Assembly (NCBI GenBank): GCA_944384405.1 | Contig: CALWTH010000041.1 | Span: forward strand, 65,394 to 129,393 | From: an uncultured Clostridia bacterium | GTDB taxonomy: Bacteria; Bacillota; Clostridia; Christensenellales; UBA1242 | Direction: 5' to 3' | DNA: 64,000 nucleotides | In this document: one piece after another, positions 1-64,000 of the stretch | How the letters are laid out: each line of letters opens with the position of its first letter | How positions within the stretch are numbered: the first letter of the stretch is position 1 | The notes under the pieces: model-generated | Database searches by the model: none | What the model was told of the DNA's origin: nothing | What the model saw: the letters and a program-made list of their open reading frames with translations, nothing else | Made by a program: the position numbers and the translations under genes

Positions 1-1
1 A

Positions 2-355
2 TATGCCGGCAATATCAAAATGGACTTTTCACCACTCGGCTGGTACTATAATAACTTAAACAGCCGTTCTCCTGCTTTTAGTGGAGTTGAACCATTATTC
101 AACTATGCTATTTCAAACAAAAAAGATGTTGGACCAAAGTGCAAACTTGTGACTATTGATGAAGTGGAAGTTGGTGATATCGTCCAACTATGTCAAAGAA
201 AGCCAGTATACAGCCATTGCCTTATAATAACAAAAATTGAAAGTTTACCAACGCTTGAAACAATATTTGTAACATGTCACACAAATGATGTATACAACAA
301 AACACTGTCAGACTATTTTTTCACCAAAATAAGATTTTTAAAAATTTTGAACTAA
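2..355 (+). CDS. Putative amidase-domain protein, C-terminal part (5' end outside window)
   Basis: Frame is open from base 2 to TAA 353-355. Residues GDIVQL...SHCLIITK...VTCHTNDVYNKTL resemble the C-terminal half of the putative amidase domain family from memory. No search run. Confidence 0.45.
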   Translation, partial: YAGNIKMDFSPLGWYYNNLNSRSPAFSGVEPLFNYAISNKKDVGPKCKLVTIDEVEVGDIVQLCQRKPVYSHCLIITKIESLPTLETIFVTCHTNDVYNKTLSDYFFTKIRFLKILN

Positions 356-368
356 TATAAAAAAAGTG

Positions 369-397
369 TTGACAAAAAAAAAGTGTTTTGATAGTAT
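369..397 (+). promoter_or_regulatory. Sigma-A-like promoter upstream of tRNA-Asn
   Basis: TTGACA (369-374), 17-nt spacer, TAGTAT (392-397), about 20 nt before the tRNA 5' end. Confidence 0.45.
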
Positions 398-417
398 TAT
401 ATTGCTTTATGAAATTT

Positions 418-492
418 GCCTCGTTAGCTCAGTGGTAGAGCAACCGGCTGTTAACCGGTAGGTCGTCTGTTCGAGCCAGACACGTGGCGCCA
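418..492 (+). tRNA. tRNA-Asn (anticodon GTT), CCA encoded
   Basis: Hand-folded 75-nt cloverleaf. Acceptor GCCTCGT/ACGTGGC with one U-U mismatch at 4:69. D arm GCTC-AGTGGTA-GAGC. Anticodon arm ACCGG-CTGTTAA-CCGGT. T arm GTCTG-TTCGAGC-CAGAC. Ends GCCA. Confidence 0.9.
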
Positions 493-495
493 TGG

Positions 496-521
496 TCATG
501 GGTTTTGCCCATGATTTTTTT
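496..521 (+). terminator. Rho-independent terminator after tRNA-Asn
   Basis: Hairpin TCATGGG-ttttg-CCCATGA followed by a run of 7 T. Confidence 0.7.
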
Positions 522-577
522 ATTTGTATCTTTATTTTTTTTCTATCTCTCGTATATTAAAATCGGAGGTAAAAATT

Positions 578-1519
578 ATGAAACTAAAAAATTGGCTAGA
601 AATTTGGACAAAACAAATAAAACACAATATAAAACAAAGGAGCTTTAATTCATATCGGGACATAATAAACAACCACATATGTCCACAACTTGGTGAATAT
701 GAACTTGAACAATTGTCGCCAAAAATTCTGCAACAATTTGTTTTTTATTTGCAAGAAAATGGAAATAATAAAACTCATGGGCCACTTTCACCAAATAGCG
801 TCATTTTGATTGTAACAATATTAAAACAAGCAATAAAAGATGCAAATTTATATGAAATTACATCAAAAAACTATACAAATTTGGTTAAATTGCCATCAGT
901 TGACTATGGACATGTTTCGGCGTTTGAAAAATGGGAACAACAAAAAATTGAAAAATATTGCCTTGAAAATAAAAAAAATTATGTTGGTATAATAATTTGC
1001 CTTTATACCGGACTTAGAATTGGCGAATTATTGGCACTAACTTGGAAAGATATTGATTTTGAAAATAACATTATGTGTATATCAAAATCGGCGTATCAGA
1101 CAAAAGTAAATGGAAAAATTAAAATAATAGTTGACACGCCAAAAACAAAAACATCAAATAGAATAATACCAATTTCAAAGCAACTTGCTGCAATTTTGAA
1201 AAAAAATAAGAAAAATAGTACGTCTAAGTTTGTAATTTCAACCAAAAATAGCACAATGGTAGGAACGCGTTCATATCAAAAAACTTTTGAATATATGCTA
1301 AAAAAACTTAATATTGCTAAAAAGAACTTTCATTCTCTTAGGCACACTTTTGCTACGCGTGCTCTTGAATTTGGTATTGATGTAAAAACAGTTTCAGAAA
1401 TTTTAGGTCACAAAGATGCAATGATAACTTTAAAAAGATACACACATTCATTAATGTCACACAAACGCACAATGATGAACAAGTTTGGTAAACTTTTAAA
1501 TTGCAATATGCAATTTTAG
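578..1519 (+). CDS. Tyrosine recombinase / phage-type integrase (intact)
   Basis: GGAGGT sits 8 nt before ATG 578; the ORF-track start at 524 has no RBS. Catalytic signatures present: YTGLRIGELLAL (Arg), HSLRHTFATR (H-x-x-R), LGH, RYTH (Tyr). Lies directly 3' of tRNA-Asn. Confidence 0.9.
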   Translation: MKLKNWLEIWTKQIKHNIKQRSFNSYRDIINNHICPQLGEYELEQLSPKILQQFVFYLQENGNNKTHGPLSPNSVILIVTILKQAIKDANLYEITSKNYTNLVKLPSVDYGHVSAFEKWEQQKIEKYCLENKKNYVGIIICLYTGLRIGELLALTWKDIDFENNIMCISKSAYQTKVNGKIKIIVDTPKTKTSNRIIPISKQLAAILKKNKKNSTSKFVISTKNSTMVGTRSYQKTFEYMLKKLNIAKKNFHSLRHTFATRALEFGIDVKTVSEILGHKDAMITLKRYTHSLMSHKRTMMNKFGKLLNCNMQF

Positions 1520-2829
1520 TGATGGTCTATTTCTTTAACTTTTTGTTCAATCATCTTCGCATACTTTGTTGCTAAAATTTCATCTTTGCCCATAGTCATA
1601 ATTCTTATAACATTTTCAGTGCCGGATTTTCGAACGACTATGTAAATTTTGCCAGCGCACACTCTTTCAATGTCTCTAATCATATCGTTTAACTGTTCGT
1701 TACTTATTACTGCGTCTTTATTTTTAACAGCACAATTTATGGAAATTTGAGGGTAAATTTCGACATTGGCAAGTTCAGAAAACTTTTTTTGTGATAATTT
1801 TAATATTTCAGCAAGTTTTACGGCACAAAGAATACCATCGCCTGTTTTCAAATAGTCAGATAATATTATGTGCCCTGCTTTTTCTCCGCCCAAAACTCCA
1901 CCACTTTTTATCATCTCATCTATGACATATTTATCACCAACATCTGCAAGTTTAACAGCAATTCCATTGTCATTTAATGCGTTTTGTATGCCAAGATTTG
2001 TAAGTTTAGTTCCAACAACTAAGTTATTTTTTAAAATATATTGATTTTTCATATATTTAGCAATAATATACAAAATTTTATCACCATCGACTTCCTCACC
2101 TTTTTCGTCAACAGCAATAACTCTATCGCTATCACCATCAAAAGCAAAGCCAACATCTGCTTTGTTGTTTTTTACTGCTATTTTTAATTTGCTCACATCT
2201 GTTGCCCCACAACTGACATTTATTTTGCTTCCATCAGGGGACTCGTTTATTGTGATAACCTTTGCACCAAGTTGCTTGAATAATTTTGGAGCAATTTTTG
2301 TACTTGCTCCATGACAACAATCCAACACTATTTTAAGTCCAAAAAGTTCAGTTTTTATAGTTTTTTTCAAAAAATTTATGTATTTTTGCTTAATTTTTGG
2401 TAATTTTTTATATTTTCCAAGTCGCATAACATCTTTACGGATATAATTACCAAAGTATTTTTCTAGTTGTTTTTCATACTCATCACCAAGTTTTTGACCT
2501 TTTCCACTAAATATTTTTATTCCATTATGAGTTGGTGGATTGTGTGAAGCGGTGACAACAATACCAAAATCATAACCTAAATTTTGTGTAAGATAGGCAA
2601 CTGCTGCTGATGGACATATGTCCACATCAACAACTGTTGCTCCGCCTAAAATTGCTCCCAAACAAAATGCCAATGTGATATAATCTCCACTAACTCTAGT
2701 GTCTTTTCCAACAATTATTTTTGGATTATCTTTTATATTGCAAAGTGCGTTACCACAATCAAAGGCAATTTTGTGGTCAATACTTTTAAATACCTCGCCC
2801 CTCATTCCATCGGTACCAAAATATGTCAT
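1516..2829 (-). CDS. glmM: Phosphoglucosamine mutase
   Basis: FGTDGMRG N-terminus, TASHNPPTHNGIK phosphoserine loop, FDGDSDR metal site, GGEKAGH. AGGAGG RBS. ATGA overlap with the upstream gene. Confidence 0.9.
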   Translation of the reverse strand: MTYFGTDGMRGEVFKSIDHKIAFDCGNALCNIKDNPKIIVGKDTRVSGDYITLAFCLGAILGGATVVDVDICPSAAVAYLTQNLGYDFGIVVTASHNPPTHNGIKIFSGKGQKLGDEYEKQLEKYFGNYIRKDVMRLGKYKKLPKIKQKYINFLKKTIKTELFGLKIVLDCCHGASTKIAPKLFKQLGAKVITINESPDGSKINVSCGATDVSKLKIAVKNNKADVGFAFDGDSDRVIAVDEKGEEVDGDKILYIIAKYMKNQYILKNNLVVGTKLTNLGIQNALNDNGIAVKLADVGDKYVIDEMIKSGGVLGGEKAGHIILSDYLKTGDGILCAVKLAEILKLSQKKFSELANVEIYPQISINCAVKNKDAVISNEQLNDMIRDIERVCAGKIYIVVRKSGTENVIRIMTMGKDEILATKYAKMIEQKVKEIDHH

Positions 2830-3431
2830 GTATCCTCCTTTAAATACTTGTATGCCTTTTTTGGTTTTATCGTTTCTTTTTCGCGGGCAATGACAAAATC
2901 TCCTTTGTCTGTATTTTTAGTCAAAGTGGTACCTGCACAAATATATGTTTGGTCAGCAACTTCAACTGGTGCTATTAAGTTTGTATTGCTACCAATAAAA
3001 CAATTTTTACCAACTTTTGTGATATGTTTTTTCTTGCCGTCATAGTTTGCAAAAATAACCCCACAACCAACATTTGTATTTTCCCCTACTTGTGCATCGC
3101 CTATGTACGCCAAATGACTTGCCTTTGTGCCACTATGCAAAGTTGCGTTTTTTATTTCAACAAAATTTCCCACTTTGCAATTATCACAAACTTTTGCGTT
3201 TGGTCTGAGTCTTGCAAATGGTCCCACTTTCACATTTTCACCAATTACACAATTTTGCAAATTACTATTACTAATTTCGCAGTTTTTTCCAATAGTTGAA
3301 TCTTCTATATAGTTAAACGGATAAACTATTGTATTATCACCAATAACAGTATTCCCCTTTATGACATTAAATGGGTGAATTGTCACATTTTTTCCAATCA
3401 CGACACTTTTGTCTATAAAAGCATATTCCAT
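2826..3431 (-). CDS. Stand-alone GlmU C-terminal-type hexapeptide-repeat acetyltransferase (GlcN-1-P N-acetyltransferase domain only)
   Basis: Aligns by eye along its whole length with the C-terminal domain of GlmU (GPFARLRP...GNFVEIK...KASHLAYIGDA...GCGVIFANYDGKKKH...IGSNTNLIAPV). No uridyltransferase domain. Start moved to ATG 3431 (GAGGAG RBS). Confidence 0.75.
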   Translation of the reverse strand: MEYAFIDKSVVIGKNVTIHPFNVIKGNTVIGDNTIVYPFNYIEDSTIGKNCEISNSNLQNCVIGENVKVGPFARLRPNAKVCDNCKVGNFVEIKNATLHSGTKASHLAYIGDAQVGENTNVGCGVIFANYDGKKKHITKVGKNCFIGSNTNLIAPVEVADQTYICAGTTLTKNTDKGDFVIAREKETIKPKKAYKYLKEDT

Positions 3432-3463
3432 TTTTGCTCCTCGATGATTATTTATGAAAAACA

Positions 3464-3492
3464 TTGACATATTGTTAAAAGTAGATTAAAAT
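3464..3492 (+). promoter_or_regulatory. Sigma-A-like promoter for the NUDIX gene
   Basis: TTGACA (3464-3469), 17-nt spacer, TAAAAT (3487-3492). Confidence 0.5.
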
Positions 3493-3531
3493 CAAACTCG
3501 CGTTAAAAAATTATAAAAAAGGAAAAATGTT

Positions 3532-4023
3532 ATGAAAGATTTGGCTATTAGAATTGATGATTACAAGTTTAACTTCAGAGTTTGTGCTTTGATTGAAAAC
3601 AAAGGGCGATATTTACTTTCAAAAAATAAAAATGACGACTTTTTTAATATGCCCGGTGGCAGAGTTCATGTTAGTGAAAATACGCATGATGCAATTATTA
3701 GAGAACTAAAAGAAGAATTAGATGTTGATTTTAGCAATTACAATTTGCATCTTTTAAAAGTTGCCGAAGAGTTCTTTAGTTTTAGTGATACAAATTACCA
3801 CGAGATTGATTTTGTTTATTACATAAAATTAAAAGATGGCCATAAACTTTGTATGCAAGATGAAATTCAAAACAAAGACAACACAGATGAAACTTGCGTT
3901 TGGATAAAAAAGAAAGACTTACATAATCACAAAATATTGCCGGAGTTTATTTATGACATTAAAGGTTCAAAGCATATTTCTCATTTAATTTTTGATAAAA
4001 TACATAATGTAAAGTATGATTAA
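3532..4023 (+). CDS. NUDIX hydrolase
   Basis: Nudix box GGRVHVSENTHDAIIRELKEELDV (G-x5-E-x7-RE-x-x-EE). Confidence 0.8.
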   Translation: MKDLAIRIDDYKFNFRVCALIENKGRYLLSKNKNDDFFNMPGGRVHVSENTHDAIIRELKEELDVDFSNYNLHLLKVAEEFFSFSDTNYHEIDFVYYIKLKDGHKLCMQDEIQNKDNTDETCVWIKKKDLHNHKILPEFIYDIKGSKHISHLIFDKIHNVKYD

Positions 4024-4033
4024 TGTAAACTAT

Positions 4034-4071
4034 GAAAAAAAACACAAATCTAGTTGATTTGTGTTTTTTTT
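4034..4071. terminator. Bidirectional rho-independent terminator between convergent genes
   Basis: A-run, hairpin ACACAAATC-tagtt-GATTTGTGT, T-run. Confidence 0.75.
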
Positions 4072-4083
4072 AAACCTTTTTTG

Positions 4084-4659
4084 TTATTCAGTTTTTTCTT
4101 TTGGTTCTTCTAATTGTTCATCTGTTTCAACTGTTTGTTCAGATGTTGGTTGTGCTGGTTGTTCAGTCGTTGGTTGTGCTGGTTGAACTGTTTCAGCTGA
4201 TTGAGTCGCTACTTGTGTCTTTTTTGATTTAGCAAGCATAACGAGTGTTGCAATAGAAATAGCAATTTCCAAAACAACAAAAGCATATCCAGGTGCAGCA
4301 AAACTTTCTGTCAAAGCAATTATAAGTATGGTTATGACCAAAACAAAGAAAATGTTGAAACCTGCAAGAATTTTGTTTGCCTTATGGCAGCCTGCATAAA
4401 GTTTTTCACTTTTCATGACACCTAGATTGCAAAGAAGCAACAAAGCATATAGAACTATTAAAGCAATTACAGAAAGCAACAACAAAAGCAAAAACAAAGC
4501 CCAAGCAATATATACTCCACCAACTTCAAACATAGCGCTAATTAGACCAAGATAACTAAATGCACTTACTCTTGAAACAAGAGGCAAAGCGAAGAATATT
4601 AATGCAAGCACGCTAAGTCCAAGGCCTATACTGTCAAAAATCAGTTTTCTGCTTTTCAT
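4084..4659 (-). CDS. Hypothetical multi-pass membrane protein with Q/P/T-rich C-terminal tail
   Basis: AGGAGG RBS. About four hydrophobic helices. Tail QPAQPTTEQPAQPTSEQ. Confidence 0.7.
   Translation of the reverse strand: MKSRKLIFDSIGLGLSVLALIFFALPLVSRVSAFSYLGLISAMFEVGGVYIAWALFLLLLLLSVIALIVLYALLLLCNLGVMKSEKLYAGCHKANKILAGFNIFFVLVITILIIALTESFAAPGYAFVVLEIAISIATLVMLAKSKKTQVATQSAETVQPAQPTTEQPAQPTSEQTVETDEQLEEPKEKTE
4145..4192 (-). repeat. 24-nt in-frame tandem duplication in the tail of the membrane protein
   Basis: GTTGGTTGTGCTGGTTG occurs at 4145 and 4169 and encodes the duplicated QPAQPT(T/S)EQ. Confidence 0.7.
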
Positions 4660-4875
4660 ATTTTCCTCCTTTTTAATATCAAATTTATGTTATCATTTTA
4701 TAAAATTTTATGTCAAATATATATAAAAAAAAATTATAAAAATTACGATTTTTTTATATAATTTATACTTATTTCATTATTTTAGGTGATGTTAAATATG
4801 GCAAATTTAGTATTATAGAATATTAACTATATATATCTAAAAAAATATTTTATAATAGTTGCAAGAAGTTAAAAA

Positions 4876-5187
4876 ATGGAAGAAAATCACAGTGATATTA
4901 TTAATAGATTAAAGAAATCAAAATTTAGAAATTCATTTAGTTTAAAACAAAAAGATTTTGATTATATAAATAGAGTCGGAATGGATACAATTGGCAGACA
5001 TTGCTTTGACTTTGTGACAAAGCGTCTAAAAGATCCAAGTCAATTTACAGATGGCAAACAAACACCATTTAAAGGTCACCCAGTATTTATTGCTCAGCAT
5101 GCAACTGCAACTTGTTGCCGAGGTTGTCTAAATAAATGGCATAAAATAGAAAAAACACACATAAAAATACAAAGCGCTGCCACCTGA
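4876..5187 (+). pseudogene. DUF4186-family gene, 3'-truncated
   Basis: HPVFIAQHATATCCRGCLNKWH is the family hallmark as I recall it. Roughly 25 C-terminal residues normally following WH are replaced by unrelated sequence running into the integrase fragment. Confidence 0.55.
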
Positions 5188-5506
5188 AATAAGAACTAAA
5201 TTTTTAGAAGCAGTAAGCAAAGATGATGCGAACTTTATTAAACCACTTTGTATTTGTTTAATGTTCTCTGGACTTCGTATTGGCGAAGCTCTTGCTCTTA
5301 AGTGGCAAAACATTGACTTTGAGAATAAAACTCTCAAAATTGAACAAGCAATAACACAAATTCCAAAGTTTGATAACGAAGGTAATGTGATAAATCGTGT
5401 AACGGTTGTTGGAGACACAAAAACAACTTGTAGTGTCCGAGAAATACCCGTTGCAGACATAGTTATAGAAGTAAATGTTGAATTTGTTAAAAACCATATG
5501 ATATAA
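5165..5506 (+). pseudogene. Tyrosine integrase internal fragment
   Basis: FSGLRIGEALALKWQNIDFENKTL is homologous to residues of the intact integrase (578-1519). It lacks the N-terminal domain and the H-x-x-R / Tyr region. The frame opens only at 5165. Confidence 0.8.
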
Positions 5507-5512
5507 TGCTAA

Positions 5513-5550
5513 AAAAGGTTGAAGAAATGTTATGTTTCTCCAACCTTTTG
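5513..5550 (+). terminator. Hairpin after the integrase fragment (weak terminator)
   Basis: AAGGTTGaAGAAA-tgttatg-TTTCTcCAACCTT with only a short T stretch after it. Confidence 0.35.
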
Positions 5551-5578
5551 CATTTTATAAGGAAGTATGATATAATAC

Positions 5579-5908
5579 ATGGAGAAAGGTCCTAGTACTT
5601 ATGCTGAATACTGGACAAGTCCATATGCTGAAGTGGAACACTATATTAGGCATGGGAGGCAAATGGGATTTGAAAAAATAGAAGAATATTCAAAAGCGGC
5701 AAAAGGGTTTGCGTCGAAAAAAAGTGATAGTATATTATCTTTTACTGCCAATGAAAACAAGCATTATTCTACATATAAATACGACAAACAAACAAATGAA
5801 TTTATGATTATTTCTAGAAGTGGTAAAATAGTAACATATTTTCCACCTAAAAATGGTATTGAGTATTTATATGAGCAATATGAAAAATGGGGAGACTATT
5901 GGAATTAA
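5579..5908 (+). CDS. Orphan toxin-like module (colicin-D/BECR-type RNase C-terminal domain-like), no delivery domain
   Basis: 109 aa with H-Y-I-R-H-G near the N-terminus and YKYD..TNEF.I....GKIVTYFPPKNGIEY near the C-terminus. This pattern resembles RNase toxin tips of polymorphic toxins. No convincing RBS, and a stop lies 2 codons upstream. Confidence 0.35.
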   Translation: MEKGPSTYAEYWTSPYAEVEHYIRHGRQMGFEKIEEYSKAAKGFASKKSDSILSFTANENKHYSTYKYDKQTNEFMIISRSGKIVTYFPPKNGIEYLYEQYEKWGDYWN

Positions 5909-5921
5909 AAAGGAGAAACTT

Positions 5922-6230
5922 ATGAGTAATAGTATTAAAAATAAAAATAGAGAAATTATAGAATTTCCACCATACAAGTGTAAAGTGTGTGGTATGGGGA
6001 ATATTGAACATTCTTATGATATTTGCCAATTTTGTGGTTGGGAAGATGATGACATACAAAATGAAAAACCAGACTATATGGGTGGTGCAAACGAAATGAG
6101 TTTAAATCAGTATAAAAAATTCTGGGATGAAAATAAATTCGAAATTTTGTCTAATCTAAAAACTAACAGATTTTATGCCATAGAAAAGTCACAGGAATAT
6201 TATAATAGGATATTTAAAAACAAACTTTAA
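5922..6230 (+). CDS. CPCC-family cysteine-rich protein, copy 1
   Basis: AAGGAG RBS. C-x2-C...C-x2-C-GWEDD followed by PDYMGGAN..SLNQYKKFW. Starts 13 nt after the toxin-like ORF. Confidence 0.7.
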   Translation: MSNSIKNKNREIIEFPPYKCKVCGMGNIEHSYDICQFCGWEDDDIQNEKPDYMGGANEMSLNQYKKFWDENKFEILSNLKTNRFYAIEKSQEYYNRIFKNKL

Positions 6231-6251
6231 GTTTAGATAAAAATATTGAAT

Positions 6252-6566
6252 ATGAAAAATACGGATATAGAAACTAATAAAACCCCCAAATTAGGTATTC
6301 ACCCATACAAATGTAAAATATGTGGATTGGGACACATAGAGAATAGTTATTCAATATGCATGTTTTGTGGTTGGGAAGATGATGACATACAAAACGAACA
6401 ACCAGATTATATGGGTGGTGCTAACCACATGAGCTTAAATCAGTATAAAAAGTTTTGGCAAGAAAATAAAGAAGAAATATTAAAAGCAGATAACACTTGT
6501 TTTAAAGCAATTGATTTAGCAAAAAAATATTATGAAATAAATTATAAAAATCATAAGTTGAATTAA
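6252..6566 (+). CDS. CPCC-family cysteine-rich protein, copy 2 (tandem paralogue)
   Basis: About three quarters identical to copy 1 by eye. Nucleotide stretch 6364-6470 is nearly identical to 6034-6140. Confidence 0.65.
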   Translation: MKNTDIETNKTPKLGIHPYKCKICGLGHIENSYSICMFCGWEDDDIQNEQPDYMGGANHMSLNQYKKFWQENKEEILKADNTCFKAIDLAKKYYEINYKNHKLN

Positions 6567-6601
6567 TTTTAACCTATGATTTTTTTATACAAGGAGATTT
6601 T

Positions 6602-6910
6602 ATGAAAGAAAAATATGAAGTAGATAACAACTTAATACAAGAAAAAACTGAATATGATAAAGAAAAGTTAACAAAGAAACTTAAACTTGTAAGAAATGAA
6701 TTTACAACGGTTGGCAAATATAATATGCCTCTAATAAAGAAACAAGATATAGATTTGAACAAGATTGATTTATGGAATTATACAAAAACAAAGTTGCAAG
6801 ATGAAGATAATAAGAACAAAACAATTCACTTCTTTACTTACGATTGGTTATTTGAAAATGTATATGAAAAACCAGAATTGGCAATGGAAAAATTATCACA
6901 TGGATTTTAA
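6602..6910 (+). pseudogene. DUF4417-family gene, N-terminal fragment only
   Basis: AGGAG RBS. GKYNMPLIKKQDIDL...KTIHFFTYDWLFENVYEKPE matches the family N-terminus from memory. Ends after 102 aa where full-length members continue. Confidence 0.5.
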
Positions 6911-7499
6911 TACAGAAACAAAAACTCAAACTTTAATTGATATTATTGCCTTGTGTGGTAGATGTCATGGAGTTAAGCACATAAGGAATTCCCAAAGGCT
7001 AGGTTTTGAAGAAAATGCAAAAAGACATTTTATGAAAGTTAATAATTGTAACGAGTTGGAATTTGCAACACATTTAACCAAAGCTCAAATGGAATTTGAA
7101 GAAAAAAATAAAATTTATAGATGGAAAATGGTTGCAAATTTAGAAAAGTTTGGTGGTAAAGATATAAAAATTAAGGAAAATTATATTCCGTTAATAGATA
7201 GTGATTACACGCAAGATGAACTTGTAGAACTTAAAAAAGAATATAAATTTACACCAAGAATTTTAGATATCGGTATAAATAATTATGAAGGAACAATATC
7301 TATAACTTGTGATAAAACTAATAAGATTGAATGGTATGATAATAAATTGAATTTAATAGACACAAAATTTAATTTCAGTGAAAAGTTTATAACTAAATTT
7401 TCTGTTAAAAATTTAGATTTGCCATATATAACTTTTAAATTAACTGGCGATTATGGCGAAAAAGTTTCGAAGAGATTTAATTTGATTGCATATAAATAA
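6900..7499 (+). pseudogene. HNH-endonuclease-family C-terminal fragment plus unknown C-terminal region
   Basis: LIDIIALCGRCHGVKHIRNSQ...AKRHFMKVNNC matches only the second half of an HNH family. The first Cys/His half is missing. ATG 6900 overlaps the preceding stop by 11 nt. Confidence 0.4.
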
Positions 7500-7500
7500 T

Positions 7501-7634
7501 TTGACACCTATTGACACCTACGGGAGTAGTTTTTGATAATTTTAGAACAATTTAGGCAGGTACTCCGATTTTGGATTACCTGCCTTTTTTTGTGCAATTT
7601 TTCTGACACCTACAACACCCCAAATTGACACCTA
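7501..7634 (+). repeat. Four direct copies of (T/C)TGACACCTA
   Basis: Copies at 7501-7510, 7511-7520, 7603-7612 and 7625-7634, all in the same orientation, flanking a terminator hairpin. Confidence 0.85.
7554..7591 (+). terminator. Rho-independent terminator
   Basis: AGGCAGGTA...TACCTGCCT (9-bp stem) followed by T7. Confidence 0.7.
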
Positions 7635-7671
7635 ATATTTTTTGAGCAAAAATTTATCAAAAATTTTAGAA

Positions 7672-7720
7672 AATAAAAAACCTTTGAAAGTGCCTATTTA
7701 TAAGGGTTTTTCAAAGGTTT
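7672..7720 (-). terminator. Terminator downstream of tRNA-Thr
   Basis: On the minus strand AAACCTTTGAAA...TTTCAAAGGTTT (long loop) runs into a T-run. Confidence 0.5.
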
Positions 7721-7725
7721 ATGAT

Positions 7726-7801
7726 TGGAGCTGATGACGGGACTTGAACCCGTGACCTCTGCCTTACCAAGGCAGTGCTCTACCTGCTGAGCTACATCAG
7801 C
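7726..7801 (-). tRNA. tRNA-Thr (anticodon GGT), CCA encoded
   Basis: Hand-folded 76 nt. Acceptor GCTGATG/CATCAGC (perfect). D arm GCTC-AGCAGGTA-GAGC. Anticodon arm CTGCC-TTGGTAA-GGCAG. T arm ACGGG-TTCAAGT-CCCGT. Ends TCCA. Confidence 0.9.
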
Positions 7802-7863
7802 ATAGCTCCAAAATGGAGTAAATATTAAGTTGTAATTGTGGTAAAAATAGTGCTTTTCTTGTC

Positions 7864-7901
7864 TTACCAAGCGCGTGCGCTACCTACTGCGCCACGTTAG
7901 C
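7864..7901 (-). pseudogene. 5' fragment (positions 1-38) of a second, different tRNA-Thr(GGT)
   Basis: GCTAACG-TG-GCGC-AGTAGGTA-GCGC-A-CGCGC-TTGGTAA is then followed by unrelated sequence. There is no 3' anticodon-stem strand and no T arm. Confidence 0.75.
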
Positions 7902-7911
7902 AAACAAATTG

Positions 7912-7940
7912 AGTGTATCAAATTATTGATACATTGTCAA
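7912..7940 (-). promoter_or_regulatory. Sigma-A-like promoter upstream of the tRNA-Thr fragment
   Basis: Minus strand TTGACA (7940-7935), 17-nt spacer, TACACT (7917-7912), about 10 nt before the fragment 5' end. Confidence 0.55.
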
Positions 7941-7948
7941 TTGTTTTA

Positions 7949-9415
7949 TCATAACAAAGGCGAGAAAAGTCTTAGTATTGCTTGGAACAATTTACTTGCA
8001 AAAAACTTCCGATTAAAATCCTGTAGCGTAACGAGTTTACTGTTTTTTATGTCATTTTCAAAAATTTCAGCGTTAGAATTTACAAACTGTTTGTCATATA
8101 AAAGTGTAGTTAATTCAAAATTAAGTGCAAACGAGCGATTATCTGCGTTACAAGTACCAATCGAAACACAAAGGTCATCAACAAGTAGTGTCTTTGAGTG
8201 CAAAAAACCATTATAAAAATAAACTTCAATACCCGCGTCCAAAAGTTGTTTAACATATGACAATGTTGCATAATAAACTGTTCTTTTGTCGGGCTTTCCT
8301 GGAATCATAACTTTGACATCGACCCCTGTCTTTTGGGCTATTATAAGTGACTTTAAAAACATTTCATCAGGGATAAAATATGGAGTTTGCAAATATATTC
8401 TTTTTTGCGCAAAAGATATCATTCTAAGATAAGCATCTTCAATAAACCTTTGACTGTTTTCTGGTCCACTTGTAACAACTTGAGCACCAATTGAACCTAC
8501 TTCTTTTAATGAAGACTCCAAAAAATAGCCTTCTTTAACAAGTTGCTGAGCGTTTAAACGCTGTTTTTTTACACATCTAAAATCATTAAAAAATATATTT
8601 TGCAAATCCCACACCGCCGGTCCTTCAATCCTTATATGAGTATCACGCCATGGAGAAAGTCGCTTTTTCTTGCCCATGTGGTCATTTCTTAAATTAATTC
8701 CACCGGTATAACCGATTTTTCCATCGATTACAACAATTTTTCTATGATTGCGATAATTTACCTTAAAGTTAATTAATCTTATTCCCATAAATGGTGGAAA
8801 AAACTCCGCAACTTCTCCACCTGCTTTTTTTAGTTTTCTAAAAAATCTGCGTGGTGCTTTGAGAGAACCAACACTATCATATATGAGTTTAACTTTTACC
8901 CCCTCGCGTGCTTTTTGACATAAAATTTGCATTATCTCTTTGCCTGTTTGATCATCATCAAAAATATAATATTCAATATTTATATTGTTCTTAGCACTTT
9001 TTAAATCATTTTTTAAACTTTCAAGTTTTGATGGTCCATCAGTGAACACCTGCACCTTATTCCCTATTGAAAACACATTGCTGTCATTTGACTTAACAAA
9101 CTTAATAAGTTTATAAGCATAGTCATATTTCTCATTTTTTGCACGTAGTTTATCAAAATTTATGCGTTGCCAAGAAATAAATTGCAAATAGTCTTGTGTG
9201 TATCTTCTTTTTCGGCGTATATAGATTCTTGTTCGTATACTAAGTCCACCACCAAATAAAATATACAGGAAAAAGCCAACATAAGGAAAAACTGCCATTA
9301 TGGCAAACCAACCAAACACGCTTTGTGGCTGTTTTCTTTCAACAAATATCATAACAAGCAATAGTAGCAAGTTTATTGCATATGAAACTATCAAAACTAT
9401 TGTACCAACCGGCAT
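7949..9415 (-). CDS. cls: Cardiolipin synthase
   Basis: Two N-terminal TM helices and two HKD motifs (HRKIVVIDGKIGYTGGINL and LHSKTLLVDDLCVSIGTCNADNRS). AGGAG RBS. Confidence 0.9.
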   Translation of the reverse strand: MPVGTIVLIVSYAINLLLLLVMIFVERKQPQSVFGWFAIMAVFPYVGFFLYILFGGGLSIRTRIYIRRKRRYTQDYLQFISWQRINFDKLRAKNEKYDYAYKLIKFVKSNDSNVFSIGNKVQVFTDGPSKLESLKNDLKSAKNNINIEYYIFDDDQTGKEIMQILCQKAREGVKVKLIYDSVGSLKAPRRFFRKLKKAGGEVAEFFPPFMGIRLINFKVNYRNHRKIVVIDGKIGYTGGINLRNDHMGKKKRLSPWRDTHIRIEGPAVWDLQNIFFNDFRCVKKQRLNAQQLVKEGYFLESSLKEVGSIGAQVVTSGPENSQRFIEDAYLRMISFAQKRIYLQTPYFIPDEMFLKSLIIAQKTGVDVKVMIPGKPDKRTVYYATLSYVKQLLDAGIEVYFYNGFLHSKTLLVDDLCVSIGTCNADNRSFALNFELTTLLYDKQFVNSNAEIFENDIKNSKLVTLQDFNRKFFASKLFQAILRLFSPLL

Positions 9416-9432
9416 AATTTCTCCTTTTAATC

Positions 9433-9459
9433 AAAAGGTGGAAACATTTTCCACCTTTT
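9433..9459 (-). terminator. Hairpin between giant gene 1 and cls (possibly partial terminator)
   Basis: Perfect 12-bp stem AAAAGGTGGAAA-cat-TTTCCACCTTTT. The U-run is short. The cls RBS follows within about 15 nt. Confidence 0.5.
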
Positions 9460-9483
9460 GAAATATTGTTAGTTTTTTGAAAA

Positions 9484-12400
9484 TTATACATTTATTGTTA
9501 TAGTGTTTGTATATAGCACAATTTCTTGTTGTGGCGTTTCGGTACTACTTAAATTGTCATAAATCGCAATGTAAAATTTAATAATAACATTAATTTCGGT
9601 TATATCACTTGACGAATCACCTGACGAATCATTTGACGAATCACTTGCTAATAACATTAATGAGTAATTACCATTATCATTTATCAGTAAAACATTTTGG
9701 TCATCACATGTAGCACTAATAAATATATCATCTACGCTCACACTATACATATTTGATAGCAAGGTGAATATGTTTGTATAATTTTCATCTTTTATTCTGG
9801 TTGAAGTGTATGTTATATCATCACCTTCTGTTACATTAATTGTCAAGCCCTCTTGTTCATCTTTATATAAGAACGAGAACTTAAATTCTTGTCTATTGCT
9901 ATCAATACCATATTCAATAACCAAAGATATTATCTTGTTGTTATATGCTGAAAAATCCATTGAGGTAATTAAAATACCATCTGAAACAAATTCAAGATTT
10001 AATCCATTATTTGATTTTCCATTGATATAGAATGTAGCGGAAGGATTTGTTGATATTGAACTAAATGGATAATCGTCAATATCATCAACAGTACTGATGT
10101 AAATAAATTTAGTTGTTTGACTTTCTTGTGACTCATCATCTACAAATGTCTGCACTTCGTTATAGCCAAAAACTTTTACGTCAGAAAAATCAATAAGATT
10201 ATTGTTTACAAAGTTAGTTGTGCTTTGTCCTGCCTGCATAATCAAAGATGATTCTCCAATAATTTTATCAGTACTTGCATATGTATTTACAGTTATTGTT
10301 CCATAGACTGTCCCTGAAATTGTGTCATCATTTTGTGACAGGTTGTTACCTATGGTGTAAGTAAATGTTGTAACAATTCCATTTGTCACTTTTGAATAAA
10401 CAACATTTTTGGAACCTACTAAATAATTGTAACTACCAGATTCAGACTCCAAATCAAATATCTTTGCTCCAGAATCTATATTACCATAAATGTTTCTAAG
10501 TTTAATTTTAGGAAGTAACATTTCAAATACTGCACCTTCATCACCTGAAGAAATAGATTCATACATTGAACTTGATACAAGGCTATTTGCAGTGTATCTA
10601 CTGTCAACAAGAGTGATATTATCAATTCTCACTCCTGTATCGTTGTCACCTTGCAACTTGACAATTAGATAGACATTAGATACATCGTTGTTAAATGTTA
10701 TTGAATCATTGCCAAGGCCAAGATTAATCACGCCCAAACTTAAGTCTTGATTTGCAGAGTCATAAATATCTATGGTTGTATTAGGAAAACGATATTTTAT
10801 ATCATCACCAGTGTAGACATTTGACTTTCCATCTGAAATGTTAAGCATTTGAACAATATCATTTGTCAATATTTTGTAAGTATTTGAAGCACCATCTTGA
10901 ATTCTTGGCAACATTGGAACATTGACCACAATCGAATATGTTGCAGAGTTTGCGTCAGAGAAATATAATCTTAATGTATCAATATATTCAAAGTTGTTGC
11001 GAGCTTGACCATAAATTGTATATATGTCAAGCATAATATAGTTCGTATCCAAATTGAATCCTGGCAAAAGTGTAATTTCGCCTGTGTCCGCATCAACTAC
11101 GACATATTGACTGCCTGTTGATTGTGCTGTATTAAGGTAATATTTAAAATCACCACTATTATTGCTAAGTGTTGTGTCATCTGAAGCAACAAATGATGTT
11201 GCTGACGTGTAACCTGCCACGAGTGTGAATGGCCTATATGTTGTTCCTGCCCATACATTTATACTAATATTATTATTATTAACTGGATCATATGAATTTA
11301 GCACGACATCTTTTGCTTGTTCTGAACCATATGCTTGTGTTGAATCAATATCAATATACTTCAATGTTATCCAAATTTCTGGACTGAATTTTTCAACTGC
11401 CTTTTTAGCCACTCCATTGACAAAACCATAATTGACTTTAACATTTATAGCGCTTGGAGCGTACTTAATGTTCAAACCATCATTACTGATTAAGAATTCT
11501 GCATCACTTGGTATGTATTTTGTCATGCTATATGTATCAGTATCGACAACATCTTGACTACCGGAAACGCTTTCAAACTCAATACCTTTAAGTTGTGCCC
11601 ACTGTTTTACACTTAAACCATTAATAATAGTTCTTTCACCATTTGTGTAAAGTGAAACTTTTTCTCCACGAGCACTATTTATAACTCCAAGTTCACGAAG
11701 AGAATAGGTTACCCTTGAATTAGTATTTGAATCCAAACTAACATTACGCACTTCGCCAGCCTCATTGACAAAGTATACATTCAACTGAGAATTATTTTCC
11801 ATTTGTCTTAAACCAATTGACAAACTTTGGTCAGATATGATGTAACTGCTGTTTATCCTGATTGTATACTGTTCATTCACATCCACTGCTGCGTCTTCAC
11901 GATAAGTGTAATAAAACGTTGCATCTTGTGAAACACTTTTGTAGCCTGAACTTGTTTCTGAAGATAAATAATATGTAGTTAAAGTTTTTCCGTTGTAATA
12001 AGAGAAAGAGTGCTCATCTGTGGAAATCTCAGATAGTTCATTGTTCTCATACTCATAATTTGTAACAATATAAGTTATTTGGAATTGATAGTTACTAATA
12101 TCTGTTATATCAAATATATCTTCAATTGAAATGTATACAGAAGATGAACTATTGATAGGAACTGTTTCTGTTATGACCTGATTATTTTGCAGATTTTTTG
12201 CTCTTATAATCAAAGACAAAACATTATACACACTATCCAAATAAACTTTTTGATTTCTTGAATTTAAAATGGTGTAATCAAAGTAAATTGTGTGCGAGTC
12301 TTTTAAACTTCTTTCTCCAACCGTATAGTTTTGACTATTGTCAACAACATCAACAACATCAAGCAAACTAAATGGAACGCCATCTCTTACATATGGAGTA

Positions 12401-15400
12401 TCAGTTGTTGTTAAACTATATCTTTCAAGAATTGTCGTTGGAATTTGAATATCAATTTGATATCCGCTTTCGTCTTTTGCACTTATCGATAATATTCCTG
12501 ACAACCTGCCACCAACAAAATAAACATAGTCAATCATGTCAATATTAAAGTAAACTGAGTTGGAGTCACTAATAAGGTCTGTTTTTATTAATTGCTCACC
12601 ACTATCTGTTGTGAATTTTGCAGTCCAATTACTACTAAAGTCAGTAAGTTTCAAATCAGGAATACCAGAATCACGAGGTGTGAAAGTAATAGGTATTGTG
12701 TGGTTATAATTATTTGTTGTTGTTCCTCTATCAACAAGAGCAACTGAATCTAGTTCAAATGGAGTTAGTGAACTTGTGCTGGATGTAACATTGTATTGAG
12801 CGACAATTGTGACATAATAAACAATTTTATATCCATAAGCATCAGTTAATACAATATCAACATTTCTATTGCCATATTTGATGTCTGTAAATTTGAAGGC
12901 AAGGTCATAGTTTTGCTCAGTTTGCTGGAATTGAAGCACATATTCGCCACCTTGGTTATATTTTACATTAAACAAAGGTGCAACATTGCCTATCTGATTT
13001 TGATTTTCATTTTTGTGTTGAATATAAATGAAGTTGTCAATAGGTTCTTCACTTCCCCAATGGGCAAAAATTATATAATCAACAAAATTATAATCGCGAA
13101 TCAAGTTTCTATTTGATTCAGAGTTTTCTGTTCCGTCTGAATTTTTCAATGACTCATTTTCGTAGTCGTGACTTACAACAAATGTAAATGTGAAATCTTT
13201 TATTATTGAACCATAAGAAACTGTCAAAACAAGTTCCACCGTCACAGAAGTCTCTTTTGGAGAACCATAAGCCATAAAGTTATAGTCATAGTTATATCCT
13301 TCGCCCTCAGCAGCGGTGTATCTTAAATATCCAGTGTTGGTTATAAGATTTTGATATTCAGGATTTGTTGCTCTATATGAAATTGTGCCTTCAATATTTA
13401 AACTTAACCCTGTACTTGAAAAATCCGAATCGACATAATATGTTCCATTTGAACTTCTCTTCATGTTTATAAGGCTAACATAATTTGCATTGTTATTTCC
13501 TATTCCATTATGAAGAACACTTGTATTTTGACCTGCCGATAATTCAATATTTTCTGAACTTTCAAATTCAATATCAAAGCCATAGTTTACATAATAAGTA
13601 CCTATTGACGTACCATTTGAAACGCTTTGTCCATTTCTTGAATTAACATATATTGATTTTGCTATTAACTGTTCTTGTGTTAAAGCATCTTCCCCAGTTG
13701 TTTGTTGCAAAGAACAATTAGTTCCACTAAGTAAACCATATGTCTTAAAGAAATCAATGTTGTTATATTGCGTTGTAACTGATGCACCATCACCAAATGA
13801 TGTGACAGTCCTATATGAAAGGAGAATTCTTGATTCAAAAGATACCTCTATATTATTCCATGTGTCGTCGGTTATGATAACTGGGACATATTCCCCTTCC
13901 TGAGAAAGTTCGCATATTTCCCACTGAACACCAGTGTCACTTGAAACAAAGTTTGTCATGTCTGAAACGCTTAATGATGTTAGTGTTGCAAACAATGAAA
14001 TTTGGTCACCTTGAGATCCTTCTGCCATAGTTACATAGTCTGCTTCTGCTATGACACCATTTATCATTATCGGTCTTATATATTTTGTTGTTGAAAGGTC
14101 AGCATTTTCTGGGACTGTGAGTGTAAGACGGATTTTTGTAAGCAAGTCATCATTTGAAGCAATATATATGTTTTCTGGGTTATTTGAATTATTGTTTGAT
14201 GAATCAGTGTTATAGTTAAATCCTGCAAATCCATAGATGTTGTTCATAACCACAACATTATAAACACCAACTGGGATATATGTTTTATCATCAAGAGATT
14301 GATCACCAAGAGAATAATATAGTCCAAATTGAAGACTTAAGCCATCATAAACACTTAAACCTTCACTGCCCTGAATATTAAACACAGTGCTTAGAGCGTA
14401 ATATTCATTTCCAACATTTGCACCATCAACATAAACATATTCTGAGCCACTGCCAACTTGAACATAGATATGTTGTTCATGCTCAGCATCTTCGCTTTGA
14501 ACTTCAACACGTGCATTATCTGCTAAATCTGCAACATCTGCAAGTGAAATAATATTTTGGGCATTTTCTGATGAATCAAACCAATATGACTCTGCAACAC
14601 TGACAACGCCATCGTTTGGCAATGGATAATTTGTGATAATGGTGAAGTTAGATGAAAGTGTGAATTTGAAATATGAACTCATCACCAGTACATCATCACT
14701 ACTTACGGTGTTATAATATGAGATTCTAAATGACAATTCGGTCACATTTGCCACTTCACTTATATTTAGTTGAACAACATAATGGTTATTTTCATTTAAT
14801 ACAACACTTCCTGAAAAGTCACCATAAACATTTTGAGTAATTAGTTCAACGTTAAATCTACCAAGTCCATTGTCCACAACATTTTTATACCAAGCATCAA
14901 AGTCATCGCCTGCAAAATCAAATAAAGATGACAAAATGTCGACATTTTGAATTTCACCTGCTTTAACTCCATAAACTGGCAACATGTTATTTTGAGAAAT
15001 TTGTTGGTTATTTGTTGACGAAACTTTTAATGTTGACTTGATTTTTAAATTAAAATCAAAATTGTATGCAACATTTTGCGTGCCATCAGTAAATTCAAAC
15101 CTTATTTTTGTAACAACATTTGTATCTTCTGTGACAAGTCCAATATTTAGACTTTTTGCCGCATCATCATAGTACAAAGCCGAATTTTGTGTAACAATTT
15201 CAACTATAATATTATCAAAATCATTGAATGTTTCACCTGTATCTTCTTTGACAATTTCAAATGTATTAGCAATATCAATAATATTGCCCGAAATAATTTC
15301 GTATGTGCCTGCTGTAGTTTCAACAAGTCCTGATGTGTTTGTTTCAACAATATTTATTTTATAATTTGAAAGAACATATAATCTTACAACATCTAGAACC

Positions 15401-18400
15401 CCATATTTTGTATAGAATACCATGTTGGTATTCCAATTTTCTGTTGTGTCATCAGCATATAGCGTCATTGTATCATAGTCAATATAAGCATTTTGACCTT
15501 GAATATTAGTTGCAACAATATAATAATTCAAAAGATTATTTGCTGATGTTTCGCCAGATGATGCATTGAAACTTATTGATAGAGAATACATTCCTTCAAG
15601 CAAAAGTCCTTCATCGCCTGCTTTTAAATTGATATCTTCAATATTAGTTGATGAAACACCCTCTTGTGTACGCTGAACAAAAGTGAATGTAGGTATTTCG
15701 CCAACACTTAAATAATAATATGCTTCAAGTCCGCTTGCAGTGGTCATACCCACCTTGACTCTAACATATTGAGCACCATTTCGCCTTATTGTCACAACAC
15801 CTTCCGAAGAAACTTGTGCATACTGAGAAACATTTGTTGCTGTGAACCAATCATAGAAATAATATGCAACTTCTGAAATTGTGAATGTCAATTTAGAATA
15901 TGGAGTTAGTTCTGTTTGTGGAATAAATGTTCCATCTTTGAGAGTTCCAATGACAATTCTTTGGTTATATTGATAGTTTGGAATTAAACTATCAAATCTA
16001 GCAAGAAGATCAGCGCTTGCATTGCCACTATCATCAAAACTTAAATACTCCATATCGTATGTCACATTCTTAACATCGCCATGAAGTGCAGTCCCTGTTA
16101 TGTTCCCATTTGCCGAATATGTCATCATGTATGGATAATAAATGTGAACATCAAGCATTTTTTCTATTTTAATTAAATAAGGAACAACTAAACTGGTGTT
16201 AGCCAAGTTTAATTTTGCCTCAGCAATAACAAACGTACCATTTCCACCAACAGGTTCAACAAACAATATTCCATTTTCAAAATGAGCATAAATATTTAAG
16301 TCACTATCATCTATATTTTTAACAGATAAAATAGAATTTTTTAAATATCCTGATAGCCCATATTGCTGCGTTTGTTCATCTATAAAAATATTGTAACCTT
16401 GAGTGTCGTATTCGGAAATTGTGTAGTAAAGTCCATTGTCCATAACCCATTCGATGTCAAGCAAGTCGCGAAGGTCATATTCCTGCCCAGCAATTTGATT
16501 TGGATAAATTACATATGGCAAATCAAAAGGAAGAAGCAATATGTTGAACGTGATGCTATCGCCATTACTTAGCACAAGTTGTGCAGTGTTTCCTGTTATT
16601 AGGTTGTTATTCACACCTTGAATAGTAATAGTGTCACCTTGGACAGTAATTTCATTTGTGTTTTCTATATTAAGTTTAGATGAAATTTGTGCTGTGCTGT
16701 TTTGTGCTTGTGAAATTGTGAAAGCCTGTATGATTTCATCAGAAGTGTATTGTTCGCCGTTTACAAACTTAAGATAATACTCACCATCATAAAGCACCCA
16801 CATTGTGCTATCTTGATTACGTGTTATATTTGGACGAAGAGTTAATGTTATTTCATATGTCTTTCCGTCAGATGTCAAAACATCAACGCCATTATATGTA
16901 ACTATTAGTTTAATGGTTGCACTATTTTGAATATTTGCAAGACTATAAATTATAAATTCATCTTGATTGCCATTTCTTTGAATAACATAATCGTGAGAAT
17001 AACTATCGTCAACAAATTTAAAACCGATTTGAGAATAATCAATGTCAAAGTTTACATTGTCAGAGTTATGAATTCTACTTATGCCAAGTGGTGCGTTTTG
17101 TGCTCCCAAAAGCGTTGCACTACCATAATAACGGTTTGTGTTATTGATTGTGTCAAAAGCAACATCAAGCAAAATTTCATCACTAGATTGTGTAACCATG
17201 ACGTTTGGATTTATATAAAGATAAAGCGAACTTGATGCATCAACACTTGCATTTGTTAGCAAGTCATTTTTTTCAAGTGCAAGCATAACGCGCCTATATC
17301 CGTTATCTTTGTTTAAAGATTTAAACACTATATAAGCATCATAAATATATTCAAAAGTAGAGCCATCAAGTCTATTAACGGAATTGTTAGTAACTTCTCC
17401 ATCTGTCGATTCAAAGCTTTCTATATAAGCATTTGCGCCTGTATCTGTTGTTGTTAGTAAAAGCCTATCACCTAGTTCGCCGTTTTCATCATATTCGTAT
17501 AGATATAACGAATACGATGAATTGTCGACAAGGAAATTTTCAGAGCCTGTGCCGGCATGATAGTTGAGCATAAATCTAACATGATAAAGTGAATCGGCAT
17601 AAACACCGCTATATATCACATTTCCAACACTAGAAATAGGTTCAACATCATAATTGTTATCATATGGATTTAAAGCAGTGGAAACATTGCTTGCTATATC
17701 AAGTACTACTATCTGTGAAATTCCAAGTGCAGCAACTGTTATATTAAGTTGTAAACCAAATGGCTTACCAAAATCTTTTAGAATAGATATGGTGCTAAGA
17801 TTTGATGCAGTGCCACCAAAGTTAACATAACCTTCTAAAGTTGTGATGTCTTGTTCATTGACAAGTGCAATATTCATAAGATTTGTAAGATATCCACTTT
17901 GTGTGTTTGATGAATAATAATATGTCAATAGGTTGACTTCACCTGCCGTTGTTGATTTTAAATTGATTATTGAGCCTGCGTATCCAACTATTTGAACAGA
18001 AAGCTGAGCAAAATCATATGGTACAGTTGAAAGATCTGTGCTATATTCTTGCACTGAACTTTTGGTGTATGGATTTTCGGCACTCTCTACCAATTTATCA
18101 ACTCTTGAAACATAGCCATCTTGCTCACAACTAAAATATAATGTGTCTTTGATTGTTCCTTCTGCGTCACGGAGATAAACTTCAACATCTCCCGCACCAT
18201 TAAATGTGAAGGAATTGTTTGAAACGGTTAATATTGATGTGTTTGAACTTTCAAGAGTATAATTACTTGAAATTGGCAACTTTCCGTATTTGTCATGAAG
18301 TGTTATTGCAAGGGTTGAATAATCAACTTCTCCAAGGTCGCTTGTTTCAAAAAGCATACCACTAACATCATGCCCATTAACCATGTATGATGTATTTATG

Positions 18401-20793
18401 TTATTTATATAATTATTTTCTGCAGTAATGACGGTGTTTACCAAAATTCTATTATCGGCGCTTGACTGATAAATTCCGTCTTCTTGAATGTTTACGCTAA
18501 AGTCAAAAACAGTTGCCGAGCCATCATACACTTCAATACATTCAAATGTCTGACCATCATTATAAGTATTTACCTCATATTCAATAGGTTGATCAAGTGC
18601 ATCATTTTCATAAACAACATATAGTTTTATTCTGCGTTCACTCACCCCATCGGAAAGTGCACCAATATTCATTGAAAATACAAATTGTGCGCCGTCATTT
18701 TGCTCTGTGTACGAAACTGAATAAATAAGTGATGTTTGCGTGTTTGAATCTTCTATTTTTGCAACAACATAAATGTCGCCATTAATGACTGCATTTTTAA
18801 ATATTTGCTGTTCATTTATTTGGTCACTTTGATTTGCTGACTGAGGTAGTGTGTATTCAACAACAACTTCAAAAGGTGATGTCGTGTTTTGCACATAAGC
18901 AATATCATTAGCTTCACTTATTGTGAGCTCATCATCAGCAAGTGCTGTTTGAATGTGATTTTCAAGTCCATACAATGTCTTGTCAATATACAATTGTAAA
19001 GTGGAAATAGCATTGAGGTCGTCTTGGCTGTATCTTTGAATGACATATCTACCGTTTTCATCAAGTTTTGGATTTGCCTGATAATCAGTTTGCACGGTCA
19101 TAAACAAAATATCAAATGTGTGACCATATGCCTCTGTTGATTTTGGTTCAATTATACCATTATCAATTTCATAAAGCGTCACTGTTTGTGCCCCAAGTTG
19201 ATACTCGGCAGGCTGATTGCTTATTGTGTTTATCAAATCGGTGACTTGATATTGCATTGAACTAACGACAAAATATCTGCGTGTTTGATACAAGTTGGAT
19301 TGTGGAACATAAGCAAAATCTGAAGCATCAAAAGAAGTCATAACAGGATTTTCACCATCAATTATCGTTAAAGTCTGTGATGTTGATGTCCAATAAATAC
19401 CGGCATCAGTAATTGCGTTTGTTGAAAAATATGTAGTTTGTGGTTCAACTTCACTAGCAGTGTTACCGAAATATCTTGCTTCAATAACAAGATTGTTAGC
19501 ATCAACATAATTAGAAACGGCAAATCGCCAATAATAATCATCTACGCTTGATGTGATGACTGGGAAATAGAATGTATAAACTTGCCCTCCTATTTCGACT
19601 TCTTTTGTGTTACCATAACCATATGAAGGCAAGGATACAATGTTGTATGCATCGTTTTCACTATTTACTGCATCATAGTAGTTGTTGCCAACCTTATACA
19701 AAAATCTTATTGCAACATTGTCAAGTTCATGCTGTAAAGAAACTGTTCTGTCAATTTCAGAATAAAGATGAATTCCAAGATTTGATTGCGTTGCAGTTTG
19801 TGAAACATCTTTATTTACATAAAGTGTATTGAGTTTGTCAATATCAACACTTGCCACTGAGCCTTCAATACGCATACTATCAACTTCAACATTTACTATT
19901 TCCACAGTTTTTGTTGTTCTGTGTGCTCGCAACGTCGTTGCCGTATCGTCTGTTGAAAGTTGATAAAGGTTAGCAAGTATTGCTGAATATTGTGCCTCTT
20001 CGTCAAGGTTTTGAAGTCCAAGCAATATTTCTTTTTCAATTGATGCTGATGAAAACACATAACCAACTATTGTACTTGAACCGATGCGGTTTGTTAAAAA
20101 GGCGTTGGTGTGCCCATTTTGTGAAATATTTTCATCTGTGTTTGATAACAATGTGAAATATGTATTTTTATATACTACTTCTCCATCTGACCCATCATGG
20201 CTATATTGATATGCGCTGCGTGCTGGATAAAATTTTAAACTTGCATTTATTGTTGAACCAATGGCAAAAGTGTCACTGTTATCATCTGTCGCACTTACTC
20301 GCGTTTCAAGTTCAACATCGTAGACAGGGACATCTACATTGACTTTTGCACTAATTGAATCAATTCGTTGGTTTTTGGAAGTTGCCGTGATTACACTATG
20401 CCCGCCTGTTATCCAGTCTTGTCCAAAGCATTCTTCATCGTGCATAGTCTTTTCAAGCACGACCAAGAAAGGCTCGCCTATTGTTGCCGTTTGAGGAATA
20501 GAAATTACTCCATCACTAATTCTAACTTCACCATTATTTTCAGTATATGGTTCACCATTTTGCAAACTTAAAGTAAGTTGTGTTTCTGTGACGTCTTGTG
20601 TGGTTGAAGAAATGGTAATTGAAAAATCACTATCAACATTATATTCTGATAAGTTAAAGGTAATATCGGCAGGCAAAACAGTAGGCTTGCTGAAATATCC
20701 CGCTATCGCCATGATACCGACTCCAATTCCAATTGCACCCACAAAACTTGCTAGTGCTATTGCAAAAACTTTTAAAAATGTAGTGAATTTCAT
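9484..20793 (-). CDS. Giant surface protein 1 (3,769 aa): N-terminal membrane anchor plus long non-identical beta-rich (Ig-like) region
   Basis: Uninterrupted 11,310-nt ORF. GGGAG RBS. Residues 1-37 are hydrophobic (FAIALASFVGAIGIGVGIMAIAGYF). The rest is N/S/T/Y/D/V-rich and Cys-poor, with no GLUG motifs and no C-terminal sorting signal. Confidence 0.8.
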   Translation of the reverse strand: MKFTTFLKVFAIALASFVGAIGIGVGIMAIAGYFSKPTVLPADITFNLSEYNVDSDFSITISSTTQDVTETQLTLSLQNGEPYTENNGEVRISDGVISIPQTATIGEPFLVVLEKTMHDEECFGQDWITGGHSVITATSKNQRIDSISAKVNVDVPVYDVELETRVSATDDNSDTFAIGSTINASLKFYPARSAYQYSHDGSDGEVVYKNTYFTLLSNTDENISQNGHTNAFLTNRIGSSTIVGYVFSSASIEKEILLGLQNLDEEAQYSAILANLYQLSTDDTATTLRAHRTTKTVEIVNVEVDSMRIEGSVASVDIDKLNTLYVNKDVSQTATQSNLGIHLYSEIDRTVSLQHELDNVAIRFLYKVGNNYYDAVNSENDAYNIVSLPSYGYGNTKEVEIGGQVYTFYFPVITSSVDDYYWRFAVSNYVDANNLVIEARYFGNTASEVEPQTTYFSTNAITDAGIYWTSTSQTLTIIDGENPVMTSFDASDFAYVPQSNLYQTRRYFVVSSMQYQVTDLINTISNQPAEYQLGAQTVTLYEIDNGIIEPKSTEAYGHTFDILFMTVQTDYQANPKLDENGRYVIQRYSQDDLNAISTLQLYIDKTLYGLENHIQTALADDELTISEANDIAYVQNTTSPFEVVVEYTLPQSANQSDQINEQQIFKNAVINGDIYVVAKIEDSNTQTSLIYSVSYTEQNDGAQFVFSMNIGALSDGVSERRIKLYVVYENDALDQPIEYEVNTYNDGQTFECIEVYDGSATVFDFSVNIQEDGIYQSSADNRILVNTVITAENNYINNINTSYMVNGHDVSGMLFETSDLGEVDYSTLAITLHDKYGKLPISSNYTLESSNTSILTVSNNSFTFNGAGDVEVYLRDAEGTIKDTLYFSCEQDGYVSRVDKLVESAENPYTKSSVQEYSTDLSTVPYDFAQLSVQIVGYAGSIINLKSTTAGEVNLLTYYYSSNTQSGYLTNLMNIALVNEQDITTLEGYVNFGGTASNLSTISILKDFGKPFGLQLNITVAALGISQIVVLDIASNVSTALNPYDNNYDVEPISSVGNVIYSGVYADSLYHVRFMLNYHAGTGSENFLVDNSSYSLYLYEYDENGELGDRLLLTTTDTGANAYIESFESTDGEVTNNSVNRLDGSTFEYIYDAYIVFKSLNKDNGYRRVMLALEKNDLLTNASVDASSSLYLYINPNVMVTQSSDEILLDVAFDTINNTNRYYGSATLLGAQNAPLGISRIHNSDNVNFDIDYSQIGFKFVDDSYSHDYVIQRNGNQDEFIIYSLANIQNSATIKLIVTYNGVDVLTSDGKTYEITLTLRPNITRNQDSTMWVLYDGEYYLKFVNGEQYTSDEIIQAFTISQAQNSTAQISSKLNIENTNEITVQGDTITIQGVNNNLITGNTAQLVLSNGDSITFNILLLPFDLPYVIYPNQIAGQEYDLRDLLDIEWVMDNGLYYTISEYDTQGYNIFIDEQTQQYGLSGYLKNSILSVKNIDDSDLNIYAHFENGILFVEPVGGNGTFVIAEAKLNLANTSLVVPYLIKIEKMLDVHIYYPYMMTYSANGNITGTALHGDVKNVTYDMEYLSFDDSGNASADLLARFDSLIPNYQYNQRIVIGTLKDGTFIPQTELTPYSKLTFTISEVAYYFYDWFTATNVSQYAQVSSEGVVTIRRNGAQYVRVKVGMTTASGLEAYYYLSVGEIPTFTFVQRTQEGVSSTNIEDINLKAGDEGLLLEGMYSLSISFNASSGETSANNLLNYYIVATNIQGQNAYIDYDTMTLYADDTTENWNTNMVFYTKYGVLDVVRLYVLSNYKINIVETNTSGLVETTAGTYEIISGNIIDIANTFEIVKEDTGETFNDFDNIIVEIVTQNSALYYDDAAKSLNIGLVTEDTNVVTKIRFEFTDGTQNVAYNFDFNLKIKSTLKVSSTNNQQISQNNMLPVYGVKAGEIQNVDILSSLFDFAGDDFDAWYKNVVDNGLGRFNVELITQNVYGDFSGSVVLNENNHYVVQLNISEVANVTELSFRISYYNTVSSDDVLVMSSYFKFTLSSNFTIITNYPLPNDGVVSVAESYWFDSSENAQNIISLADVADLADNARVEVQSEDAEHEQHIYVQVGSGSEYVYVDGANVGNEYYALSTVFNIQGSEGLSVYDGLSLQFGLYYSLGDQSLDDKTYIPVGVYNVVVMNNIYGFAGFNYNTDSSNNNSNNPENIYIASNDDLLTKIRLTLTVPENADLSTTKYIRPIMINGVIAEADYVTMAEGSQGDQISLFATLTSLSVSDMTNFVSSDTGVQWEICELSQEGEYVPVIITDDTWNNIEVSFESRILLSYRTVTSFGDGASVTTQYNNIDFFKTYGLLSGTNCSLQQTTGEDALTQEQLIAKSIYVNSRNGQSVSNGTSIGTYYVNYGFDIEFESSENIELSAGQNTSVLHNGIGNNNANYVSLINMKRSSNGTYYVDSDFSSTGLSLNIEGTISYRATNPEYQNLITNTGYLRYTAAEGEGYNYDYNFMAYGSPKETSVTVELVLTVSYGSIIKDFTFTFVVSHDYENESLKNSDGTENSESNRNLIRDYNFVDYIIFAHWGSEEPIDNFIYIQHKNENQNQIGNVAPLFNVKYNQGGEYVLQFQQTEQNYDLAFKFTDIKYGNRNVDIVLTDAYGYKIVYYVTIVAQYNVTSSTSSLTPFELDSVALVDRGTTTNNYNHTIPITFTPRDSGIPDLKLTDFSSNWTAKFTTDSGEQLIKTDLISDSNSVYFNIDMIDYVYFVGGRLSGILSISAKDESGYQIDIQIPTTILERYSLTTTDTPYVRDGVPFSLLDVVDVVDNSQNYTVGERSLKDSHTIYFDYTILNSRNQKVYLDSVYNVLSLIIRAKNLQNNQVITETVPINSSSSVYISIEDIFDITDISNYQFQITYIVTNYEYENNELSEISTDEHSFSYYNGKTLTTYYLSSETSSGYKSVSQDATFYYTYREDAAVDVNEQYTIRINSSYIISDQSLSIGLRQMENNSQLNVYFVNEAGEVRNVSLDSNTNSRVTYSLRELGVINSARGEKVSLYTNGERTIINGLSVKQWAQLKGIEFESVSGSQDVVDTDTYSMTKYIPSDAEFLISNDGLNIKYAPSAINVKVNYGFVNGVAKKAVEKFSPEIWITLKYIDIDSTQAYGSEQAKDVVLNSYDPVNNNNISINVWAGTTYRPFTLVAGYTSATSFVASDDTTLSNNSGDFKYYLNTAQSTGSQYVVVDADTGEITLLPGFNLDTNYIMLDIYTIYGQARNNFEYIDTLRLYFSDANSATYSIVVNVPMLPRIQDGASNTYKILTNDIVQMLNISDGKSNVYTGDDIKYRFPNTTIDIYDSANQDLSLGVINLGLGNDSITFNNDVSNVYLIVKLQGDNDTGVRIDNITLVDSRYTANSLVSSSMYESISSGDEGAVFEMLLPKIKLRNIYGNIDSGAKIFDLESESGSYNYLVGSKNVVYSKVTNGIVTTFTYTIGNNLSQNDDTISGTVYGTITVNTYASTDKIIGESSLIMQAGQSTTNFVNNNLIDFSDVKVFGYNEVQTFVDDESQESQTTKFIYISTVDDIDDYPFSSISTNPSATFYINGKSNNGLNLEFVSDGILITSMDFSAYNNKIISLVIEYGIDSNRQEFKFSFLYKDEQEGLTINVTEGDDITYTSTRIKDENYTNIFTLLSNMYSVSVDDIFISATCDDQNVLLINDNGNYSLMLLASDSSNDSSGDSSSDITEINVIIKFYIAIYDNLSSTETPQQEIVLYTNTITINV
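9605..9648 (-). repeat. 12-nt in-frame tandem repeat (about 3.5 units) near the 3' end of giant gene 1
   Basis: TCACTTGACGAA / TCACCTGACGAA / TCATTTGACGAA / TCACTTGC, encoding SDSS-NDSS-GDSS-SD. Confidence 0.8.
20683..20793 (-). other. N-terminal signal-anchor / signal peptide of giant protein 1
   Basis: MKFTTFLKVFAIALASFVGAIGIGVGIMAIAGYFSKP. No lipobox Cys. Confidence 0.6.
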
Positions 20794-20849
20794 AACTTAC
20801 TCCCACAACGCAACCGACTTTAAATTATTATTTACTATTAGACAAAATA

Positions 20850-20878
20850 ATTATATAGTTTATGCCTATTTAAGTCAA
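20850..20878 (-). promoter_or_regulatory. Near-consensus sigma-A promoter of giant gene 1
   Basis: Minus strand TTGACT, 17-nt spacer (TAAATAGGCATAAACTA), TATAAT. Confidence 0.65.
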
Positions 20879-21082
20879 ACAAATTAAAATCAAAAAAATA
20901 CAAAATTAGATTATTTTATAAAACATTTATTATTTTATTATTTTTTTTAAAAATAATTTTTTATTTTAAATTTAATTTTATTTTTTTATTTTTTTTAAAA
21001 ATTAATAATTTATTTTCTACAAGTTATTTTTTACAAGTTTTACTATTTTTACTATAGTGTACATTTGAATAAATATAACATA

Positions 21083-21112
21083 TTGACAAAACGCCATGCA
21101 ACATTGTATAAT
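21083..21112 (+). promoter_or_regulatory. Sigma-A promoter of the 810-aa gene
   Basis: TTGACA (21083-21088), 18-nt spacer, TATAAT (21107-21112). AGGAGG RBS at 21131. Confidence 0.6.
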
Positions 21113-21141
21113 ATGGGTAATATAAATCATAGGAGGTTTGT

Positions 21142-23574
21142 ATGCCAGATATTAAGCCAAGATTTAGTATCAATATCAAATACAAAGACCATAGCGAATT
21201 TCAAAATTTCAGCATGAAAAAAGGTGATGACGCAATATGTCTTTATGAAAAAGGACAAGATAATGCTCTGATTATGGTTGAACCCTTAAAAAAAGATTTT
21301 ACAATCGACAATACATCACATAGATTTGATGAAATTTCAAAAGATGATGTGATAATTCTCCATGGGATAGAAAATGTAAGCGCTGAAAGTAACAATGATT
21401 TTATCCTCACATTAGACACCCAAAAAGGCAAACGCACATACAAAATTTCTCACAACGCACTTAGCGTTAAGAAAGGAAGAAGTTTTGAACCTGTCGTGAG
21501 TTTTGAACATCCACTTGATGTATCTTTGCCAGAAAGTTTACCATCTCAAATTGCAAACAATAATATAAAAATGTCAACTTTTCCAGCACAAATGACACAA
21601 ATGCTTGTTGAAGATTATGGCTATAATTCATTAAAATTAGAAAATGGTATGACCATTTTAAAATCCCCTAATGGTAAAATCATATTCCCTGATGGATCAA
21701 AACTATCCACATCAACAACTCAGGATATAGTGAAAGCACCAAGCGGACTTGTGTTAAGATTGTTACCAAGTGCTGAGATGAAAAAAATGAAAGAGAACCA
21801 AGTAAAAAAGGGAATTAATATAACAGAAAATGATTTTGAAGCCCTTAATAAATTTATGGGTAAAAACCAAAAGATTGAAGACGTTCCTACCCTAACATCA
21901 GACTCATCTTATGTCAAATTAAGAAAATCATCAGCAGCATATAAAGTAGGAAAAGAAGAACAAAAAACTATAGATGATAGTAAAGAAAAACAAATATTTG
22001 ACTATGTTACAAATCAAGCTAATAATTTATCAATAAACAACACCGATTACATCACTAACGTGGACAGTTGGGAATCAAATTTAGGTAGCAGTTTTATTTA
22101 TAATGAATCTGATTCAAAAGTTCAATCAGGGGTAAAAAATACAGAACAAAATCAAGATGAAACTCAAAAAGCAACAGATGTCGAAAGTCAAGAAAACAGT
22201 GCGGTAAACACAGCAAACGCTGATTCAAATGGTGATGACTCATCTAGTCCATCTGCCACTTTAGCGGAAGACACACAAGTACAAACATCAAACACTTCAT
22301 CTGATAACAATCAACCAAACGCTTTTGCCGTTTCAGACAAACTACGAGCAAACGAAAAAGAGAAAAAAGAATCCACCCCGTCAAATCAAGACAAAGACGC
22401 AAGTGCAAAACAATCTACCAGCGACGCCTCACAAGAAGTCAAGAAAAATGACGAAAAACAGAAGAAAATAATGGACGAAAAAGAATTTAACATGATGCAC
22501 AAAGGAATAAGATTTATTCTGTTAGTCGTCGCAGCAAACTTCTTTATGGCAGCCATGATGCTTGCAAATCCATTGTTTGCAATCATTGCAATCATGAGCT
22601 TATTTGGAATGGTAACATCAGGAATTATGCAACAATCGAAGTTTAGATTTAGTACAATCTTCTCTATTGCAAATGATATAGTAGATTATGTCAAAGCAAA
22701 ACATTCAATCAAAGAGCTTACTAAAAGTGAAACCAAAAAAATGAATAAACTTCTTGAAAAACAATCAAAAGGGCTTTCACCAAAGGAACAGAAAAAACTT
22801 GATAAATTACAGTCAAAACTAAAGTCAAACAAACGTATAAATAAAAAAATTGATAAACTTCAAAAAAAACAAGCAAATGGACTTTCAAAAAGGGAGCAGG
22901 AAAAACTTGATATGTTGCTGACAAGAAATGAATATAAACTTTCACAAAATGAATATAAACATTTTATAAACAATGAAACACCTGCTATGAAAGCTGTAAA
23001 CAATTATCGTGACCTTGCCAAAGAACAAGAAGATGCTTTTAGACTTGCGAAAGCACAAAAACTTGCAGCAATCGACAAAGATATAGCATATCGTAAAGAA
23101 TACTTAGAACGTGGAAAAAATGTCATTCCAGAGCAAAACCAAAAAGCAATTAAAGAAGATATTAATCATTTAATCGCTTATAGAAATAGTGTTGACGATG
23201 TACAAAACATTTCTCAAGATATAAATAGAAAAAATATTGGTGATATTGAACAATCACTTATAGACAAACCAAGAAATTGGCTTGATAATGAACTTGATAT
23301 TGAACAAACTACATTTCAAGAGATGGCACAAACAAGTGGAGTCCAAGAACCAACTTTGAAAATTGACACACAAACATTAATAGAAAACGAGCCAGAATTA
23401 TTACGTCGTGTGGAAGCACTAAAACAAAGCAAAACACAACAAAGCACAAAGCAAGATGTAAATGAAACAAAGGATAATTCCAACAACGATAAAAGTGCTA
23501 TTGAAAATAACCAACAGCGACAAATCAACAATCAAACAACAAAACAAGATGATGACACAACTTTAACGCTTTAG
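21142..23574 (+). CDS. Hypothetical 810-aa membrane-hairpin protein with acidic low-complexity and Lys-rich coiled-coil regions
   Basis: Strong RBS. No signal peptide. Central hydrophobic pair. S/D/N/Q-rich stretch before it and heptad-like K/E/L/Q-rich region after it. Confidence 0.75.
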   Translation: MPDIKPRFSINIKYKDHSEFQNFSMKKGDDAICLYEKGQDNALIMVEPLKKDFTIDNTSHRFDEISKDDVIILHGIENVSAESNNDFILTLDTQKGKRTYKISHNALSVKKGRSFEPVVSFEHPLDVSLPESLPSQIANNNIKMSTFPAQMTQMLVEDYGYNSLKLENGMTILKSPNGKIIFPDGSKLSTSTTQDIVKAPSGLVLRLLPSAEMKKMKENQVKKGINITENDFEALNKFMGKNQKIEDVPTLTSDSSYVKLRKSSAAYKVGKEEQKTIDDSKEKQIFDYVTNQANNLSINNTDYITNVDSWESNLGSSFIYNESDSKVQSGVKNTEQNQDETQKATDVESQENSAVNTANADSNGDDSSSPSATLAEDTQVQTSNTSSDNNQPNAFAVSDKLRANEKEKKESTPSNQDKDASAKQSTSDASQEVKKNDEKQKKIMDEKEFNMMHKGIRFILLVVAANFFMAAMMLANPLFAIIAIMSLFGMVTSGIMQQSKFRFSTIFSIANDIVDYVKAKHSIKELTKSETKKMNKLLEKQSKGLSPKEQKKLDKLQSKLKSNKRINKKIDKLQKKQANGLSKREQEKLDMLLTRNEYKLSQNEYKHFINNETPAMKAVNNYRDLAKEQEDAFRLAKAQKLAAIDKDIAYRKEYLERGKNVIPEQNQKAIKEDINHLIAYRNSVDDVQNISQDINRKNIGDIEQSLIDKPRNWLDNELDIEQTTFQEMAQTSGVQEPTLKIDTQTLIENEPELLRRVEALKQSKTQQSTKQDVNETKDNSNNDKSAIENNQQRQINNQTTKQDDDTTLTL
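22507..22629 (+). other. Two adjacent TM helices (hairpin) in the 810-aa protein
   Basis: IRFILLVVAANFFMAAMMLA-NP-LFAIIAIMSLFGMVTSGIM, flanked by basic residues on both sides. Confidence 0.6.
22735..22920 (+). repeat. Two 78-nt imperfect direct repeats inside the 810-aa gene
   Basis: 22735-22812 and 22843-22920 encode KKMNKLLEKQSKGLSPKEQKKLDKLQ and KKIDKLQKKQANGLSKREQEKLDMLL. Confidence 0.75.
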
Positions 23575-23589
23575 AAAATTTGAAATAAA

Positions 23590-23620
23590 AAAATAGTCGT
23601 TTAAACGACTATTTTTTATT
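23590..23620. terminator. Bidirectional terminator between the 810-aa gene and gmk
   Basis: A-run, palindrome ATAGTCGTTTAAACGACTAT, T-run. Confidence 0.65.
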
Positions 23621-24191
23621 TTTTATCAAATCTTTTTTGCTCTATTTTTTCATGTTTTTTTATTATACTTTCTACTTTTTTTATTGTTTTGTTCAAATTC
23701 AAGTTTTCAATAACATAGTCATAATTTTTTGAATAACTAAGTTCAAACTCCATTCTTGAAATCCTTAAATCAATATCATGGTCGCCACGTGCTTTTAAAC
23801 GCTTGATAAGTTCTTCTTTTGGAGCGGTTAAAAATATAGAAACAACTTCAACTTTGTTTTTAAGTGCACGCTTTAAATTTATTTGTCCCAAAACACCGAT
23901 ATCTTTTATGAAATGACATTGTCTTTTTTTAACTTCGTCAAGCGAACTTTTCAAAACACCATAAAAGTTATTATGAATTTCCTCATGTTCAAACAGTTCG
24001 CCGTTTTTAATTTTATTTTCAAATTCTTCGCGAGATACATAAATATATGGACTTTGCATATCCTCGTCAGTATTCCTTGGCATACGTGTTGTACACGTCT
24101 TCATGAGTTTGATATCAGAATTGTTATTAAGTATATGTGTTATTATAGTATTCTTACCTACTCCCGCAGAACCTGAAATAATTATTAGCAT
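23616..24191 (-). CDS. gmk: Guanylate kinase
   Basis: P-loop GSAGVGKNT, TTR.PR, and a YIYVSREEFE...GELFEHEEIHNNFYG pattern. Start set at ATG 24191 (GAGG RBS). Confidence 0.8.
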   Translation of the reverse strand: MLIIISGSAGVGKNTIITHILNNNSDIKLMKTCTTRMPRNTDEDMQSPYIYVSREEFENKIKNGELFEHEEIHNNFYGVLKSSLDEVKKRQCHFIKDIGVLGQINLKRALKNKVEVVSIFLTAPKEELIKRLKARGDHDIDLRISRMEFELSYSKNYDYVIENLNLNKTIKKVESIIKKHEKIEQKRFDKK

Positions 24192-24248
24192 ACTCACCTC
24201 GTTATTAAGTGAGTATACAATAACACAAAAATATTGTCAACGGTATAT

Positions 24249-25133
24249 TTATACTACAGTGAAACTTGCCTTTACATTTTCTCCTGTGTCGGCGTCTTGA
24301 TATGTAATCCAATACCCATATTCATTTTCTTTTGTACTATCAAGTGGAAGCCACTCAGCATAGCCTCTAAGTTCTTTTGGGGGTGCATCGGTGTAAAGTC
24401 CAGGTACTCCATAGCATATGTATTTGACTTTGTCATTTTCATAAATCAGTCCCAAAACATAGTAATTATCTCCATCTTCATTTTCAATTTTTACCCACTT
24501 TGAATAAGGTATTATTTGTGACAAAAATTCTTCTTCGCTGTGAGTTGAAAACAAACTGCCTATGTCCTCACTGATACTATCATAAAAACTTTCACTTTTG
24601 TTTTCTTCATTATTTTCATCACTAAAAAAAGCATAGCGATATTTACAAGTTGTGCACTTATCTCCACATGCTGAAAGTTGACTATCTATCTCGCTGTCAA
24701 TTTTATCCTGATCTTCAAGTTCGATATGATTTTTATCAAGCACCTCTTTGCACTCTTCATAACCCTGAGCGTCTTGCATTTCCAGAACTGCTTGTGCCAA
24801 AAACTCGTCAGAAAGTTTTGAATTTTGTGTGCAACCATGCAAAAGTGGCTTTGCATCGCCTCTGTAAATGTTCACAACGGCACAAGAAAACTCACCAAGT
24901 TCCAAAGGCGTTTGAGTTGCAAAAGTGTACTTAAAGTTTCCGACTTTTGTCAAACCAATTTTAACCACTCTTTCCCCTTCTTTCAAACCAAGCGACAAAA
25001 TACCATTTGGCTCGTCATGAAAGTTATATAATCTAACTTGTCCCTGTGTGTCACCATTGTTTTTTTCAAAACTTATTACTGCTTTTTCGTTGCCACCATC
25101 GACAGATGATAGTACCAAAGTTTTCTTTAACAT
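24249..25133 (-). CDS. Hypothetical protein (acidic middle, C-x3-C-x2-C cluster)
   Basis: AGGAG is 6 nt before ATG 25133. No family recognised. C-terminal YICYGVPG...GYWITYQDADTGE looks conserved-domain-like. Confidence 0.6.
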   Translation of the reverse strand: MLKKTLVLSSVDGGNEKAVISFEKNNGDTQGQVRLYNFHDEPNGILSLGLKEGERVVKIGLTKVGNFKYTFATQTPLELGEFSCAVVNIYRGDAKPLLHGCTQNSKLSDEFLAQAVLEMQDAQGYEECKEVLDKNHIELEDQDKIDSEIDSQLSACGDKCTTCKYRYAFFSDENNEENKSESFYDSISEDIGSLFSTHSEEEFLSQIIPYSKWVKIENEDGDNYYVLGLIYENDKVKYICYGVPGLYTDAPPKELRGYAEWLPLDSTKENEYGYWITYQDADTGENVKASFTVV

Positions 25134-25150
25134 AAACATCTCCTAAATTT

Positions 25151-25177
25151 AAAAAAATTACACTATATATTATAGTG
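25151..25177 (-). terminator. AT-rich hairpin plus T-run between rsmA and the downstream gene
   Basis: Minus strand CACTATA-ata-TATAGTG, then taa and T7, immediately before the next RBS. Confidence 0.35.
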
Positions 25178-25215
25178 AAATTTTGTGTTTATGGTGATTA
25201 TAATAATGGCGTATC

Positions 25216-26016
25216 TTATCTAACTTTGTCGAAAGTTTTAGCTAAGTTAATATAGTCATTAGTTGTCAAATTTTCTGCTCTTCTATTTTGAGATATATTG
25301 CACATATTAAGCCAAGTTGTTATTTGTTCTTTTGAAAAATCAAAGCCGGACTTTAAGTTGTTATATATAGTTTTTCTTCGCATAGCAAAACTTTTGTGAA
25401 CGATGTCAGAAAATATCTTAGCATCACATGCACATTTCTTTAAGTCAATTCTAACAACGGCAGAGTCAACATTTGGAATTGGAGTGAAACACTGTCTGTT
25501 AACTGTTCTTAGCACTTTAACATCTCCAAAAAAGTTTAACATTACAGTCAATATTCCATAGTCCGATGTGTTGACATTTGCCACCATTCTTTGTGCAACT
25601 TCTTTTTGAACCATAACAGTTATACTGTTGACTTTTTTTGATTCAATAAATTTAAAAATAAGCGGAGTGGTGATATAATATGGCAAATTTGCAACAATTT
25701 TAAAATTATTTTCAAAGTTATTTTCAATATCTTTAATATTTGTTTTTAAAGCATCAGAAAAAACTATTTTAATATTGTTATAATTTTTAAATTTTTCTTG
25801 TAAAATTGGCTTTAAATTTTCATCAATTTCATATGAGACAACTTTTTTTGAATTTTGCGCTAAAATTTCAGTAAGTGTTCCTGCTCCTGTGCCTATTTCA
25901 AGCACTTCATCTTCTTTGTTTACACCAGAATCACGCACTATCGCAGTTAATAAATTGGTGTCAAAAATAAAATTTTGACCATATTTTTTTTTAAATTTAA
26001 AATTGTTTAATTCCAT
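25216..26016 (-). CDS. rsmA: 16S rRNA (adenine1518/1519-N6)-dimethyltransferase
   Basis: KKYGQNFIFD, SAM motif VLEIGTGAGTLT, NLPYYITTP. Confidence 0.9.
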   Translation of the reverse strand: MELNNFKFKKKYGQNFIFDTNLLTAIVRDSGVNKEDEVLEIGTGAGTLTEILAQNSKKVVSYEIDENLKPILQEKFKNYNNIKIVFSDALKTNIKDIENNFENNFKIVANLPYYITTPLIFKFIESKKVNSITVMVQKEVAQRMVANVNTSDYGILTVMLNFFGDVKVLRTVNRQCFTPIPNVDSAVVRIDLKKCACDAKIFSDIVHKSFAMRRKTIYNNLKSGFDFSKEQITTWLNMCNISQNRRAENLTTNDYINLAKTFDKVR

Positions 26017-26026
26017 ATTTTTTCCA

Positions 26027-26791
26027 TTAAATATTATATATTTTTTTTGTATTTATTTCCATTATTTTTTCAAGTTCAAAAAGTGGTATATTTTTTATTT
26101 CACTAATTTTTTGTGCAATTATTGGAATATTTTTTGGTTGATTTTGTGTACCACGAAATGGCTCTGGTGACATATATGGGCAATCTGTTTCTGTCAAAAT
26201 TCTATCAACTGGAGTCGCAGCGACTATTTCTCTTAAATTGTTGGCGTTTTTAAAAGTAATTGCACCACCATATGAAACATAAAATCCTAATCCACATATC
26301 TCATCAAGCACTTCTTTTGAACCGTGAAAACAATGGAATATCCCACCTTTTTTAAAGTGAGATTTGTATTTTCTCACAATGTCAAGTGTATCGCCCATTG
26401 CATCACGCGTGTGAATGACTATTGGAAGGTCAAGTTTTTCAGCAAGAAGAATTTGCCTGACAAACACATCTTTTTGCAACTCTTTATTTTGTTTTGAGTA
26501 GTGATAGTCTAGGCCAATCTCCCCTATCGCAACCACTTTTTTGTTTTTGCAAAGATCTATAAGTTGTTTTTCAACTTCGTCATTATAGTCTTCACAATTC
26601 TCAGGATGAACGCCGACTGTTGCAAAAACACCTTCATAACGTTCACTTAATTTTATAGCACTTTTAGATGAGTTCAAATCATAACTTGAACATATGATTT
26701 TTTGCACATTATTATTTTTTGCGTTTTTGATAACATTTTCAACATCATTTAAAAGTTCATCTTGAAGATGCGCATGTGTGTCAATAAACAT
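26027..26791 (-). CDS. TatD-family metal-dependent hydrolase (YabD-like)
   Basis: MFIDTHAHL start, GEIGLDYHY, PIVIHTRDA, ETDCPYM. Confidence 0.85.
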   Translation of the reverse strand: MFIDTHAHLQDELLNDVENVIKNAKNNNVQKIICSSYDLNSSKSAIKLSERYEGVFATVGVHPENCEDYNDEVEKQLIDLCKNKKVVAIGEIGLDYHYSKQNKELQKDVFVRQILLAEKLDLPIVIHTRDAMGDTLDIVRKYKSHFKKGGIFHCFHGSKEVLDEICGLGFYVSYGGAITFKNANNLREIVAATPVDRILTETDCPYMSPEPFRGTQNQPKNIPIIAQKISEIKNIPLFELEKIMEINTKKIYNI

Positions 26792-26870
26792 TGATAACCT
26801 CTTAATTTGAATTATATATTATTTTGCTATTAAATACAAATATTTTTTCAACACAAGCATATACATTGAT

Positions 26871-27431
26871 ATGAGCAAAATTTGGACAAGTTTAATGATG
26901 GCAAGCCTTTTGGTACTTATTTTTGTTGAACCAAATTTGATAATAAGCACCATGATTGACCAGTCAAAAGATGTTGTGAGTCTGTGCATAAATCTACTAG
27001 CAATTTATGCAGTTTGGCTTGGAATACTTGAAATTATTGACCAAAGTGGTCTTGGTGAAAAACTTTCAAATTTTTTATCTCCAGTAATCAAAAAACTTTT
27101 CAAAATCAATGACAGCGAGCAAATAAAATATATTTCATACAACATTTCAAGCAATTTGTTAGGACTTGGAAACGCCGCAACTCCAAGCGGAATAAAAGCA
27201 GTAAAGTGTATGGAAAAAGACTTGAAACAGACAAAGTTTGCTATGCTTATGCTTTTGGTGGTCAATTCAACAGGAATACAACTTCTGCCAACAACGATTA
27301 TCGGACTTAGGGCGAGCGCAGGAAGCACATCTGCATCGGATATTATTTTCCCAACAATACTTTCAAGCGTAATTGCAACAGTAGTTTGTGTTTGCCTATT
27401 ATTTTTATATAAAAAGTTGAAAAAACTATGA
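26871..27431 (+). CDS. spmA: Nucleoside-recognition (Gate) domain membrane protein, SpmA-like
   Basis: Resembles spore maturation protein A (IWTSLMM..., LAIYAVWLGILEIIDQSGL). Weak RBS, so the start is uncertain. Confidence 0.7.
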   Translation: MSKIWTSLMMASLLVLIFVEPNLIISTMIDQSKDVVSLCINLLAIYAVWLGILEIIDQSGLGEKLSNFLSPVIKKLFKINDSEQIKYISYNISSNLLGLGNAATPSGIKAVKCMEKDLKQTKFAMLMLLVVNSTGIQLLPTTIIGLRASAGSTSASDIIFPTILSSVIATVVCVCLLFLYKKLKKL

Positions 27432-27931
27432 GTGTATATATCATACCTATAATATTAATTGTTTTGATTTTGTACGGAACATACAAAAAAGTCAATGTGT
27501 ACTCCGCCTTTTGTCAAGGGGCAAAAAGTTCATTTGACCTTGTTAAAGGTATTTTCCCTTACATTGTTGCAATAATGATTTCAGTCGCACTTTTTAGGGC
27601 TAGTGGCCTTGGAAGTTTACTAGTTAATTTTTTGACGCCAATATTCAATATTTTTGGTATTCCAAGTGAAGTGTGTGAACTTGTACTTTTGAAGCCATTT
27701 ACTGGAAGTGGGAGTTTATCAATTTTGGAAGACATAATTTCACGCTATGGTGCTGACAGTTACATATCACGTTGTGCCTGTGTCATCATGGGTGGAAGCG
27801 AAACAGTTTTTTATGTTTCGGCAGTTTATTTTGCCGGCTCCAAACAAAAAATTGCACCTGCCATCATTATCTCGCTTTTTGGTGGCATATTAAGTGCAAT
27901 CGTTGGTTGTTTACTTTGTAAAATTATGTGA
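27428..27931 (+). CDS. spmB: Spore maturation protein B-like membrane protein
   Basis: ATGA overlap with spmA. IPIILIVLILYGTYKKVNVYSAFCQGAK...VALFRASG pattern. Confidence 0.7.
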   Translation: MSVYIIPIILIVLILYGTYKKVNVYSAFCQGAKSSFDLVKGIFPYIVAIMISVALFRASGLGSLLVNFLTPIFNIFGIPSEVCELVLLKPFTGSGSLSILEDIISRYGADSYISRCACVIMGGSETVFYVSAVYFAGSKQKIAPAIIISLFGGILSAIVGCLLCKIM

Positions 27932-28724
27932 GCGAAAGTGCAATTTGGTACACTTCATTTTTCTTGACTTTGAAATTTTTAGCAACTGTCTTTATCGCCT
28001 CATTTTTGTCAATCCCCTCACTTAAAAGTCTTATTAGCTGTTGTTCCATATTTTCGCTTGGCTGATTTTTTATTTGGTCGTTTTTAACAACAAGCACATA
28101 TTCACCTCTTGGTTCAAAATCCAACTCATCGCCCAAGTCGAAAAATATTGTCTTTTCGTGAACTTTTGTTATTTCGTTTACAAGACATGCTTTTTTTGTG
28201 CCAAGGTATGAATAAATGAATTTCACATCATCAAAAACATTATAAGGTGAAACATAAAACACTATTGCACCACAAAAATTTTTGACATTTTCTAGTTGAA
28301 TTTTTCTCTTTTTGTTTTGCTCGCTTAAAAATCCAACAAAACAAAATTCACTTCCTGCAAAACCACTTAAAATGAGCGCCGATAAAACTGCACTTGCTCC
28401 TGGTATTACTGTAAATTCAATGTTATTTTCTATTAAACTTTGTGTAAGGATTTCACCAGGATCAGATATAAGTGGTGTGCCGCTATCACTAATAACGGCA
28501 ATGTTCTTCCCCTCTTTTGCTAAGTCGACAATACCTTTTGCACTTGTTTTTTCGTTAAATTTATGATATGCAATAAGTTTTTTATGAATATCATAGTGGT
28601 TCAATAGTTTTAATGAATTGCGAGTATCTTCGCAGGCAATTACATCAACACTTTTTAGTGTTTCAAGAGCCCTTAGCGAAATATCTTGCAAATTACCAAT
28701 TGGCGTAGATACAAAATATACCAT
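27924..28724 (-). CDS. rsmI: 16S rRNA (cytidine1402-2'-O)-methyltransferase
   Basis: YFVSTPIGNLQDISLRALETLKSVDVIACEDTR N-terminus. TAATG overlap with the upstream gene. Confidence 0.9.
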   Translation of the reverse strand: MVYFVSTPIGNLQDISLRALETLKSVDVIACEDTRNSLKLLNHYDIHKKLIAYHKFNEKTSAKGIVDLAKEGKNIAVISDSGTPLISDPGEILTQSLIENNIEFTVIPGASAVLSALILSGFAGSEFCFVGFLSEQNKKRKIQLENVKNFCGAIVFYVSPYNVFDDVKFIYSYLGTKKACLVNEITKVHEKTIFFDLGDELDFEPRGEYVLVVKNDQIKNQPSENMEQQLIRLLSEGIDKNEAIKTVAKNFKVKKNEVYQIALSLT

Positions 28725-29437
28725 TATCTCACCTCATCACGATATAATTTTTGAATTGTTTGTACATAGTTGCCGTCAAGGTCGTTAGTGATAAGCACCG
28801 GCAAAACTTTTACTGAAAACTTCGCATCTTTTTTGCACATTACGTATACGGTGCTTGCGTCTTTAGTGTTTGTTGGCTGTGCAAAAAACATCTTTTTTGG
28901 CATAAGTTTATTTTTTACAAGTTCAACAATAAGTTCACACAGTCTTTGCGCAGGATACACAACATAAAAACTACCACCACTTTTAAGTAGCCTACTCGCC
29001 ACACTTATGACAACACTCAATGGTAGATATTTTTCATGTCTTGCAATGGCGACTTCTTCGTTTGGACTTGTTATTTCACCAGTAAAATATGGCGGATTTG
29101 AATAGACAACATCAACTTGATTTTTTATATATTTTGAATAATTTTTTATGTCATCATTAATAACTTCGATATTTTTTATGCCATTATATTCAACATTTTT
29201 TCTTGCCAAGTCACTATATTTTTTTTGAATTTCAAAGGCATAAATTTTATCTACTTTTTGTTTGTGTGACAAAAGTATTGATATTATGCCACTACCTGTA
29301 CCAATTTCAACGCAAACACTAGACTTTTTTGCTGAAATAAAGTTGCTTAAAAGTACACTGTCGCTAGTGAAATTATAGCCATCAACATATTGATAAATTT
29401 TTAGCCCATCAAGCATAAGGTCATCAAGCCTTAACAT
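28724..29437 (-). CDS. SAM-dependent methyltransferase, YabB / tRNA(adenine37-N6)-methyltransferase-like
   Basis: VEIGTGSGIISILL SAM motif and NPPYF motif. Start moved to ATG 29437 (GAGGT RBS). Confidence 0.75.
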   Translation of the reverse strand: MLRLDDLMLDGLKIYQYVDGYNFTSDSVLLSNFISAKKSSVCVEIGTGSGIISILLSHKQKVDKIYAFEIQKKYSDLARKNVEYNGIKNIEVINDDIKNYSKYIKNQVDVVYSNPPYFTGEITSPNEEVAIARHEKYLPLSVVISVASRLLKSGGSFYVVYPAQRLCELIVELVKNKLMPKKMFFAQPTNTKDASTVYVMCKKDAKFSVKVLPVLITNDLDGNYVQTIQKLYRDEVR

Positions 29438-30248
29438 CTTTGACCTCAAGCACAGTAATTTCATCAAGGGCATAGTTTACAATTTCAAAACTATCACCTT
29501 TTTCAAACTTAACATCAACAGTTTGCTTTAAAAGATTGTTGTAAACAACTTTTCCAACACCATCTTTTGTCTTGACCTCAGAATTTATTTTTGGCATCTT
29601 TTTTGAAATTTCTGCATAGATTTCATTTTCGTATGCAAGACAACACATAAGCCTTCCACATAGCCCACTGATTTTGCTAGGATTTAGGCTAAGCCCTTGA
29701 TTTTTTGCCATTTTGATTGTTGCATGGTCAAAGTCTTTCAAAAATCTACTGCAGCAAACTTCTCTCCCACATGGACCAAGTCCGCCAAGCAACTGCGTTT
29801 CAACACGTTGACCAATTTGATGGAGTTCAATTCTGCACCTATAAATTGCTGCAAGTTTTTTTACAAGTTCACGAAAATCCACTCTGTTGTCTGATGTGAA
29901 ATTGATGACAATTTTTGATTGGTCAAGACTAAGTTCTGCGTTTGTTATTTTCATATCTAGTCCAAGACTCTGGCTTAAATTCTCTGCCGTTTTTTTGATT
30001 TCTTTTTGCTTTTCAATATTTATTTTGTTTTGTTTAATGTCATCATCTGTTGCCATGCGAATAACTTTTTTTAACTCATGTGGATAATTTTCTATATATT
30101 CGACGTCTTTAACAACATATGCAAGTTCCAACCCTCTAACAGTGTCAACAACCACCACATCGCCTTTTTTTAACGCCATTTTATTCGCTAAAAATGAATA
30201 TATCTTTCCATTTGGTTCATACGAAACATCAACTTTATCTATCTGCAT
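29424..30248 (-). CDS. ricT: PSP1-domain regulatory protein RicT (YaaT)
   Basis: YSF..N....GDVVVVDTVRGLELAYV N-terminus, Cys cluster GPCGREVCCSRFL...LCGRLMCCLAYE. Confidence 0.85.
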   Translation of the reverse strand: MQIDKVDVSYEPNGKIYSFLANKMALKKGDVVVVDTVRGLELAYVVKDVEYIENYPHELKKVIRMATDDDIKQNKINIEKQKEIKKTAENLSQSLGLDMKITNAELSLDQSKIVINFTSDNRVDFRELVKKLAAIYRCRIELHQIGQRVETQLLGGLGPCGREVCCSRFLKDFDHATIKMAKNQGLSLNPSKISGLCGRLMCCLAYENEIYAEISKKMPKINSEVKTKDGVGKVVYNNLLKQTVDVKFEKGDSFEIVNYALDEITVLEVKDVKA

Positions 30249-31204
30249 AAATATTTAACCTCCAAAATACTAGTAAGCAAATTTTCAAACAAAAGCGAAA
30301 GTGTTACGTTTGAAAATTGTTTTTTGTTTACATCATTTATTCTTTTTATTATCTCAACAAGTGCTTTCATTGAAAATTCATCAGAAATGTTTTCAAAAAC
30401 GCTGACAAGCGTCTTATTTTTAACTAATTCAATTTTATTTGATTTTACAAGTGCAATATCCCTATACATGCTTTGCATAAATTTAACAGTGTCCAAAAAT
30501 TGATTTTTGCTCATCTTGGGCACAATATAATTTACGATTTCAGAACTTGATTTAAGATTTGTGACAATGTTTTTTGCCAACGCATAGTTTGCCAAAAAGT
30601 CTTGGTCAAGTAAAATTTGTTTTGTTTCACCAATATATCCGTTTGAATAATCCATTGCAAGTGCAAAATCTTCCTGTTTTTGATATTCAGAAAAAATTTG
30701 TGTCAAGGTTTGCTTATCAAAAGGTGGAATTTCCACTTTCAAAAGTCTTGACTTCACCGTTGGAAGCACTTTGTTTAAATTTGTTGTGGAAATCAAAAAT
30801 ATTGTGTTTTTAGGTGGATTTTCCAAAACTTTCAGCAGTTTATTTTGTGACTGCTCGCTTGAATTTTCTAAATTTTTTATCATTAATATTTTATATTCGC
30901 CCAAAATTGCCTTTTTGTTTGCATCAAGTATCACCGATTGTGAATCATCTGTGCTGAAAGCATCACCTTTTGGATACACACACACATCAGGGTGAGAACC
31001 ACATTGCACTTTTTGACAAATTGGACAATTGTCATCGCCATTACTATCACACAAGATTTGTTTTGCACACATTAATAAAATTTCATTTAGTGTGAGCGTG
31101 TCCGGACAAAAGAAAAGATATCCGCCAACAAGTTTTTTGTTGACTTTTTGTTGCAAAATATCTTGCATATATGTTTGTTTTGAAAAATATTTTTGAAAAT
31201 TCAC
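30239..31204 (-). CDS. holB: DNA polymerase III delta-prime subunit
   Basis: Position upstream of ricT. Zn-module-like C-x..C-x2-C...HPDV, SRLLKVEIPP (SRC-like motif). The start is uncertain: GTG 31204 without RBS, or ATG 31168. Confidence 0.7.
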   Translation of the reverse strand: MNFQKYFSKQTYMQDILQQKVNKKLVGGYLFFCPDTLTLNEILLMCAKQILCDSNGDDNCPICQKVQCGSHPDVCVYPKGDAFSTDDSQSVILDANKKAILGEYKILMIKNLENSSEQSQNKLLKVLENPPKNTIFLISTTNLNKVLPTVKSRLLKVEIPPFDKQTLTQIFSEYQKQEDFALAMDYSNGYIGETKQILLDQDFLANYALAKNIVTNLKSSSEIVNYIVPKMSKNQFLDTVKFMQSMYRDIALVKSNKIELVKNKTLVSVFENISDEFSMKALVEIIKRINDVNKKQFSNVTLSLLFENLLTSILEVKYLCR

Positions 31205-31250
31205 AATTTTATTTTATCACAAATATATTTTTTTTCAAATATATACACAT

Positions 31251-31281
31251 AAAAAAAGCAATGAAGTTAAACTTCATTGCT
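31251..31281 (-). terminator. Strong rho-independent terminator after giant gene 2
   Basis: Minus strand GCAATGAAGT-tta-ACTTCATTGC followed by T7. Confidence 0.8.
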
Positions 31282-31286
31282 TTCTA

Positions 31287-34200
31287 TTATTGTATTACTC
31301 CATTTCTTATAAGCAAATTATAAGCGTTAGATGAACTTTGAGTAACACCATTTATTATGAAAGGATAAACAGAAATATAAAAATCATCGAATCCAGTAAA
31401 GTCATATATAAATGATGACAAATAAATGTTGTAGCCATAAGGTAATTTTTGTACACTATTTCCATTGCGTAAATTCTTTAAATACAAGTTCATATTCACA
31501 ACCAAGTCTCCCACTGTAAATGATACATTTTCTTTGATGTCTTGTGTTAATTTTGCATAAAAATCAGCAAAAGTTTCATTTGAACCACTCGTAGAAACAT
31601 ATCCTCCAATAAATCTTGAAACATAAACACTATAAGATATGGCGATGTCCGACTCGGCATTTCCTATATTATCACCGTAAATACTTATATCAGAAGTAAT
31701 TTCGGCATTTACCGTATTGGCGTTTACAATAAATTTACCATTTTGAGTGTTTGACAAAGATTGTGTGTTTGTAATCAAACCAATAACGCCACCAACATAA
31801 CTTGCATTTGATATTTCTTCCTGCGCCGGTTTAATTAATTTAATCACACATGATTGTTCTGTTGCTCCAACTGAAATATCTTGCATGATGACATTTCCAA
31901 ATGTTCCGTTAAATTCAATCTCTCCAACAATTCCACCAAGAGCGCTTTGACCTGTGAGCAAATCACCTGTGTAACTGCTGTTTTGTATCACTACATTTTG
32001 CAACGCTTTTCCTGCAAGTCCTCCGACTTTTCCAACAACTATTGCACTATTGAATTGTATATCAATATCAACATTGCAATCAATTATGTTTTGTGTTTGT
32101 TCTTTGTTCCCACGGACAATTCCACAAAGTCCCCCGACTGCAATTGGAATTTTTGGAGTAAGATTAAAGATGTAATAATTTTGTTGTTCTAACTCCCCTT
32201 CTTCGTCTGTATTTGTGTCTAAAGCATATACGTTCACATTTCTTAAAGTACCTTTAAGATCTCCAACAATTATTCCACCATATGCACTTGCGCGAATGAA
32301 ATAGTTGGCGAGATTTTGATATTGAAATTCAACATCTTGCACTTCGGCGTTCAAACCAATTCCACCAAACATAAATCCGCTTACCATTCCTATTGATGCC
32401 ACAGCGTTTGTGATATAAGCATTTTTAAGTCTACCAACTCCGCCAAGGTATCCAACAATACTTCCTGAATAAGAAACTGTGTTGTAGTTTGAACCACCTT
32501 CTTCATAAAGTATCTGATTTTGGACAGACTGCTCAGTCCAATTATCTGAACTGTTTGTTTGATATGCATTTGTTGAGATTGAAGAATAAATATTTTGTAT
32601 ATCAAACGAATTTACAATTCTTCCGAATACACCACCCACAATGTTCTTGCCTAACACAACGTTTGAAGTCGTGCTGGAGTTATATCCGTCAACAATAACA
32701 TTATAAGCATACATTCTGTTGACTGTACCAGCGATTGTACCAACACTAACTGCGTTTGGAAGGTTGATATATTTTGGTGAAAATTCTATGTTTTGTATAG
32801 TTGCATAGTCACTGCCATAGCCAATTTGTGAGAAATAACCACCAGATGTTACACTTGCATTTGAGTTTATTGAGAAGTTTGAAATACTTAGTCCATTGCC
32901 TTCAAAATATCCGCCAAGAACGTAAGAGTACAACGAACTAACAGCCAAATTCTCTTCGATATAATCAATATCTTTAATCAAACGATAATATTTAGTGTTA
33001 ATATTTCTTATGCTATTTGATATAAAATCTTCTTCAAATAAAACTGCAGAAGCAACAATTATTGGATTGTACATAGAACCTTCGCTGTATGAACCTGGAG
33101 TTTCTGCATAGATATATATTGTTTCGCCTGTTTCTTCAACATATTCTTCTTCAACAATATATTTTGATGAATAAGCAATAATGTTTGCCGTAACAAGTTG
33201 AGGTCTGTTCTCTCTAAATTGCATATATTGTCCATCTTTTTGCAATCCCTGAACAGTAACAAGTCTTGAATATTGTAAATAGTTTCTGTAATCACTAGAC
33301 GAAATTTCCATTCCTGTTGAAATTGTTTGATTTGTCAAGAATGAGTTGTTGTCTTTTGCATAGAACCAAACGCCACTTGCGATATCATCATTACTGTTTA
33401 TTGCAAAACTATCAAACAATTTTTCGCCAACTATATAGTTTGCACCAATGCGCGTGACAGCATAGCCAATAGCAAATTCAATAACAAGTGTTTTTCTAAG
33501 TTTATCATTGCCATATTTTTCATTTGATGTATTGATATCTACATTGAAATTATCATCACTTAAATAATAACTATCAGTTATTGAGCCCTGTGAATAGATA
33601 TAGAATGGGTGGTTACCAATATCTCTATCCCCAAGTTTACTTGTTGTATATGATGATTTAATTTCTCCGTTATTTGTACAAACAAAACCAGAGTTTATAG
33701 ATGAAGATGTCAATGGGATATTCGCATAGCAGTTAGATATTGTACCATCATTTATGTACGCAAACGCCCCTGCAATTGAGTTCGCTCTTATAATGTAATT
33801 GGTGTCACTTGCGTAAACATATGAAAGCCCTGACAAGTATTCGCCTTCAATAAAACTTGCAAATATTGTGCCAGTATTTTGAATAACAAAGCCAGCAGTG
33901 GCATTGTTTACGTTTGTACTTGAATTTCTTATGTAACTTCTCTTTACATAACTTGATGCGACATGTCCATTGTTTATTGCGACGAAACCTGCAAGGTTGG
34001 CTCCATAACTTTCAACACGAATATTTACTCTTGAATTTGTTATGTAACCAGAGTTAACTGCAACAAAAGGTGAAATATTTGAAGTTGATGTTAATGACAT
34101 TGGTGCCGAATTTGTCACAATTAATGAAGATGAGTCATCGCGACAAACAACTTGACAATTTGTTATTGTTCCATTATTTTGTGCACAAAGCAAACCAAAA

Positions 34201-37200
34201 TTAAATACGTTTCCATTGCTTTCATTTCTGAAATTAAATGTTGTATTTCTTCCAACTTCTATGGTTACATTGCAGACAACTGAGTTTTCGTCAATTATTG
34301 AAAATAATCCAAAGTTGTCAATTGTTGTGTAATCGGAATAAATTCCGCTAAATACTATGTTGTGACCGTTTCCGTCAAATCTAGCAACACTTGCATCAAT
34401 TGGCGTGAAATCAGAAGCGATTGTGATATCGTTCATTAAAATATAGTAATTGCCATCACTCATTGCCAATAACTGCTCTTGTGTGTAGATTGGAAGTGGA
34501 CTGTCGAGTGATGTGTTTTGATTGACTGTGACATCAAACTTTTTAATATCTACATCACTTATGTCTTCAAGTTCATCTTCATTTAAGAGCATAACTTGAA
34601 CATAACCATTGAGATATTGAAGTCTTGCATAAACTCCAAGTGAGAATAAATTTTCTCCAACATATTTTACTGTCAAATTATAGCCATCAATATCCAAAAT
34701 ATTATTACTTAAACTTGTTTCGTCTGTGATTCTAACATATCCGTTTTCATCACTTAATTTATAATAGAACACACCATTTTGTTTTAAACTTGCTTTTAAA
34801 GCATTGACAGCAGTAATTGCATTGCCAGAATATTCGACATCAAGATTATCAATAAGCAAATCTCTAATATCAGCACTATTGCCGCGATTTAGATAAATCT
34901 CAGAATTTTTGAACACTTCGTTCATATCATCAAGATTTCCAAGCACATATTCAACAATTGTGCATGTGAACGAATTTCTAATTCCACTCGTTGTGACTCC
35001 GTCAACAGTTGTTGTTCCGTAGTATGTTATTGTGACGTCATATCCACCATATTGCTGACCTTGAGGATAACTTATATTATCTGAAATTTTTAGATAATAT
35101 GTACCATTGTCATTTATAATTTGTGCATATGGTGACGAACTTTCAACAACAACATCAGAAGTTTTGTAACCAACTGTGTTGATATTTAGTAAGTAATTAT
35201 ATCCTCTTGCAACATAGTAATGATCAGATGCACCTTTATCTGCCAAAGTTACTTCAATTGTTTTGTTTAAAGATATTGTCAAAACACGCTGTTGCTGTGA
35301 GTATACGATTTCTCCATCTGCATTATAAAAGTTCACATACAAAGTGATTGAATCACCTTCGGTGACATTTGTTGCCATTCTGTAAAGTACATTAAGTTCA
35401 CCACCAACAATTGATGACTTCATGACTTTTATGCCTGTACTTGTGAAAAAGGCATCTGACGAAATAACTGCTTCTCCTTGATTATTATTTCTTGGAACCA
35501 AAAGCCCAAAAAGTACAACGTTGCCACTGGATATGTTTTCTTGAGAATTTGTAACTTCAATGTAGGAGTAATCAGAATATGCTGGATTTATCACGACTTT
35601 CAATATATTTGGTTCACCGGCGGTAACAATGTTTGTTTCTGTCATTGAATAACTTGTGTTATAGACATAATACCCATCGCCTGTGTCAACCAAAATAACA
35701 TCTTCATTGTTTGTGAAACTATAATTTTTCACAATTACATTATTTATTGGTTGTTTAGCAAAAGTTGCATAAACATTTTTGCTGACTGCCCCATCAGCAC
35801 CTGTGAATGTGAACATATAGTCGCCAATTCTTATTGCGTTGTCTGTGTTCATTTCAAAAGTATAGTCTATATAATATCTTCCATTATTAAAATACACTTC
35901 TGATGCTTTCGCAATAAAGTAGTTTTCAAAGTCTGCATCACCAAATTTCAGAACTTCGCCATTTTCAAGATAGGTGACAAACAATTCAATTTCATCATTA
36001 ATGTCATCTGTTAAATAACTGACTTTAATTGAGAAAACATCACTTGGCACAAGTGAAATGTTTGTCTTGTCACTTTCAATATTATATATTCCCTGTGAAT
36101 ATGTGGTATAAATTGTCTTGCTTATAGTAGCGTCATCTCTTGCAATTTCAACAAAATTAAACTCTGTTTCATCATCTTGTGACTTTGCTAAATACATTTT
36201 TGTATTGTTCACATCAAGATAAATGTAAAATTGAATTGCTTTTGGTGTTGTTTGAGTTTCAGTTCCCACCCCTTGCAAAATAACTGTACCTGAACTTTGC
36301 ACCACATTGACGTCTTCGTTTGAAACTATTTCAAGTTTAGCAGTTTGACTTTCAACAAGATTAATTCGCATATTTCCAACGCTTGCAAAGGCATCAAATC
36401 TTGGATAAAGAGTTGTTGTATTTCTATTTGTCACACTAATTTGTGAATTTTGCAGAAGTTCGTCTGTATAGTCTGATGACAAATACAAGTTTACTCCACT
36501 GACGTAATTTGTCACAACACAAGTTATTTGCTGACTTATTCCGGCATTGAGCACTGAAGTGAGAGTCAAAATAACTGTACCAGTTTTGTGAAGCCTAAGT
36601 TTCCCTTCCGTTGTGATTGATACAACACTAGTTGCATTTGATGAAATTGTTATTTCAACATTTTGGGCAAATAAATCGGAAGGCAAACTCTGTGTATTTA
36701 AAGTATTTAAGTAACTTTGATTTACACTATCTTTTGCTTGATAATACATAACAACAATTTTATTTTTTGTTAAATTCAGATAATTGTCTTTATCTTGAGT
36801 ACCAGTAAACACCTTTTCAAATTGTTCAATTTCAACATTTGCACCAGCAACAAGTTCGCCGTAATATGTGTTTATGCCTTCTATATTACCATTTTGTCCG
36901 TACTGCACAAATGTCCTTGTTATATATGAAAGTGCAGTGTTTGAAGCATCAACATCAACGTTAACTGAGTTGAATATCTTTGCAATACTATTAGAAGCGT
37001 TTGCAACAATCAAAGTTGCATCAAGTCCTGTAAGTGTCCTATCATCTGTTGCTTGAACTTTATTGTTTGATATATCTGAACTTTCTGCATTTCCAACAAA
37101 ACCAATAAGTCCACCAACATAAGTATTTCCACGAACATAAACTCTAGTGGTGTTGCCTAAAATTTCTCCGCCGTTATCTAAAAGTCCAATAAGTCCGCCA

Positions 37201-40200
37201 ACATTTGCACAACTGGAAGCAGAAACTCTTCCTGTTGCCAAAATATTAACGACATTGCCAGCAGTGTTTTTACCCACAACTCCACCAACACCACTAGAAG
37301 TTGTGTTTGCACCAGTCGTTGTGTTTGCACCAGTCACAGATATATAAACTTGGCTTGAAACACCATAGTTATTGTATGTATTCATATTATCGGCTTTAAC
37401 AAACTGCAAATTACCACAGTTTTCACCAACAACACCACCTATATAACTTGTGCCACCAGAAAGTTGAATATCAAGCACACTATTTTTTTGCATGTATGTA
37501 AACATTGTGGAGTTTACAGATGAATTTTGTATATCAATTATATACTCACCATTGTTTTGACCTACACCACCACCAATATATGCCGTTATTGCTGACTGCA
37601 CTTGTACAGTACTTTGACTTAAATTGACATTGACATTTTCAATACTTCCATTATTTACACCAGCCAAAAGTCCTATGTATGAATTTGTGTTACTTTCAAC
37701 ATCTATTGCACCGCTAATTGTTAAATTTTTAACATATGCGCCACTTGCAATACTTGAAAATAGTCCATAGTAGTCGCCTGCATTTAATCCTGCCGTTACC
37801 GAATAAGCAGACTTAACTTTAAAATTAGTAATACCTGATACTGAGCCATCACTTGAAGTCTTGCCTGAAATTCCACCTGTAAGTTCACCCAAAGGTGCAA
37901 TTTCTTCACCACCGCCGTCAATTGTTCCATCTATGATATAATGTTTTGATAAATCAATGTTTTTAAATTGTTCCCAACTTCCAATATGAAGTGGACTAGA
38001 AATTGAGCCATCACCAACAGTAACAGGAATTTCAATAGAATATGAATAATCATTTCTGTCAGAACTATTAAATAATGAGTTTGGTACTATTTTTATAATA
38101 CCACTTCCACCCCCTGCACCTGTGTAATCAACGACAATTCTGTTTTCATCATATTGTAATTGTATAATTGAACCCACTCCATCATTTGGTTCAAACCAAG
38201 CAAAGAAACTTTTATTAGTTGCATTTTGTGGTAAAATATAAGGATAAATAATCTCTTGAGTGTGAGTTGAATCTAGATATATTTCATCTATATAGTTATA
38301 AAACCAAACTTCTTCAACTTGAACATATTGAACAATGTTTATTGTCACAGTTGACGATATCATTGTTCCATATTCATAAATACTTGCTGTAATGGTAAAT
38401 GTTGCTATTGGATTTCCAACTGCATCACAAACAAACATAAGTTCGCCATTATAATTATCATAGTAGTAGCCATAGACTATACTTCCGGCATCGGTAAGGG
38501 CATATCTTCCATAAGCACCATCATATGCCGATGAAACAGAAAAAGAAAATTCAAGATCAAGATTTTGCAATAACAAATCGTTAACATTTGTTTCAATTCC
38601 ATCTAGCATAAGCCTAAATTCAACCATTGCCATTGACCTATCAAAATAGCCAAGAGGAGTGTTTAGGTCATAAACATTGACATTTTTGGAGTATTTTTCT
38701 TCCAAATCACTTGAATTTTTGGCATCAAAACTAAAATTAGAAATTGGTTCAAAACATATGATTTCAAAATCAAACTGTGTACTTTCCAACATTTCTTCGT
38801 CAATAGTTAGCATGAAGTTTTCAATTCTGTTAATTCTCACAGTAACATGAATTGTCTGTCTTGTGTTGTCAACCGAAGTGAAAGAGATAACATTTTCATT
38901 TATTAAAACATTTGTGTTATCACACTGATATGAAATTTCAAACATAGATTGACTTGTTATGCCCATTGGTGATGTGCTTGCTAATATTTCAACATCGCCA
39001 ATTCCTCTCACTGCAACAAAGTCAAGTGTTTCATTTTCGCCAATTTGTCTGTACTGAACCTCGGCAATGTTATCGTCTTTAGTTGAAACATAGAACCAAA
39101 GATTGTCAACGTCAAGTTCATCTTTTACCACTATTGTTATGCGTGTAGAAATACCATTTTCAAGAACAAGTGTGTAATGTGCTTCTCCAACGCTATGTGT
39201 TGTTATATCAATTGACGCAACATCATCTGCAGTTAAAGGCGTTTGAATAATTGTGCATACAGAGGTTGAAACAACATCATCACTTGATGCTGTGATTTTT
39301 CCAACATAAGCACCTTGTTCTTGCACAACAAAGCCACTAAATGTCACACTTTCGCCATTTTTAACATATATAGTTGAATTTGCATAAATATCTTCAACTC
39401 TAAAGTCCGTTGCACTCTTTTGAACTGTGAAATTTATATCGTTATAAATAGTGTCTGTAGTCAATTCGGCATTGACTGTGACTCTGACTACAATTTTTTC
39501 GCCAAGATTTTCAGGCAAGATTTCACGTCCATATACTTGAAGTGGAATTGTTAAATCAGAAATAAGCACATCATTATCAATTTCTTGAATACCATAGATA
39601 ATACAAATATACTGCCTTATATCAGAGTAAGGCACATTTAAAAGTTCGCCACCTCGTTGAATATAAAACGACAAAGACAAGTAATCATAATCAGCGTTTT
39701 GTGGTCTTACAGTAAACAAAAATTGTTTTGCACTGCCGATATCGTCATTGTCAAACAAGTTTATGTCCTGTGCTTCTGTTTGTGCATTTACCAAAACACT
39801 TTCAGGTCTTGATATGATTTTGACTTTATACATAATATCAACATAATAAGCGTCATAGTCGCTATATTTTACTCTTATTACCAAAACATCATCAACAAGT
39901 GCAAAGTCAGTTGCCTGAATTGTCACTTGTTTTATATTTTGCATTGTTGGCGTTTGAGATGTCTGTGCCACTGTATGAGTACTATTTGCAAAAACTTCAT
40001 ATGTGTATGCTTCATCATATGCAAGCATTAACGTCTTTTGAAATTGTTCGTTGTCATTTTCTATAAGTTCAATATAACTATCACTATCTTGATCTATGGA
40101 AGGTATGATTGTATCGTTGTAACTTAAAGAAATATTTTGCGTGTCAATTTCATCAACCACTTTTACTGAAAATGTGTATGTGATATTTTCATCAGCCAAA

Positions 40201-40763
40201 CTGACCGCCGTCACAACAATTTCATCTGTAGTGACTTGATTTGTTGTGAGTAATCCATCTTCAATAATCTCAGTTCCAATCTGAAACCTAACATCACGTT
40301 CTATAGTTGATAGTGGATAAAAATCAAGCATATCATTTGAAAGTTGCAATGATTGTCCACGAATAACAAACAAGTTTGTGTCTTCTTTTAAAGTGATACT
40401 TGTTAGCGGTTCATAAACTGTCACTGGAATATTTATATAATTGGAATTTTCAAGCAAAGTGATAGTTAATGTTGCCTTACCTGGTGTGTGACCTTTAACA
40501 GTTATTTGGTATTGTCCCCCACCAAGATGTGTTAAATTGGAAACAGTGGCAATTTGTGTGTCAAATGAAAAATTGAAATGAATATTACTAGAAAAATAAT
40601 TGTCAACTGTTATTTCATAATTTTGACTTGTGTTTTGTTCTACTTCAATACTTTGGCTTGAAAAATGGAGAGAAAGGTCATCATAGTTTTCTCCACACGC
40701 TGAAAGTAAAAACGTAAACATAGAAATTAAAATTAAACTAAATGTTATAAAATATTTTTTCAT
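31287..40763 (-). CDS. Giant lipoprotein 2 (about 3,158 aa): Ig-like stretches alternating with three GLUG-type beta-helix modules
   Basis: Uninterrupted ORF. GGAGAG is 3 nt before ATG 40763. Lipobox LLSAC|GEN. Many (V/I)GG(L/V/I)(I/V)G and AGF(V/A)..N.G.I repeats. Confidence 0.85.
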   Translation of the reverse strand: MKKYFITFSLILISMFTFLLSACGENYDDLSLHFSSQSIEVEQNTSQNYEITVDNYFSSNIHFNFSFDTQIATVSNLTHLGGGQYQITVKGHTPGKATLTITLLENSNYINIPVTVYEPLTSITLKEDTNLFVIRGQSLQLSNDMLDFYPLSTIERDVRFQIGTEIIEDGLLTTNQVTTDEIVVTAVSLADENITYTFSVKVVDEIDTQNISLSYNDTIIPSIDQDSDSYIELIENDNEQFQKTLMLAYDEAYTYEVFANSTHTVAQTSQTPTMQNIKQVTIQATDFALVDDVLVIRVKYSDYDAYYVDIMYKVKIISRPESVLVNAQTEAQDINLFDNDDIGSAKQFLFTVRPQNADYDYLSLSFYIQRGGELLNVPYSDIRQYICIIYGIQEIDNDVLISDLTIPLQVYGREILPENLGEKIVVRVTVNAELTTDTIYNDINFTVQKSATDFRVEDIYANSTIYVKNGESVTFSGFVVQEQGAYVGKITASSDDVVSTSVCTIIQTPLTADDVASIDITTHSVGEAHYTLVLENGISTRITIVVKDELDVDNLWFYVSTKDDNIAEVQYRQIGENETLDFVAVRGIGDVEILASTSPMGITSQSMFEISYQCDNTNVLINENVISFTSVDNTRQTIHVTVRINRIENFMLTIDEEMLESTQFDFEIICFEPISNFSFDAKNSSDLEEKYSKNVNVYDLNTPLGYFDRSMAMVEFRLMLDGIETNVNDLLLQNLDLEFSFSVSSAYDGAYGRYALTDAGSIVYGYYYDNYNGELMFVCDAVGNPIATFTITASIYEYGTMISSTVTINIVQYVQVEEVWFYNYIDEIYLDSTHTQEIIYPYILPQNATNKSFFAWFEPNDGVGSIIQLQYDENRIVVDYTGAGGGSGIIKIVPNSLFNSSDRNDYSYSIEIPVTVGDGSISSPLHIGSWEQFKNIDLSKHYIIDGTIDGGGEEIAPLGELTGGISGKTSSDGSVSGITNFKVKSAYSVTAGLNAGDYYGLFSSIASGAYVKNLTISGAIDVESNTNSYIGLLAGVNNGSIENVNVNLSQSTVQVQSAITAYIGGGVGQNNGEYIIDIQNSSVNSTMFTYMQKNSVLDIQLSGGTSYIGGVVGENCGNLQFVKADNMNTYNNYGVSSQVYISVTGANTTTGANTTSSGVGGVVGKNTAGNVVNILATGRVSASSCANVGGLIGLLDNGGEILGNTTRVYVRGNTYVGGLIGFVGNAESSDISNNKVQATDDRTLTGLDATLIVANASNSIAKIFNSVNVDVDASNTALSYITRTFVQYGQNGNIEGINTYYGELVAGANVEIEQFEKVFTGTQDKDNYLNLTKNKIVVMYYQAKDSVNQSYLNTLNTQSLPSDLFAQNVEITISSNATSVVSITTEGKLRLHKTGTVILTLTSVLNAGISQQITCVVTNYVSGVNLYLSSDYTDELLQNSQISVTNRNTTTLYPRFDAFASVGNMRINLVESQTAKLEIVSNEDVNVVQSSGTVILQGVGTETQTTPKAIQFYIYLDVNNTKMYLAKSQDDETEFNFVEIARDDATISKTIYTTYSQGIYNIESDKTNISLVPSDVFSIKVSYLTDDINDEIELFVTYLENGEVLKFGDADFENYFIAKASEVYFNNGRYYIDYTFEMNTDNAIRIGDYMFTFTGADGAVSKNVYATFAKQPINNVIVKNYSFTNNEDVILVDTGDGYYVYNTSYSMTETNIVTAGEPNILKVVINPAYSDYSYIEVTNSQENISSGNVVLFGLLVPRNNNQGEAVISSDAFFTSTGIKVMKSSIVGGELNVLYRMATNVTEGDSITLYVNFYNADGEIVYSQQQRVLTISLNKTIEVTLADKGASDHYYVARGYNYLLNINTVGYKTSDVVVESSSPYAQIINDNGTYYLKISDNISYPQGQQYGGYDVTITYYGTTTVDGVTTSGIRNSFTCTIVEYVLGNLDDMNEVFKNSEIYLNRGNSADIRDLLIDNLDVEYSGNAITAVNALKASLKQNGVFYYKLSDENGYVRITDETSLSNNILDIDGYNLTVKYVGENLFSLGVYARLQYLNGYVQVMLLNEDELEDISDVDIKKFDVTVNQNTSLDSPLPIYTQEQLLAMSDGNYYILMNDITIASDFTPIDASVARFDGNGHNIVFSGIYSDYTTIDNFGLFSIIDENSVVCNVTIEVGRNTTFNFRNESNGNVFNFGLLCAQNNGTITNCQVVCRDDSSSLIVTNSAPMSLTSTSNISPFVAVNSGYITNSRVNIRVESYGANLAGFVAINNGHVASSYVKRSYIRNSSTNVNNATAGFVIQNTGTIFASFIEGEYLSGLSYVYASDTNYIIRANSIAGAFAYINDGTISNCYANIPLTSSSINSGFVCTNNGEIKSSYTTSKLGDRDIGNHPFYIYSQGSITDSYYLSDDNFNVDINTSNEKYGNDKLRKTLVIEFAIGYAVTRIGANYIVGEKLFDSFAINSNDDIASGVWFYAKDNNSFLTNQTISTGMEISSSDYRNYLQYSRLVTVQGLQKDGQYMQFRENRPQLVTANIIAYSSKYIVEEEYVEETGETIYIYAETPGSYSEGSMYNPIIVASAVLFEEDFISNSIRNINTKYYRLIKDIDYIEENLAVSSLYSYVLGGYFEGNGLSISNFSINSNASVTSGGYFSQIGYGSDYATIQNIEFSPKYINLPNAVSVGTIAGTVNRMYAYNVIVDGYNSSTTSNVVLGKNIVGGVFGRIVNSFDIQNIYSSISTNAYQTNSSDNWTEQSVQNQILYEEGGSNYNTVSYSGSIVGYLGGVGRLKNAYITNAVASIGMVSGFMFGGIGLNAEVQDVEFQYQNLANYFIRASAYGGIIVGDLKGTLRNVNVYALDTNTDEEGELEQQNYYIFNLTPKIPIAVGGLCGIVRGNKEQTQNIIDCNVDIDIQFNSAIVVGKVGGLAGKALQNVVIQNSSYTGDLLTGQSALGGIVGEIEFNGTFGNVIMQDISVGATEQSCVIKLIKPAQEEISNASYVGGVIGLITNTQSLSNTQNGKFIVNANTVNAEITSDISIYGDNIGNAESDIAISYSVYVSRFIGGYVSTSGSNETFADFYAKLTQDIKENVSFTVGDLVVNMNLYLKNLRNGNSVQKLPYGYNIYLSSFIYDFTGFDDFYISVYPFIINGVTQSSSNAYNLLIRNGVIQ
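31700..33080 (-). other. Beta-helix module 3 of giant protein 2 (approximate bounds)
   Basis: Opens with SMYNPIIVASAVLFEEDF...YYRLIKDIDY...FEGNGLSISNF, then VGGVFGRI, AVGGLCGIV, KVGGLAGKA, ALGGIVGEI, YVGGVIGLI. Confidence 0.5.
33350..34510 (-). other. Beta-helix module 2 of giant protein 2 (approximate bounds)
   Basis: Opens with SPLPIYTQEQLLAM...YYILMNDITI...FDGNGHNIVF...FGLFS, then AGFVAINNGHV, AGFVIQNTGTI, SGFVCTNNGEI. Confidence 0.5.
36810..38005 (-). other. Beta-helix module 1 of giant protein 2 (approximate bounds)
   Basis: Opens with SSPLHIGSWEQFKNIDL..HYIIDG, then YIGGGVGQNNG, YIGGVVGENCGN, VGGVVGKNTAGN, NVGGLIGLLDNGG, YVGGLIGFVGN. Confidence 0.5.
40695..40763 (-). other. Lipoprotein signal peptide of giant protein 2
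   Basis: MKKYFITFSLILISMFTFLLSAC. Cys codon at 40697-40695. Confidence 0.75.
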
Positions 40764-40813
40764 TTTCTCTCCATTTTTTGCCATAGTTTGCTTTTCCCCC
40801 TTAAACAGTGCTG

Positions 40814-43800
40814 CTATTCTTCTACTATTATTTGATCATTCATCTCGCCGAACACAACATCTAATAGCAAAATTGCATACTCCTCATCGGAAATTTGAGT
40901 AATAGGCAACTTAATAACTGTAGATGCAAAAGCACTTGACTCGTTAATATTCCAGGCATATCCCTCATCTGAATATCTATTATAACCAATGGTTATTCCA
41001 AGAAAGGCTTCAACTTTGAAGAATTTCATATATTCTTTACTTGCATCAAACGTCCAATTATATGTTATGGTGGATTTTTGTTCGGTACCATCTTCGCCAA
41101 CTGTTGTTTTTTCTACTGTTTCTGTAAATGTAGCAATGTTGTCTTCAGTGTTTATGGTAACTGCACTTCTTGTGATTGTGTCGCTTACACTAACACCATC
41201 ATCAGTCGTATACTCAAATGTTTCAGTTTTGTTCCCTAAGCCACTATACCAATTTTCATCTGTGTTATGTCTAGCATATACATATTCATTTACTGTAATG
41301 TCACCAGAATCAGTTGTAACCGTTGCATTGTTTTTCAAGACGTAAATACCTTTTGGAACCGAAACACCTAAACTTGTATAAGTACCTTCTTGTGATAATA
41401 CCTCACCAACAGTACCTGATATTTTATATCCTCTTAGTGTATAGTAGTGGTTTTGTGGTATTTTAATTGCATAACTTCCATTGAAAGGAATAAGTTTAAT
41501 TCCAGGATTTTCATCAGTTAAACTTAGTGCAAAATCCAATTCCAAAACTATGTCTTCACCATCATAAGTCCATTCAATTTTTGTATGTGACTTTTTCTCT
41601 CCATTTACATGAGTGTCGTTATACAAATACCATTTGTAATTTAGTGTATTTGATGAATAATCACTATTGGCTATATTAGTACCAGATGAATTCAACCAGA
41701 ACCCATTACTAATGTCGTATACAGGATTGTCCACTAGTAGTGTCATTATTCCAGCACTATTTTTCTTTAGTGACAAAATCATTGTATCTAAATCTAACTT
41801 ATATCCAAGGTCATTATAAACATCTTCACCACTCTTTAGCAACTTATAGTCTCCATTTTGTTTAATGAAAATTAAAATGACATTACTATTGTTATCAAAG
41901 TATAGATGTGCTTCAGTTTTGTCAGAATTGTCTGATGTTGTCAACACTTTGTAAGTTAATGAATGGAGTGTGGTTCTTTCAATAATTGCAACCGGCATTT
42001 CTTCATTTTTTGAAGTATGAACTTCAATATATCCTTTTGTTGCTAAATTGACATCATCTGTCCACCAATTTTTAGACAAATATTCAATATTATTTATTAC
42101 TTGTGTTGGTGACTGTTTGTTATTGTTTGCAACTGTGTGGAAAGTTCCATCACTATCCGCTATTTCAATAGAATTAGTTATTGCGTTAAATTCCACTAAG
42201 ATAGTCACTTTACTTGCGTCAGAATACGATTCGGTTATTGTGTACGTGCCTTCTGTTAAAGTTAAAGTGAATTTATGTTGTGTTTTTACAAAATTGCCAT
42301 CAACAAATTCAAATATATAACTTTCTTTATCAGTATAAACTGTCAAAATGTTATTCTCATATTTAAAGGTATAATTTGTTCCCTTAAGTTGAACATAACC
42401 ATTTTGTCCATTGTTTTCAAAAGTGATTGTTGTTGCTCCATTGTAAATTTCATATGAAACACCAAAATCATTTTCATCGGTGGTATCAACACTTACAATG
42501 TTGCTACTTATACCATATCCATCATATTTGTCACCACTTGCATCTTCTTTGATTATGTAGTATGTTCCATCTTCGCTTAGAACAAAATCGGTTTCATCAT
42601 ACAATGTAAAGCCAGTTAAATGGCCACTACCATCATAATCAAACACATAAATTATTGTTTGTGTTTGATCATTTGATCCGCTAGATTGTTTAGATGTTTT
42701 TTCTAACACAACAGCATTTAATGCGATTTGTTGTGTGCCTGACATTTTATAAACATTAGCCCTGACATGCTTGTAAGTTACTGTTTGATTATCTTGCTTT
42801 ATTTCAATGACTTCATCATCATTGACAATAAAGGCTTCACCATTATGATTTTCTGAAGAAACATTATAATTAAAATCAACTGAAATATTGTTAAATCCTT
42901 CAGCAATGATAGAATTAAGTGAAATGGAATAAGTAGTAGTGATTATATCACTTCTTCTATAGATATTAGAAATAGTGCCTTGTGATGTTGCATCAATATA
43001 ATACGTTGTAGTTGAATTGATAACATCAAAAGTTAAATTAACAATATCCGACAAATTAATTCCGCTATCATTGATATTTTGAATCTCGTTTAATGACAAC
43101 AGATTGTTCTGATATGTAATGATATTTATTGGTCCCTCATTTTGTCCCTCATTTTGTCCCTTATTTTGTCTCTCAGGGAAGAACATATCATTTCTTGACA
43201 CTCCAACTTCAAAATTTATTTTGCTACTTGATATATAAGAAATATTGCCAAGGTAATATACATTGTCTTTTGAATCAACAAGGAATATATATTCTTGGTA
43301 TTGTGTGCCTGACATGTTTTGTTCAGTTGCAAATCCATTATTAAATGAAATGAAAATTGTCTTATATCTTCTGTCTGAATGTGTTAAACCATCAATGTTA
43401 ATTACTCCATTTGTTGTAACAAACATGTTCAATGAGCCTTCATACAAAACTGTTGGGGTTGATTTATCAATTTCTAATTTATTTCCGTCATTAAGGTTGA
43501 TATTAAATATGGTGCTACTTGTTGACTTAATATCGTCAAGATCCAAAATGTTTTCATTATCATCTTTGATATCCCAGCTTATTGAATTTGTAATTGATGA
43601 AATTTGTGAATTGTAGATAACATGATCTTTTTCTATGTAAATAGGCTTTACAACATTCTTATTTTCAAGAGTGCTGTATACAAGATACCAACCCGGCCCC
43701 ATATTTTTAATTAATTCAGCATACTCAGTATCATTTTTATCTATATGTTTAATGAATTTGAACTTCATTTGTTTGGATATTTCTTCTTTTAAATTTCCGT

Positions 43801-46800
43801 CTTCACCTATTATATCGTCATCTATTCCCAAATCCAAGTCGCCGAGTGCACTTTCATCAATTTTGCCATTTTCGTCTACAATACCATCTAATATTCCTTG
43901 ATCAATATCTGGACTTGTAGTTATTGTAGAGTCTACAATCTCTGTGTTGTTCAAATTAATATACTGTCCATTTTGCTCTGTGACTATTGTATAGAAAGGA
44001 ACAGATTGTGTTGTAATACTTCCCGCACTAAATTTATTATATTGGTCTATTGATAATATTGTAATGTTATTAATAGCAAAATTATCATTTCTACTTGTCA
44101 TTGGAATTGGTGCAGAATTATCTAAATAAGTTTTATATATAGAACTTGTAGTAAATAGCTGGTGAGCGGTGACAAATTCTAGTGATGTATCTGTAACAAT
44201 GTCACTTATCGTGCTGTCATCATATCTATAACCATTTATAGATAGCCTATAAACTGTCTCTTGAATGGAGTGAACATCTTGTGTCCCCTTATATGAATCT
44301 TCCAACACCGATCCATTAATGATAATAATATAAATATTTTTCTGATAATTATATATAACTCTATTTTCACCATTAACATACGAATCCATTTTTCTTGATA
44401 CTTGTGTTTCATACTCATAAGCATCAACTTTCATATATGTAATTATTGAATTACTTTCAATATTTTGATTACCTGTTTTAGAATCAGCTTGACTACCTGT
44501 TTGAGAATCACCACCCTCTGTTGTTACACTTGTTTGTTTTCCAATTACCCCTATAATCTGACGTGAATTTATAAGTTTTGGTTTTTGAGTTATATCTTCA
44601 ACATCAGAAGAATCAAAATAATACGAAGGGTCAGCCATAGCAAGTACTGATGTATTTACAGATACTTTACCATCATAGTCATAACCAGAGCCTCTATTAC
44701 CAATGTAATTGTCGGCATATGCTTTAGTCGAGAATTTGGTACCATTAATTCCAGATGTTATGATTAATCTTTGATTTTCTGTACCAACTTTTATATTGGT
44801 ATCTTTTGATATTGGCAATGAAGTATTTTGTTTAGAATATCCAATTACCCCACCAGCGTAAGTTGTAACTTCACTTATTCCTGCTGTGACTTCAATTTTT
44901 GATAATCCAATTGATATATCATTTAATTTAATGACTTGCCCCTCATTATTGTTGTAATATCCAATCAAACCACCAACATATACACTATTACCAGATGTAT
45001 TTTCAACATCGATGTTTCCTGTTATATCAAGTTGCGAACTACCACCATCAGGTGTTGAAATGTTAGAATCTAACATATACCCGATAGCACCACCAAATAT
45101 ATTATTTGATGATGTTGAAACAATGCCTTCTCCGTACAAATCAACTGACACAATGTCGCTTATATTGACATTGGTATTTTCAGTTCTACCAATAAGTCCA
45201 CCGACACCTGTCAATTCTGATTGATCTAAACTTCCGCTTGCAGTCAAATCAGTACTTAATTCAATATCAGTATTTTGAATTGTTAAAGTACTATTTTTAG
45301 CACTTCCAACTAAACCACCTGCATTTAAAGTGTATGTACTACTTTGACTACCTTGTATGTAATCTTTGACAATCAGCGATACTTCTGTGTTTGAAATATT
45401 CACATTGCCACCATCAACAAGCGTACCAATAAGTCCACCCATTGACTTATCTGTATTTGCAATTGCACTTTGCTGTGTATGATAAGTTAAATCCAAATTA
45501 GATATGTCAACATTTTTACCATAATTCACAAGTCCAATAGCAGCTCCAGTGTTGTTTATTAAAAACCCATTTATTTCTGCTTTTTTATAACTTGAAGATG
45601 TTATTTTTCCACTAAATGGACTTTCCTCACTTTCACCAAATCCATCAACCTGCGTACCAAAACTTGTGCCTGCACTATTTGAGAAGTTTAATTCTATGGT
45701 AATTCCCCCTGAAATTTGAATAGCATCTACTAAACTCTTGAATTTTTCACTATTGTTTAACCGCAAATCATTAAATTCATTTGAATTTACGACAGCCTCA
45801 TATTTTTGATATGACAAAATTTTATTTACTAAATTAACTGTAGCACGATAATCCTCAACGCTGTTCACTTTGATTGTCGCAGTCGCACTTTGATCTGTTC
45901 CAGATGCAGTTGTATTTTGATCAAAAAGATCAATACTTGGAGTGCTTGCAACTTCTGGTGAAGTGCTTGGAATATAATCTCCATCAACTGTTATCCAATC
46001 ATCTCCAAACTTACCATATGTATTAGAAACACCTTCGGCCTTACTTAATTTAGTTATTACACTACCTGAAACATCATAAATATATTGATAATCTTCATCA
46101 AACATTGCAACATCGTTAAATGAATACAATGTTTTGCTACTATTTTCAATCAAATTTTCATGAACTTGATATAGATCACTACGCCATGCAACATTTTGTG
46201 TACCACCTTTTGTTTCCCCATCTTTTGCATTACCAATTGAGTGGGAATATACATCGTAAACGTATAAATTTGTTACGTTATTATCATTCAAATAGTTATT
46301 GTAAATAAATTCATTATTATATTTTTGCAATCCCATCCATTCATCAACGCCATCATTCATAAAGGCATCTAACGCTGATGTTGCTGTATCATTAGGAATT
46401 GGCACACCAAGAGGTAATTCCACTGTGGCACTTACTGGATCACCACCAAAGGCAAATATGTTAATTTTAGTCCAATCCGCTCTTTTATATGAAAGTGAAT
46501 AGTAACTGCTTTTTTCATTTGTAGGTAATACGTTATATCCACTACCATCAATGTAATATTCATTAATATTGACTTCTGTTGTAAGTATATATACTGATGC
46601 TACAACTGTAATACCTGCAATAGTTGCCATAAGCCCTATGGCCACTTTCCATCCTAGGATAGGAATCTTGGATACAAATGCTGCCGCAATCATCAAAGAC
46701 ATTGCAGTCTCTGATAGTCCAACAACCCCAAGTATTTTTGAAGCCATGCTCAATGTGTCTACATCATAGTATGCAGTAGCCTTTCTTGCAGATAATCCTC

Positions 46801-49800
46801 CATAAATATTCGAAGTGCTTGTCGAAACATATGAAACCCTATCATAACTATTGGCAATTCCTGCAACGTGTGCTTCTTGAGAAACTTTTGCATATCCTAA
46901 TTTCTTGTAAACGTCAAAACCGCCATTTCCATTATCTCTGAAAATTCTTGGATGAGTTGCCCCTTGTTCGTCTTCATGAATATAATTTGTCGATTCACCT
47001 TCAAATGTATAATTATACTTTGCATTTCCTATTATATTTTCAGCACGTACATAACTGTTTGAAATATTACCGCCAAAGCCACTTATGCCTCCAACATAAC
47101 TTTTAGAAATGTTATAAGGATTTCCTGCAAAAACTGATGATGTGCCAAATAAACCAGAATTGATTATTTTTCCGGTACCATTATTGCCAATTACAGTTGA
47201 ATCTGCTTGAGATATCAAGTAACCTGCACCACCAACAATTCCACCTGTATAAAGATTTATGCTTGTATTTGAATAAGTAGTGTTTTGTGATTCATCTGCG
47301 TATAAGATATCAGATAATACATACATATTATTTGATAGATAAGAGTTTTCAACAGTTCCATTTTCAAGCAGTCCAACAACTCCACCAGCAATGATTGTCG
47401 ATGTCGCAGTTGGTACGCTGCTGAATGAAATCATAAGCTCTTTATCAATTCGACAATCTTCTACAGTCGCTTCACCTGTGACATGACCAACTATTCCACC
47501 ATAAATAAATGATGAAACTGTAATTCCTAAATTTAATTCAATAATATTGTTATTATCTTTATTGTCTGTTGTTATTAATTGACATTCAGATAGCTTAGAT
47601 CCGCTTCCAAGTTCACCAACAACATTACCATAATAATATGCATTATACTCAAGCTTTTTATTTCTATATATATCTGGGTTTATAGAAGTAATTTTTATAT
47701 TGTTAATATTGGTAGATTCAGTTTTATTTGCAAGCAATCCAACAATGTAATCATTAGCATTTATATCTATAAATAAATTTTCTATAACCAAGTTTTTTAA
47801 TTCACTACTTGTTGTTGTATCAAATAGTCCCCCACCTCTCGTAGTTAAGTTGGATATTTTGTGTGTATTTCCTTGAAAATCATTCAACCCTTCATTTGTT
47901 ATGTCCATCACAGGTGTAAGGGTATCATAACCATCAAGGACAATATTCTTGATATTTTTTATTGATGTCCATTTCAAAAGCGATGATGTTGAAACATAAC
48001 TAGCGTTTATATCATTAACTAAATTGTAATAAGTTTTTTCTGTTGGAGAATTTTCCAACTGTTTAAGTTTACCAAGGTTTGGAATTTGATATGGACTACT
48101 TTGCTTACCATTACCTGTATCATGGCGCATATATTCAATTGACTGGTATGCTCCACCACTAAACGAACCATAGCCATAGGCATATTGACTATCATAATTA
48201 AATGTTCCGATTTGATGATCTTGATCTGGCAATGTGCCAATATAGTTTGTGCTTAAATCTTCTGTATTAACACCGCTGCCGCTACCTTGAACTAAAAATT
48301 CAGCAGCAATTTGATCATAATAACTCTTTTTAACATAAGTTGCATCGTTATTTGAATCAAAGGCAAAGATGTGGTACTTTAATCTCATGTTGTTACCACT
48401 TATATCATTTTCATAAACAACTCTCATATTAGTGTAACTGTCGTAAACCTTACCTGCTGCTAAAAGGTAAACATAAAGATTTGAACCTTTCTCCGAAACA
48501 GCATTTGGTGCGTCTATATTACCACTACTATAACTATTTACCACCATTCCATCATTAGTTCCAACAAGTCCAGCAACTGCGACATCTTGTGCCTCACCAG
48601 TTTCATTTTCTTCTTGTTTTCCAACATATGATGGATTATTTCCGCCATCTTCATATTCCGTTGAAATATTGAGGCTTACAAAACTATCTTTTATAAGTCC
48701 GCTATTTTCACCAACAAGTCCAGCAACAGCACCTTTCCCGGCATCAATTGTTCCAACAAGTTTTTGTTGATTGCCTGATAGTGCATTAGTTGAATCTGAA
48801 TCTAAATTGTTGAAAATACTATTACTTCTGCTTACATTGCAAGAATATATGATACCCTCATTTTGGTATGTAAGGCCAGCGACTGGCAATGTATTATAAC
48901 TTGCAACACCAGAACTATCTTGTCCAATAACAAAACTTGCAACAACAACTATTCCTGATACACTGCTATTTTTATCTATTGATTGTATAGGAGATAATGA
49001 CGACTTTGAATCCTTATTTATATTTGTATTTGAGAATGTCAAAAGTGCACCGTCACCAATCACCACCGTATTGGTTAAAGCAGTAAGCTGATGTACTCCA
49101 CCATCAGTGTTATCTGAAAGTTTAACATACCAAGTTTGCTCATCATCAATAACACTTGCTCTTTCTTGAGAATTTGAAGGATTTAACTTTGTACCAGCAG
49201 TTTCGCCGTTATAAAGAATTTGACTATATAACTCATCTTCTTCATCAAGGTCAATTATTACCTCAATATTGTCATAAAGTGTTGTATTCCCTGCTATTCC
49301 AGAAAGTATATTTTCATATGAAACATTATTACCTAAACTATCAGTACACAAAGTTGCCACATGTGCATAATAGTTTTCATTATCTATGGTGACACTTTCT
49401 GTGCCTGAGCCAACTAGCGCATTCACTTCATATGTGCCTGATATATCTCTATCATATCTATTAAATAATGTTGCTATTGATATATTCTTTTCAATAGTTA
49501 AATTATCATTAACAACCCCAACAAGTCCGCCATATGTTAAACTTGCAAGGTTAATTGAAACTGACTTTGTTATTTCTGTCTTGTTTTGTGAAGTGCTCTT
49601 TTTATAAGATGGATAGAAGTTGCCTGTACTTATATTATTTCTTAAAGCAACACTTGAACTACTTACAGTTGCAACAATACCAGAAAAGATCAAAGATACA
49701 TTTGAATAATCTTGAGTTTCATCATTTATGACTATGTGCTTAATGTCACCGAATGAATAACAATTTTCTATTGAACTATTATTTGTTGCCCTTCCAGCAA

Positions 49801-52800
49801 TTCCACCAACGTAAATAACATAATTATTTTCACCGCTAGTTTGTTCCAAAATTATTTCGCCATAACTTTCAGCTCCATATAATGTTCCGTTAGTCAAACT
49901 TCCAACAATTCCGCCAATATAATCGTAGTGTCCATTGCCTTGCACAGTTATATCAACAAGCGACTGAATGATATGCTTGTTATTATTTACCAAGTTCAAG
50001 TTTGTCAAACTACCAAATACAGAGCCAATGTTGTTTCCATTGTCTTCGCTTATACCCCTGGCGTTGATTACATTTATTCCAGCACCAACATCCGGTACAT
50101 TATTGTTTGATACATCTATGCTTGTATTTTCGTTAAAAACAATATTTTGTGAATATCCAACAATTCCACCTATACTTGAATTTGCTGTCGTTACGTTCAT
50201 TAAAACATCGACATTGATTTCATCTAAGGTTATATTTTGACTATAACCTATAAGTCCTCCGACATAAGAATCAATAAACATCACATCGTCTTCTGCTGAC
50301 AATTCAATATCTAGATTATTTGAAGACACAATAGCATTGTCAACATAACCAAATAGCATTCCCAATCTAAGTCCATAGATTTTAGAATCAGTGGAATCAG
50401 AATTAAACTTAATACCTGATTCAAAAACACCAAATTCATCTTGGTCATTTGTTGAACCATCAATAGAGATTTGACTTTCATTACCAGTTGATGATGCTAA
50501 TCTTCCTGCAACCAAACCAACATAAAGCGAATTATTTTGATTGTTTTGTGCATCAGTGAAAATAATGTGGCTTTGTTTTATCGCAATTGAAGAAATTGAA
50601 CCTGTTGTTAAATATGATTCACCAAAAACTAAGCCAACATACAAAGATGTGCTTAACAAATTACCCGAATTGTTATCTTGTGAAGTTGACGCCTTAAATG
50701 AAATATCACTTTCTTGTATTTTGATATTCCTAAAAGATGTACTTCCACGTGCCATACCAGTTACAAGTCCAAACTGTGAAGTCGATGTGTTTATATTTGC
50801 TTTTACACCCCTAAATGTCAAATCAGCAAATGTTGTATTTGTTGAATTAGCGACAAGAATTGCATTTTGGCTAGTATTTGCAGCGCTTTCAAAAGTAGTA
50901 TTTTCAAAAGCTATTGTGAAATTACTAAATGTTGCACCAAGTGTGTTTGTGAAAAGCGCTCTTGTCTGTTTTGCTGTATTTTTAAACAAGAAACCGTACT
51001 CATATCTATTATCAAGTCCTCTCAATTCGCCTGAGAATGCGTTGATAGGAGTTATTGCACGTGTAATTACAACATAACGTACATCTTCTGGATAACCTTG
51101 ATGACGTTTATCGGTCATATCTGGATCAATGACAAATATATCATTTTCACCTGCAGTACGCATATCTTCTATATCTTCCTCAGTTCTTATATAGTGTATA
51201 CCACCTAAATAACCAAATACAATATGTGGATAAAGTTCATTGTCATCTCTGCTCCAAGAAGATTTATCCCATCCATTGCCAGTGAAATAGACATCATAAT
51301 TTTCACCATCATCACCAGCGCCTGTTATTGTGTCAACAAATGAAGGCAATGATGTGATTATACCACCTCCTGAAACATCATTTATATATTGTTGTGCAGA
51401 AGGAGTAAGTGTTTCACTTGCATCTGTAAATTTAATATTTTCTCTGTTAAAAGATATAGAAGATGTGTAAGTAGTATCTATGTTGTTGATATCAACAAGA
51501 CTATCGTCTACTCTAATAATAGCATTTGCTTGACCTTCACCACCTAAAAGCCAATCACCCCAATAATTTATTGCATTTACTTTGTCAAGACGCATACTTG
51601 CGCGTGCAAGTCCAACAATTCCTGAAGCATATTGCGATTGAACATCACCAGATGCATAAACTTCAATAATATTTGTTTCAACATAGGTGTTAGGATTTGA
51701 TGACATTTCGCTTAAACCAATTATGCCACCAGCATAAACACCGCCATTTTGTGAGTTTTGTGTTCTTGTGTTAATTACATTTAATTTAGAGTATGATTTT
51801 TCAATTTTTCCACTAACTTGCAAACCAACAAGACCACCAATAGCAATAGGGGTGTAACCTTCTGTCATAAATAACTGAGTATTACCTCTATCAATATCAT
51901 CATTATTTGGATAATTTGCATAGTAATTTTTGATGTTTGCTTCAATACTTTCATCGCCATCGTCATTTGGATCGTCATCACCAATTTGCCATGATTTTTC
52001 ATGCTCACTTCTCACTTGACGAATATAACCAGCATTATATCCAACAATACCACCTGCGAATCCATTATATGAGTATATTCCTTGTCGAGAATAGTTTTGT
52101 GAATCAACATAACTAAGTTCATATAAGGCATCTTGAAGAACTGTTAATGGTCCAATATATCCGGTAACTCCGCCTACCGTACCACCTGAAATAATATTTG
52201 TTCCAAGTGTTTTTAGCATAATAGCATTGCCATCAGAAGATATTTGTTGTTCAGCATATACCGTTGTATTTATAGAAGCTGAAGTATAAGCATCAAGTAC
52301 ACCAACAACACCACCTGCATAAGAAATGTAAGCGTTTAAAATATCGCTTGTTCTATTGTATGTATTATAAGAGATATAACTATTTGAAATATAGTTTGTT
52401 GGATTCATGCTTGCCGTTACACTGATATCCTGTACACTTAAATTGAATATATATGAATCACCAATTACGCGTCCAATAAGTCCACCAACAACGTTTTTCC
52501 CTCTGACTGTAACATTACTTGCATTATCATAAGCCGATACAAGAGAAACATTAACAACTGTTGAATTTTCGACTGTTCCACTAAGTGCACCAACATACTC
52601 AACCCCAGATGCTTCAACCCCAAACACGTCACCACCTGCGTTAGTTGAACCTAAGACTAAGTTTACGTTTTGGACAATAGCGCCATCGGTCACACTTGCA
52701 AACATACCAAAATTAACGGCTTCGCCGTCTGGGTCAGAAAGAGCTAGTCCAGAGATTGTTAAGCCATTTCCATCAAACTTACCTATTGAACCTTGATTGC

Positions 52801-55800
52801 CCACATCTTTGTATTTTCCTGTTAGTGTCATGCTTGATGATGCAAGGGTGTAAGTGTTGTTACTATCTGTAATAAGTTCACTTAAATCTATGTCATTTAT
52901 TAATCTATATGAACCAAAAATCTCGCGAGAAGATGTATTCACATATCTTGACGCACTTGAATTGTCTGTGCCACTAAACACTTTTGCGAATTCTTCTGCT
53001 GATCTTATAAGAATAGGGTTGTTTTTTGAACCATATCTATACTCATCAACATAGGCAAATATTGGTCGAGTGCTTTGATCTGCATTGCTTGCATATCTTA
53101 ATGAAACAGATATTTGATTTGCACTGACAAGTTCAGGTCCTACACTTGTCATAAACCATATTCCATCATTTTCATCTTCTGTCGTTTTGTTTGCAAAACT
53201 AAAACCATAGAGATAATCTTCATCAGTGATACTTGAAATATATTCAGCACCTTCACCATATGCCGATTCAATAAAGACTGATGAGTCAGAAAGAGAAACT
53301 TCATCATAATAATATGAATTGGTAATTTCTCCCAAATTCTGATAGTTGCCAAAGTCATCAACACCGGCAAAATTCATCTGGGTAGTTGTTGTGCCCACAA
53401 TTCTTGAAAGAGACAAACTTTTTTCAACAACTCCTGATTCTGTATTTCTATAAACAAAGCCAGCGCTGTTTCTTCCTGGATTATTGTTTTGATTTGTTAG
53501 CGTTAAGTTAGAATAACTGTTGTTTATTTCGCCTGAGTTTTCATAAACAAATCCAGCACTTATACCAGATGTTTCAATACCATAAAGTGTAGCATGAATA
53601 TCTGTGCTTTCTCTTTTAACTCCCTTTGCGTAACTTGCACTGATAAGTCCAGCGTTTTCAACAACAAAACCTGCAGTAATAGTCGTATAATCTATGTTAC
53701 TATTATTAATTATTCTTATATTTGAAGCATAAGAACTAACGATGTGCCCTGAACTTGTGTTACTGTAAACAAAGCCAGCAATTTCACCAAACGATGAAAT
53801 TACAAATGGTGAAAGGAAATGTGTTTGAGGAGAAATTATACCTGTGTTTATAAGATCTCCATTTGAGTCGTATTCAACTACACTCTCTCCGCCAACACGG
53901 CTATTGGTTATGATTCCATTATTTGTGACAACAAAACCAGCAGTAATTGCTGAAACTCCAATAGTTGAATCAGTTGTTAAACTAAGCCCTGTAACAGCAG
54001 GTGCTATTTCGTTTGTAAGATCTCTAAAACTTACAACTTCGCAGTTTGTTATTATACCATTGTTTGTTATTGCTATAGGAGCAATATTAACTGTGTTTGT
54101 GTAAGCCGAAGTAATAGAAATTGTGTTTAGATGGAACACATTAACTCTTAAATTTTTAAGCGTAGTATTTGAAGATACAGTGTTAAAGAGCGCTAAATCT
54201 ATTTGAGATTGTGTGTTGTCATAGTTAAAGCTTACAATGACAATTTGATGACCGTTTCCATCAAGACTACGTAGTTTTGAAGTATCTTGAGCAGGAGTGT
54301 AATCGTAAAGGTGGATATCTTTTGTCAAAATATAGTCTTCTTCTGACTCGCCATTTAGTGCGTTTAAAAATTCTTCTGCGTTTGAAATTTGTGATGGTGA
54401 ATCATCGCTTGTTGGATCAGAAATTACTATTGAGAAGAAGTAATTATATGTGCGAATTGAAAGGTCAGGCATTTGAACACGCATTTGAAGTAACATTTGT
54501 TGTGTTCCGTTTTGTGTACCAATAAATCTTATATCGTTATCAGTTTGTTCAAATCTTACAATAGTATCACTTGGTGAAGTAATTTCACCTGAGTTATTTA
54601 ATACAGGAGTATATACTTTACCATTTACATAATATAAGTTATATAAAAGTGAATTATTTTTATTTCCATCAATATTTACAATATAATCGCCACTTACATA
54701 ATAATTATTTTGAGTAAACTCATTGTATGCTTGCTCACTTGCAGAAATCGAGCCATCTTCATTTTTAACATACCTTCCACCAAAGTTAAATTTTAATGTA
54801 TGGTAGAAATATTGGTCACCAGTTGCAATATCTGTGCCCTCTTCATTTGCAATATGAGTGTTAGAGAAATCAAGTTCAAAATCAATGACATAAACTACTA
54901 AATATGAGTAAACTGTTTCTTTTACTCCGTTTATTGTACGTGAAGTATCAACTCTTACTCTAAAGTTACTTGCATTTTCTCCAATTTCAATATTTATGGA
55001 AGCTTTGTAATAACTTGTTGCATATTCTTCACGATCTGAATCGCTGACACTTGATGGAAGACTTACATCACCGGCAACCATAGTATCGGCACTGTTATCA
55101 GAGCCCGGATCAGTACTTGAAGGCAACACAAAGGCAGTGATTGAATCTATGCTTTGAGTCTGATCCCAAATTATGTCAGCAGTTATTGTTTCACCACGTA
55201 TTGCATATATTGAACTTTCTCCATCAACTGTTATCCCAGCCTTTTCTTGAGGAACAATAATGAGAGAGTAAGGCAATGTGTACATAACCTCATCGCCGTT
55301 CATAACATTTACATATATAGTATAAACAGTGTCAACTTGAACACCTTCTGGAACTTTAACCCTTACATAATACCTTGCGACTTCACTTTCACTGTCTACT
55401 TTATAAACTTGTATACCATTGGTGATATATGCAAATGTATTAGCAAGATTTACACTATAGCCCTGACCTTTTTTTCTCATATTCAAAAAGCTTAGAGCTA
55501 TACCATTTTGTGGTTCACTTGTGACAGTGATGTGAGTGTATTTTGCATATGAAGGATAAACCATTATATCCAAAAGTCCTGTCGTGTTTGGTGAAGAAAC
55601 ATTGTTTGGATAGTAGTTGTAAAGTGAAACACCTGTTTCGCTAGACGCACCACTTCTTTGAGAATAATGATTAATGTCAACGCGAAGCACTTCTTGATCA
55701 AGAACTGTAAGTTCAAGAGTTGCTCTCACATCATCATACTCACTTGGACTATCTGTGCTGAAAACAACTGTGTATTTGCTGTCAAACTGTGTAAGCTTGG

Positions 55801-58800
55801 TATTCAATCTTATTGTTACTTGATAAATCCTTGTTGTTGTGTTGTTTTCGTTCTCAGTTTCGTTTTTCAGTGTTACATCATACAAAACATCGTCTGAATT
55901 TATTAACTGAAGATTACTGTCATAAGTTTCAATGACAAGTTCAATATTTTCTAAATCTTCAAGATATCTTGTATCAGATGTAACTTCAACATTTGTCACT
56001 AACTGATCGCTAGCAGAAATTGTTGCTCTATTAACAGAACTTTCAATAGAAATAGGTCCATAAATTTTGTGCAAAGTTATTGTTTTTTGAGTGTAAAGTT
56101 TAATAGAATCACAATTATTTTGATTTAATCCATCAAGATAAAGATATGTCAAAATCTCAATATCATCTTGATTAAAATCTCCAACAATGGTATGAGTACC
56201 AAGTGTTGAACCCAATATAAATCCAACATTTTGTTCATCTTCTGACTGAACAAAGCGGATAACATAATTGTTTTGAGCAAGTGGTATTGCCCTATCAACA
56301 AGTATGATAGAAGATTCAAGAGATGAAATTAATGTTTCATTTACTCTTGTTCTTATATTAATTTTTGAATAATCACCCAAAGTTTGTCCATTGTATGTCA
56401 AAACAAGTGGCGATGTGTAATAAATAACTGTAACATTTATTTGTTTTGCTCCCACTGAATAGTCATATAAAGAAGTTATAGTTAAAGTTGTTGTTCCAGT
56501 ATTTTTAATTGTCAAACTATTAGTTGATGTCACGACGACACTTGGATTAGATGATGTGACAACAATTCCGCTAGCAGAATATGTACCAAAAAGGTCACCA
56601 TATGATATGGTGTTTACAACTGACATGAGTTGTTGTTCCCTGCTTGTCAAATTTACGCCATTTGCACGATAGAAGAACATTACAACTTCGCCACCATTTT
56701 CTGCAAGAGAAAGCCTTGACTGAGTGATTGTCAACTCAGCCAACTGTTTACCTGTTATTGCCACAGGTGGTTGGAGATTATATATGTATGGAAATCCATG
56801 ATTTACTGACTTGTCTTGTTGCCACCAAATTGCTTTTGATGTATCCATAGCAACATCTGGATAACTTTGTGTGGCACTGCTTGAATATGTTCCGGTAATT
56901 GTCCTACCCAAAAGGTTGGTCATATAATAAGTAAATACATAATTTATATTTGTATCTATATCATCTATATTTGTAGTAATAGTGTAACTATCTGAAATAA
57001 TGGAAGTTAAATCTTCTTCTGTAACATCTGCAAATTCGCCAAAACTTCCAATGTCGGCAAAACATTTATCAATACTTACATCTTTTGATGAAATTTTTCC
57101 AACAATTGCTCCAACATTTTGTGATGTTGATATTGGGTCTTTACTGAAAGAATAAGCATAACTTGACTGGATTTTTCCATGACCTGTAAGTTCACCAACA
57201 AGTGCACCAACTATATGTCCGTCTATGTTAGTTGTTGTATTGCCTTCAAAATTATAGAACAGTACTTTACTATTTATTATTTCGCCGTCATTAACTGCAA
57301 CTATACCACCAACAACAGAGTCCTCCCCTGTGGAAGTGATGTTTCCAGCAAATGTTACATTTTCAATTAATCCATAGTTTTTCTGAGCAATACCACCAGC
57401 ATCACCAGCAGAGTTTACACTTGAAGGTGTTATTACCTCTCCTTGGCTGTAAACACTTACTGTAACATTTTTGATTGTTCCATAGTTTGTATCAACAAGC
57501 ATTGAAGATGCATTGACATTACCAACGATAGCCAAGTCTGATATGATTGCCTTTTCTGACAATGTTCCAAAAAGGTTATTGGAGTTACCACTAAATGTTA
57601 TTGTAACGACATTTTGTGAACCCTCATTAGCACTTCCATAAAGTCCACCATTAAACTCGCCAAACAACTGATTTGAACTTGAATAAGTATCTCCGCTTAA
57701 AAGTATGTAGTGCAAATCTGAATTTGTTATTTCGCTTAAACTTGTTATTCTTAGAGCAGTTTCACGTGTTCTACCATCAGCAACAAAAATGTCAACTTCG
57801 GCATATACATATCCATCGCGATAATATTCATGACCATTATTGTCAACAAACACGCTGTCTTTTGGAATTACTCTTATCTTACCACTTCCACCTACCGTAC
57901 CTTGTGTTGTGATAAATCCATCTTCACTAATTGTTAAAATAGTACTTAGTGTTCCACTGTCTGGAATAAATCTATAAACAACACCTTTGTTAAGTGCGTC
58001 ACTTGGCAAAACACTAACTGCAAGTTTGAAAGATGTCAAACTGATGTCATTAGTAAGATTTGGCGCTTCCAAATAAATACCATCTTCGCCAACATTGCCA
58101 ATTATCACCTCTTCAACAAGTTGAGGTTTTTTCATTGTAACCGTCAAAGATATTGAATACTCGTTTCTGTCAAGGTTCAAATCACGAGAAACAAAATTTA
58201 TTATTGCAGATTCAAACTCAGTTGCCCCTATATCATCTGTGCCATCATCGTTTCGAGTAAGCGCACGAACAAGGAATTGATAATCATTTATTTTTTCAAT
58301 TTCAAAATTAATTTTTCCGCCAGGAACAAAATACTGATATAATCCATCGCCAACACTTGTCATACCTTCAATTTCCAAAAGGTTATATGTTGGAAGTGAA
58401 TTGCCACGATTGACGGTAAATGTGACAATTTGTTCACTTAGTTGAACATTTTCTTGACCAAGTTCATCGGCAGGATAAAGGCTGACTTCTTTTGAATCAA
58501 TCTCTATTGAAATAATAGGATTATAAATTTCAACTAACAAATACCTGGATATTTGAATATCGCTGTAAACATTTTCGCCATTGTCATCAACAATCTGTTT
58601 TCCAGTGAAGATTGCTCTTACCCAAACTTTACCAACAGCGATTGGAGATATGTATCTAAGTGACCTTAAATAGTTAGCACTGATAACTTGTGAAGTGTTA
58701 TTTGAAAAATTCTCATCATTAGGCTTGTTTTTTCCAAAATTAACATAACCGCTATTTTCGTCATAGACATCGTCAACAGTGCTGTCATAAACATAGTCAA

Positions 58801-60700
58801 CAAAACTAAATGACACGCTTTCAATATCTGCGTTGCCGTTAAATGTTAAAGGAAGTGATTGACCATTTTTTAAAGCAACATAATTAAGCCCATCATCGTC
58901 ATATGTATAGTCCCCAAGCGCAGTTGAAATTGCAAAACTTGAATCAATATCAATACTGACATCACTAAGAGAATTTATTACTGTAACGTTTGCTCTTATG
59001 ATTTGTCCTGAAATGAAACTGATAACAAGTTCGCCACTGCCTTCTTTATTTGACAAAATTTCTATGGTGTATATATTTGCACCATTCAAAGTTTGGTCAG
59101 TTTTTGCAATTTGACCAACAGTAAACGCATCTGAAGTTGAATATATTTCAACACTGTTTAAAGTTGTCAAATCAATTGATGATGGAGCAAGAGCGACTTG
59201 CACTTGATATGTTGAATGTTCATTTGTGTCAAGATAGTACTGTCTTGTTGATTCAATACCATCTAAAGTGCTATTTACAAAGCCCAAAGATGTGACACCT
59301 TCTTTAAGAACAAAAGTCAATGTCTTTTGAACATCTATATTTTCTTTTTCGCTTTTAACAATTACGCTAACTGTTTCATCAAGCACAAATCCTGGCCTTG
59401 CTATGAAATAGAATGTGTCACCACTATTGAATACGTATTTGTTATTTGTAAATTCAATCACTTCGCCTTTGCTATCTCTCACTATCAAATAGTTAAGGTC
59501 AACGGCGCTGATATTAAGTGAAAGTGGTGAACTTGTTGCGGTCGAAGGAATAGCAGAGAATGTAAGTGCATAGCCCTGAACTATGCCAGAAACATATGTA
59601 GTGAAAATGTCAATGGAGTTTTCAACATCAACAATCGCACCATCACTTGTTACACTTATGTCACGAATTTCATCGACAACATTTATTGTGACAACACCAT
59701 TTGTTTCGTTTGCTGTTGAGTACTTAAACTCAGGATATTGTTCGTAACTAAGCACAAACCAGACTCTATCAGAGCCAACGGCAGTACTCTCTGGTGTTAC
59801 TGTAAAATCAAAAGCATATTCGTAATATGCACCACTTTCAACGCGATGACTAAGCAAGTTATCAAGAACAATTCCTTTGTCGTTATAGGCAAGTACTGGC
59901 GTAATGCTGAGTTGTTGATTTGTGATTGAATATGGCACTCTCACAAAAATTGTAGCAGTTGTTGACTCAGTATTTGTTCTCGATATTTCAACACTGTCTA
60001 AACTTGCTCCTGCCTCATCAACTATTTGGATATTTGACACATCAATTGCTTTGACAATTGTTACGCTAATTGTCGCCCTAACATTTTCCCTATGCGCAGA
60101 AACAACCTCGACAGCGATTTGTGAAGGTATTTCGCTAAGTCCAGGTTGAATTGTTAAAGTTTTATTTTCTATTGACACGCCTTCAATTTCATTCACAAGG
60201 CGATAATTTAATTGTGTTTGATTTGTCCCTTCTGGAACAATGGTGAACATATCATTTGTGAAAGTCAAACTTCCACCATCTTGAAAACTATAAGATATTG
60301 CATATGTACTTTGATTTGGAGTTATTGCTGTGACTGGCTGTATCGCTGTAACAGTAAACACTGTGGATTTTGTTGCACCTTCAATTCTAACTTCAACATC
60401 TTGACATTGCCTAAGTGCTTTAACTGTGATTTCACTCACACCGTCCGATGATGGTGATTTTACAGAAACTTGAATACTTGCTGAATCATAATTTGCAGAA
60501 ACACTTTTGTCTGATGCGTTTTCAACAGTAGCATAAAGTGTTGCAGTGTTGTCATTTTCTCCAAGATAAATTTCTACATGTGATGTGCTTAATGACAATG
60601 TCATGTTGTCATTATTTTCTCCACATGCAGAAAAGACAACTCCTGCGCCGCCTAAAATAATCATAAGTATTGAAACAAGTAGTGTCCTGATTTTTTTCAT
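40814..60700 (-). CDS. Giant lipoprotein 3 (6,628 aa): Ig-like stretches, at least six GLUG-type beta-helix modules, internal TM hairpin, about 1,900-aa C-terminal region
   Basis: Uninterrupted 19,887-nt ORF. AGGAG is 5 nt before ATG 60700. Lipobox VVFSAC|GEN. No C-terminal sorting signal. Confidence 0.85.
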   Translation of the reverse strand: MKKIRTLLVSILMIILGGAGVVFSACGENNDNMTLSLSTSHVEIYLGENDNTATLYATVENASDKSVSANYDSASIQVSVKSPSSDGVSEITVKALRQCQDVEVRIEGATKSTVFTVTAIQPVTAITPNQSTYAISYSFQDGGSLTFTNDMFTIVPEGTNQTQLNYRLVNEIEGVSIENKTLTIQPGLSEIPSQIAVEVVSAHRENVRATISVTIVKAIDVSNIQIVDEAGASLDSVEISRTNTESTTATIFVRVPYSITNQQLSITPVLAYNDKGIVLDNLLSHRVESGAYYEYAFDFTVTPESTAVGSDRVWFVLSYEQYPEFKYSTANETNGVVTINVVDEIRDISVTSDGAIVDVENSIDIFTTYVSGIVQGYALTFSAIPSTATSSPLSLNISAVDLNYLIVRDSKGEVIEFTNNKYVFNSGDTFYFIARPGFVLDETVSVIVKSEKENIDVQKTLTFVLKEGVTSLGFVNSTLDGIESTRQYYLDTNEHSTYQVQVALAPSSIDLTTLNSVEIYSTSDAFTVGQIAKTDQTLNGANIYTIEILSNKEGSGELVISFISGQIIRANVTVINSLSDVSIDIDSSFAISTALGDYTYDDDGLNYVALKNGQSLPLTFNGNADIESVSFSFVDYVYDSTVDDVYDENSGYVNFGKNKPNDENFSNNTSQVISANYLRSLRYISPIAVGKVWVRAIFTGKQIVDDNGENVYSDIQISRYLLVEIYNPIISIEIDSKEVSLYPADELGQENVQLSEQIVTFTVNRGNSLPTYNLLEIEGMTSVGDGLYQYFVPGGKINFEIEKINDYQFLVRALTRNDDGTDDIGATEFESAIINFVSRDLNLDRNEYSISLTVTMKKPQLVEEVIIGNVGEDGIYLEAPNLTNDISLTSFKLAVSVLPSDALNKGVVYRFIPDSGTLSTILTISEDGFITTQGTVGGSGKIRVIPKDSVFVDNNGHEYYRDGYVYAEVDIFVADGRTRETALRITSLSEITNSDLHYILLSGDTYSSSNQLFGEFNGGLYGSANEGSQNVVTITFSGNSNNLFGTLSEKAIISDLAIVGNVNASSMLVDTNYGTIKNVTVSVYSQGEVITPSSVNSAGDAGGIAQKNYGLIENVTFAGNITSTGEDSVVGGIVAVNDGEIINSKVLFYNFEGNTTTNIDGHIVGALVGELTGHGKIQSSYAYSFSKDPISTSQNVGAIVGKISSKDVSIDKCFADIGSFGEFADVTEEDLTSIISDSYTITTNIDDIDTNINYVFTYYMTNLLGRTITGTYSSSATQSYPDVAMDTSKAIWWQQDKSVNHGFPYIYNLQPPVAITGKQLAELTITQSRLSLAENGGEVVMFFYRANGVNLTSREQQLMSVVNTISYGDLFGTYSASGIVVTSSNPSVVVTSTNSLTIKNTGTTTLTITSLYDYSVGAKQINVTVIYYTSPLVLTYNGQTLGDYSKINIRTRVNETLISSLESSIILVDRAIPLAQNNYVIRFVQSEDEQNVGFILGSTLGTHTIVGDFNQDDIEILTYLYLDGLNQNNCDSIKLYTQKTITLHKIYGPISIESSVNRATISASDQLVTNVEVTSDTRYLEDLENIELVIETYDSNLQLINSDDVLYDVTLKNETENENNTTTRIYQVTIRLNTKLTQFDSKYTVVFSTDSPSEYDDVRATLELTVLDQEVLRVDINHYSQRSGASSETGVSLYNYYPNNVSSPNTTGLLDIMVYPSYAKYTHITVTSEPQNGIALSFLNMRKKGQGYSVNLANTFAYITNGIQVYKVDSESEVARYYVRVKVPEGVQVDTVYTIYVNVMNGDEVMYTLPYSLIIVPQEKAGITVDGESSIYAIRGETITADIIWDQTQSIDSITAFVLPSSTDPGSDNSADTMVAGDVSLPSSVSDSDREEYATSYYKASINIEIGENASNFRVRVDTSRTINGVKETVYSYLVVYVIDFELDFSNTHIANEEGTDIATGDQYFYHTLKFNFGGRYVKNEDGSISASEQAYNEFTQNNYYVSGDYIVNIDGNKNNSLLYNLYYVNGKVYTPVLNNSGEITSPSDTIVRFEQTDNDIRFIGTQNGTQQMLLQMRVQMPDLSIRTYNYFFSIVISDPTSDDSPSQISNAEEFLNALNGESEEDYILTKDIHLYDYTPAQDTSKLRSLDGNGHQIVIVSFNYDNTQSQIDLALFNTVSSNTTLKNLRVNVFHLNTISITSAYTNTVNIAPIAITNNGIITNCEVVSFRDLTNEIAPAVTGLSLTTDSTIGVSAITAGFVVTNNGIITNSRVGGESVVEYDSNGDLINTGIISPQTHFLSPFVISSFGEIAGFVYSNTSSGHIVSSYASNIRIINNSNIDYTTITAGFVVENAGLISASYAKGVKRESTDIHATLYGIETSGISAGFVYENSGEINNSYSNLTLTNQNNNPGRNSAGFVYRNTESGVVEKSLSLSRIVGTTTTQMNFAGVDDFGNYQNLGEITNSYYYDEVSLSDSSVFIESAYGEGAEYISSITDEDYLYGFSFANKTTEDENDGIWFMTSVGPELVSANQISVSLRYASNADQSTRPIFAYVDEYRYGSKNNPILIRSAEEFAKVFSGTDNSSASRYVNTSSREIFGSYRLINDIDLSELITDSNNTYTLASSSMTLTGKYKDVGNQGSIGKFDGNGLTISGLALSDPDGEAVNFGMFASVTDGAIVQNVNLVLGSTNAGGDVFGVEASGVEYVGALSGTVENSTVVNVSLVSAYDNASNVTVRGKNVVGGLIGRVIGDSYIFNLSVQDISVTASMNPTNYISNSYISYNTYNRTSDILNAYISYAGGVVGVLDAYTSASINTTVYAEQQISSDGNAIMLKTLGTNIISGGTVGGVTGYIGPLTVLQDALYELSYVDSQNYSRQGIYSYNGFAGGIVGYNAGYIRQVRSEHEKSWQIGDDDPNDDGDESIEANIKNYYANYPNNDDIDRGNTQLFMTEGYTPIAIGGLVGLQVSGKIEKSYSKLNVINTRTQNSQNGGVYAGGIIGLSEMSSNPNTYVETNIIEVYASGDVQSQYASGIVGLARASMRLDKVNAINYWGDWLLGGEGQANAIIRVDDSLVDINNIDTTYTSSISFNRENIKFTDASETLTPSAQQYINDVSGGGIITSLPSFVDTITGAGDDGENYDVYFTGNGWDKSSWSRDDNELYPHIVFGYLGGIHYIRTEEDIEDMRTAGENDIFVIDPDMTDKRHQGYPEDVRYVVITRAITPINAFSGELRGLDNRYEYGFLFKNTAKQTRALFTNTLGATFSNFTIAFENTTFESAANTSQNAILVANSTNTTFADLTFRGVKANINTSTSQFGLVTGMARGSTSFRNIKIQESDISFKASTSQDNNSGNLLSTSLYVGLVFGESYLTTGSISSIAIKQSHIIFTDAQNNQNNSLYVGLVAGRLASSTGNESQISIDGSTNDQDEFGVFESGIKFNSDSTDSKIYGLRLGMLFGYVDNAIVSSNNLDIELSAEDDVMFIDSYVGGLIGYSQNITLDEINVDVLMNVTTANSSIGGIVGYSQNIVFNENTSIDVSNNNVPDVGAGINVINARGISEDNGNNIGSVFGSLTNLNLVNNNKHIIQSLVDITVQGNGHYDYIGGIVGSLTNGTLYGAESYGEIILEQTSGENNYVIYVGGIAGRATNNSSIENCYSFGDIKHIVINDETQDYSNVSLIFSGIVATVSSSSVALRNNISTGNFYPSYKKSTSQNKTEITKSVSINLASLTYGGLVGVVNDNLTIEKNISIATLFNRYDRDISGTYEVNALVGSGTESVTIDNENYYAHVATLCTDSLGNNVSYENILSGIAGNTTLYDNIEVIIDLDEEDELYSQILYNGETAGTKLNPSNSQERASVIDDEQTWYVKLSDNTDGGVHQLTALTNTVVIGDGALLTFSNTNINKDSKSSLSPIQSIDKNSSVSGIVVVASFVIGQDSSGVASYNTLPVAGLTYQNEGIIYSCNVSRSNSIFNNLDSDSTNALSGNQQKLVGTIDAGKGAVAGLVGENSGLIKDSFVSLNISTEYEDGGNNPSYVGKQEENETGEAQDVAVAGLVGTNDGMVVNSYSSGNIDAPNAVSEKGSNLYVYLLAAGKVYDSYTNMRVVYENDISGNNMRLKYHIFAFDSNNDATYVKKSYYDQIAAEFLVQGSGSGVNTEDLSTNYIGTLPDQDHQIGTFNYDSQYAYGYGSFSGGAYQSIEYMRHDTGNGKQSSPYQIPNLGKLKQLENSPTEKTYYNLVNDINASYVSTSSLLKWTSIKNIKNIVLDGYDTLTPVMDITNEGLNDFQGNTHKISNLTTRGGGLFDTTTSSELKNLVIENLFIDINANDYIVGLLANKTESTNINNIKITSINPDIYRNKKLEYNAYYYGNVVGELGSGSKLSECQLITTDNKDNNNIIELNLGITVSSFIYGGIVGHVTGEATVEDCRIDKELMISFSSVPTATSTIIAGGVVGLLENGTVENSYLSNNMYVLSDILYADESQNTTYSNTSINLYTGGIVGGAGYLISQADSTVIGNNGTGKIINSGLFGTSSVFAGNPYNISKSYVGGISGFGGNISNSYVRAENIIGNAKYNYTFEGESTNYIHEDEQGATHPRIFRDNGNGGFDVYKKLGYAKVSQEAHVAGIANSYDRVSYVSTSTSNIYGGLSARKATAYYDVDTLSMASKILGVVGLSETAMSLMIAAAFVSKIPILGWKVAIGLMATIAGITVVASVYILTTEVNINEYYIDGSGYNVLPTNEKSSYYSLSYKRADWTKINIFAFGGDPVSATVELPLGVPIPNDTATSALDAFMNDGVDEWMGLQKYNNEFIYNNYLNDNNVTNLYVYDVYSHSIGNAKDGETKGGTQNVAWRSDLYQVHENLIENSSKTLYSFNDVAMFDEDYQYIYDVSGSVITKLSKAEGVSNTYGKFGDDWITVDGDYIPSTSPEVASTPSIDLFDQNTTASGTDQSATATIKVNSVEDYRATVNLVNKILSYQKYEAVVNSNEFNDLRLNNSEKFKSLVDAIQISGGITIELNFSNSAGTSFGTQVDGFGESEESPFSGKITSSSYKKAEINGFLINNTGAAIGLVNYGKNVDISNLDLTYHTQQSAIANTDKSMGGLIGTLVDGGNVNISNTEVSLIVKDYIQGSQSSTYTLNAGGLVGSAKNSTLTIQNTDIELSTDLTASGSLDQSELTGVGGLIGRTENTNVNISDIVSVDLYGEGIVSTSSNNIFGGAIGYMLDSNISTPDGGSSQLDITGNIDVENTSGNSVYVGGLIGYYNNNEGQVIKLNDISIGLSKIEVTAGISEVTTYAGGVIGYSKQNTSLPISKDTNIKVGTENQRLIITSGINGTKFSTKAYADNYIGNRGSGYDYDGKVSVNTSVLAMADPSYYFDSSDVEDITQKPKLINSRQIIGVIGKQTSVTTEGGDSQTGSQADSKTGNQNIESNSIITYMKVDAYEYETQVSRKMDSYVNGENRVIYNYQKNIYIIIINGSVLEDSYKGTQDVHSIQETVYRLSINGYRYDDSTISDIVTDTSLEFVTAHQLFTTSSIYKTYLDNSAPIPMTSRNDNFAINNITILSIDQYNKFSAGSITTQSVPFYTIVTEQNGQYINLNNTEIVDSTITTSPDIDQGILDGIVDENGKIDESALGDLDLGIDDDIIGEDGNLKEEISKQMKFKFIKHIDKNDTEYAELIKNMGPGWYLVYSTLENKNVVKPIYIEKDHVIYNSQISSITNSISWDIKDDNENILDLDDIKSTSSTIFNINLNDGNKLEIDKSTPTVLYEGSLNMFVTTNGVINIDGLTHSDRRYKTIFISFNNGFATEQNMSGTQYQEYIFLVDSKDNVYYLGNISYISSSKINFEVGVSRNDMFFPERQNKGQNEGQNEGPINIITYQNNLLSLNEIQNINDSGINLSDIVNLTFDVINSTTTYYIDATSQGTISNIYRRSDIITTTYSISLNSIIAEGFNNISVDFNYNVSSENHNGEAFIVNDDEVIEIKQDNQTVTYKHVRANVYKMSGTQQIALNAVVLEKTSKQSSGSNDQTQTIIYVFDYDGSGHLTGFTLYDETDFVLSEDGTYYIIKEDASGDKYDGYGISSNIVSVDTTDENDFGVSYEIYNGATTITFENNGQNGYVQLKGTNYTFKYENNILTVYTDKESYIFEFVDGNFVKTQHKFTLTLTEGTYTITESYSDASKVTILVEFNAITNSIEIADSDGTFHTVANNNKQSPTQVINNIEYLSKNWWTDDVNLATKGYIEVHTSKNEEMPVAIIERTTLHSLTYKVLTTSDNSDKTEAHLYFDNNSNVILIFIKQNGDYKLLKSGEDVYNDLGYKLDLDTMILSLKKNSAGIMTLLVDNPVYDISNGFWLNSSGTNIANSDYSSNTLNYKWYLYNDTHVNGEKKSHTKIEWTYDGEDIVLELDFALSLTDENPGIKLIPFNGSYAIKIPQNHYYTLRGYKISGTVGEVLSQEGTYTSLGVSVPKGIYVLKNNATVTTDSGDITVNEYVYARHNTDENWYSGLGNKTETFEYTTDDGVSVSDTITRSAVTINTEDNIATFTETVEKTTVGEDGTEQKSTITYNWTFDASKEYMKFFKVEAFLGITIGYNRYSDEGYAWNINESSAFASTVIKLPITQISDEEYAILLLDVVFGEMNDQIIVEE
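43132..43167 (-). repeat. 12-nt in-frame tandem repeat (3 units) in giant gene 3
   Basis: GTCCCTCATTTT x2 and GTCCCTTATTTT, encoding QNKG-QNEG-QNEG. Confidence 0.85.
44800..45650 (-). other. Beta-helix module of giant protein 3 located after the TM hairpin (approximate bounds)
   Basis: MGGLIGTLVDGG, AGGLVGSAKNS, GVGGLIGRTENT, FGGAIGYMLDS, YVGGLIGYYNN, YAGGVIGYSKQN. Confidence 0.5.
46580..46735 (-). other. Internal two-helix transmembrane hairpin of giant protein 3 (residues about 4656-4707)
   Basis: ILGVVGLSETAMSLMIAAAFV - SKIPILGWK - VAIGLMATIAGITVVASVYILT. This is the only long hydrophobic run after the signal peptide. Confidence 0.6.
46800..57780 (-). other. Region of giant protein 3 dominated by five beta-helix modules (approximate bounds)
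   Basis: Module openings at about 57775 (ALRITSLSEITN), 54400 (SPSQISNAEEFLNAL...LDGNGHQIV), 53030 (NNPILIRSAEEFAKVF...FDGNGLTISGL), 51240 (IHYIRTEEDIEDM) and 48105 (SSPYQIPNLGKLKQL...FQGNTHKISNL). Confidence 0.5.
60623..60700 (-). other. Lipoprotein signal peptide of giant protein 3
   Basis: MKKIRTLLVSILMIILGGAGVVFSAC. Cys codon at 60625-60623. Confidence 0.7.
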
Positions 60701-60777
60701 AGCAACTCCTCATCTATTCATCTATTGTTTTCAAATTTTGGTTTTATTATTACATAATAAACCAACTTTATATGCTT

Positions 60778-60806
60778 AGTATAAGAATATTTGCCCTTTA
60801 TGTCAA
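60778..60806 (-). promoter_or_regulatory. Near-consensus sigma-A promoter of the giant-gene operon
   Basis: Minus strand TTGACA, 17-nt spacer (TAAAGGGCAAATATTCT), TATACT. About 70-nt leader. Confidence 0.65.
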
Positions 60807-60905
60807 ATTATTTGAAAAAAATTTTTTGTATTTTTAATTATATGACTAACAAAAAATAAATAAAAAAAATAAAAAAATATTAAATAAAAATAAAATTAAA
60901 TTTAT

Positions 60906-60940
60906 AAAAAAAATCCATATTTTAACAAAGTTAAAATATG
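60906..60940 (-). terminator. AT-rich hairpin plus T-run downstream of spoIIID (weak terminator)
   Basis: Perfect 11-bp inverted repeat CATATTTTAAC-aaa-GTTAAAATATG (60916-60940). On the minus strand it is followed by ga and T8. Confidence 0.45.
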
Positions 60941-60982
60941 AAAATAAAAATTAAATAAAAATAAAATGTCAAAAAAATAATA

Positions 60983-61231
60983 TTATTTATTTTTTAACAA
61001 ATATTTATTTTTTGTTGAAATTCCACCACGAATATGTTTTTCATTAAAGTTTTTATCAAGAATTTTCTGTACTTGATAAAAAAGATTAGGATTTATTTTT
61101 TTTAATTTTTTATGTATGTCTAAGTGCACAGTTGATTTTGAATACCCAAAAAAATTTGCCGTCTGACGTATTGTTGCACCATTTGAAAGTATATAATGTG
61201 CGAAATCTAATACCCTGTCTTTGTTTTTCAC
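60983..61231 (-). CDS. spoIIID: Sporulation transcriptional regulator SpoIIID
   Basis: 82 aa. HTH region ATIRQTANFFGYSKSTVHLDI, then INP.L...V..IL, then HIRGG..TK.KY. GTG start with AGGAG RBS. Confidence 0.9.
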   Translation of the reverse strand: MKNKDRVLDFAHYILSNGATIRQTANFFGYSKSTVHLDIHKKLKKINPNLFYQVQKILDKNFNEKHIRGGISTKNKYLLKNK

Positions 61232-61248
61232 TTGCCACTCCTATTGCA

Positions 61249-61278
61249 AATGTATGCAAGGAGAAAGCGCAATATGTC
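61249..61278 (-). promoter_or_regulatory. Sigma-E-type promoter of spoIIID
   Basis: Minus strand ACATATT, 14-nt spacer, CATACATT. Compare the remembered sigma-E consensus (T/G)(A/C)ATA(A/T)(A/T)-14-CATACA(A/C)T. Confidence 0.55.
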
Positions 61279-61327
61279 ACAATTTGTCCGATAATGTAAA
61301 CAACGGAATAAAAATCTATTGAAGTGC

Positions 61328-61356
61328 TTTACAAAACACGACAAAAATGTTATCAT
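61328..61356 (+). promoter_or_regulatory. Sigma-A promoter (extended -10) of acpP
   Basis: TTTACA, 17-nt spacer, TATCAT preceded by TGt. Confidence 0.55.
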
Positions 61357-61385
61357 GTTTATGGCAAAATTTTATGGAGGATATT

Positions 61386-61619
61386 ATGACATTAGACAAA
61401 GTAAAATCTCTAATTGCTTCTCAACTTGGCATAAGTGAGGACAAAATAACAGAAGATTCAAGACTTGTTGAAGATCTTGGTGCTGACTCGCTTGACACAG
61501 TTGAAATGCTTATGACCCTTGAAGAAGAATTTGGAATTGCAATACCTGATGAGGAAGCAATGACCTTAACAACAGTTAAATCAATTGTTGAACTTATTGA
61601 CAAGCATCAAAAAGCGTAA
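61386..61619 (+). CDS. acpP: Acyl carrier protein
   Basis: GGAGG RBS before ATG 61386. LGADSLDTVEMLMTLEEEFG with the phosphopantetheine Ser in DSLD. 77 aa. Confidence 0.9.
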   Translation: MTLDKVKSLIASQLGISEDKITEDSRLVEDLGADSLDTVEMLMTLEEEFGIAIPDEEAMTLTTVKSIVELIDKHQKA

Positions 61620-61630
61620 AAAAATTACAT

Positions 61631-61660
61631 AAAAAAACCCTTTTTTAAAGGGTTTTTTTA
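61631..61660. terminator. Bidirectional terminator between acpP and the M23 peptidase gene
   Basis: A7-CCCTT...AAGGG-T7. Confidence 0.7.
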
Positions 61661-62230
61661 TTTGTTTTCAAGGGTAAGATAGTTTGAAGGGTCGACTTTT
61701 TGTCCATCTTTGTAAAGTTCAAAATGAAGATGTGCGCCGCTTAAAAGTTCATTAGAAGATGAATCAGCCATAGTTCCAATAACATCTCCCGCACTCACTT
61801 TATCTGATATGGTAACAGAAGTATCTTCAGCAAGTGAAGAATATTTGCTCACATATCCATCTTCATGTGTAATTGTCACAACAGTTCCGTCTTCATATGA
61901 TGTTTGAACATCTGTGACAACGCCATCTAAAACAGAGTACACATTTAGGTTATCACTAGTCATGTCTATTCCCTTGTGGCTTTCCCATTGATTTAAAGTG
62001 TCATTATAAAATAGTTCTGTGTCACTATACCACTTCAAAACTGTTGGCGACTCCACAGGCAAACTAAACACGACAGGTGTTGTCTGTGATGGTACTTCTT
62101 CTTCAGGTGGTTCTACATTGTTTGAAAGAACAACTGCAAGTGTAATTCCAAGTACCAAAACAAAAGCAAGTGCGTAGTAACCATATTTTTTTAGTAATGT
62201 TTTGACCCTTCCCTTTTTGTTTGTTTCCAT
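61658..62230 (-). CDS. M23/LytM-family metallopeptidase with N-terminal TM helix (SpoIIQ-like)
   Basis: GGAGG RBS before ATG 62230. TM YYALAFVLVLGITLAVVL. H-K-G-I-D (HxxxD) and H-L-H (HxH) are both intact. Confidence 0.75.
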   Translation of the reverse strand: METNKKGRVKTLLKKYGYYALAFVLVLGITLAVVLSNNVEPPEEEVPSQTTPVVFSLPVESPTVLKWYSDTELFYNDTLNQWESHKGIDMTSDNLNVYSVLDGVVTDVQTSYEDGTVVTITHEDGYVSKYSSLAEDTSVTISDKVSAGDVIGTMADSSSNELLSGAHLHFELYKDGQKVDPSNYLTLENK

Positions 62231-62290
62231 TTTAACCTCCGAACTAATTGTTGACTTGTTTTTCATTTGTTATACATATAAATTTTAAAA

Positions 62291-62743
62291 TTAATAACTT
62301 CCAAGAAGAAGTGGCGTGCCTATGAAAATTTTTTGACCGTCAAAGTACCCCTGCACATTTACTTTTTTGTTATAAGCCATTACTCCACCATCAAAAAAGT
62401 TTGTGTATCCCAAAAAGTCACTTTCTCCACTTTGGACAACTTTGACATTGAGTTTAGAAATACAATCAAGATAAGTGTCTTTGTCCCCAGTGAAAATGAA
62501 AGTAACTCCACTAACATCACGAAGACTTGAAGAAAGCATTTTGTAATCGGCATATGTGCAAGAAATAATTTGACCATTCCCATTTGCAGTTACCAAAATA
62601 CTTCCACTATTTGTTATTTGCGGTGTACTTGTGAAAATTTGTACATTCAAATTATCATAAACAGAAAAGTCAAATTCCCTTTTAAACAAACTTGCAGTAA
62701 ACAAAAAAATACACAAAACAAAAAAGACAATAAATTTTTTCAT
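62291..62743 (-). CDS. Hypothetical secreted protein (possibly YwmB/DUF1779-like)
   Basis: Signal-like N-terminus MKKFIVFFVLCIFLFTASLF. The C-terminal ...IFIGTPLLLGSY only loosely recalls the YwmB family. Confidence 0.5.
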   Translation of the reverse strand: MKKFIVFFVLCIFLFTASLFKREFDFSVYDNLNVQIFTSTPQITNSGSILVTANGNGQIISCTYADYKMLSSSLRDVSGVTFIFTGDKDTYLDCISKLNVKVVQSGESDFLGYTNFFDGGVMAYNKKVNVQGYFDGQKIFIGTPLLLGSY

Positions 62744-62783
62744 ATAAAACTTATTGCCTTTAATATTTTATTTTATACATATT

Positions 62784-63971
62784 TTACATAACATTACATA
62801 TTCCAAGTCCGCCCATTAGTGAAACGACATAATTGTTATCACATACATACGGCAAAATTGAAAATGAAGTAAAAAGGTCACTGATTTTTGGTAAACTAAA
62901 ACTAAAAACACTTTCATACCTTTTGATTGTCTTCATCATACTTTTCAAATCATCAAGCCTTTTTTGTGTCTGATATAAAAACTCTTCTTTTAAATTATTC
63001 AATCTAACAATTATGTCTTTTTGTGACAAAATATTGTTAAAAAACGCAAAATTGTGCAATTTTTTATAAAAAATGGCGTATTTTTTGATATTTTTTGCTA
63101 TTTTTGGAAAATCAGGTATTTCAAGTTGCTTAATTTTTTTCTGTGAAAAAAGATTTTTATAACACAAAAATAAAAGTTCAGCAGAAAGTAGCATCATCTC
63201 ACCTGCTCCAACTATTTGTCCATTTTGCATATTGATTTTATTCATTATTACATATAAATTGAATAATGAAAGTGAAAATATATCAACATTTTTGAGTTTT
63301 TCTGCAACATCAATCAATATGTCCATAAGTATAAGTTTGTTGTCGCCATCGCCTGTCATTATTCCACAAAGTTCATTTTTTAACTTTTCAATGTCACTAT
63401 TAAGTGGCGCAAGAACAACAGGTTTATCAAGTAATATATGTTCTATTTGCTCATCGCATAAAATTTCGCTAAGTGACATAACAAAATAAACACCTTGTTT
63501 AACCAAAAATTTTGGCGTTGTTTTTATAACATTTTCTTGTATGTAAATCTTTTCTGCCTCATCACACAAAAAACTTCTTGTGCTGTCGTATGGATTGACA
63601 CAAATGTTATTAAAATACGCAATAGTACTGCACGCAGATGGACAAACAAAGTATGGTACGTTAAATATGTTAGCAAAATACTTTGTGACATCGCACGTCT
63701 TTCCAGCACCAAAACATATAAAAAGGTCAAAACTTTCCATTGTTAGTCTTTCACTTAGTGCTTTTAATTCATCTAAACTGTAATTATGTTTTGCAACAAA
63801 ATACTTAAATTCACAACCAGCCATAGAAATTGCACTCATTATTTCAGTTAAATGACTGTTTGTTAGGCTTTTTGTGGTAAAAATAAATACCTTTTTGTTA
63901 TAGTACCTACTTTGCAATTCAAATTTCATATCTTCATAAGCATTTTTTTTGTAAACTATCTTGTCGTCCAT
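62784..63971 (-). CDS. Iron-containing alcohol dehydrogenase-family protein (glycerol-1-phosphate dehydrogenase-like)
   Basis: 395 aa. The FGAGKTCDVTKY motif resembles the GGG-x-x-x-D-x-x-K nucleotide-binding loop of this family. Weak call. Confidence 0.4.
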   Translation of the reverse strand: MDDKIVYKKNAYEDMKFELQSRYYNKKVFIFTTKSLTNSHLTEIMSAISMAGCEFKYFVAKHNYSLDELKALSERLTMESFDLFICFGAGKTCDVTKYFANIFNVPYFVCPSACSTIAYFNNICVNPYDSTRSFLCDEAEKIYIQENVIKTTPKFLVKQGVYFVMSLSEILCDEQIEHILLDKPVVLAPLNSDIEKLKNELCGIMTGDGDNKLILMDILIDVAEKLKNVDIFSLSLFNLYVIMNKINMQNGQIVGAGEMMLLSAELLFLCYKNLFSQKKIKQLEIPDFPKIAKNIKKYAIFYKKLHNFAFFNNILSQKDIIVRLNNLKEEFLYQTQKRLDDLKSMMKTIKRYESVFSFSLPKISDLFTSFSILPYVCDNNYVVSLMGGLGICNVM

Positions 63972-64000
63972 TTTTTACCTCATGACAATGATAGCACAAT

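Follow-up and report, generated by a model that had tools for sequence, protein, structure and literature searches.

Gene layout and island context

The window, a 64-kb stretch of DNA from a gut Clostridia bacterium, contains three small consecutive genes on the forward strand. The first, ORF1 (5579..5908), encodes a stand-alone protein of 109 aa that profile and Foldseek comparisons predict to be an RNase toxin of the colicin D/CdiA-CT(O32:H37) type, here assigned to subtype I. The other two encode CPCC proteins with a predicted immunity function: CPCC-1 (5922..6230, 102 aa, a zinc-ribbon protein of type A; PF14206, E 5e-13) and CPCC-2 (6252..6566, 104 aa, type B; PF14206, E 2e-12). An in-frame TAA (5573-5575) lies two codons 5' of the ORF1 ATG. 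The protein carries H21-Y-I-R-H25-G plus a C-terminal YKYD..TNEF.I....GKIVTYFPPKNGIEY, and has neither a signal peptide nor a delivery domain; no LXG/WXG, RHS, VENN or other trafficking domain was found in it. An earlier note had described ORF1 as a 109-aa frame with this upstream stop, both motifs and no delivery domain, and had also reported the two CPCC genes. The first has its ATG at 5922, behind AAAGGAG and 13 nt past the ORF1 stop, and the second ends at 6566. Its remark that ORF1 has no convincing ribosome-binding site fits the copy in the window, where the Shine-Dalgarno sequence is weak (AAGGAAG, 13 nt ahead of the ATG), but not the relatives, where it reads AAGGAGG. CPCC-2 has no visible Shine-Dalgarno sequence and likely starts at ATG 6252, not at TTG 6246.

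Two promoter-like sites precede ORF1 on the same strand. P1 (5478..5507; TTGAAT, 18-nt spacer, TATAAT with TG before it, TGaTATAAT) is conserved in related loci. It is followed by a conserved leader hairpin (5505..5554, forward strand; AAGGTTGAAGAA...TTCTCCAACCTT; MFE -20 kcal/mol, z = -3.0) and a U-rich tract. A hairpin occurs at the same place in distant loci with a different stem sequence; no Rfam family matches it, and a simple terminator scan did not call it either. It may serve as a 5' stabiliser, an attenuator or a terminator. The second promoter-like site (5547..5576; TTTGCA, 18-nt spacer, TATAAT again in a TGaTATAAT context) stops 2 nt short of the ORF1 ATG. In distant loci TGnTATAAT overlaps the ATG and coincides with an extended Shine-Dalgarno sequence (GGAGGTGAT) and its spacer. 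A leaderless mRNA marked by the conserved TGnTATAAT was considered and rejected, because no more than 2 nt separate the box from the ATG where the two do not overlap.

The flanks hold the remains of a mobile element. Upstream is a tyrosine integrase remnant (5163..5470, forward strand; ORF 5261-5506, 81 aa; Pfam Phage_integrase, E 1e-5, profile positions 34-60 only). Elsewhere the module is preceded by 464-aa integrases, and the remnant aligns only to their middle part, the catalytic C-terminal part being missing; blastn of 5163-5470 matched the integrase genes of two related loci (L019 and L024). Downstream, also on the forward strand, lie an N-terminal remnant of a DUF4417 gene (6602..6900, about 100 of 243 codons; Pfam DUF4417, E 2e-9, positions 3-62 of 183) and a C-terminal remnant of an HNH-type nuclease gene (6902..7499, ~258 aa when intact; phrog_5200, E 2e-11), the latter read within ORF 6765-7499. 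The two are fused by a deletion of ~620 bp: in all loci the alignment runs to 6895-6900 and picks up again at 6902, past ~620 nt of subject sequence. The nuclease has lost its first ~60 codons, and with them the first CxxC and the His-Glu of the HNH motif; an intact homologue matches the phrog_5200 HNH endonuclease at E 1e-31 and Pfam HNH at 0.02. A tRNA-Thr(GGT) gene on the reverse strand (7726..7801; ARAGORN; Rfam tRNA, 76 bits) borders the module and is the likely integration site of the island; loci L023 and L015 hold partial tRNA repeats. The integrase remnant and the deletion bear out the decayed island proposed earlier. The island is partly decayed and appears immobilised, and the toxin-immunity pair in it looks intact and under purifying selection.

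The predicted toxin and its relatives

The AlphaFold (AF2) model of ORF1 (pLDDT 95.8) consists of helices H15-29 and H34-46 and then four strands at 52-88, and thus contains the BECR alpha+beta core of N-terminal helices on a four-stranded antiparallel sheet. In profile searches against PDB sequences, ORF1 matched the toxin chain of a contact-dependent inhibition (CDI) complex, 8ey4_A (E 0.0067 from the single sequence, 1.3e-5 from the profile), and the next matches were colicin D tRNase domains (E about 0.06). The six best Foldseek matches of the model were 8ey4_A (TM 0.85, rmsd 1.5 A, 27% identity) and colicin D (1tfo, 1v74, 5znm and 1tfk; prob 1.0, TM 0.5-0.6), and nothing else. Identity to colicin D is 12-16%. 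No Pfam family was matched at E <= 1, Colicin_D included. The similarity to colicin-D/BECR-type RNases claimed in the earlier note was thus recovered from profiles and structures in the PDB, not from the Pfam model it had named. NCBIfam and PADLOC gave no match for ORF1, and PHROGs a single weak one, to the C-terminus of a portal protein (E 0.1).

In the profile alignment, H25 falls on the catalytic H611 of colicin D (PDB 1V74, 1TFO, 1TFK, 5ZNM), H21 on K607 and R24 on K610. The segment H21-Y-I-R24-H25 therefore corresponds to K607-K-Y-K610-H611 and keeps the basic residues and the histidine, with Y22 in place of K608. On strand 4, T86 in GKIVTYF aligns with S677 in EFLSGW, and this position is T or S across the whole ORF1 family. 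H21, H25 and F75 are invariant in the family, the two histidines in 26 sequences. The [KH]K...H motif and S677 come from Zhang et al. 2012 (PMC3482391), who also list D614 among the essential residues of colicin D. At the D614 position ORF1 has Q28 (HGRQ), so the acidic residue of Hxx[ED] is lacking; position 28 is E or D in most relatives and Q or K in subtype I and several RHS/WXG relatives. The putative active-site residues of ORF1 are H21, R24, H25 and T86.

Q28, together with the lack of any matching Pfam toxin model, could indicate a BECR-fold protein that is catalytically dead or repurposed, with some other role for CPCC. We regard this as very improbable. Conservation extends to H21, H25 and the Thr/Ser of strand 4, relatives linked to RHS or WXG likewise show E, Q or K at position 28, and an inert protein would have no need of so strict a pairing with an immunity homologue. 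Alignments and model support the identification of ORF1 as a colicin-D/BECR-type RNase toxin domain, of the kind found at the tips of polymorphic toxins (CdiA, RHS and WXG proteins). Colicin D cleaves the anticodon loops of tRNA-Arg. ORF1 is most likely also a tRNA anticodon-loop nuclease, its RNase activity being predicted from the sequence. Colicin D has translocation and receptor domains, unlike the stand-alone ORF1, and its immunity protein ImmD is unrelated to CPCC.

All 47 protein clusters of the ORF1 family are stand-alone proteins of ~105-113 aa. The family is annotated as 'hypothetical protein'. In its loci the start codon is conserved (ATG, except for TTG in L015), a stop lies 1-2 codons upstream, and AAGGAGG or GAGGTG precedes the start in nearly all cases, so that the genes have initiation signals of their own. 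The dN/dS of ORF1 is 0.11-0.16. Conservation of the ATG, the Shine-Dalgarno sequence and the leader, with a dN/dS of about 0.13, is the pattern expected of an expressed gene. The first 10 residues (MEKGPSTYAE) are invariant despite an average column identity of 46%, yet their codons vary at synonymous sites, which argues for selection on the peptide itself. ORF1 belongs to a conserved stand-alone family of ~109 aa with its own start and an invariant N-terminus, maintained by purifying selection.

Relatives of the toxin domain are numerous (1988 representatives). The longer relatives listed carry the ORF1-type domain at their C-terminus, and the ones examined among them belong to the RHS/YD or WXG100 proteins. 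Two delivered forms (L051 and L054) have a gene for a CPCC-like Zn-ribbon protein after them. Among the distant stand-alone relatives, one is followed by a CPCC gene (L049) and another by CPCC plus DUF4417 (L056). Searches of IMG/VR viral contigs and GenBank phages yielded no relative, so there is no evident sign that phages carry the module.

The earlier note had taken ORF1 for an orphan tip, and a silent tip kept in store for recombination with a complete LXG, Rhs or CdiA gene at another place in the genome was accordingly weighed. Polymorphic toxin loci are recognised to include stand-alone toxin cassettes (Zhang et al. 2012, PMC3482391), a homology handle might be provided by the conserved 5' segment, and some islands carry several pairs of a small toxin-like gene and a CPCC gene. 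The handle, however, was found only at the extreme N-terminus, after a stop. The junction peptide (EKGPSTYAEYWTS) was found at N-termini only, in the 47 protein clusters, 32 genome loci and metagenome contigs; all six metagenome matches to a degenerate DNA pattern for it were N-terminal, and none belonged to a full-length gene. No full-length toxin gene lies within 5 kb in any of the 32 loci, and the window holds no second copy of the toxin domain. Given also the conserved ATG, Shine-Dalgarno sequence and leader and the dN/dS of about 0.13, such storage is quite unlikely, and the description as an orphan tip does not hold.

Orphan cdiA-CT/cdiI and rhs-CT/rhsI modules of polymorphic toxin loci were reportedly described by Poole and colleagues in 2011. 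Like such modules (Zhang et al. 2012, PMC3482391), ORF1 and its neighbours combine a tip-sized toxin gene with an immunity gene behind it, include additional immunity genes, recombine at a conserved junction and sit on an island. Classic modules, in contrast, lie 3' of a full-length gene, have a pre-toxin junction common to both and usually lack initiation signals of their own; none of this applies to ORF1.

Probable CPCC immunity genes and mosaic recombination

CPCC-1 and CPCC-2 score 49.0 and 46.9 bits against PF14206 (Cys_rich_CPCC; cut-off 24.5). C20, C23, C35 and C38 are invariant in the family and form a CxxC...CxxC-GWEDD zinc-ribbon core; the model consists of a Zn ribbon and two helices. 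No HTH, RHH or AbrB domain was detected in CPCC by Pfam. Both proteins match the immunity chain 8ey3_A/8ey4_I in profile searches (E 3e-15 for CPCC-1, 1.9e-12 for CPCC-2), and the CPCC-1 model superimposes on 8ey4_I/8ey3 in Foldseek with TM 0.83 and 46-47% identity.

These entries, the E. coli O32:H37 CDI toxin-immunity complex (PDB 8EY4) and its immunity protein alone (8EY3), were released on 2023-11-08. Both partners at the locus match chains of the complex, so the reading as toxin plus immunity is strongly supported and the pairing itself is not new. CPCC proteins are accordingly likely immunity partners of ORF1, with neutralisation by binding predicted from homology. The immunity proteins share the CxxC...CxxC-GWEDD...GGAN core, and the gene order of toxin then immunity is presumably the same in E. 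coli. The differences are considerable. The 8EY4 toxin forms the C-terminal end of a large CdiA protein of a proteobacterium, where it lies behind a PT-VENN junction and is delivered through type V secretion. ORF1, in a gut Clostridia bacterium, stands alone at 109 aa, initiates at a start codon of its own and begins with an invariant decapeptide unique to it; no cdiB was seen with it. CPCC-1 and CPCC-2 have two extra C-terminal helices (~40 aa), which differ between types A and B. The immunity role suggested in the earlier note thus stands; its prospect of a new toxin-immunity assignment does not, as 8EY4 and 8EY3 already have a CPCC protein bound as immunity to such a toxin. What differs here is the free-standing occurrence on a partly decayed mobile island. 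The immunity families given for Tox-ColD by Zhang et al. 2012 (PMC3482391) are others than CPCC, and in the literature we found no paper on 8EY4, on PF14206 as an immunity family, or on CPCC together with a toxin.

The two CPCC genes are similar over a short stretch, 6031-6137 versus 6364-6470 (96/107 identical, 90%, offset 333). The near-identity over some 100 nt reported before is therefore real, but in the register given for it (6034-6140 versus 6364-6470) identity is only 36%. Outside this stretch the genes are <=59% identical, and the proteins 58-62%. No part of any CPCC family member is more conserved than the 107-nt core (GWEDDDIQNE.PDYMGGAN.MSLNQYKKFW), and each of the two copies in the window is nearer to its orthologue in other genomes (91.5% and 94.9%) than to its own neighbour (85.5%). 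With a dS of 1.36 between CPCC-1 and CPCC-2, the duplication is not recent, contrary to what had been proposed. They are old paralogues, apparently with different partner specificities. Their dN/dS values are 0.05-0.14 (CPCC-1) and 0.22-0.28 (CPCC-2).

Across genomes, the CPCC type can be predicted from the subtype of the toxin: subtype I toxins are in every case followed by type A, and type B is the sole partner of subtype II toxins in other genomes. This pattern identifies CPCC-1 as the probable cognate partner of ORF1. The type of CPCC-2 pairs elsewhere with the sister subtype II toxin, which makes CPCC-2 an apparent orphan immunity gene here, either left over or acquired against the subtype II toxin of related bacteria. 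The split between types A and B offers a ready-made test of specificity.

A CPCC gene comes directly after the toxin gene in 31/31 genome loci, usually followed by DUF4417 (25/28) and the HNH nuclease (26/28). The genes often overlap. Pairwise identities of toxin and CPCC co-vary (r = 0.87; partial r = 0.83 given DUF4417 and HNH), a value reached in 0/2000 permutations. This correlation could also stem from linkage of neighbouring genes instead of physical co-evolution.

Sequence identity along the locus is mosaic. Positions 5470-5620 are 95-98% identical in nucleotides to two related loci (L023 and L015), the toxin body is 50-80% identical to the first of these, and from about 6367 on, within CPCC-2, identity to both is again 97-100%. 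Toxin and CPCC are thus swapped as a cassette between near-identical flanks. The toxin and the first CPCC gene would form a polymorphic two-gene cassette that recombines between two conserved anchors, a left one made of the leader and the first 14 codons, and a right one consisting of the CPCC core. Some islands hold several small toxin-like genes, each followed by a gene for a CPCC-domain protein; the extra small toxin-like protein of L015 gave no useful match in a profile search against PDB sequences.

Site of action and the wider module

The reading that we consider probable combines a free-standing colicin-D-like RNase, CPCC immunity and an exchangeable cassette, in a module on integrative islands, with action inside the cell as its guess about deployment. 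The ORF1 product would be a free-standing BECR-fold RNase cutting tRNA anticodon loops, and both CPCC zinc-ribbon proteins would bind and block ORF1-type toxins as in the CdiA-CT/CdiI complex 8EY4. In gut Christensenellales/Clostridia, the cassette would head a conserved four-gene module (toxin, CPCC, DUF4417, HNH nuclease) that rides on small integrative islands beside a tyrosine integrase, located at tRNA-Thr or within an amidase gene. Deployment would take place inside the island-carrying cell, as a toxin-antidote pair of the addiction, exclusion or abortive-infection type. This intracellular deployment is our best guess, made because no export signal, delivery domain or secretion genes accompany the pair. 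Small toxin and antidote genes in one operon, often overlapping and on mobile DNA, are the layout of type II toxin-antitoxin systems, and ORF1 with CPCC has this layout. Type II antitoxins typically also bear a DNA-binding domain that autoregulates the operon; none of this kind was recognised in CPCC.

MqsR/MqsA offers a parallel to this layout. There the toxin gene comes first and encodes a RelE/BECR-fold RNase of ~100 aa, and the antitoxin, of similar size, has a four-Cys zinc-binding domain that binds the toxin. The likeness of ORF1/CPCC to it is one of layout, by analogy, as no sequence or Foldseek relationship was detected; MqsA moreover has a C-terminal HTH domain for autoregulation, and CPCC shows none.

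Warfare between cells is classically marked by orphan immunity genes and by the swapping of cassettes, and both features argue against purely intracellular action. The 109-aa toxin might instead be exported, or passed to a carrier, by a route not encoded nearby. MEKGPSTYAE would then perhaps be a recognition tag, neighbours without the matching CPCC would be killed, and CPCC-2 would guard against competitors armed with the subtype II toxin. Every relative that is characterised or recognisable is a delivered toxin, in CdiA (8EY4), RHS/YD or WXG100 proteins; an extra non-cognate immunity gene with cassette swapping is a hallmark of polymorphic toxin warfare; and the first 10 residues of the family are under selection as a peptide. 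However, ORF1 has no signal peptide or trafficking domain, no secretion genes were found within +/-5 kb in the 32 genome loci, neither the window nor the loci showed CdiA or CdiB, and the constant neighbours, DUF4417 and the HNH nuclease, belong to phage families of the DNA-metabolism type. Use as a weapon between cells is therefore possible but doubtful, and the guard that CPCC-2 would provide in it is equally tentative.

The constant neighbours allow a further reading, in which the whole four-gene module is a defence or mobility system. DUF4417 and HNH would act on DNA, in restriction or homing, and the tRNase would be a latent second effector held by CPCC and freed when the DNA-level function is challenged. 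The PrrC anticodon nuclease, which is masked by EcoprrI, provides the analogy. DUF4417 and HNH are found in 25-26 of the 28 loci, DUF4417 even with the distant stand-alone relative L056. The two co-vary (r = 0.84) and are conserved far above the toxin (mean identity 81% vs 59%), both fall into DNA-metabolism or nuclease-type phage PHROGs, and CPCC is fused to DUF4417 in four loci (L027, L033, L041 and L044). These fusions may, however, be mere stop-codon losses. The pair also persists without DUF4417 or HNH in seven loci (L002-L006, L028 and L031) and, after the deletion, in the window. PADLOC returned nothing for toxin, CPCC or HNH and only a marginal match for DUF4417 (E 0.003, 15 bits, type II methyltransferase model), that is, no convincing match. 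We consider this reading unlikely, both for the module as a DNA-level system and for the tRNase as its latent effector. Neither DUF4417 nor the HNH partner gave a useful match in profile searches of PDB sequences.

In a bolder form, and with similarly low probability, toxin, CPCC, DUF4417 and HNH would make up one undescribed system with tRNase/CPCC as the variable effector and DUF4417 and HNH as the constant part. The latter two would then fill the place that the delivery domain has in classical polymorphic toxins, and MEKGPSTYAE would be the docking tag of the toxin to the DUF4417/HNH machinery. Such a system could be a phage defence with a latent anticodon nuclease, following PrrC-like logic, or a self-mobilising homing cassette.

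Under the reading that we favour, of a free-standing RNase with CPCC immunity, a family of 'hypothetical' proteins gains a well-founded assignment as colicin-D-type toxins. CPCC, a Pfam family for which no published function was found, would be a broad immunity partner of this toxin superfamily, judging from where it occurs: with a CdiA toxin of E. coli, with RHS-type proteins, and beside free-standing genes of gut Clostridia. The invariant N-terminal tag, the recombination of the cassette and the linkage to DUF4417/HNH fit poorly with the picture of a delivery domain plus a variable tip. The functional unit is possibly larger than the toxin-CPCC pair, given DUF4417 and HNH, and the module is a tractable entry to the function of DUF4417, a phage-enriched domain.

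A colicin-D-type toxin gene and its CPCC partners

ORF1 (5579-5908, 109 aa) and the two downstream Cys_rich_CPCC genes, CPCC-1 (5922-6230, 102 aa) and CPCC-2 (ATG at 6252 to 6566, 104 aa; TTG 6246 is open as well), are present as described in the earlier note, as are the in-frame stop two codons upstream of ORF1, its H-x-x-R-H-G and C-terminal motifs, and the 13-nt spacer and AAAGGAG preceding CPCC-1. The ribosome-binding site of ORF1 is indeed unconvincing, with a weak Shine-Dalgarno sequence (AAGGAAG, 13 nt from the ATG), whereas its relatives carry AAGGAGG.

No Pfam model, from toxin families or otherwise, matched ORF1, nor did any NCBIfam or PADLOC model. Among PDB sequences, the sole credible match was 8ey4_A, a 'PT-VENN domain-containing protein' (E 0.0067 when ORF1 alone was the query, 1.3e-5 when a 26-sequence profile was used), followed by colicin D tRNase domains at E about 0.06. 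The AlphaFold model of ORF1, built from a 26-sequence alignment, was very confident (pLDDT 95.8) and retrieved with Foldseek at E < 0.002 only 8ey4_A (TM 0.85, rmsd 1.5 A, 27% identity) and four colicin D entries. These profile and structural matches confirm the fold and toxin class (colicin-D/BECR-type) first assigned by eye. The 8ey4 entry is described as 'Contact-dependent growth inhibition toxin-immunity protein complex from E. coli O32:H37'. When aligned to the essential residues of colicin D (Zhang et al. 2012, PMC3482391), H25 of ORF1 corresponds to the catalytic H611, H21 to K607, R24 to K610 and T86 to S677, whereas the D614 position is occupied by Q28. H21, H25 and F75 are invariant across the ORF1 family. 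Colicin D cuts tRNA anticodon loops, and ORF1 should likewise cut RNA, most likely at such loops.

CPCC-1 and CPCC-2 both pass PF14206. The CPCC-1 model (pLDDT 85), comprising a zinc ribbon, a GGAN loop and two C-terminal helices, found only 8ey4_I and 8ey3 (46-47% identity), which represent the immunity partner in that E. coli complex. The CPCC profile (E 3e-15) and CPCC-2 by itself (E 1.9e-12) also matched 8ey3_A/8ey4_I, labelled 'Cys_rich_CPCC domain-containing protein'. Toxin and antidote are thus homologous to both chains of one solved complex, which is the strongest evidence short of experiment and upholds the CPCC genes as immunity candidates. CPCC should block the toxin by binding; BECR CdiI proteins in general cover the active site (reviewed in PMC9086364). 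The locus is a real toxin-immunity locus, correctly recognised in the earlier note. The pairing, proposed there as a new assignment, is already documented structurally: since both proteins match chains of one deposited complex, it was on record in the PDB (8EY4/8EY3, released 2023-11-08). A literature search found no paper that describes CPCC as the immunity partner of this type of toxin, and Zhang et al. 2012 (PMC3482391) give Imm64 and Imm22, not CPCC, as Tox-ColD immunity. New here is the stand-alone, polymorphic, DUF4417/HNH-linked format of this known pairing.

A stand-alone family and its module neighbours

HMMER, run in full over 1.84 billion representatives, retrieved 1988 relatives of ORF1 at E <= 0.001, and the longer relatives among the matches listed carry the toxin domain at their C-terminus. 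RHS/YD-repeat proteins (P0171, P0184, P0199 and P0145) and a WXG100-type protein (P0147) are among those examined. In such RHS/WXG-type relatives the domain begins GWTS..NL..HF..HG.E.GF, so the WTS near the N-terminus of ORF1 is part of the domain itself.

A word-indexed search of 5.8 billion proteins yielded 47 ORF1-family clusters, labelled 'hypothetical protein' by NCBI, none of which contained a Pfam domain. Complete ones measure 105-113 aa and no cluster is longer than 134 aa; shorter entries derive from contigs under a kilobase or align to only part of the query. Every member starts MEKGPS..A.YWTS, invariant against a mean column identity of 46%, and the codons of this stretch vary synonymously, which shows that selection acts on the peptide itself. 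Across 47 loci the stop-to-stop frame extends at most 37 codons ahead of the start codon, usually 0-2. A degenerate DNA pattern for EKGPSTYAEYWTS found six sites in the metagenome collection, every one at an N-terminus and preceded 1-2 codons earlier by a stop, and HMM searches of the 64-kb window found no second toxin domain; neither search returned a full-length toxin gene with the same junction. Against orthologues, dN/dS was 0.11-0.16 for ORF1, 0.05-0.14 for CPCC-1 and 0.22-0.28 for CPCC-2. The proposal of an orphan tip is contradicted by this conserved start, the purifying dN/dS and the exclusively N-terminal junction peptide; judged from these patterns, the family consists of maintained, expressed genes rather than debris. 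One metagenome copy (L060, 4088-4125, minus strand) ends after GKIVT in an in-frame fusion to cell-wall-hydrolase-like (3D/RlpA-type) sequence and is probably a deletion product.

The family occurs in 32 species-level genomes, all MAGs of uncultured gut Clostridia or Christensenellales. The suspected co-occurrence is complete: in all 31 loci having downstream sequence, a CPCC gene starts -120 to +450 nt from the toxin end. DUF4417 (phrog_940 'nuclease', E 2e-55) comes next in 25 of 28 loci, and 26 of 28 have an HNH-type nuclease (about 258 aa; phrog_5200, E 1e-31). A tyrosine integrase is often found immediately upstream of the module. Among stand-alone relatives outside the MEKGPS subfamily, L049 has CPCC downstream and L056 both CPCC and DUF4417, and two delivered relatives, one RHS-type, are followed by CPCC-like Zn-ribbon proteins (L051, L054); RHS P0171 and WXG P0147 are partnered with a different family of 138-143 aa. 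CPCC and DUF4417 form single proteins of about 365-380 aa in four loci (L027 5321-6418, L033 5364-6494, L041 5293-6432, L044 5293-6201). So far, DUF4417 has been recognised only as a domain that is enriched in phages and frequently fused to ParB-CTPase folds (bioRxiv 10.1101/2025.10.10.680097). The near-constant company of DUF4417 and HNH, and the fusions, leave room for a larger, undescribed system.

The HNH gene is followed by extra gene pairs in L015 (7575-8344), L027 (7514-8826, minus strand), L039 (7974-9204 and 9481-10308) and L034. Their first member (roughly 95 aa) starts MGMCKPSG and its body matches the C-terminus of the phage 'toxin' family phrog_18811 (E 2e-6); the second (roughly 150 aa) has an N-terminal CPCC zinc ribbon, which suggests that CPCC is a general immunity module of these islands.

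Cognate pairing, cassette exchange and deployment

The two CPCC genes had been taken for a recent duplication. Their similar stretch is real (6031-6137 versus 6364-6470, 96/107 or 90%, offset 333), although the register first stated was wrong and gives 36% identity. The proteins are 58-62% identical with a dS of 1.36, and each is nearer its orthologue in other genomes than its neighbour, which argues against recent duplication. Subtype I toxins (HY.RHGKQMGF...QYEKWG.HWN; the window, L001, L015-L017, L042) are always followed first by a type A CPCC (..NRFYAIEKSQEYY), and subtype II toxins (HFY.HAYDMGY...QFDKYGDYWN; L018-L024, L026, L046) by type B (..NTCFKAIDLAKKYY). The window, L001 and L015 carry subtype I, type A and type B. 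As type B, the subtype II partner, here stands behind a subtype I toxin and type A, CPCC-2 is best read as an orphan immunity gene. Over 20 distinct loci, toxin identities correlate with those of the adjacent CPCC at r = 0.87, against 0.57 for DUF4417 and 0.51 for HNH; given DUF4417 and HNH, the toxin-CPCC partial r is 0.83, a value reached in 0/2000 permutations. Linkage could contribute to this correlation.

Compared with L023 (subtype II), the window is 95-98% identical over the leader and first 14 codons (5470-5620), 50-80% identical in the toxin body, and 97-100% identical from about 6367 to 6670; the extra CPCC is absent from L023. L015 has the same right-hand breakpoint against the window. 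With near-identity at both flanks and divergence between, recombination is anchored on one side by the conserved CPCC core noticed earlier and on the other by the leader together with the N-terminal codons.

Such cassette swapping and the orphan CPCC-2 point to a weapon in warfare between cells, but no export signal, delivery domain or secretion genes accompany the pair. Their absence, an overlapping operon with the toxin gene first, and a location on an island suggest instead an intracellular role in addiction, exclusion or abortive infection.

Upstream of ORF1, a promoter-like TTGAAT-18-TGaTATAAT (5478-5507) is followed by a stable hairpin (-20 kcal/mol, z = -3) ending in a U-rich tail; the leader matched no Rfam family. 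A second promoter-like site (5547-5576) places TGnTATAAT against the ATG. In nearly all loci this perfect extended -10 box directly adjoins or overlaps the start codon of the toxin, with the same position in L007, L009, L022, L030, L032 and L038. A transcript from it would miss the toxin ATG and could yield the immunity protein only; alternatively, the box arises incidentally from an extended SD and its spacer.

The island and its insertion sites

The island is decayed, as had been supposed, and the toxin-immunity pair itself is intact. Intact loci align to the window until 6895-6900 and resume at 6902 after about 620 nt. This single deletion (6900/6902) removed the C-terminal ~140 codons of DUF4417 and the first ~60 of HNH, fusing the N-terminal 100 codons of the former to the remainder of the latter. 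An integrase remnant (5163-5470) lacks its catalytic part, and a DUF4186 gene (4876-5187; profile positions 2-89 of 109 only) runs into it and was probably truncated by the island. GC content is 26.6%, versus 32.5% for the whole window. A tRNA-Thr (7726-7801, minus strand) borders the module, and partial tRNA-Thr duplicates flank or follow it in L023 (7421-7576) and L015 (1199-1245 and 9021-9100), the pattern that att sites of integrative elements would leave. Elsewhere in the window, a tRNA-Asn (418-492) is directly followed by an intact tyrosine integrase (524-1519, 331 aa), about 70% nucleotide-identical to the integrase that L018 and L021 carry immediately 5' of the toxin module; it may represent a second, or an older, island boundary.

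Three giant ORFs (9484-20793, 31290-40835 and 40817-60709, all minus strand; 3769, 3182 and 6631 aa) occupy over half of the window, and the toxin domain is absent from all of them; the 3769-aa product has a membrane helix at its start and zero Pfam matches. In L007, L027 and L043, modules lie inside the 5' end of an N-acetylmuramoyl-alanine-amidase-like gene (e.g. L027 3209-3391, 4717-4872 and 7252-7443). A 5' fragment of 50-70 codons, ending ...VIDAGHGG, remains at each insertion; up to three insertions occur in tandem, with no integrase nearby, which points to site-specific or homing-type insertion.

Follow-up and report, generated by a model that had tools for sequence, protein, structure and literature searches.

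What kind of protein is encoded by an open reading frame of 11,310 nt, and what might a cell use it for? The frame lies in a window of 64,000 nt (the whole stretch of DNA analyzed here), and the original prediction took its product for a giant extracellular fiber or adhesin. The reading we favor, with a probability of roughly 0.6, is a membrane-anchored extracellular fiber, built as an Ig array and used for contact or adhesion. The features bearing on this reading are listed below by their position in the window.

7949–9415, minus strand: cardiolipin synthase gene cls, downstream of the giant gene (two PLDc_2 domains and PLDc_N)
9431–9461, minus strand: stem-loop GGTGGAAA-loop-TTTCCACC, then TTTTGATT, between the giant gene and cls; by folding, a probable leaky intrinsic terminator
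9484–20793, minus strand: coding sequence of the giant protein, 3,769 aa plus stop
9487–17673, minus strand: residues 1041–3769, outside the structural model, similar to the modeled part in composition and beta propensity and collinear in the family
12310–12423, minus strand: best-conserved distal motif, RYxL..TPYVRDGVxFSLLDVxDVVD..VGER, residues 2791–2828 (invariant columns of A2, A10, and A7)
17674–20676, minus strand: residues 40–1040, about ten Ig-like beta-sandwich modules predicted in series, where conservation along the protein is highest (AF2 and Foldseek)
20695–20787, minus strand: N-terminal hydrophobic helix, residues 3–33, a putative signal-anchor or possibly a long signal peptide (AF2 model and family columns)
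20794–20849, minus strand: conserved 5′ leader, TATTTTGTCTAATA-GTAAATAATAATTTAAAGTCG..., with the ribosome-binding site (sequence conservation across loci)
20850–20878, minus strand: sigma-70-type promoter, with the −35 hexamer TTGACT at 20878–20873, a 17-nt spacer, and the −10 hexamer TATAAT at 20855–20850
21142–23574, plus strand: divergent gene for an 810-aa protein with a ~270-aa N-terminal domain, a low-complexity linker, a transmembrane (TM) hairpin, and a K/E-rich coiled coil

An intact gene, its expression signals, and its family

The frame is uninterrupted along its whole length, as first described, and the chance of 3,769 codons remaining open is near 1e-127, given that ~7.5% of random codons are stops at 32% GC. 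Neither of the artifacts raised with the original prediction applies: the gene is not an assembly error, since an identical protein occurs in five contigs from at least three independent assemblies, and its orthologues are not fragmented, with ten of them intact and collinear (3,601–3,812 aa, 34–65% identity). The dN/dS ratio is ~0.16 along the full length (0.09–0.28 per 300-codon window), compared to ~0.02 for cls and gmk, and identity to the closest orthologue is 65% for the giant protein, 96.5% for cls, and 95% for gmk. The giant gene is real and under purifying selection, evolves faster than its housekeeping neighbors, and is apparently a single-copy core gene in a housekeeping context. 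Its product, of 420 kDa and pI 4.14, is rich in N, S, T, Y, D, V, and I and contains only six Cys residues (0.2%), in keeping with the composition reported at the outset.

The promoter and ribosome-binding site were also correctly located, the latter (GGGAG, 20804–20800) lying 6 nt ahead of the ATG. Across 12 orthologous loci, the promoter is kept almost base for base, and the 5′ leader is much better conserved than the synonymous sites of the giant gene (dS ~1.5); the AAATAAT core of the leader persists even in distant family members. A pattern search with the extended promoter returned a single match in the window, and an Rfam search with the leader returned none. Judging from these signals, the giant gene is probably well expressed.

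An exhaustive HMMER search (E ≤ 1e-3, counted as cluster representatives) yielded a family of 95 representatives, including ~32 giants of 3,223–4,623 aa. All 95 align from their first residues (residues 1–6 in the giants), with the signature M[KR]xF.K[IV]F.I.F.S.[IV]G..G...G[IV]M..xGxF.E..[IV].PE.I.F beginning at residue 1, and N-terminal fragments of ~50 residues still reach E-values of 1e-5 to 1e-10. The hmmsearch segments place the giants collinear with the window protein over ~3,000–3,500 positions. Identity declines along the protein, from 0.65 at the N-terminal end to ~0.25 at the C-terminal end, while the distal motif at residues 2791–2828 is retained in distant members; the sole conserved Cys, C122, is lost in one member (P0001). 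Sequence searches with the giant protein against Pfam, NCBIfam, and the PDB gave no match, consistent with the earlier report of no recognizable catalytic motif. Judged from its sequence relatives, the giant gene founds an unannotated family confined to uncultured gut Clostridia.

Variability peaks in the last ~470 residues (21–35% column identity), as would be expected if the giant protein were a polymorphic toxin, or an effector, whose C-terminal payload varies. We consider this very improbable: the variation is gradual and lacks a sharp junction, the extreme C-terminus (EFYISIYD...IVLYxNT) can still be aligned, the downstream gene is cls rather than an immunity gene, and no toxin domain was found.

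The N-terminal helix as probable anchor

The giant protein starts with MKFTTFLK followed by ~26 apolar residues, which is also the median length of the apolar stretch in the family, and the AF2 model places a helix at residues 3–30. This is the only TM-like segment of the protein. No variation occurs at G26 and G32 among 41 giants, and very little at F6, F10, I12, G19, and F34. Net charge over 86 family N-termini is +3.2 before the helix and −1.9 after it; some family members carry long basic cytoplasmic tails ahead of the helix. These topology signals are N-in/C-out. The first 45 residues contain no Cys and therefore no lipobox ([LVI][ASTVI][GAS]C), as the original prediction had it, and its statement that sorting motifs are lacking likewise agrees with our searches: LPXTG is absent from the whole giant protein, which ends in ...IVLYTNTITINV, and from the C-terminal 80 residues in a set of 41 family members. 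No SLH or CWB2 wall-anchoring domain was found in the giant protein by Pfam search.

Most likely, the helix would stay in the membrane as the anchor. A possible, if tentative, alternative is that it serves as a Sec signal peptide cleaved after G32, with the mature protein released or held non-covalently via its conserved N-terminal modules. The total of ~32 residues fits typical Gram-positive signal peptides, and the invariant G32, with L, I, or A at −3, fits the −3/−1 rule; however, the median apolar stretch exceeds usual h-regions, conservation of the helix in sequence is unusual for signal peptides, and the long basic tails precede it in some members. The giant protein also has no alternative wall anchor, and cleavage would therefore leave it with no recognizable anchor of any kind (LPXTG, SLH, or lipobox).

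A modeled chain of Ig-like modules and its proposed function

AF2 was run on residues 1–1200 with a 37-sequence family alignment, giving a mean pLDDT of 84.9 (~90 for residues 40–1040) and a model in which the TM helix is followed, in residues 40–1040, by 47% strand and 10% helix. Foldseek matched this model to multi-Ig arrays only. The PDB matches (E 1e-14 to 1e-7) were titin I65-70, contactins, cadherins, the MG arrays of complement C5 and alpha-2-macroglobulin, the S-layer proteins SbsB and EA1, and the GhpA base, with the archaeal S-layer protein 7ptp also among the matches; the viral library returned phage Ig arrays. TM-scores were low (0.1–0.2), since it is the module type that matches and not the chain geometry. 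The model thus shows residues 40–1040, and these residues only, as a chain of serial Ig-like beta-sandwich modules matching solved Ig arrays. Composition and collinearity suggest the same fold for residues 1041–3769, and extrapolation from a module size of ~100 residues would give roughly 35 modules in all. Predicted disorder, which had been named as a counter-indication, does not apply to the modeled residues 1–1200, which are folded beta; for the remainder, a folded beta structure is suggested by composition.

No internal repeats were detected in the giant protein by hhalign self-comparison (best probabilities 1.9% and 16.8%), and no Ig-like, cadherin, or FN3 domain exceeded the Pfam gathering threshold in the window protein, 10 orthologues, and 12 diverse giants (47,000 residues). 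Our verdict is that the new family consists of membrane-anchored, non-repetitive Ig-array fibers.

As we picture it, the helix would insert the giant protein N-in/C-out via the Sec pathway, and everything beyond it (~3,730 residues) would extend outside the cell as a long string of Ig-like beta-sandwiches, whose modules would have diverged until none resembles another in sequence, in an order fixed across the family. The membrane-proximal third, the most conserved, would cross or contact the cell envelope, and the fastest-evolving distal end would be the part presented outside. With its fastest-evolving end facing outward, the protein would thus most likely be an envelope-spanning fiber for contact or adhesion. 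The extracellular fiber originally proposed is supported by the topology signals and by the Ig-chain model of the first ~1,040 residues, the remainder being alike in composition and free of any further TM segment. The adhesin half of that proposal is suggested by analogy, because no ligand-binding or lectin-like domain was identified in the giant protein.

The Firmicute stalk adhesins SasG, Ebh, and Esp are likewise very large, acidic, and extracellular, with serial Ig-like beta-sandwich modules. In stalks of this type, the repeats are nearly identical and differ in number, and the anchor is LPXTG or C-terminal, whereas the giant protein has no repeats even at the profile level, a fixed module order, an N-terminal anchor, no LPXTG, and no Pfam Ig match. 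Strict collinearity without copy-number change, atypical for stalk-type adhesins, may point to a structural rather than an adhesive role.

One such role would be a structural envelope layer, an S-layer- or sheath-like coat, in which unique modules making position-specific lattice contacts would account for the fixed module order. SbsB, EA1, and the archaeal csg protein 7ptp are chains of dissimilar beta-sandwiches, envelope-associated and probably highly expressed, to which the giant protein, as modeled, is similar; its family is strictly collinear, with repeats neither expanded nor contracted, and the consensus-like promoter, conserved leader, and apparent single-copy core status in a housekeeping context would suit a coat protein. 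Even so, we regard this as unlikely: at 3,769 aa the giant protein exceeds known S-layer proteins three- to fourfold in size and lacks SLH and CWB2 domains, the same Foldseek search returns any Ig array equally well, and divergence that rises towards the tip suits a projecting fiber better than a lattice.

The projecting, membrane-anchored fiber shares features with several other systems. Bacterial alpha-2-macroglobulins and the C3/C5 MG arrays, which gave top Foldseek matches, have an N-terminal membrane tether and non-repetitive beta-sandwiches in fixed order; unlike the alpha-2-macroglobulins, the giant protein is more than twice the size, is tethered by a TM helix instead of a lipobox, and contains neither a CxEQ thioester nor A2M/TED Pfam domains. 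Of the traits of RTX/T1SS adhesins (LapA, SiiE, and MpIBP type), neither GGxGxD in the giant protein nor ABC/MFP/TolC genes in the window were found. Defining motifs of the sortase-anchored, lipoprotein, RTX/T1SS, and alpha-2-macroglobulin classes are missing from the giant protein.

Giant1-5 of Apilactobacillus kunkeei, encoded in a small Firmicute genome, are extracellular, Asn-rich, mostly unannotated proteins of 3,000–8,000 aa, with arrays of beta-sheet domains in Giant4 and Giant5 (PMC12863079), and they resemble the giant protein in size, extracellular site, Asn-richness, and paucity of annotation. Their Sec signal peptides are cleaved, and they carry imperfect internal repeats of considerable length, which are mostly alpha-helical in Giant1-3, as well as a beta-solenoid at the N-terminus and DUF5776/SH3b-like domains for wall binding at the C-terminus (PMC12863079), whereas the giant protein has no repeats, beta-solenoid, or DUF5776/SH3b-like domain (Pfam, hhalign, and AF2 of residues 1–1200). 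The giant genes of Omnitrophota, in the available part of their description, are metagenome-derived with largely unannotated products and are linked to cell-wall degradation by predatory bacteria (10.1101/2023.11.21.568195); the likeness is one of description only. These genes belong to a different phylum, and the giant protein has no visible enzymatic domain.

Conserved neighbors and a possible larger apparatus

Two giant GLUG lipoproteins are encoded elsewhere in the window, at 31287–40784 and 40814–60700. The original prediction that the giant protein is not a simple paralogue of this pair is sound, as it contains no GLUG motif and shows no BLASTP or HMM similarity to either lipoprotein. 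The suggestion that all three proteins form one surface apparatus draws on their giant size, acidity, N/S/T-richness, and near-absence of Pfam matches, and on the placement of the genes on the same strand within 40 kb, the pair lying 10 kb from the giant gene. We find it unsupported and quite improbable: similarity is lacking at both sequence and profile level, the anchor types differ, housekeeping genes lie between, and no second giant gene occurs within 10 kb of distant family members. The close similarity claimed for the promoters was overstated, with TTGACA-17-TATACT ahead of the lipoprotein operon sharing the sigma-70 consensus alone with that of the giant gene.

The conserved partners of the giant gene are instead cls and the ~810-aa gene, and the giant gene is genetically coupled to both. 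It adjoins cls in all 16 loci, including those of members ~25% identical with different other flanks, and the products of the window cls and those of four distant loci score above the curated cut-off of the TIGR04265 equivalog. Homologues of the 810-aa coiled-coil membrane protein, which is taken to face the cytoplasm, has no real match in Pfam, NCBIfam, or the PDB, and belongs to no known family, are encoded upstream of the giant gene at every locus seen except one (L015), and architecture and position are kept across giant-family members only ~25% identical.

This coupling raises the question of whether the giant protein could serve as the outer arm of an apparatus that spans the envelope. 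Its TM helix would pack against the hairpin of the coiled-coil protein within a membrane patch rich in cardiolipin, and a cytoplasmic scaffold would be coupled to the fiber, as in an attachment organelle or the Gli349 motility leg of Mycoplasma mobile. Gli349 has ~3,200 aa, an N-terminal TM anchor, a long extracellular rod, and weak ~100-aa repeats, and is encoded beside other large membrane-protein genes; its organism lacks a cell wall and has a dedicated internal motor. The likeness is confined to general architecture (an N-terminal TM segment and an ectodomain of >3,000 aa), and, unlike in the Gli349 system, no motor genes are linked to the giant gene. Conservation of the TM helix beyond mere hydrophobicity in 41 giants, the strong scores of ~50-residue N-terminal fragments, the constancy of the upstream gene, and the invariable adjacency of cls would all fit such an apparatus. 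We nevertheless hold it to be doubtful: the locus without the upstream partner argues against it, the conserved surroundings include no motor or ATPase gene, and cls adjacency could mirror a general need for anionic lipid in the Sec export of a 3,700-residue substrate. We would be similarly hesitant to combine the giant protein, the coiled-coil protein, and cls into one trans-envelope organelle module, with a fiber of ~35 modules in fixed order and at least 100 nm, for surface movement or for attachment to hosts or other cells; if true, this lineage of uncultured gut Clostridia would possess a surface machine unlike any described in walled Firmicutes.

Of 14 sequences folded, 10 have the stem-loop between the giant gene and cls at the same position but with a different stem sequence; two loci in which cls follows 21–35 nt downstream lack it, and two others fold differently. 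Read-through of this putative leaky terminator would probably allow cls to be co-transcribed with the giant gene.

Expression signals and constraint of the giant gene

The gene was predicted to be an uninterrupted frame with a strong promoter and a ribosome binding site (RBS), all of which are present:

20793 to 9484, minus strand: giant gene, uninterrupted ORF of 3,769 codons plus stop
20878-20873 and 20855-20850, minus strand: promoter, TTGACT and TATAAT separated by a 17-nt spacer
6 nt upstream of the ATG: RBS, GGGAG

The encoded protein (420 kDa, pI 4.14) begins with MKFTTFLK followed by ~26 apolar residues, and is abundant in N, S, T, Y, D, V, and I, with only six Cys overall. Given that none of these Cys lies within the first 45 residues, there is no lipobox; the hydrophobic, lipobox-free N-terminus and the nearly Cys-free, N/S/T/Y/D/V-rich composition were therefore read correctly from the sequence. 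The promoter had also been described as closely similar to that of the two giant genes encoding GLUG lipoproteins (31287-40784 and 40814-60700, minus strand), which was overstated, as the lipoprotein operon (TTGACA-17-TATACT) shares the consensus only.

At 32% GC, chance cannot produce so long an open frame (~1e-127 by arithmetic). Assembly error, raised earlier as a possible explanation, does not account for it either, as five contigs, drawn from no fewer than three independent metagenome assemblies, encode the identical 3,769-residue protein. Scanning one genome per GTDB species, we found 13 loci with a homologue, all in MAGs of uncultured Clostridia or 'Christensenella sp.'. The orthologues are not fragmented, a second concern, since ten of these loci encode intact, full-length, collinear proteins (3,601-3,812 residues, 34-65% identity) and the remaining three are cut short by contig ends. 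In comparison with the closest orthologue, dN/dS was 0.16 overall and 0.09-0.28 across all 300-codon windows, compared to ~0.02 for the neighbouring cls (cardiolipin synthase) and gmk; protein identity was 65% for the giant protein, 96.5% for cls, and 95% for gmk. The giant gene is thus constrained end to end, yet its evolution far outpaces that of the neighbouring housekeeping genes, a pattern usual for surface proteins. Among the uncultured animal-gut Clostridia where it is found, it is apparently conserved as a core gene.

The promoter and ~55-nt leader are nearly base-identical in 12 loci, though synonymous sites are saturated. This region corresponds to 20794-20878 (minus strand) in the window and to the same region in the homologous loci L001-L013. 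Directly after the -10 hexamer, the leader carries an inverted repeat (ATTATT-N6-AATAAT), and its AAATAAT core survives in the distant members L015-L017. No Rfam family matched the 5′ leader, which may be an operator or an mRNA-stabilising element.

A collinear family of Ig-like modules

With a profile of residues 1-870, an exhaustive HMMER scan of 1.84 billion cluster representatives recovered 95 proteins at E<=1e-3, all matched from their own residues 1-6 and ~32 of them giants of 3,223-4,623 residues. Word-indexed protein searches were insensitive for this family, a 1,200-aa query and a profile query each returning one fragment. With a full-length ortholog HMM, the giants align collinearly over ~3,000-3,500 positions, even at ~25% identity. 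No significant internal repeat emerged from a BLASTP self-comparison or from hhalign of segments against the rest, which reached a best probability of 1.9% (11-sequence profile) and 16.8% (41-sequence profile). Given this collinearity and lack of repeats, the family has a fixed-order, non-repetitive architecture, unlike a stalk whose repeats grow and shrink in number.

The giant protein had no match in Pfam or NCBIfam, and motif searches were also empty, in keeping with the original prediction of no recognisable catalytic or sorting motif; a polymorphic toxin is an extremely improbable identity for it. Twelve diverse giants (47,000 residues) gave zero Pfam matches, neither the full ortholog profile nor a distal-core profile matched any PDB sequence, and the named members, from Clostridiales/Clostridia MAGs, are annotated only as 'hypothetical protein'. 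Our literature searches on Christensenellales and Clostridia found no description of the family. Thioester (CxEQ), alpha-2-macroglobulin, RTX, and prepilin identities were each considered and rejected, with the motifs all absent.

AlphaFold2 was run on residues 1-1200. A two-sequence alignment gave an unusable model (pLDDT 32), and an alignment with 36 family members added gave a mean pLDDT of 84.9. Residues 40-1040 are modelled as folded beta structure at pLDDT ~90, so disorder, the third concern raised, does not apply to them. The model comprises a helix (residues 3-30) and a short extended linker, followed by 47% strand and 10% helix. The strands cluster in groups of ~100 residues, from which we estimate, using the secondary-structure string and not coordinates, roughly ten beta-sandwich modules in the modelled part. 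Against the PDB, Foldseek matched multi-Ig arrays only (E 1e-14 to 1e-7, 7-11% identity):

titin I65-70, contactins, cadherins
MG arrays of complement C5 and bacterial alpha-2-macroglobulin
S-layer proteins SbsB and EA1, and an archaeal S-layer protein
GhpA base, ciliary central-apparatus proteins

Phage Ig arrays were matched in the viral library. TM-scores were low because the module type matches and the chain path does not. S-layer proteins are among these matches, and an S-layer-like structural role for the giant protein is rather unlikely.

The remaining 2,700 residues equal the modelled part, window by window, in composition, beta propensity, and aromatic content, with low complexity confined to a single run of 15 residues; the giant protein has no second TM segment. 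Extrapolating from this resemblance, the whole would hold ~35 Ig-like modules. An extended Ig module is ~4 nm long, which would make the extended fibre roughly 120-160 nm long. In one relative (P0001), a PGAGDPGAGDPGAGDPGAGEPDPE linker is inserted at residues ~770-800, aligning to residue ~747 of the window protein (window ~18550), at a modelled boundary between beta-sandwich modules. As placed in the model, the insertion would fit tolerant hinges between the modules. The family alignment is deep enough for confident structure prediction, and the rest of the architecture should therefore be quickly resolvable.

Mean identity to the window protein declines from 0.65 (residues 1-200) to 0.21-0.35 (beyond residue 3300), interrupted by strongly conserved islands at ~2400-2670, 2791-2828 (TPYVRDGVxFSLLDVxDVVD, kept also in distant members), and 3181-3200 (WAGTTYRPF). 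The gradient would fit a protein whose conserved base meets envelope components that do not vary and whose exposed tip is variable, with the distal islands as candidate functional sites. Near the N-terminus, a DxEC(x)G(x)xWITGGHS motif spans residues 119-133 (window ~20395-20439) and holds the only invariant Cys (C122) and one of two invariant His (H132) among 11 close orthologues. Neither P0001 nor the wider family keeps C122, yet W127, G130, and G131 are still invariant, which argues for a role that is probably structural rather than catalytic.

A probable anchored surface fibre

The N-terminal helix is the signature of the family. Across 41 giants, G26 and G32 are invariant and F6, F10, I12, G19, F34, P41, and F46 nearly so, and N-terminal fragments of ~50 residues alone still score E 1e-5 to 1e-10. 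In 86 N-termini, net charges of +3.2 ahead of the apolar stretch and -1.9 over the 15 residues behind it indicate an N-in/C-out topology. A cleaved signal peptide would accord with the [LIA]-x-G32 pattern, which obeys the -3/-1 rule; however, the median apolar stretch is 26 residues long, and in some members long basic tails precede it, both favouring a retained signal-anchor. On these sequence features, we consider retention probable and cleavage a minority prospect. Alternative anchors (LPXTG, YSIRK, KxYKxGKxW, and lipobox motifs; SLH and CWB2 domains) are absent from the giant protein.

We favour, at a probability of about 0.6, an anchored fibre of Ig modules. The N-terminal helix would target the protein to the Sec translocon, and the protein would stay anchored N-in, its ~3,730-residue ectodomain folding outside into Ig-like modules, each unique, strung in a long chain. 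Of these, the conserved proximal ones would cross or bind the envelope, and the distal part, which evolves fast, would be displayed for environmental contact. Where a giant extracellular fibre or adhesin had been proposed, the fibre is supported and the adhesin stays unproven.

Such a protein would work in the same way as the giant Ig-fold fibres of Gram-positive bacteria but, unlike them, lacks repeats, LPXTG, and a Pfam Ig family. Alpha-2-macroglobulins are likewise membrane-tethered, fixed-order series of beta-sandwich domains; the giant protein differs in having neither a thioester nor A2M domains. The nearest architectural analogue may be the Gli349 leg of Mycoplasma mobile, N-terminally anchored and of ~3,200 residues. 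The giant protein also differs from the Giants of Apilactobacillus kunkeei, whose signal peptides are cleaved and which carry long repeats, a beta-solenoid head, and wall-binding DUF5776 domains (PMC12863079).

The family is previously unannotated and sequence-dark, and belongs among giant Ig-array surface proteins, a known kind; what is unusual is its strict non-repetitive collinearity, sequence-conserved N-terminal anchor, and invariant cls linkage. Giant surface proteins govern the attachment of gut bacteria to hosts, food particles, and one another. Most known examples are repeat-based and readily recognised; this family, with what would be dozens of Ig-like modules, each unique and in an order fixed throughout its existence, is wholly missed by current domain libraries.

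The GLUG lipoproteins (3,165 and 6,628 aa; lipobox LSAC and FSAC) are themselves almost without Pfam matches, with one GLUG motif in 9,793 residues, and resemble the giant protein in composition. BLASTP and the full-length profile showed no similarity, so homology was rejected, consistent with the earlier view that the giant gene is no simple paralogue of the pair. We found no evidence for the proposed shared surface apparatus, which is very unlikely.

Conserved genomic neighbours

The window is a housekeeping chromosome region (holB, PSP1, rsmI, tatD, ksgA, gmk, cls, glmM). In all 16 loci with a visible flank, cls follows the giant gene (inverted in one), including ~25%-identical members whose other flanks are completely different. 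These are bona fide cardiolipin synthases: the cls of the window and those of four distant loci score above the curated TIGR04265 equivalog threshold. In L008, a 492-aa ORF of the same length as cls lies ~6 kb upstream of the giant gene (2244-3719, plus strand); the window cls query gave no separate match to it by single-HSP tblastn. The gap between the giant gene and cls contains the following:

9431-9461: stem-loop and T-rich tail

Its position is kept, with a differing stem sequence, in 10 of the 14 sequences folded; two loci (L010 and L015) lack it and have cls within 21-35 nt, and two others fold differently. Stems in the intergenic regions of L001-L011 include GGTGGAA, GACGGAAG, and GCAAAAGGA. 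As the gap is too short for a promoter, we infer that cls would be transcribed by read-through from the giant-gene promoter, which the stem-loop pattern suggests is attenuated. Cardiolipin stimulates SecYEG/SecA, and anionic-lipid microdomains mark streptococcal secretion sites. The linkage to cls could be accounted for in two ways: anionic lipid may be needed to export so long a substrate, or the fibre may sit in cardiolipin-rich membrane regions.

Upstream, a divergent gene for a 630-920-residue protein is present in all loci seen except L015:

window, 21142-23574, plus strand: neighbour gene (810 aa)
L001, 6973-9669, minus strand: neighbour gene
L014, 254-2317, minus strand: neighbour gene
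L016, 3207-5846, minus strand: neighbour gene
L017, 1443-3344, minus strand: neighbour gene

Its architecture is conserved: a ~270-residue N-domain (N57, F62, P130, P148, and Q150 invariant), a low-complexity linker (G/P/D- or N/S-rich), a TM hairpin (helix breaker at its centre; about residues 465-515 in the 810-aa window protein), and a coiled coil rich in K/E. The neighbour had no real match in Pfam, NCBIfam, or the PDB, and represents a second unannotated family; its PDB profile matches were rejected as involving low-complexity K/E-rich regions only. Given the hairpin and lack of a signal peptide, both termini should face the cytoplasm. This constant coiled-coil neighbour, together with the conserved TM sequence of the giant protein, raises the more novel possibility of a trans-envelope complex, a variant of the fibre model that we consider unlikely. 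The pairing with cls and the coiled-coil protein provides a testable hypothesis on how a 420-kDa ectodomain is exported, positioned, or coupled to the interior.

Elsewhere in the window, a phage-type integrase (524-1519) comes after a tRNA gene (418-489), and a second tRNA gene (7729-7801) adjoins cls. A DUF4186 gene lies ~350 nt past cls in L001, and in the window ~2.5 kb of small ORFs separate the two genes, with two Cys_rich_CPCC proteins and unknowns at 5579-7499; the tract (5200-7801) may be a small insertion or variable region.

What the first reader, a model, noticed from the sequence alone, without database searches (positions are those of the whole stretch)
31700..57780. At least nine reiterated beta-helix modules share one entry motif in the two lipoproteins
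Seen in the translations: each module opens with a short P-x-x-I-x-(S/T)-x-(E/x)-(E/Q)-(F/L) segment (SPLHIGSWEQF, SPLPIYTQEQL, NPIIVASAVLF, SPSQISNAEEF, NPILIRSAEEF, SPYQIPNLGKL). Several then continue with Y-x-L-x-x-D-I and F-(D/E/Q)-G-N-G-(H/L)-x-I. After that come many roughly 20-25-residue turns carrying (V/I)GG(L/V/I)(I/V)G-x-N-x-G or AGF(V/A)-x-x-N-x-G-x-I. That is the GLUG motif pattern known from streptococcal IgA1/Zmp proteases and other large Firmicute surface proteins. Modules alternate with Ig-like stretches: three in the 3,158-aa protein and at least six in the 6,628-aa protein. The copies are diverged with no long nucleotide repeats visible, so this is old modular expansion rather than assembly duplication. 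It is not obvious what nine parallel beta-helices on one lipoprotein pair would bind or do.
Basis: partly seen in the sequence, partly recalled or inferred. Interest (0 to 1): 0.6.

Follow-up and report, generated by a model that had tools for sequence, protein, structure and literature searches.

The report
Giant lipoprotein pair with ten beta-helices
Two adjacent giant membrane-anchored surface proteins of an uncultured, small-genome gut Clostridia bacterium carry ten copies (three and seven) of a known beta-helix domain (GLUG type) separated by antibody-like spacer domains. They most likely act as attachment fibres, and the building block is ordinary even though this protein family has never been studied.

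Summary
All six quoted entry strings sit at the stated places. The two minus-strand ORFs (A 31287-40784, 3165 aa; B 40814-60700, 6628 aa) carry ten beta-helix modules, three in A and seven in B.

Pfam GLUG (PF07581) hits eight of the ten modules, five of them above the curated cut-off. The two modules without a hit (A-M2, B-M2) give a profile that retrieves almost only PF07581 proteins, with E down to 2e-19. AlphaFold models of A 915-3165 show three beta-solenoids. Each is capped by the entry motif, which forms a strand, a short helix and a strand. The closest solved structure is 3N6Z; Gram-positive IgA1 protease chains rank below it, interleaved with other beta-helix hits. The stretch between M1 and M2 folds as tandem Ig-like sandwiches.

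The entry motif is not special to these genes. Unrelated GLUG proteins carry the same DPYxI(S/T)xxEQL...YxLxxDIDL...FxGxFDGNGHxI signature.

A and B are collinear paralogues: M1-M3 predate the gene duplication and M4-M7 are B-only. The tandem B-A pair is conserved in about 30 gut MAG species of the UBA1242/Christensenellales type. At least 466 diverged protein clusters share the architecture, and almost none is named.

No catalytic domain was found. The most likely role is surface adhesion or partner contact, which is an inference. This is a new member of a known kind, of moderate interest.

The parts
60778..60806 (-). Promoter-like site (TTGACA-17-TATACT, 11 of 12), about 78 nt upstream of the B start codon
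   Evidence: Consensus scan only; not shown to function.
40814..60700 (-). Gene B: 6628-aa predicted lipoprotein (signal peptide plus lipobox VFSAC) with seven GLUG-type beta-helix modules M1-M7
   Evidence: ORF and translation. Collinear with A over B 897-2802. Orthologous giant ORFs lie directly upstream of A orthologues in 26 related loci.
56801..57778 (-). B-M1 (aa ~975-1300), degenerate cap TALRITSLSEI
   Evidence: Pfam GLUG 26.2 bits. The cap HMM built from A-M1 orthologues hits B 978-1073 at 14.3 bits. hhalign to A-M1 gives 96.3%.
53261..54412 (-). B-M2 (aa ~2097-2480), AGFV-type module, cap SPSQISNAEEF
   Evidence: No Pfam hit. hhalign to A-M2 gives 99.9%, E 7e-32. The cap HMM from A-M2 scores 42.5 bits. 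Three AGFVxxNxGxI rungs.
51401..53032 (-). B-M3 (aa ~2557-3100), cap NPILIRSAEEF, FDGNGLTI
   Evidence: Pfam GLUG 21.3 bits. hhalign to A-M3 gives 99.2%. The cap HMM from A-M3 scores 22.3 bits.
49151..51253 (-). B-M4 (aa ~3150-3850), long module, degenerate cap GIHYIRTEEDI
   Evidence: Pfam GLUG 35.1 bits in 4 stretches. hhalign gives 96-98% to A-M1, A-M3, B-M6 and B-M7. Not modelled.
48131..49063 (-). B-M5 (aa ~3880-4190), short AGLVG-type module with no clear cap; the least certain module
   Evidence: Pfam GLUG 14.3 bits, below the cut-off. hhalign gives 96.9% to A-M2 and 95.5% to B-M2.
46721..48109 (-). B-M6 (aa ~4198-4660), cap SPYQIPNLGKL, YNLVNDI, FQGNTHKI
   Evidence: Pfam GLUG 22.9 bits. 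hhalign gives 97% to A-M1, B-M4 and B-M7.
46565..46723 (-). Hydrophobic island (B aa ~4660-4712) between M6 and M7; possible membrane hairpin
   Evidence: Kyte-Doolittle peak of 2.17. Present in many but not all B orthologues. Role unknown.
44501..45733 (-). B-M7 (aa ~4990-5400), degenerate cap ATIKVNSVEDY
   Evidence: Pfam GLUG 17.7 bits, below the cut-off. hhalign gives 98.4% to A-M1 and 98.2% to B-M4.
31287..40784 (-). Gene A: 3165-aa ORF (probably 3158 aa from Met8 at 40763), predicted lipoprotein (LLSAC) with three modules
   Evidence: 29-nt gap after the B stop codon, and a Shine-Dalgarno sequence before each of the two candidate ATGs. 23 homologues of 3.1-3.7 kaa. The lipobox Cys is invariant.
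36825..38009 (-). A-M1 (aa ~926-1320), cap SPLHIGSWEQF
   Evidence: Pfam GLUG 17.9 bits. AF2 model: solenoid at model residues 17-330, with the cap as strand 18-20, helix 23-27 and strand 34-37.
34530..36767 (-). Inter-module stretch A aa ~1340-2085: about six Ig-like beta-sandwich domains followed by a mixed alpha/beta domain
   Evidence: AF2 pLDDT of 75-88. Foldseek matches to Sap, SbsB, KIT, ICAM and complement MG arrays, E 9e-13 to 1e-5.
33540..34514 (-). A-M2 (aa ~2091-2415), AGFV-type module, cap SPLPIYTQEQL, YILMNDI, FDGNGHNI; part of the best-conserved region of A
   Evidence: AF2 pLDDT of about 90 over model residues 10-230. Column identity of 0.6-0.7 across 13 orthologues. Its profile retrieves PF07581 proteins.
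31605..33080 (-). A-M3 (aa ~2569-3060), cap NPIIVASAVLF, YRLIKDI, FEGNGLSI
   Evidence: Pfam GLUG 23.2 bits. AF2 pLDDT of about 90 over model residues 490-770.
31253..31285 (-). Terminator-like hairpin immediately after the A stop codon
   Evidence: pattern match only.

Best explanation
B and A form a two-gene operon for a pair of paralogous giant surface lipoproteins of an uncultured low-GC gut Clostridia bacterium, probably of the reduced-genome UBA1242 / Christensenellales group.

**Shown.**
- Each protein is a chain of GLUG-type parallel beta-helix domains, three in A and seven in B. The modelled stretches between them are Ig-like beta-sandwich arrays and a small mixed domain.
- The 'entry motif' is the N-terminal cap of each solenoid, formed by a strand, a short helix and a strand. 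The YxLxxDI strand and the FDGNGHxI turn open the first rungs.
- A and B arose by duplication of an ancestral three-module gene. B later gained four more modules.

**Inferred.**
- After Sec export and lipidation at the lipobox Cys, the proteins project from the membrane as long fibres.
- The Ig-like arrays act as spacers, and the non-catalytic beta-helices act as binding platforms for a ligand on another cell or on host material. This follows the one GLUG beta-helix with a known role, in S. pneumoniae IgA1 protease, which binds the IgA1 Fab.
- In an organism proposed to depend on a partner, the pair would be part of the attachment apparatus.
For: **Identity of the modules.**
- GLUG hits in eight modules.
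- All ten modules are linked by profile-profile comparison at 95-99.9%.
- The M2 profile retrieves PF07581 proteins at E down to 2e-19 in 5.8e9 sequences.

**Fold.**
- AF2 models have pLDDT of about 90 in the modules.
- The best solved match is 3N6Z. IgA1 protease chains 7UVL, 7UVK and 6XJA/6XJB also appear in the list. Most other hits are right-handed beta-helices.
- The spacers are Ig-like arrays.

**Cap.** The three modelled modules show the same strand-helix-strand at the motif. The same signature occurs in unrelated GLUG proteins.

**Paralogy.**
- BLASTP collinearity of A 850-2780 with B 897-2802.
- Cap HMMs built from A orthologues hit B one to one.

**Operon and lipoprotein.**
- 29-nt gap between the genes, with a promoter-like site and terminators flanking the pair.
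- Lipoboxes, with the Cys invariant in A orthologues.

**Conservation.**
- The tandem pair occurs in 26 of the loci fetched from 35 GTDB species.
- 466 clusters at E<=1e-30, nearly all of about 3.1-3.7 or 5-6.5 kaa, with the module at about residues 2100-2900.

**No enzyme signature.**
- No Pfam or NCBIfam catalytic family, no HExxH, no LPxTG.
- Invariant residues in the modules are mostly Gly, Asn and hydrophobic, which are structural.

**Precedent and context.**
- The IgA1 protease beta-helix binds the Fab and gates the active site (PMC7695701).
- GLUG proteins are proposed as adhesins in a gut archaeon (PMC9723798).
- UBA1242 genomes are under 1 Mb, and a partner-dependent lifestyle is proposed for them (PMC12306168).
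Against: - Nothing here shows binding, surface exposure or expression.
- The Foldseek E-values to solved GLUG structures are weak (3.6e-3 for 3N6Z), and TM-scores are low because the queries are multi-domain.
- The AF2 alignments are shallow (11-12 sequences).
- B-M4 to B-M7, the two N-terminal ~900-aa regions and the last ~1200 aa of B were not modelled.
- M2 and M3 are the best-conserved parts of A (0.6-0.7 column identity). That fits a fixed ligand or an enzyme better than a variable adhesin tip.
- The same fold houses many glycan-cleaving enzymes.
- The hydrophobic island in B is not explained by a simple fibre model.
- Assignment of the window to UBA1242 rests only on the names of related MAGs.
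Confidence: 0.6

Rival explanations
1. The beta-helix modules are enzymes, such as polysaccharide lyases, glycosidases or depolymerases. On this reading the pair is a surface-tethered multi-enzyme array that degrades host glycans or a partner's cell envelope.
For: - The right-handed beta-helix fold is shared with pectate and alginate lyases, GH55, GH110 and phage tailspikes, all of which appear in the Foldseek lists.
- M2 and M3 are the most conserved regions of A.
- An M23 peptidase gene lies just upstream of B.
- Giant proteins of predatory bacteria have been linked to cell wall degradation (bioRxiv 10.1101/2023.11.21.568195).
Against: - No catalytic Pfam or NCBIfam family is hit, even at permissive E-values.
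- The enzyme matches have low Foldseek probability (0.03-0.5), against 1.0 for 3N6Z, 0.97 for 7UVL and 0.90 for 7UVK.
- Invariant residues are almost all Gly, Asn and hydrophobic, with few conserved acidic residues.
- The only GLUG beta-helix with a known role is non-catalytic.
- A terminator-like hairpin separates the M23 gene from B.
Confidence: 0.15
2. The pair forms a cell-covering coat, in the manner of an S-layer or a sheath, rather than discrete adhesive fibres.
For: - The best structural matches of the Ig-like array are the S-layer assembly domains of B. anthracis Sap and G. stearothermophilus SbsB (E 9e-13 to 2e-9).
- RsaA S-layer chains appear among the beta-helix matches.
- The pair appears widely conserved across the lineage.
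Against: - There is no SLH, CWB2 or other known S-layer anchoring domain.
- Proteins of 350 and 730 kDa are far larger than known S-layer subunits.
- The Sap and SbsB similarity may only reflect chains of Ig-like domains: KIT, ICAM and complement arrays score almost as well.
- The RsaA matches have low probability (0.08-0.15).
Confidence: 0.1
3. The proteins are IgA1-protease / Zmp-type proteases whose protease domain is too diverged to detect.
For: GLUG was first noted in streptococcal IgA1 and Zmp proteases. IgA1 protease chains are among the structural matches.
Against: - There is no HExxH anywhere in A or B.
- There are no Peptidase_M26 or G5 hits.
- There is no sequence match to IgA1 protease chains in the PDB, with single sequences or with a profile.
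- The structural match covers only the beta-helix.
Confidence: 0.03

Closest known systems
GLUG-motif beta-helix domain family (Pfam PF07581); solved example 3N6Z (Bacteroides ovatus BACOVA_03286)
   Same: - The same rung motif, (G/A)G(L/F)(V/I)(G/A)xNxGxIxN(C/S)Y.
- The same N-terminal cap signature.
- Pfam hits in eight modules.
- The M2 profile retrieves PF07581 proteins.
- 3N6Z is the best solved structural match.
   Different: - Most family members retrieved are single-module proteins of 300-600 aa. Here three and seven modules are strung along 3.2- and 6.6-kaa lipoproteins, with Ig-like arrays between them.
- Two modules (A-M2, B-M2) have drifted to an AGFV rung that the Pfam model no longer scores.
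Gram-positive IgA1 metalloproteases / Zmp family (S. pneumoniae IgA1P 6XJA/6XJB; G. haemolysans 7UVK/7UVL)
   Same: They contain one GLUG-type beta-helix of about 270-290 residues. It binds the IgA1 Fab and gates the active site (PMC7695701). It is structurally similar to the modules here.
   Different: - No M26 protease domain, HExxH, G5 domain or LPXTG anchor here.
- Ten helices instead of one.
- Lipoprotein anchoring.
Firmicute S-layer assembly domains (B. anthracis Sap 6QX4/9G93; SbsB 4AQ1)
   Same: Chains of about six Ig-like beta-sandwich domains. These are the best structural matches to A 1340-1955.
   Different: - No SLH anchoring domain.
- The array is an internal spacer between beta-helices in a much larger protein.
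- Lattice formation has not been tested.
Large modular surface adhesins built on beta-helices (L. reuteri SRRP binding region 5NY0/5NXK; autotransporter passengers such as Ag43 7KOH and Hbp 3AK5)
   Same: Right-handed beta-helix used as a non-enzymatic binding or scaffold element on the cell surface. These appear in the Foldseek list at low probability.
   Different: - Different rung motifs and different anchoring (LPXTG or beta-barrel).
- One helix per protein.
- No detectable sequence relation.

Membership tests
GLUG beta-helix domain (PF07581) | Match to the Pfam GLUG model at or above the gathering score (20.5 bits) | tested here: met
   Met for A-M3, B-M1, B-M3, B-M4 and B-M6 (21.3-35.1 bits). 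Below the cut-off for A-M1, B-M5 and B-M7 (14.3-17.9 bits). No hit for A-M2 and B-M2.
GLUG beta-helix domain (PF07581) | Homology of the modules without a Pfam hit to recognised GLUG proteins | tested here: met
   The profile of A-M2 plus orthologues and B-M2 retrieves 172 proteins, almost all annotated PF07581, with best E 2.4e-19 for a PF07581-annotated protein. hhalign links A-M2 to A-M1 at 99%.
GLUG beta-helix domain (PF07581) | Parallel beta-helix fold resembling solved GLUG-type structures | tested here: met
GLUG beta-helix domain (PF07581) | N-terminal cap signature (D/N)PYxI(S/T)xxEQL ... YxLxxDI ... FxGxFDGNGHxI | tested here: met
   Present in full or in part in A-M1 to A-M3 and in B-M2, B-M3 and B-M6. 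Degenerate in B-M1, B-M4 and B-M7. Absent in B-M5. The same signature was seen in P0026, P0027, P0032, P0045, P0092 and P0121.
IgA1 / Zmp metalloprotease (peptidase M26) | Zinc-binding HExxH and the M26 catalytic domain | tested here: not met
   No HExxH in A or B. No Peptidase_M26 hit. No PDB sequence match.
IgA1 / Zmp metalloprotease (peptidase M26) | LPXTG cell wall anchor and G5 domain | tested here: not met
   No LPxT[GAN]. No G5 hit.
Bacterial lipoprotein | N-terminal signal peptide ending in a lipobox with an invariant Cys | tested here: met
   A has ...FTFLLSAC|GEN and B has ...GVVFSAC|GEN. C30 is invariant in 13 A orthologues. This rests on sequence pattern only.
Bacterial lipoprotein | Lgt and LspA encoded in the genome; protein lipidated | not testable with these tools
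   The rest of the genome is not available, and lipidation needs an experiment.
S-layer protein (Sap / SbsB type) | SLH or equivalent cell wall anchoring domain, and self-assembly into a lattice | tested here: not met
   No SLH hit. Only the Ig-like array resembles the assembly domain. Lattice formation cannot be tested here.
Beta-helix polysaccharide lyase / glycosidase | Match to a catalytic family model and a conserved catalytic acid/base cluster | tested here: not met
   No such Pfam or NCBIfam hit at E up to 10. Invariant residues are mainly Gly, Asn and hydrophobic.

The most novel reading that the evidence does not exclude
The conserved B-A pair is the core contact organelle of an obligately partner-dependent Clostridia lineage (UBA1242). 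On this reading:
- the two fibres carry ten beta-helix binding sites that dock the cell onto a specific host bacterium or host epithelial glycan;
- the hydrophobic island in B anchors or inserts part of the fibre into a membrane;
- the pair therefore defines the lifestyle of the lineage.

This would parallel what is proposed for giant surface proteins of Patescibacteria and Omnitrophota.
Probability: 0.2. Interest if true: 0.7.

Novelty: new member of a known kind. Interest (0 to 1): 0.4.

Why it matters
The building block is a known domain, so the finding does not reveal a new kind of system.

It does define a large protein family that is essentially unannotated. The family comprises at least 466 clusters at 50% identity, and one of the few source names seen is 'hypothetical protein'. 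It takes up about 3% of genomes reported to be under 1 Mb (my estimate from 29.4 kb and PMC12306168). It is conserved as a gene pair across a gut lineage proposed to live off other cells.

If the pair mediates attachment, it is the obvious handle for finding the partner of these uncultured bacteria. Recombinant modules could be used as baits.

The work also records two points for which I found almost no published description:
- The P-x-x-I-x-S/T-x-E-E-L / YxLxxDI / FDGNGHxI signature is the N-terminal cap of GLUG beta-helices in general.
- An AGFV-type rung variant escapes the Pfam model.

Tried and rejected
**Searches that failed or found nothing.**
- Whole-protein Pfam scans of A and of the N-terminal half of B returned nothing. 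The GLUG signal appeared only when modules were scanned separately at a permissive E-value.
- Sequence searches of the PDB found nothing relevant, either with A and B or with a profile of M2+M3.
- NCBIfam gave only noise.
- Pfam on the non-helix segments gave only faint sub-threshold Invasin_D3 and Big_2 hints at the N-terminus of A.

**B orthologues.**
- The full-length query was too long, and a 4571-aa query timed out.
- The M4-M7 query returned a single protein because the candidate list was swamped.
- I therefore took the C-terminal halves of B orthologues from the 10-kb flanks of the A loci. The N-terminal halves of B orthologues were not examined.

**Counting rungs.** A self-trained rung HMM and a PSSM were over-fitted to the M2 type and under-counted rungs. 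I used a simple core regex with a shuffle control instead.

**An error of mine.** My first AGFV regex had one dot too many and returned no hits. It was corrected.

**Readings considered and rejected.**
- Assembly duplication: there are no DNA repeats.
- An IgA1 protease proper: there is no HExxH.
- Involvement of the third giant protein C: it has no GLUG motif and no cap.

Full report
**What is in the window**

The window has about 32% G+C and reads in the standard bacterial code. Three giant ORFs lie on the minus strand:
- C: 9484-20793, 3769 aa.
- A: 31287-40784, 3165 aa.
- B: 40814-60700, 6628 aa.

The finding concerns A and B.

A and B are separated by 29 nt.

The pair is flanked by pattern-level transcription signals. 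A promoter-like site (TTGACA-17-TATACT) lies about 78 nt upstream of B. Terminator-like hairpins follow the upstream M23 peptidase gene and the stop codon of A.

Both proteins begin with a basic, hydrophobic signal peptide ending in a lipobox, LLSAC|GEN in A and VFSAC|GEN in B. The Cys is invariant in 13 A orthologues.

The genes downstream of A are housekeeping genes: holB, a PSP1 protein, a methyltransferase and rsmI.

**Check of the observation**

All six quoted entry strings occur at A 930, 2095 and 2573 and at B 2101, 2561 and 4202.

| Pattern | Observed in A+B | Expected by shuffle | In protein C |
|---|---|---|---|
| Strict P..I.[ST]..[EQ][FL] | 3 | 0.02 | 0 |
| Looser entry form | 11 | 1.7 | 0 |
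| Generic GLUG-like core | 36 | 4.3 | 0 |

The follow-on motifs are real:
- YxLxxDI occurs five times.
- F(D/E)GNG(H/L)xI occurs three times, with two close variants.
- AGF(V/A)xxNxGx(I/V/L) occurs five times, all in A-M2 and B-M2.
- (V/I/A/L)GG(L/V/I)(V/I/A)G occurs 21 times, all inside modules.

Of the 36 GLUG-like cores, 33 lie inside the ten module ranges, which hold 48% of the residues.

No DNA repeat family is longer than 42 nt or more than 82% identical. The short ones simply encode the GG(L/V)(I/V)G turns. The sequence-level observation is therefore confirmed and well above chance.

**How many modules, and are they GLUG?**

Whole-protein Pfam scans were nearly empty. Scanning ten candidate modules one at a time gave PF07581 hits in eight.

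| Module | GLUG score (bits) | Against the 20.5-bit cut-off |
|---|---|---|
| B-M4 | 35.1 | above |
| B-M1 | 26.2 | above |
| A-M3 | 23.2 | above |
| B-M6 | 22.9 | above |
| B-M3 | 21.3 | above |
| A-M1 | 17.9 | below |
| B-M7 | 17.7 | below |
| B-M5 | 14.3 | below |
| A-M2 | no hit | - |
| B-M2 | no hit | - |

A-M2 and B-M2 use an AGFV rung instead of GG(L/V)(I/V)G. Three results tie all ten together:
- Profile-profile comparison with orthologue alignments links every module to at least one other at 95-99.9% probability. Examples are A-M1 to A-M2 99%, A-M1 to B-M7 98.4% and A-M2 to B-M5 96.9%.
- A profile of the M2 type, searched against 5.8 billion proteins, retrieved 172 proteins that almost all carry PF07581. 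They are typically 300-600 aa. The few with a source name come from Phycisphaerae, Fibromonadales and Bacteroides ovatus. The best PF07581-annotated hit has E 2.4e-19.
- The alignment of M2 orthologues shows about eight regular rungs of the form (A/G)GFVxxNxGxIxx(C/S)Y.

So there are ten modules, three in A and seven in B. B-M5 is the least secure: it is short, has no recognisable cap and scores below the Pfam cut-off.

**Fold**

Two AlphaFold2 jobs with orthologue alignments covered A 915-3165.

| Model | Region | Mean pLDDT | pTM |
|---|---|---|---|
| 1 | A 2085-3165 | 77.5 | 0.77 |
| 2 | A 915-2090 | 74.7 | 0.44 |

In model 1, M2 and M3 have pLDDT of about 90 and consist of runs of three short strands per turn. 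In model 2, M1 is a solenoid of the same kind.

In all three modules the entry motif has the same structure:
- a short strand (PIY, IIV or LHI);
- a 5-10-residue helix (EQLLA, AVLFEEDFIS or WEQFK);
- the YYxL strand.

The motif is therefore the N-terminal cap of the solenoid.

**The stretches between modules**

In model 2, residues 428-1040 (A about 1340-1955) form about six all-beta domains with pLDDT of 75-88. A mixed alpha/beta domain follows.

Foldseek matched this region to chains of Ig-like domains:
- the B. anthracis Sap S-layer assembly domain (E 9e-13 to 4e-10);
- SbsB;
- KIT, SYG, ICAM and complement MG arrays.

'Ig-like stretches' is thus supported for the M1-M2 interval. The M2-M3 linker is a smaller mixed domain of lower confidence. 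The N-terminal ~900 aa of both proteins and the last ~1200 aa of B were not modelled. Pfam gives only faint Invasin_D3 and Big_2 hints there.

**The entry motif is generic**

Eight unrelated proteins retrieved by the M2 profile were read. Six of them carry the same opening:
- '...GTGEPNDPYLISTPDQF...YFRLSNDIDL...HLDGGGHKI'
- '...DPYLIYTAEQM...HFKLMADIDL...FGGVFDGNGHKI'
- '...YTITTAQQL...FEGTFDGNGYEI'
- '...IPISNRSELEAI...FHLTADIDL...FTGIFDGQGHVI'

I found almost no literature on it. A full-text search for GLUG motif, domain or repeat returned five papers. One of them calls it a motif 'of unknown function' that may act in adhesion.

**History of the modules**

BLASTP aligns A 850-2780 collinearly with B 897-2802 (24% identity, E 9e-38). 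The N-termini also align.

Cap HMMs built only from A orthologues find B one to one:
- capM1 hits B 978.
- capM2 hits B 2097.
- capM3 hits B 2557.

So a three-module ancestor was duplicated as a whole gene, and M4-M7 are additions to B.

Two rung types exist. The GG(L/V)(I/V)G type is found in M1, M3, M4, M6 and M7. The AG(F/L)V type is found in M2 and M5.

**Distribution**

A has 23 full-length homologues of 3.1-3.7 kaa, at 74% down to 25% identity. Only one carries a source name, 'hypothetical protein'.

A scan of one genome per GTDB species found 35 loci. They come from gut MAGs labelled uncultured Clostridia, Firmicutes or 'Christensenella sp. UBA1242 / UBA5893'; one each is labelled Lachnospiraceae and Gastranaerophilales. 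In 26 of the fetched loci a giant ORF lies directly upstream of the A orthologue. It usually runs off the 10-kb flank, and it is 6599 aa in L001.

B orthologues keep M4-M7 down to loci whose A is 36% identical. More distant loci have shorter B-type proteins.

An exhaustive HMM search of 1.84 billion cluster representatives gave the following:
- 466 proteins at E<=1e-30. Nearly all are 3.1-3.7 kaa or 5-6.5 kaa, with the module at about residues 2100-2900.
- 5846 proteins at E<=1e-3.

GTDB family UBA1242 is described as having genomes mostly under 1 Mb and lacking many biosynthetic pathways. [quoted passage not shown] Placing this window in that family is an inference from the names of its relatives.

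**What it most likely does**

Shown:
- an operon of two paralogous predicted lipoproteins;
- ten GLUG beta-helices with caps;
- Ig-like spacers;
- deep conservation.

Not found:
- any catalytic family, HExxH, LPxTG, SLH or G5;
- any conserved residues in the modules beyond mainly Gly, Asn and hydrophobic ones.

The one GLUG-type helix with a known role, in S. pneumoniae IgA1 protease, binds the IgA1 Fab and moves as a gate (PMC7695701).

The best-supported reading is therefore a pair of long, membrane-tethered fibres. The beta-helices would be binding platforms and the Ig-like arrays would be spacers. The fibres would attach the cell to another cell or to host material. This is an inference, and I give it about 0.6 overall. 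The structural part taken alone is about 0.9.

**Rivals and open points**

| Rival reading | Main argument for | Main argument against | Probability |
|---|---|---|---|
| Enzymatic array | Same fold as many lyases and tailspikes; M2 and M3 are the best-conserved parts of A | No catalytic signature | ~0.15 |
| S-layer-like coat | Sap and SbsB matches | No anchoring domain; extreme size | ~0.1 |
| True IgA1 protease | GLUG was first noted in these enzymes | No zinc-binding motif | ~0.03 |

A hydrophobic island in B (aa ~4660-4712), present in many but not all orthologues, is unexplained. It could be a membrane hairpin.

**Verdict**

The module is a known domain and the entry motif is its standard cap, so this is a new member of a known kind.

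What is new is the description of a large, unannotated, lineage-wide family of paired giant multi-beta-helix lipoproteins in reduced-genome gut Clostridia. That makes it a sensible target for finding what these organisms attach to.

Noticed in passing
window 9484-20793 (-): A third giant ORF (protein C, 3769 aa) with an N-terminal transmembrane anchor instead of a lipobox. It is beta-rich and has no Pfam hit, no GLUG core motif and no cap motif. It is separated from A by about 10 kb of housekeeping genes. Together the three giant genes take up 40.7 kb of this 64-kb window.
   Followed up: partly
window 46565-46723 (-), B aa ~4660-4712: A hydrophobic island of two ~20-residue stretches (Kyte-Doolittle peak 2.17) lies between B-M6 and B-M7. 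It sits between the conserved motifs '...YYDV(D/N)' and 'YY(F)xGNGY'. It is present in many B orthologues and weak or absent in others. It may be a membrane hairpin in the middle of an otherwise extracellular protein.
   Followed up: partly
window 40763 versus 40784 (-): A has two in-frame start candidates. Orthologues align from the second (Met8), which has a GGAG Shine-Dalgarno sequence, so the protein is probably 3158 aa rather than 3165 aa.
   Followed up: partly
window 21142-23574 (+): An 810-aa ORF without any Pfam hit. Its position near the pair is conserved in close relatives (L004, L005, L010; 31-47% identity).
   Followed up: partly
window 4876-7499 (+), beside tRNA 7729-7801 (-): A cluster of small ORFs that includes an integrase-like fragment (5261-5506) and two paralogous CxxC zinc-ribbon ORFs (5853-6230, 6246-6566). 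GC skew is reversed here. It looks like a degraded mobile element next to a tRNA gene.
   Followed up: no
L038 3994-13734 (MAG GCA_963637495.1): In this MAG the part corresponding to B M4-M7 is a separate 3246-aa ORF (P0024, 27% identity over 83% of the query). Other large ORFs cut by the contig ends flank it. B may therefore be split, or fused, differently in some lineages.
   Followed up: no
L021, L024, L029, L031 (upstream ORFs): In the most distant loci (A about 25-33% identical) the gene upstream of A aligns to only part of B (roughly B 2150-4540). The one complete example, in L029, is about 2700 aa. The number of modules in the B-type partner therefore varies across the family.
   Followed up: partly
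window 61658-62266 (-): An M23 peptidase gene lies immediately upstream of the B-A operon and is followed by a strong terminator-like hairpin (61661-61629). Whether it is linked to the pair in other genomes could not be checked, because the flanks of the related loci do not reach the start of B.
   Followed up: no
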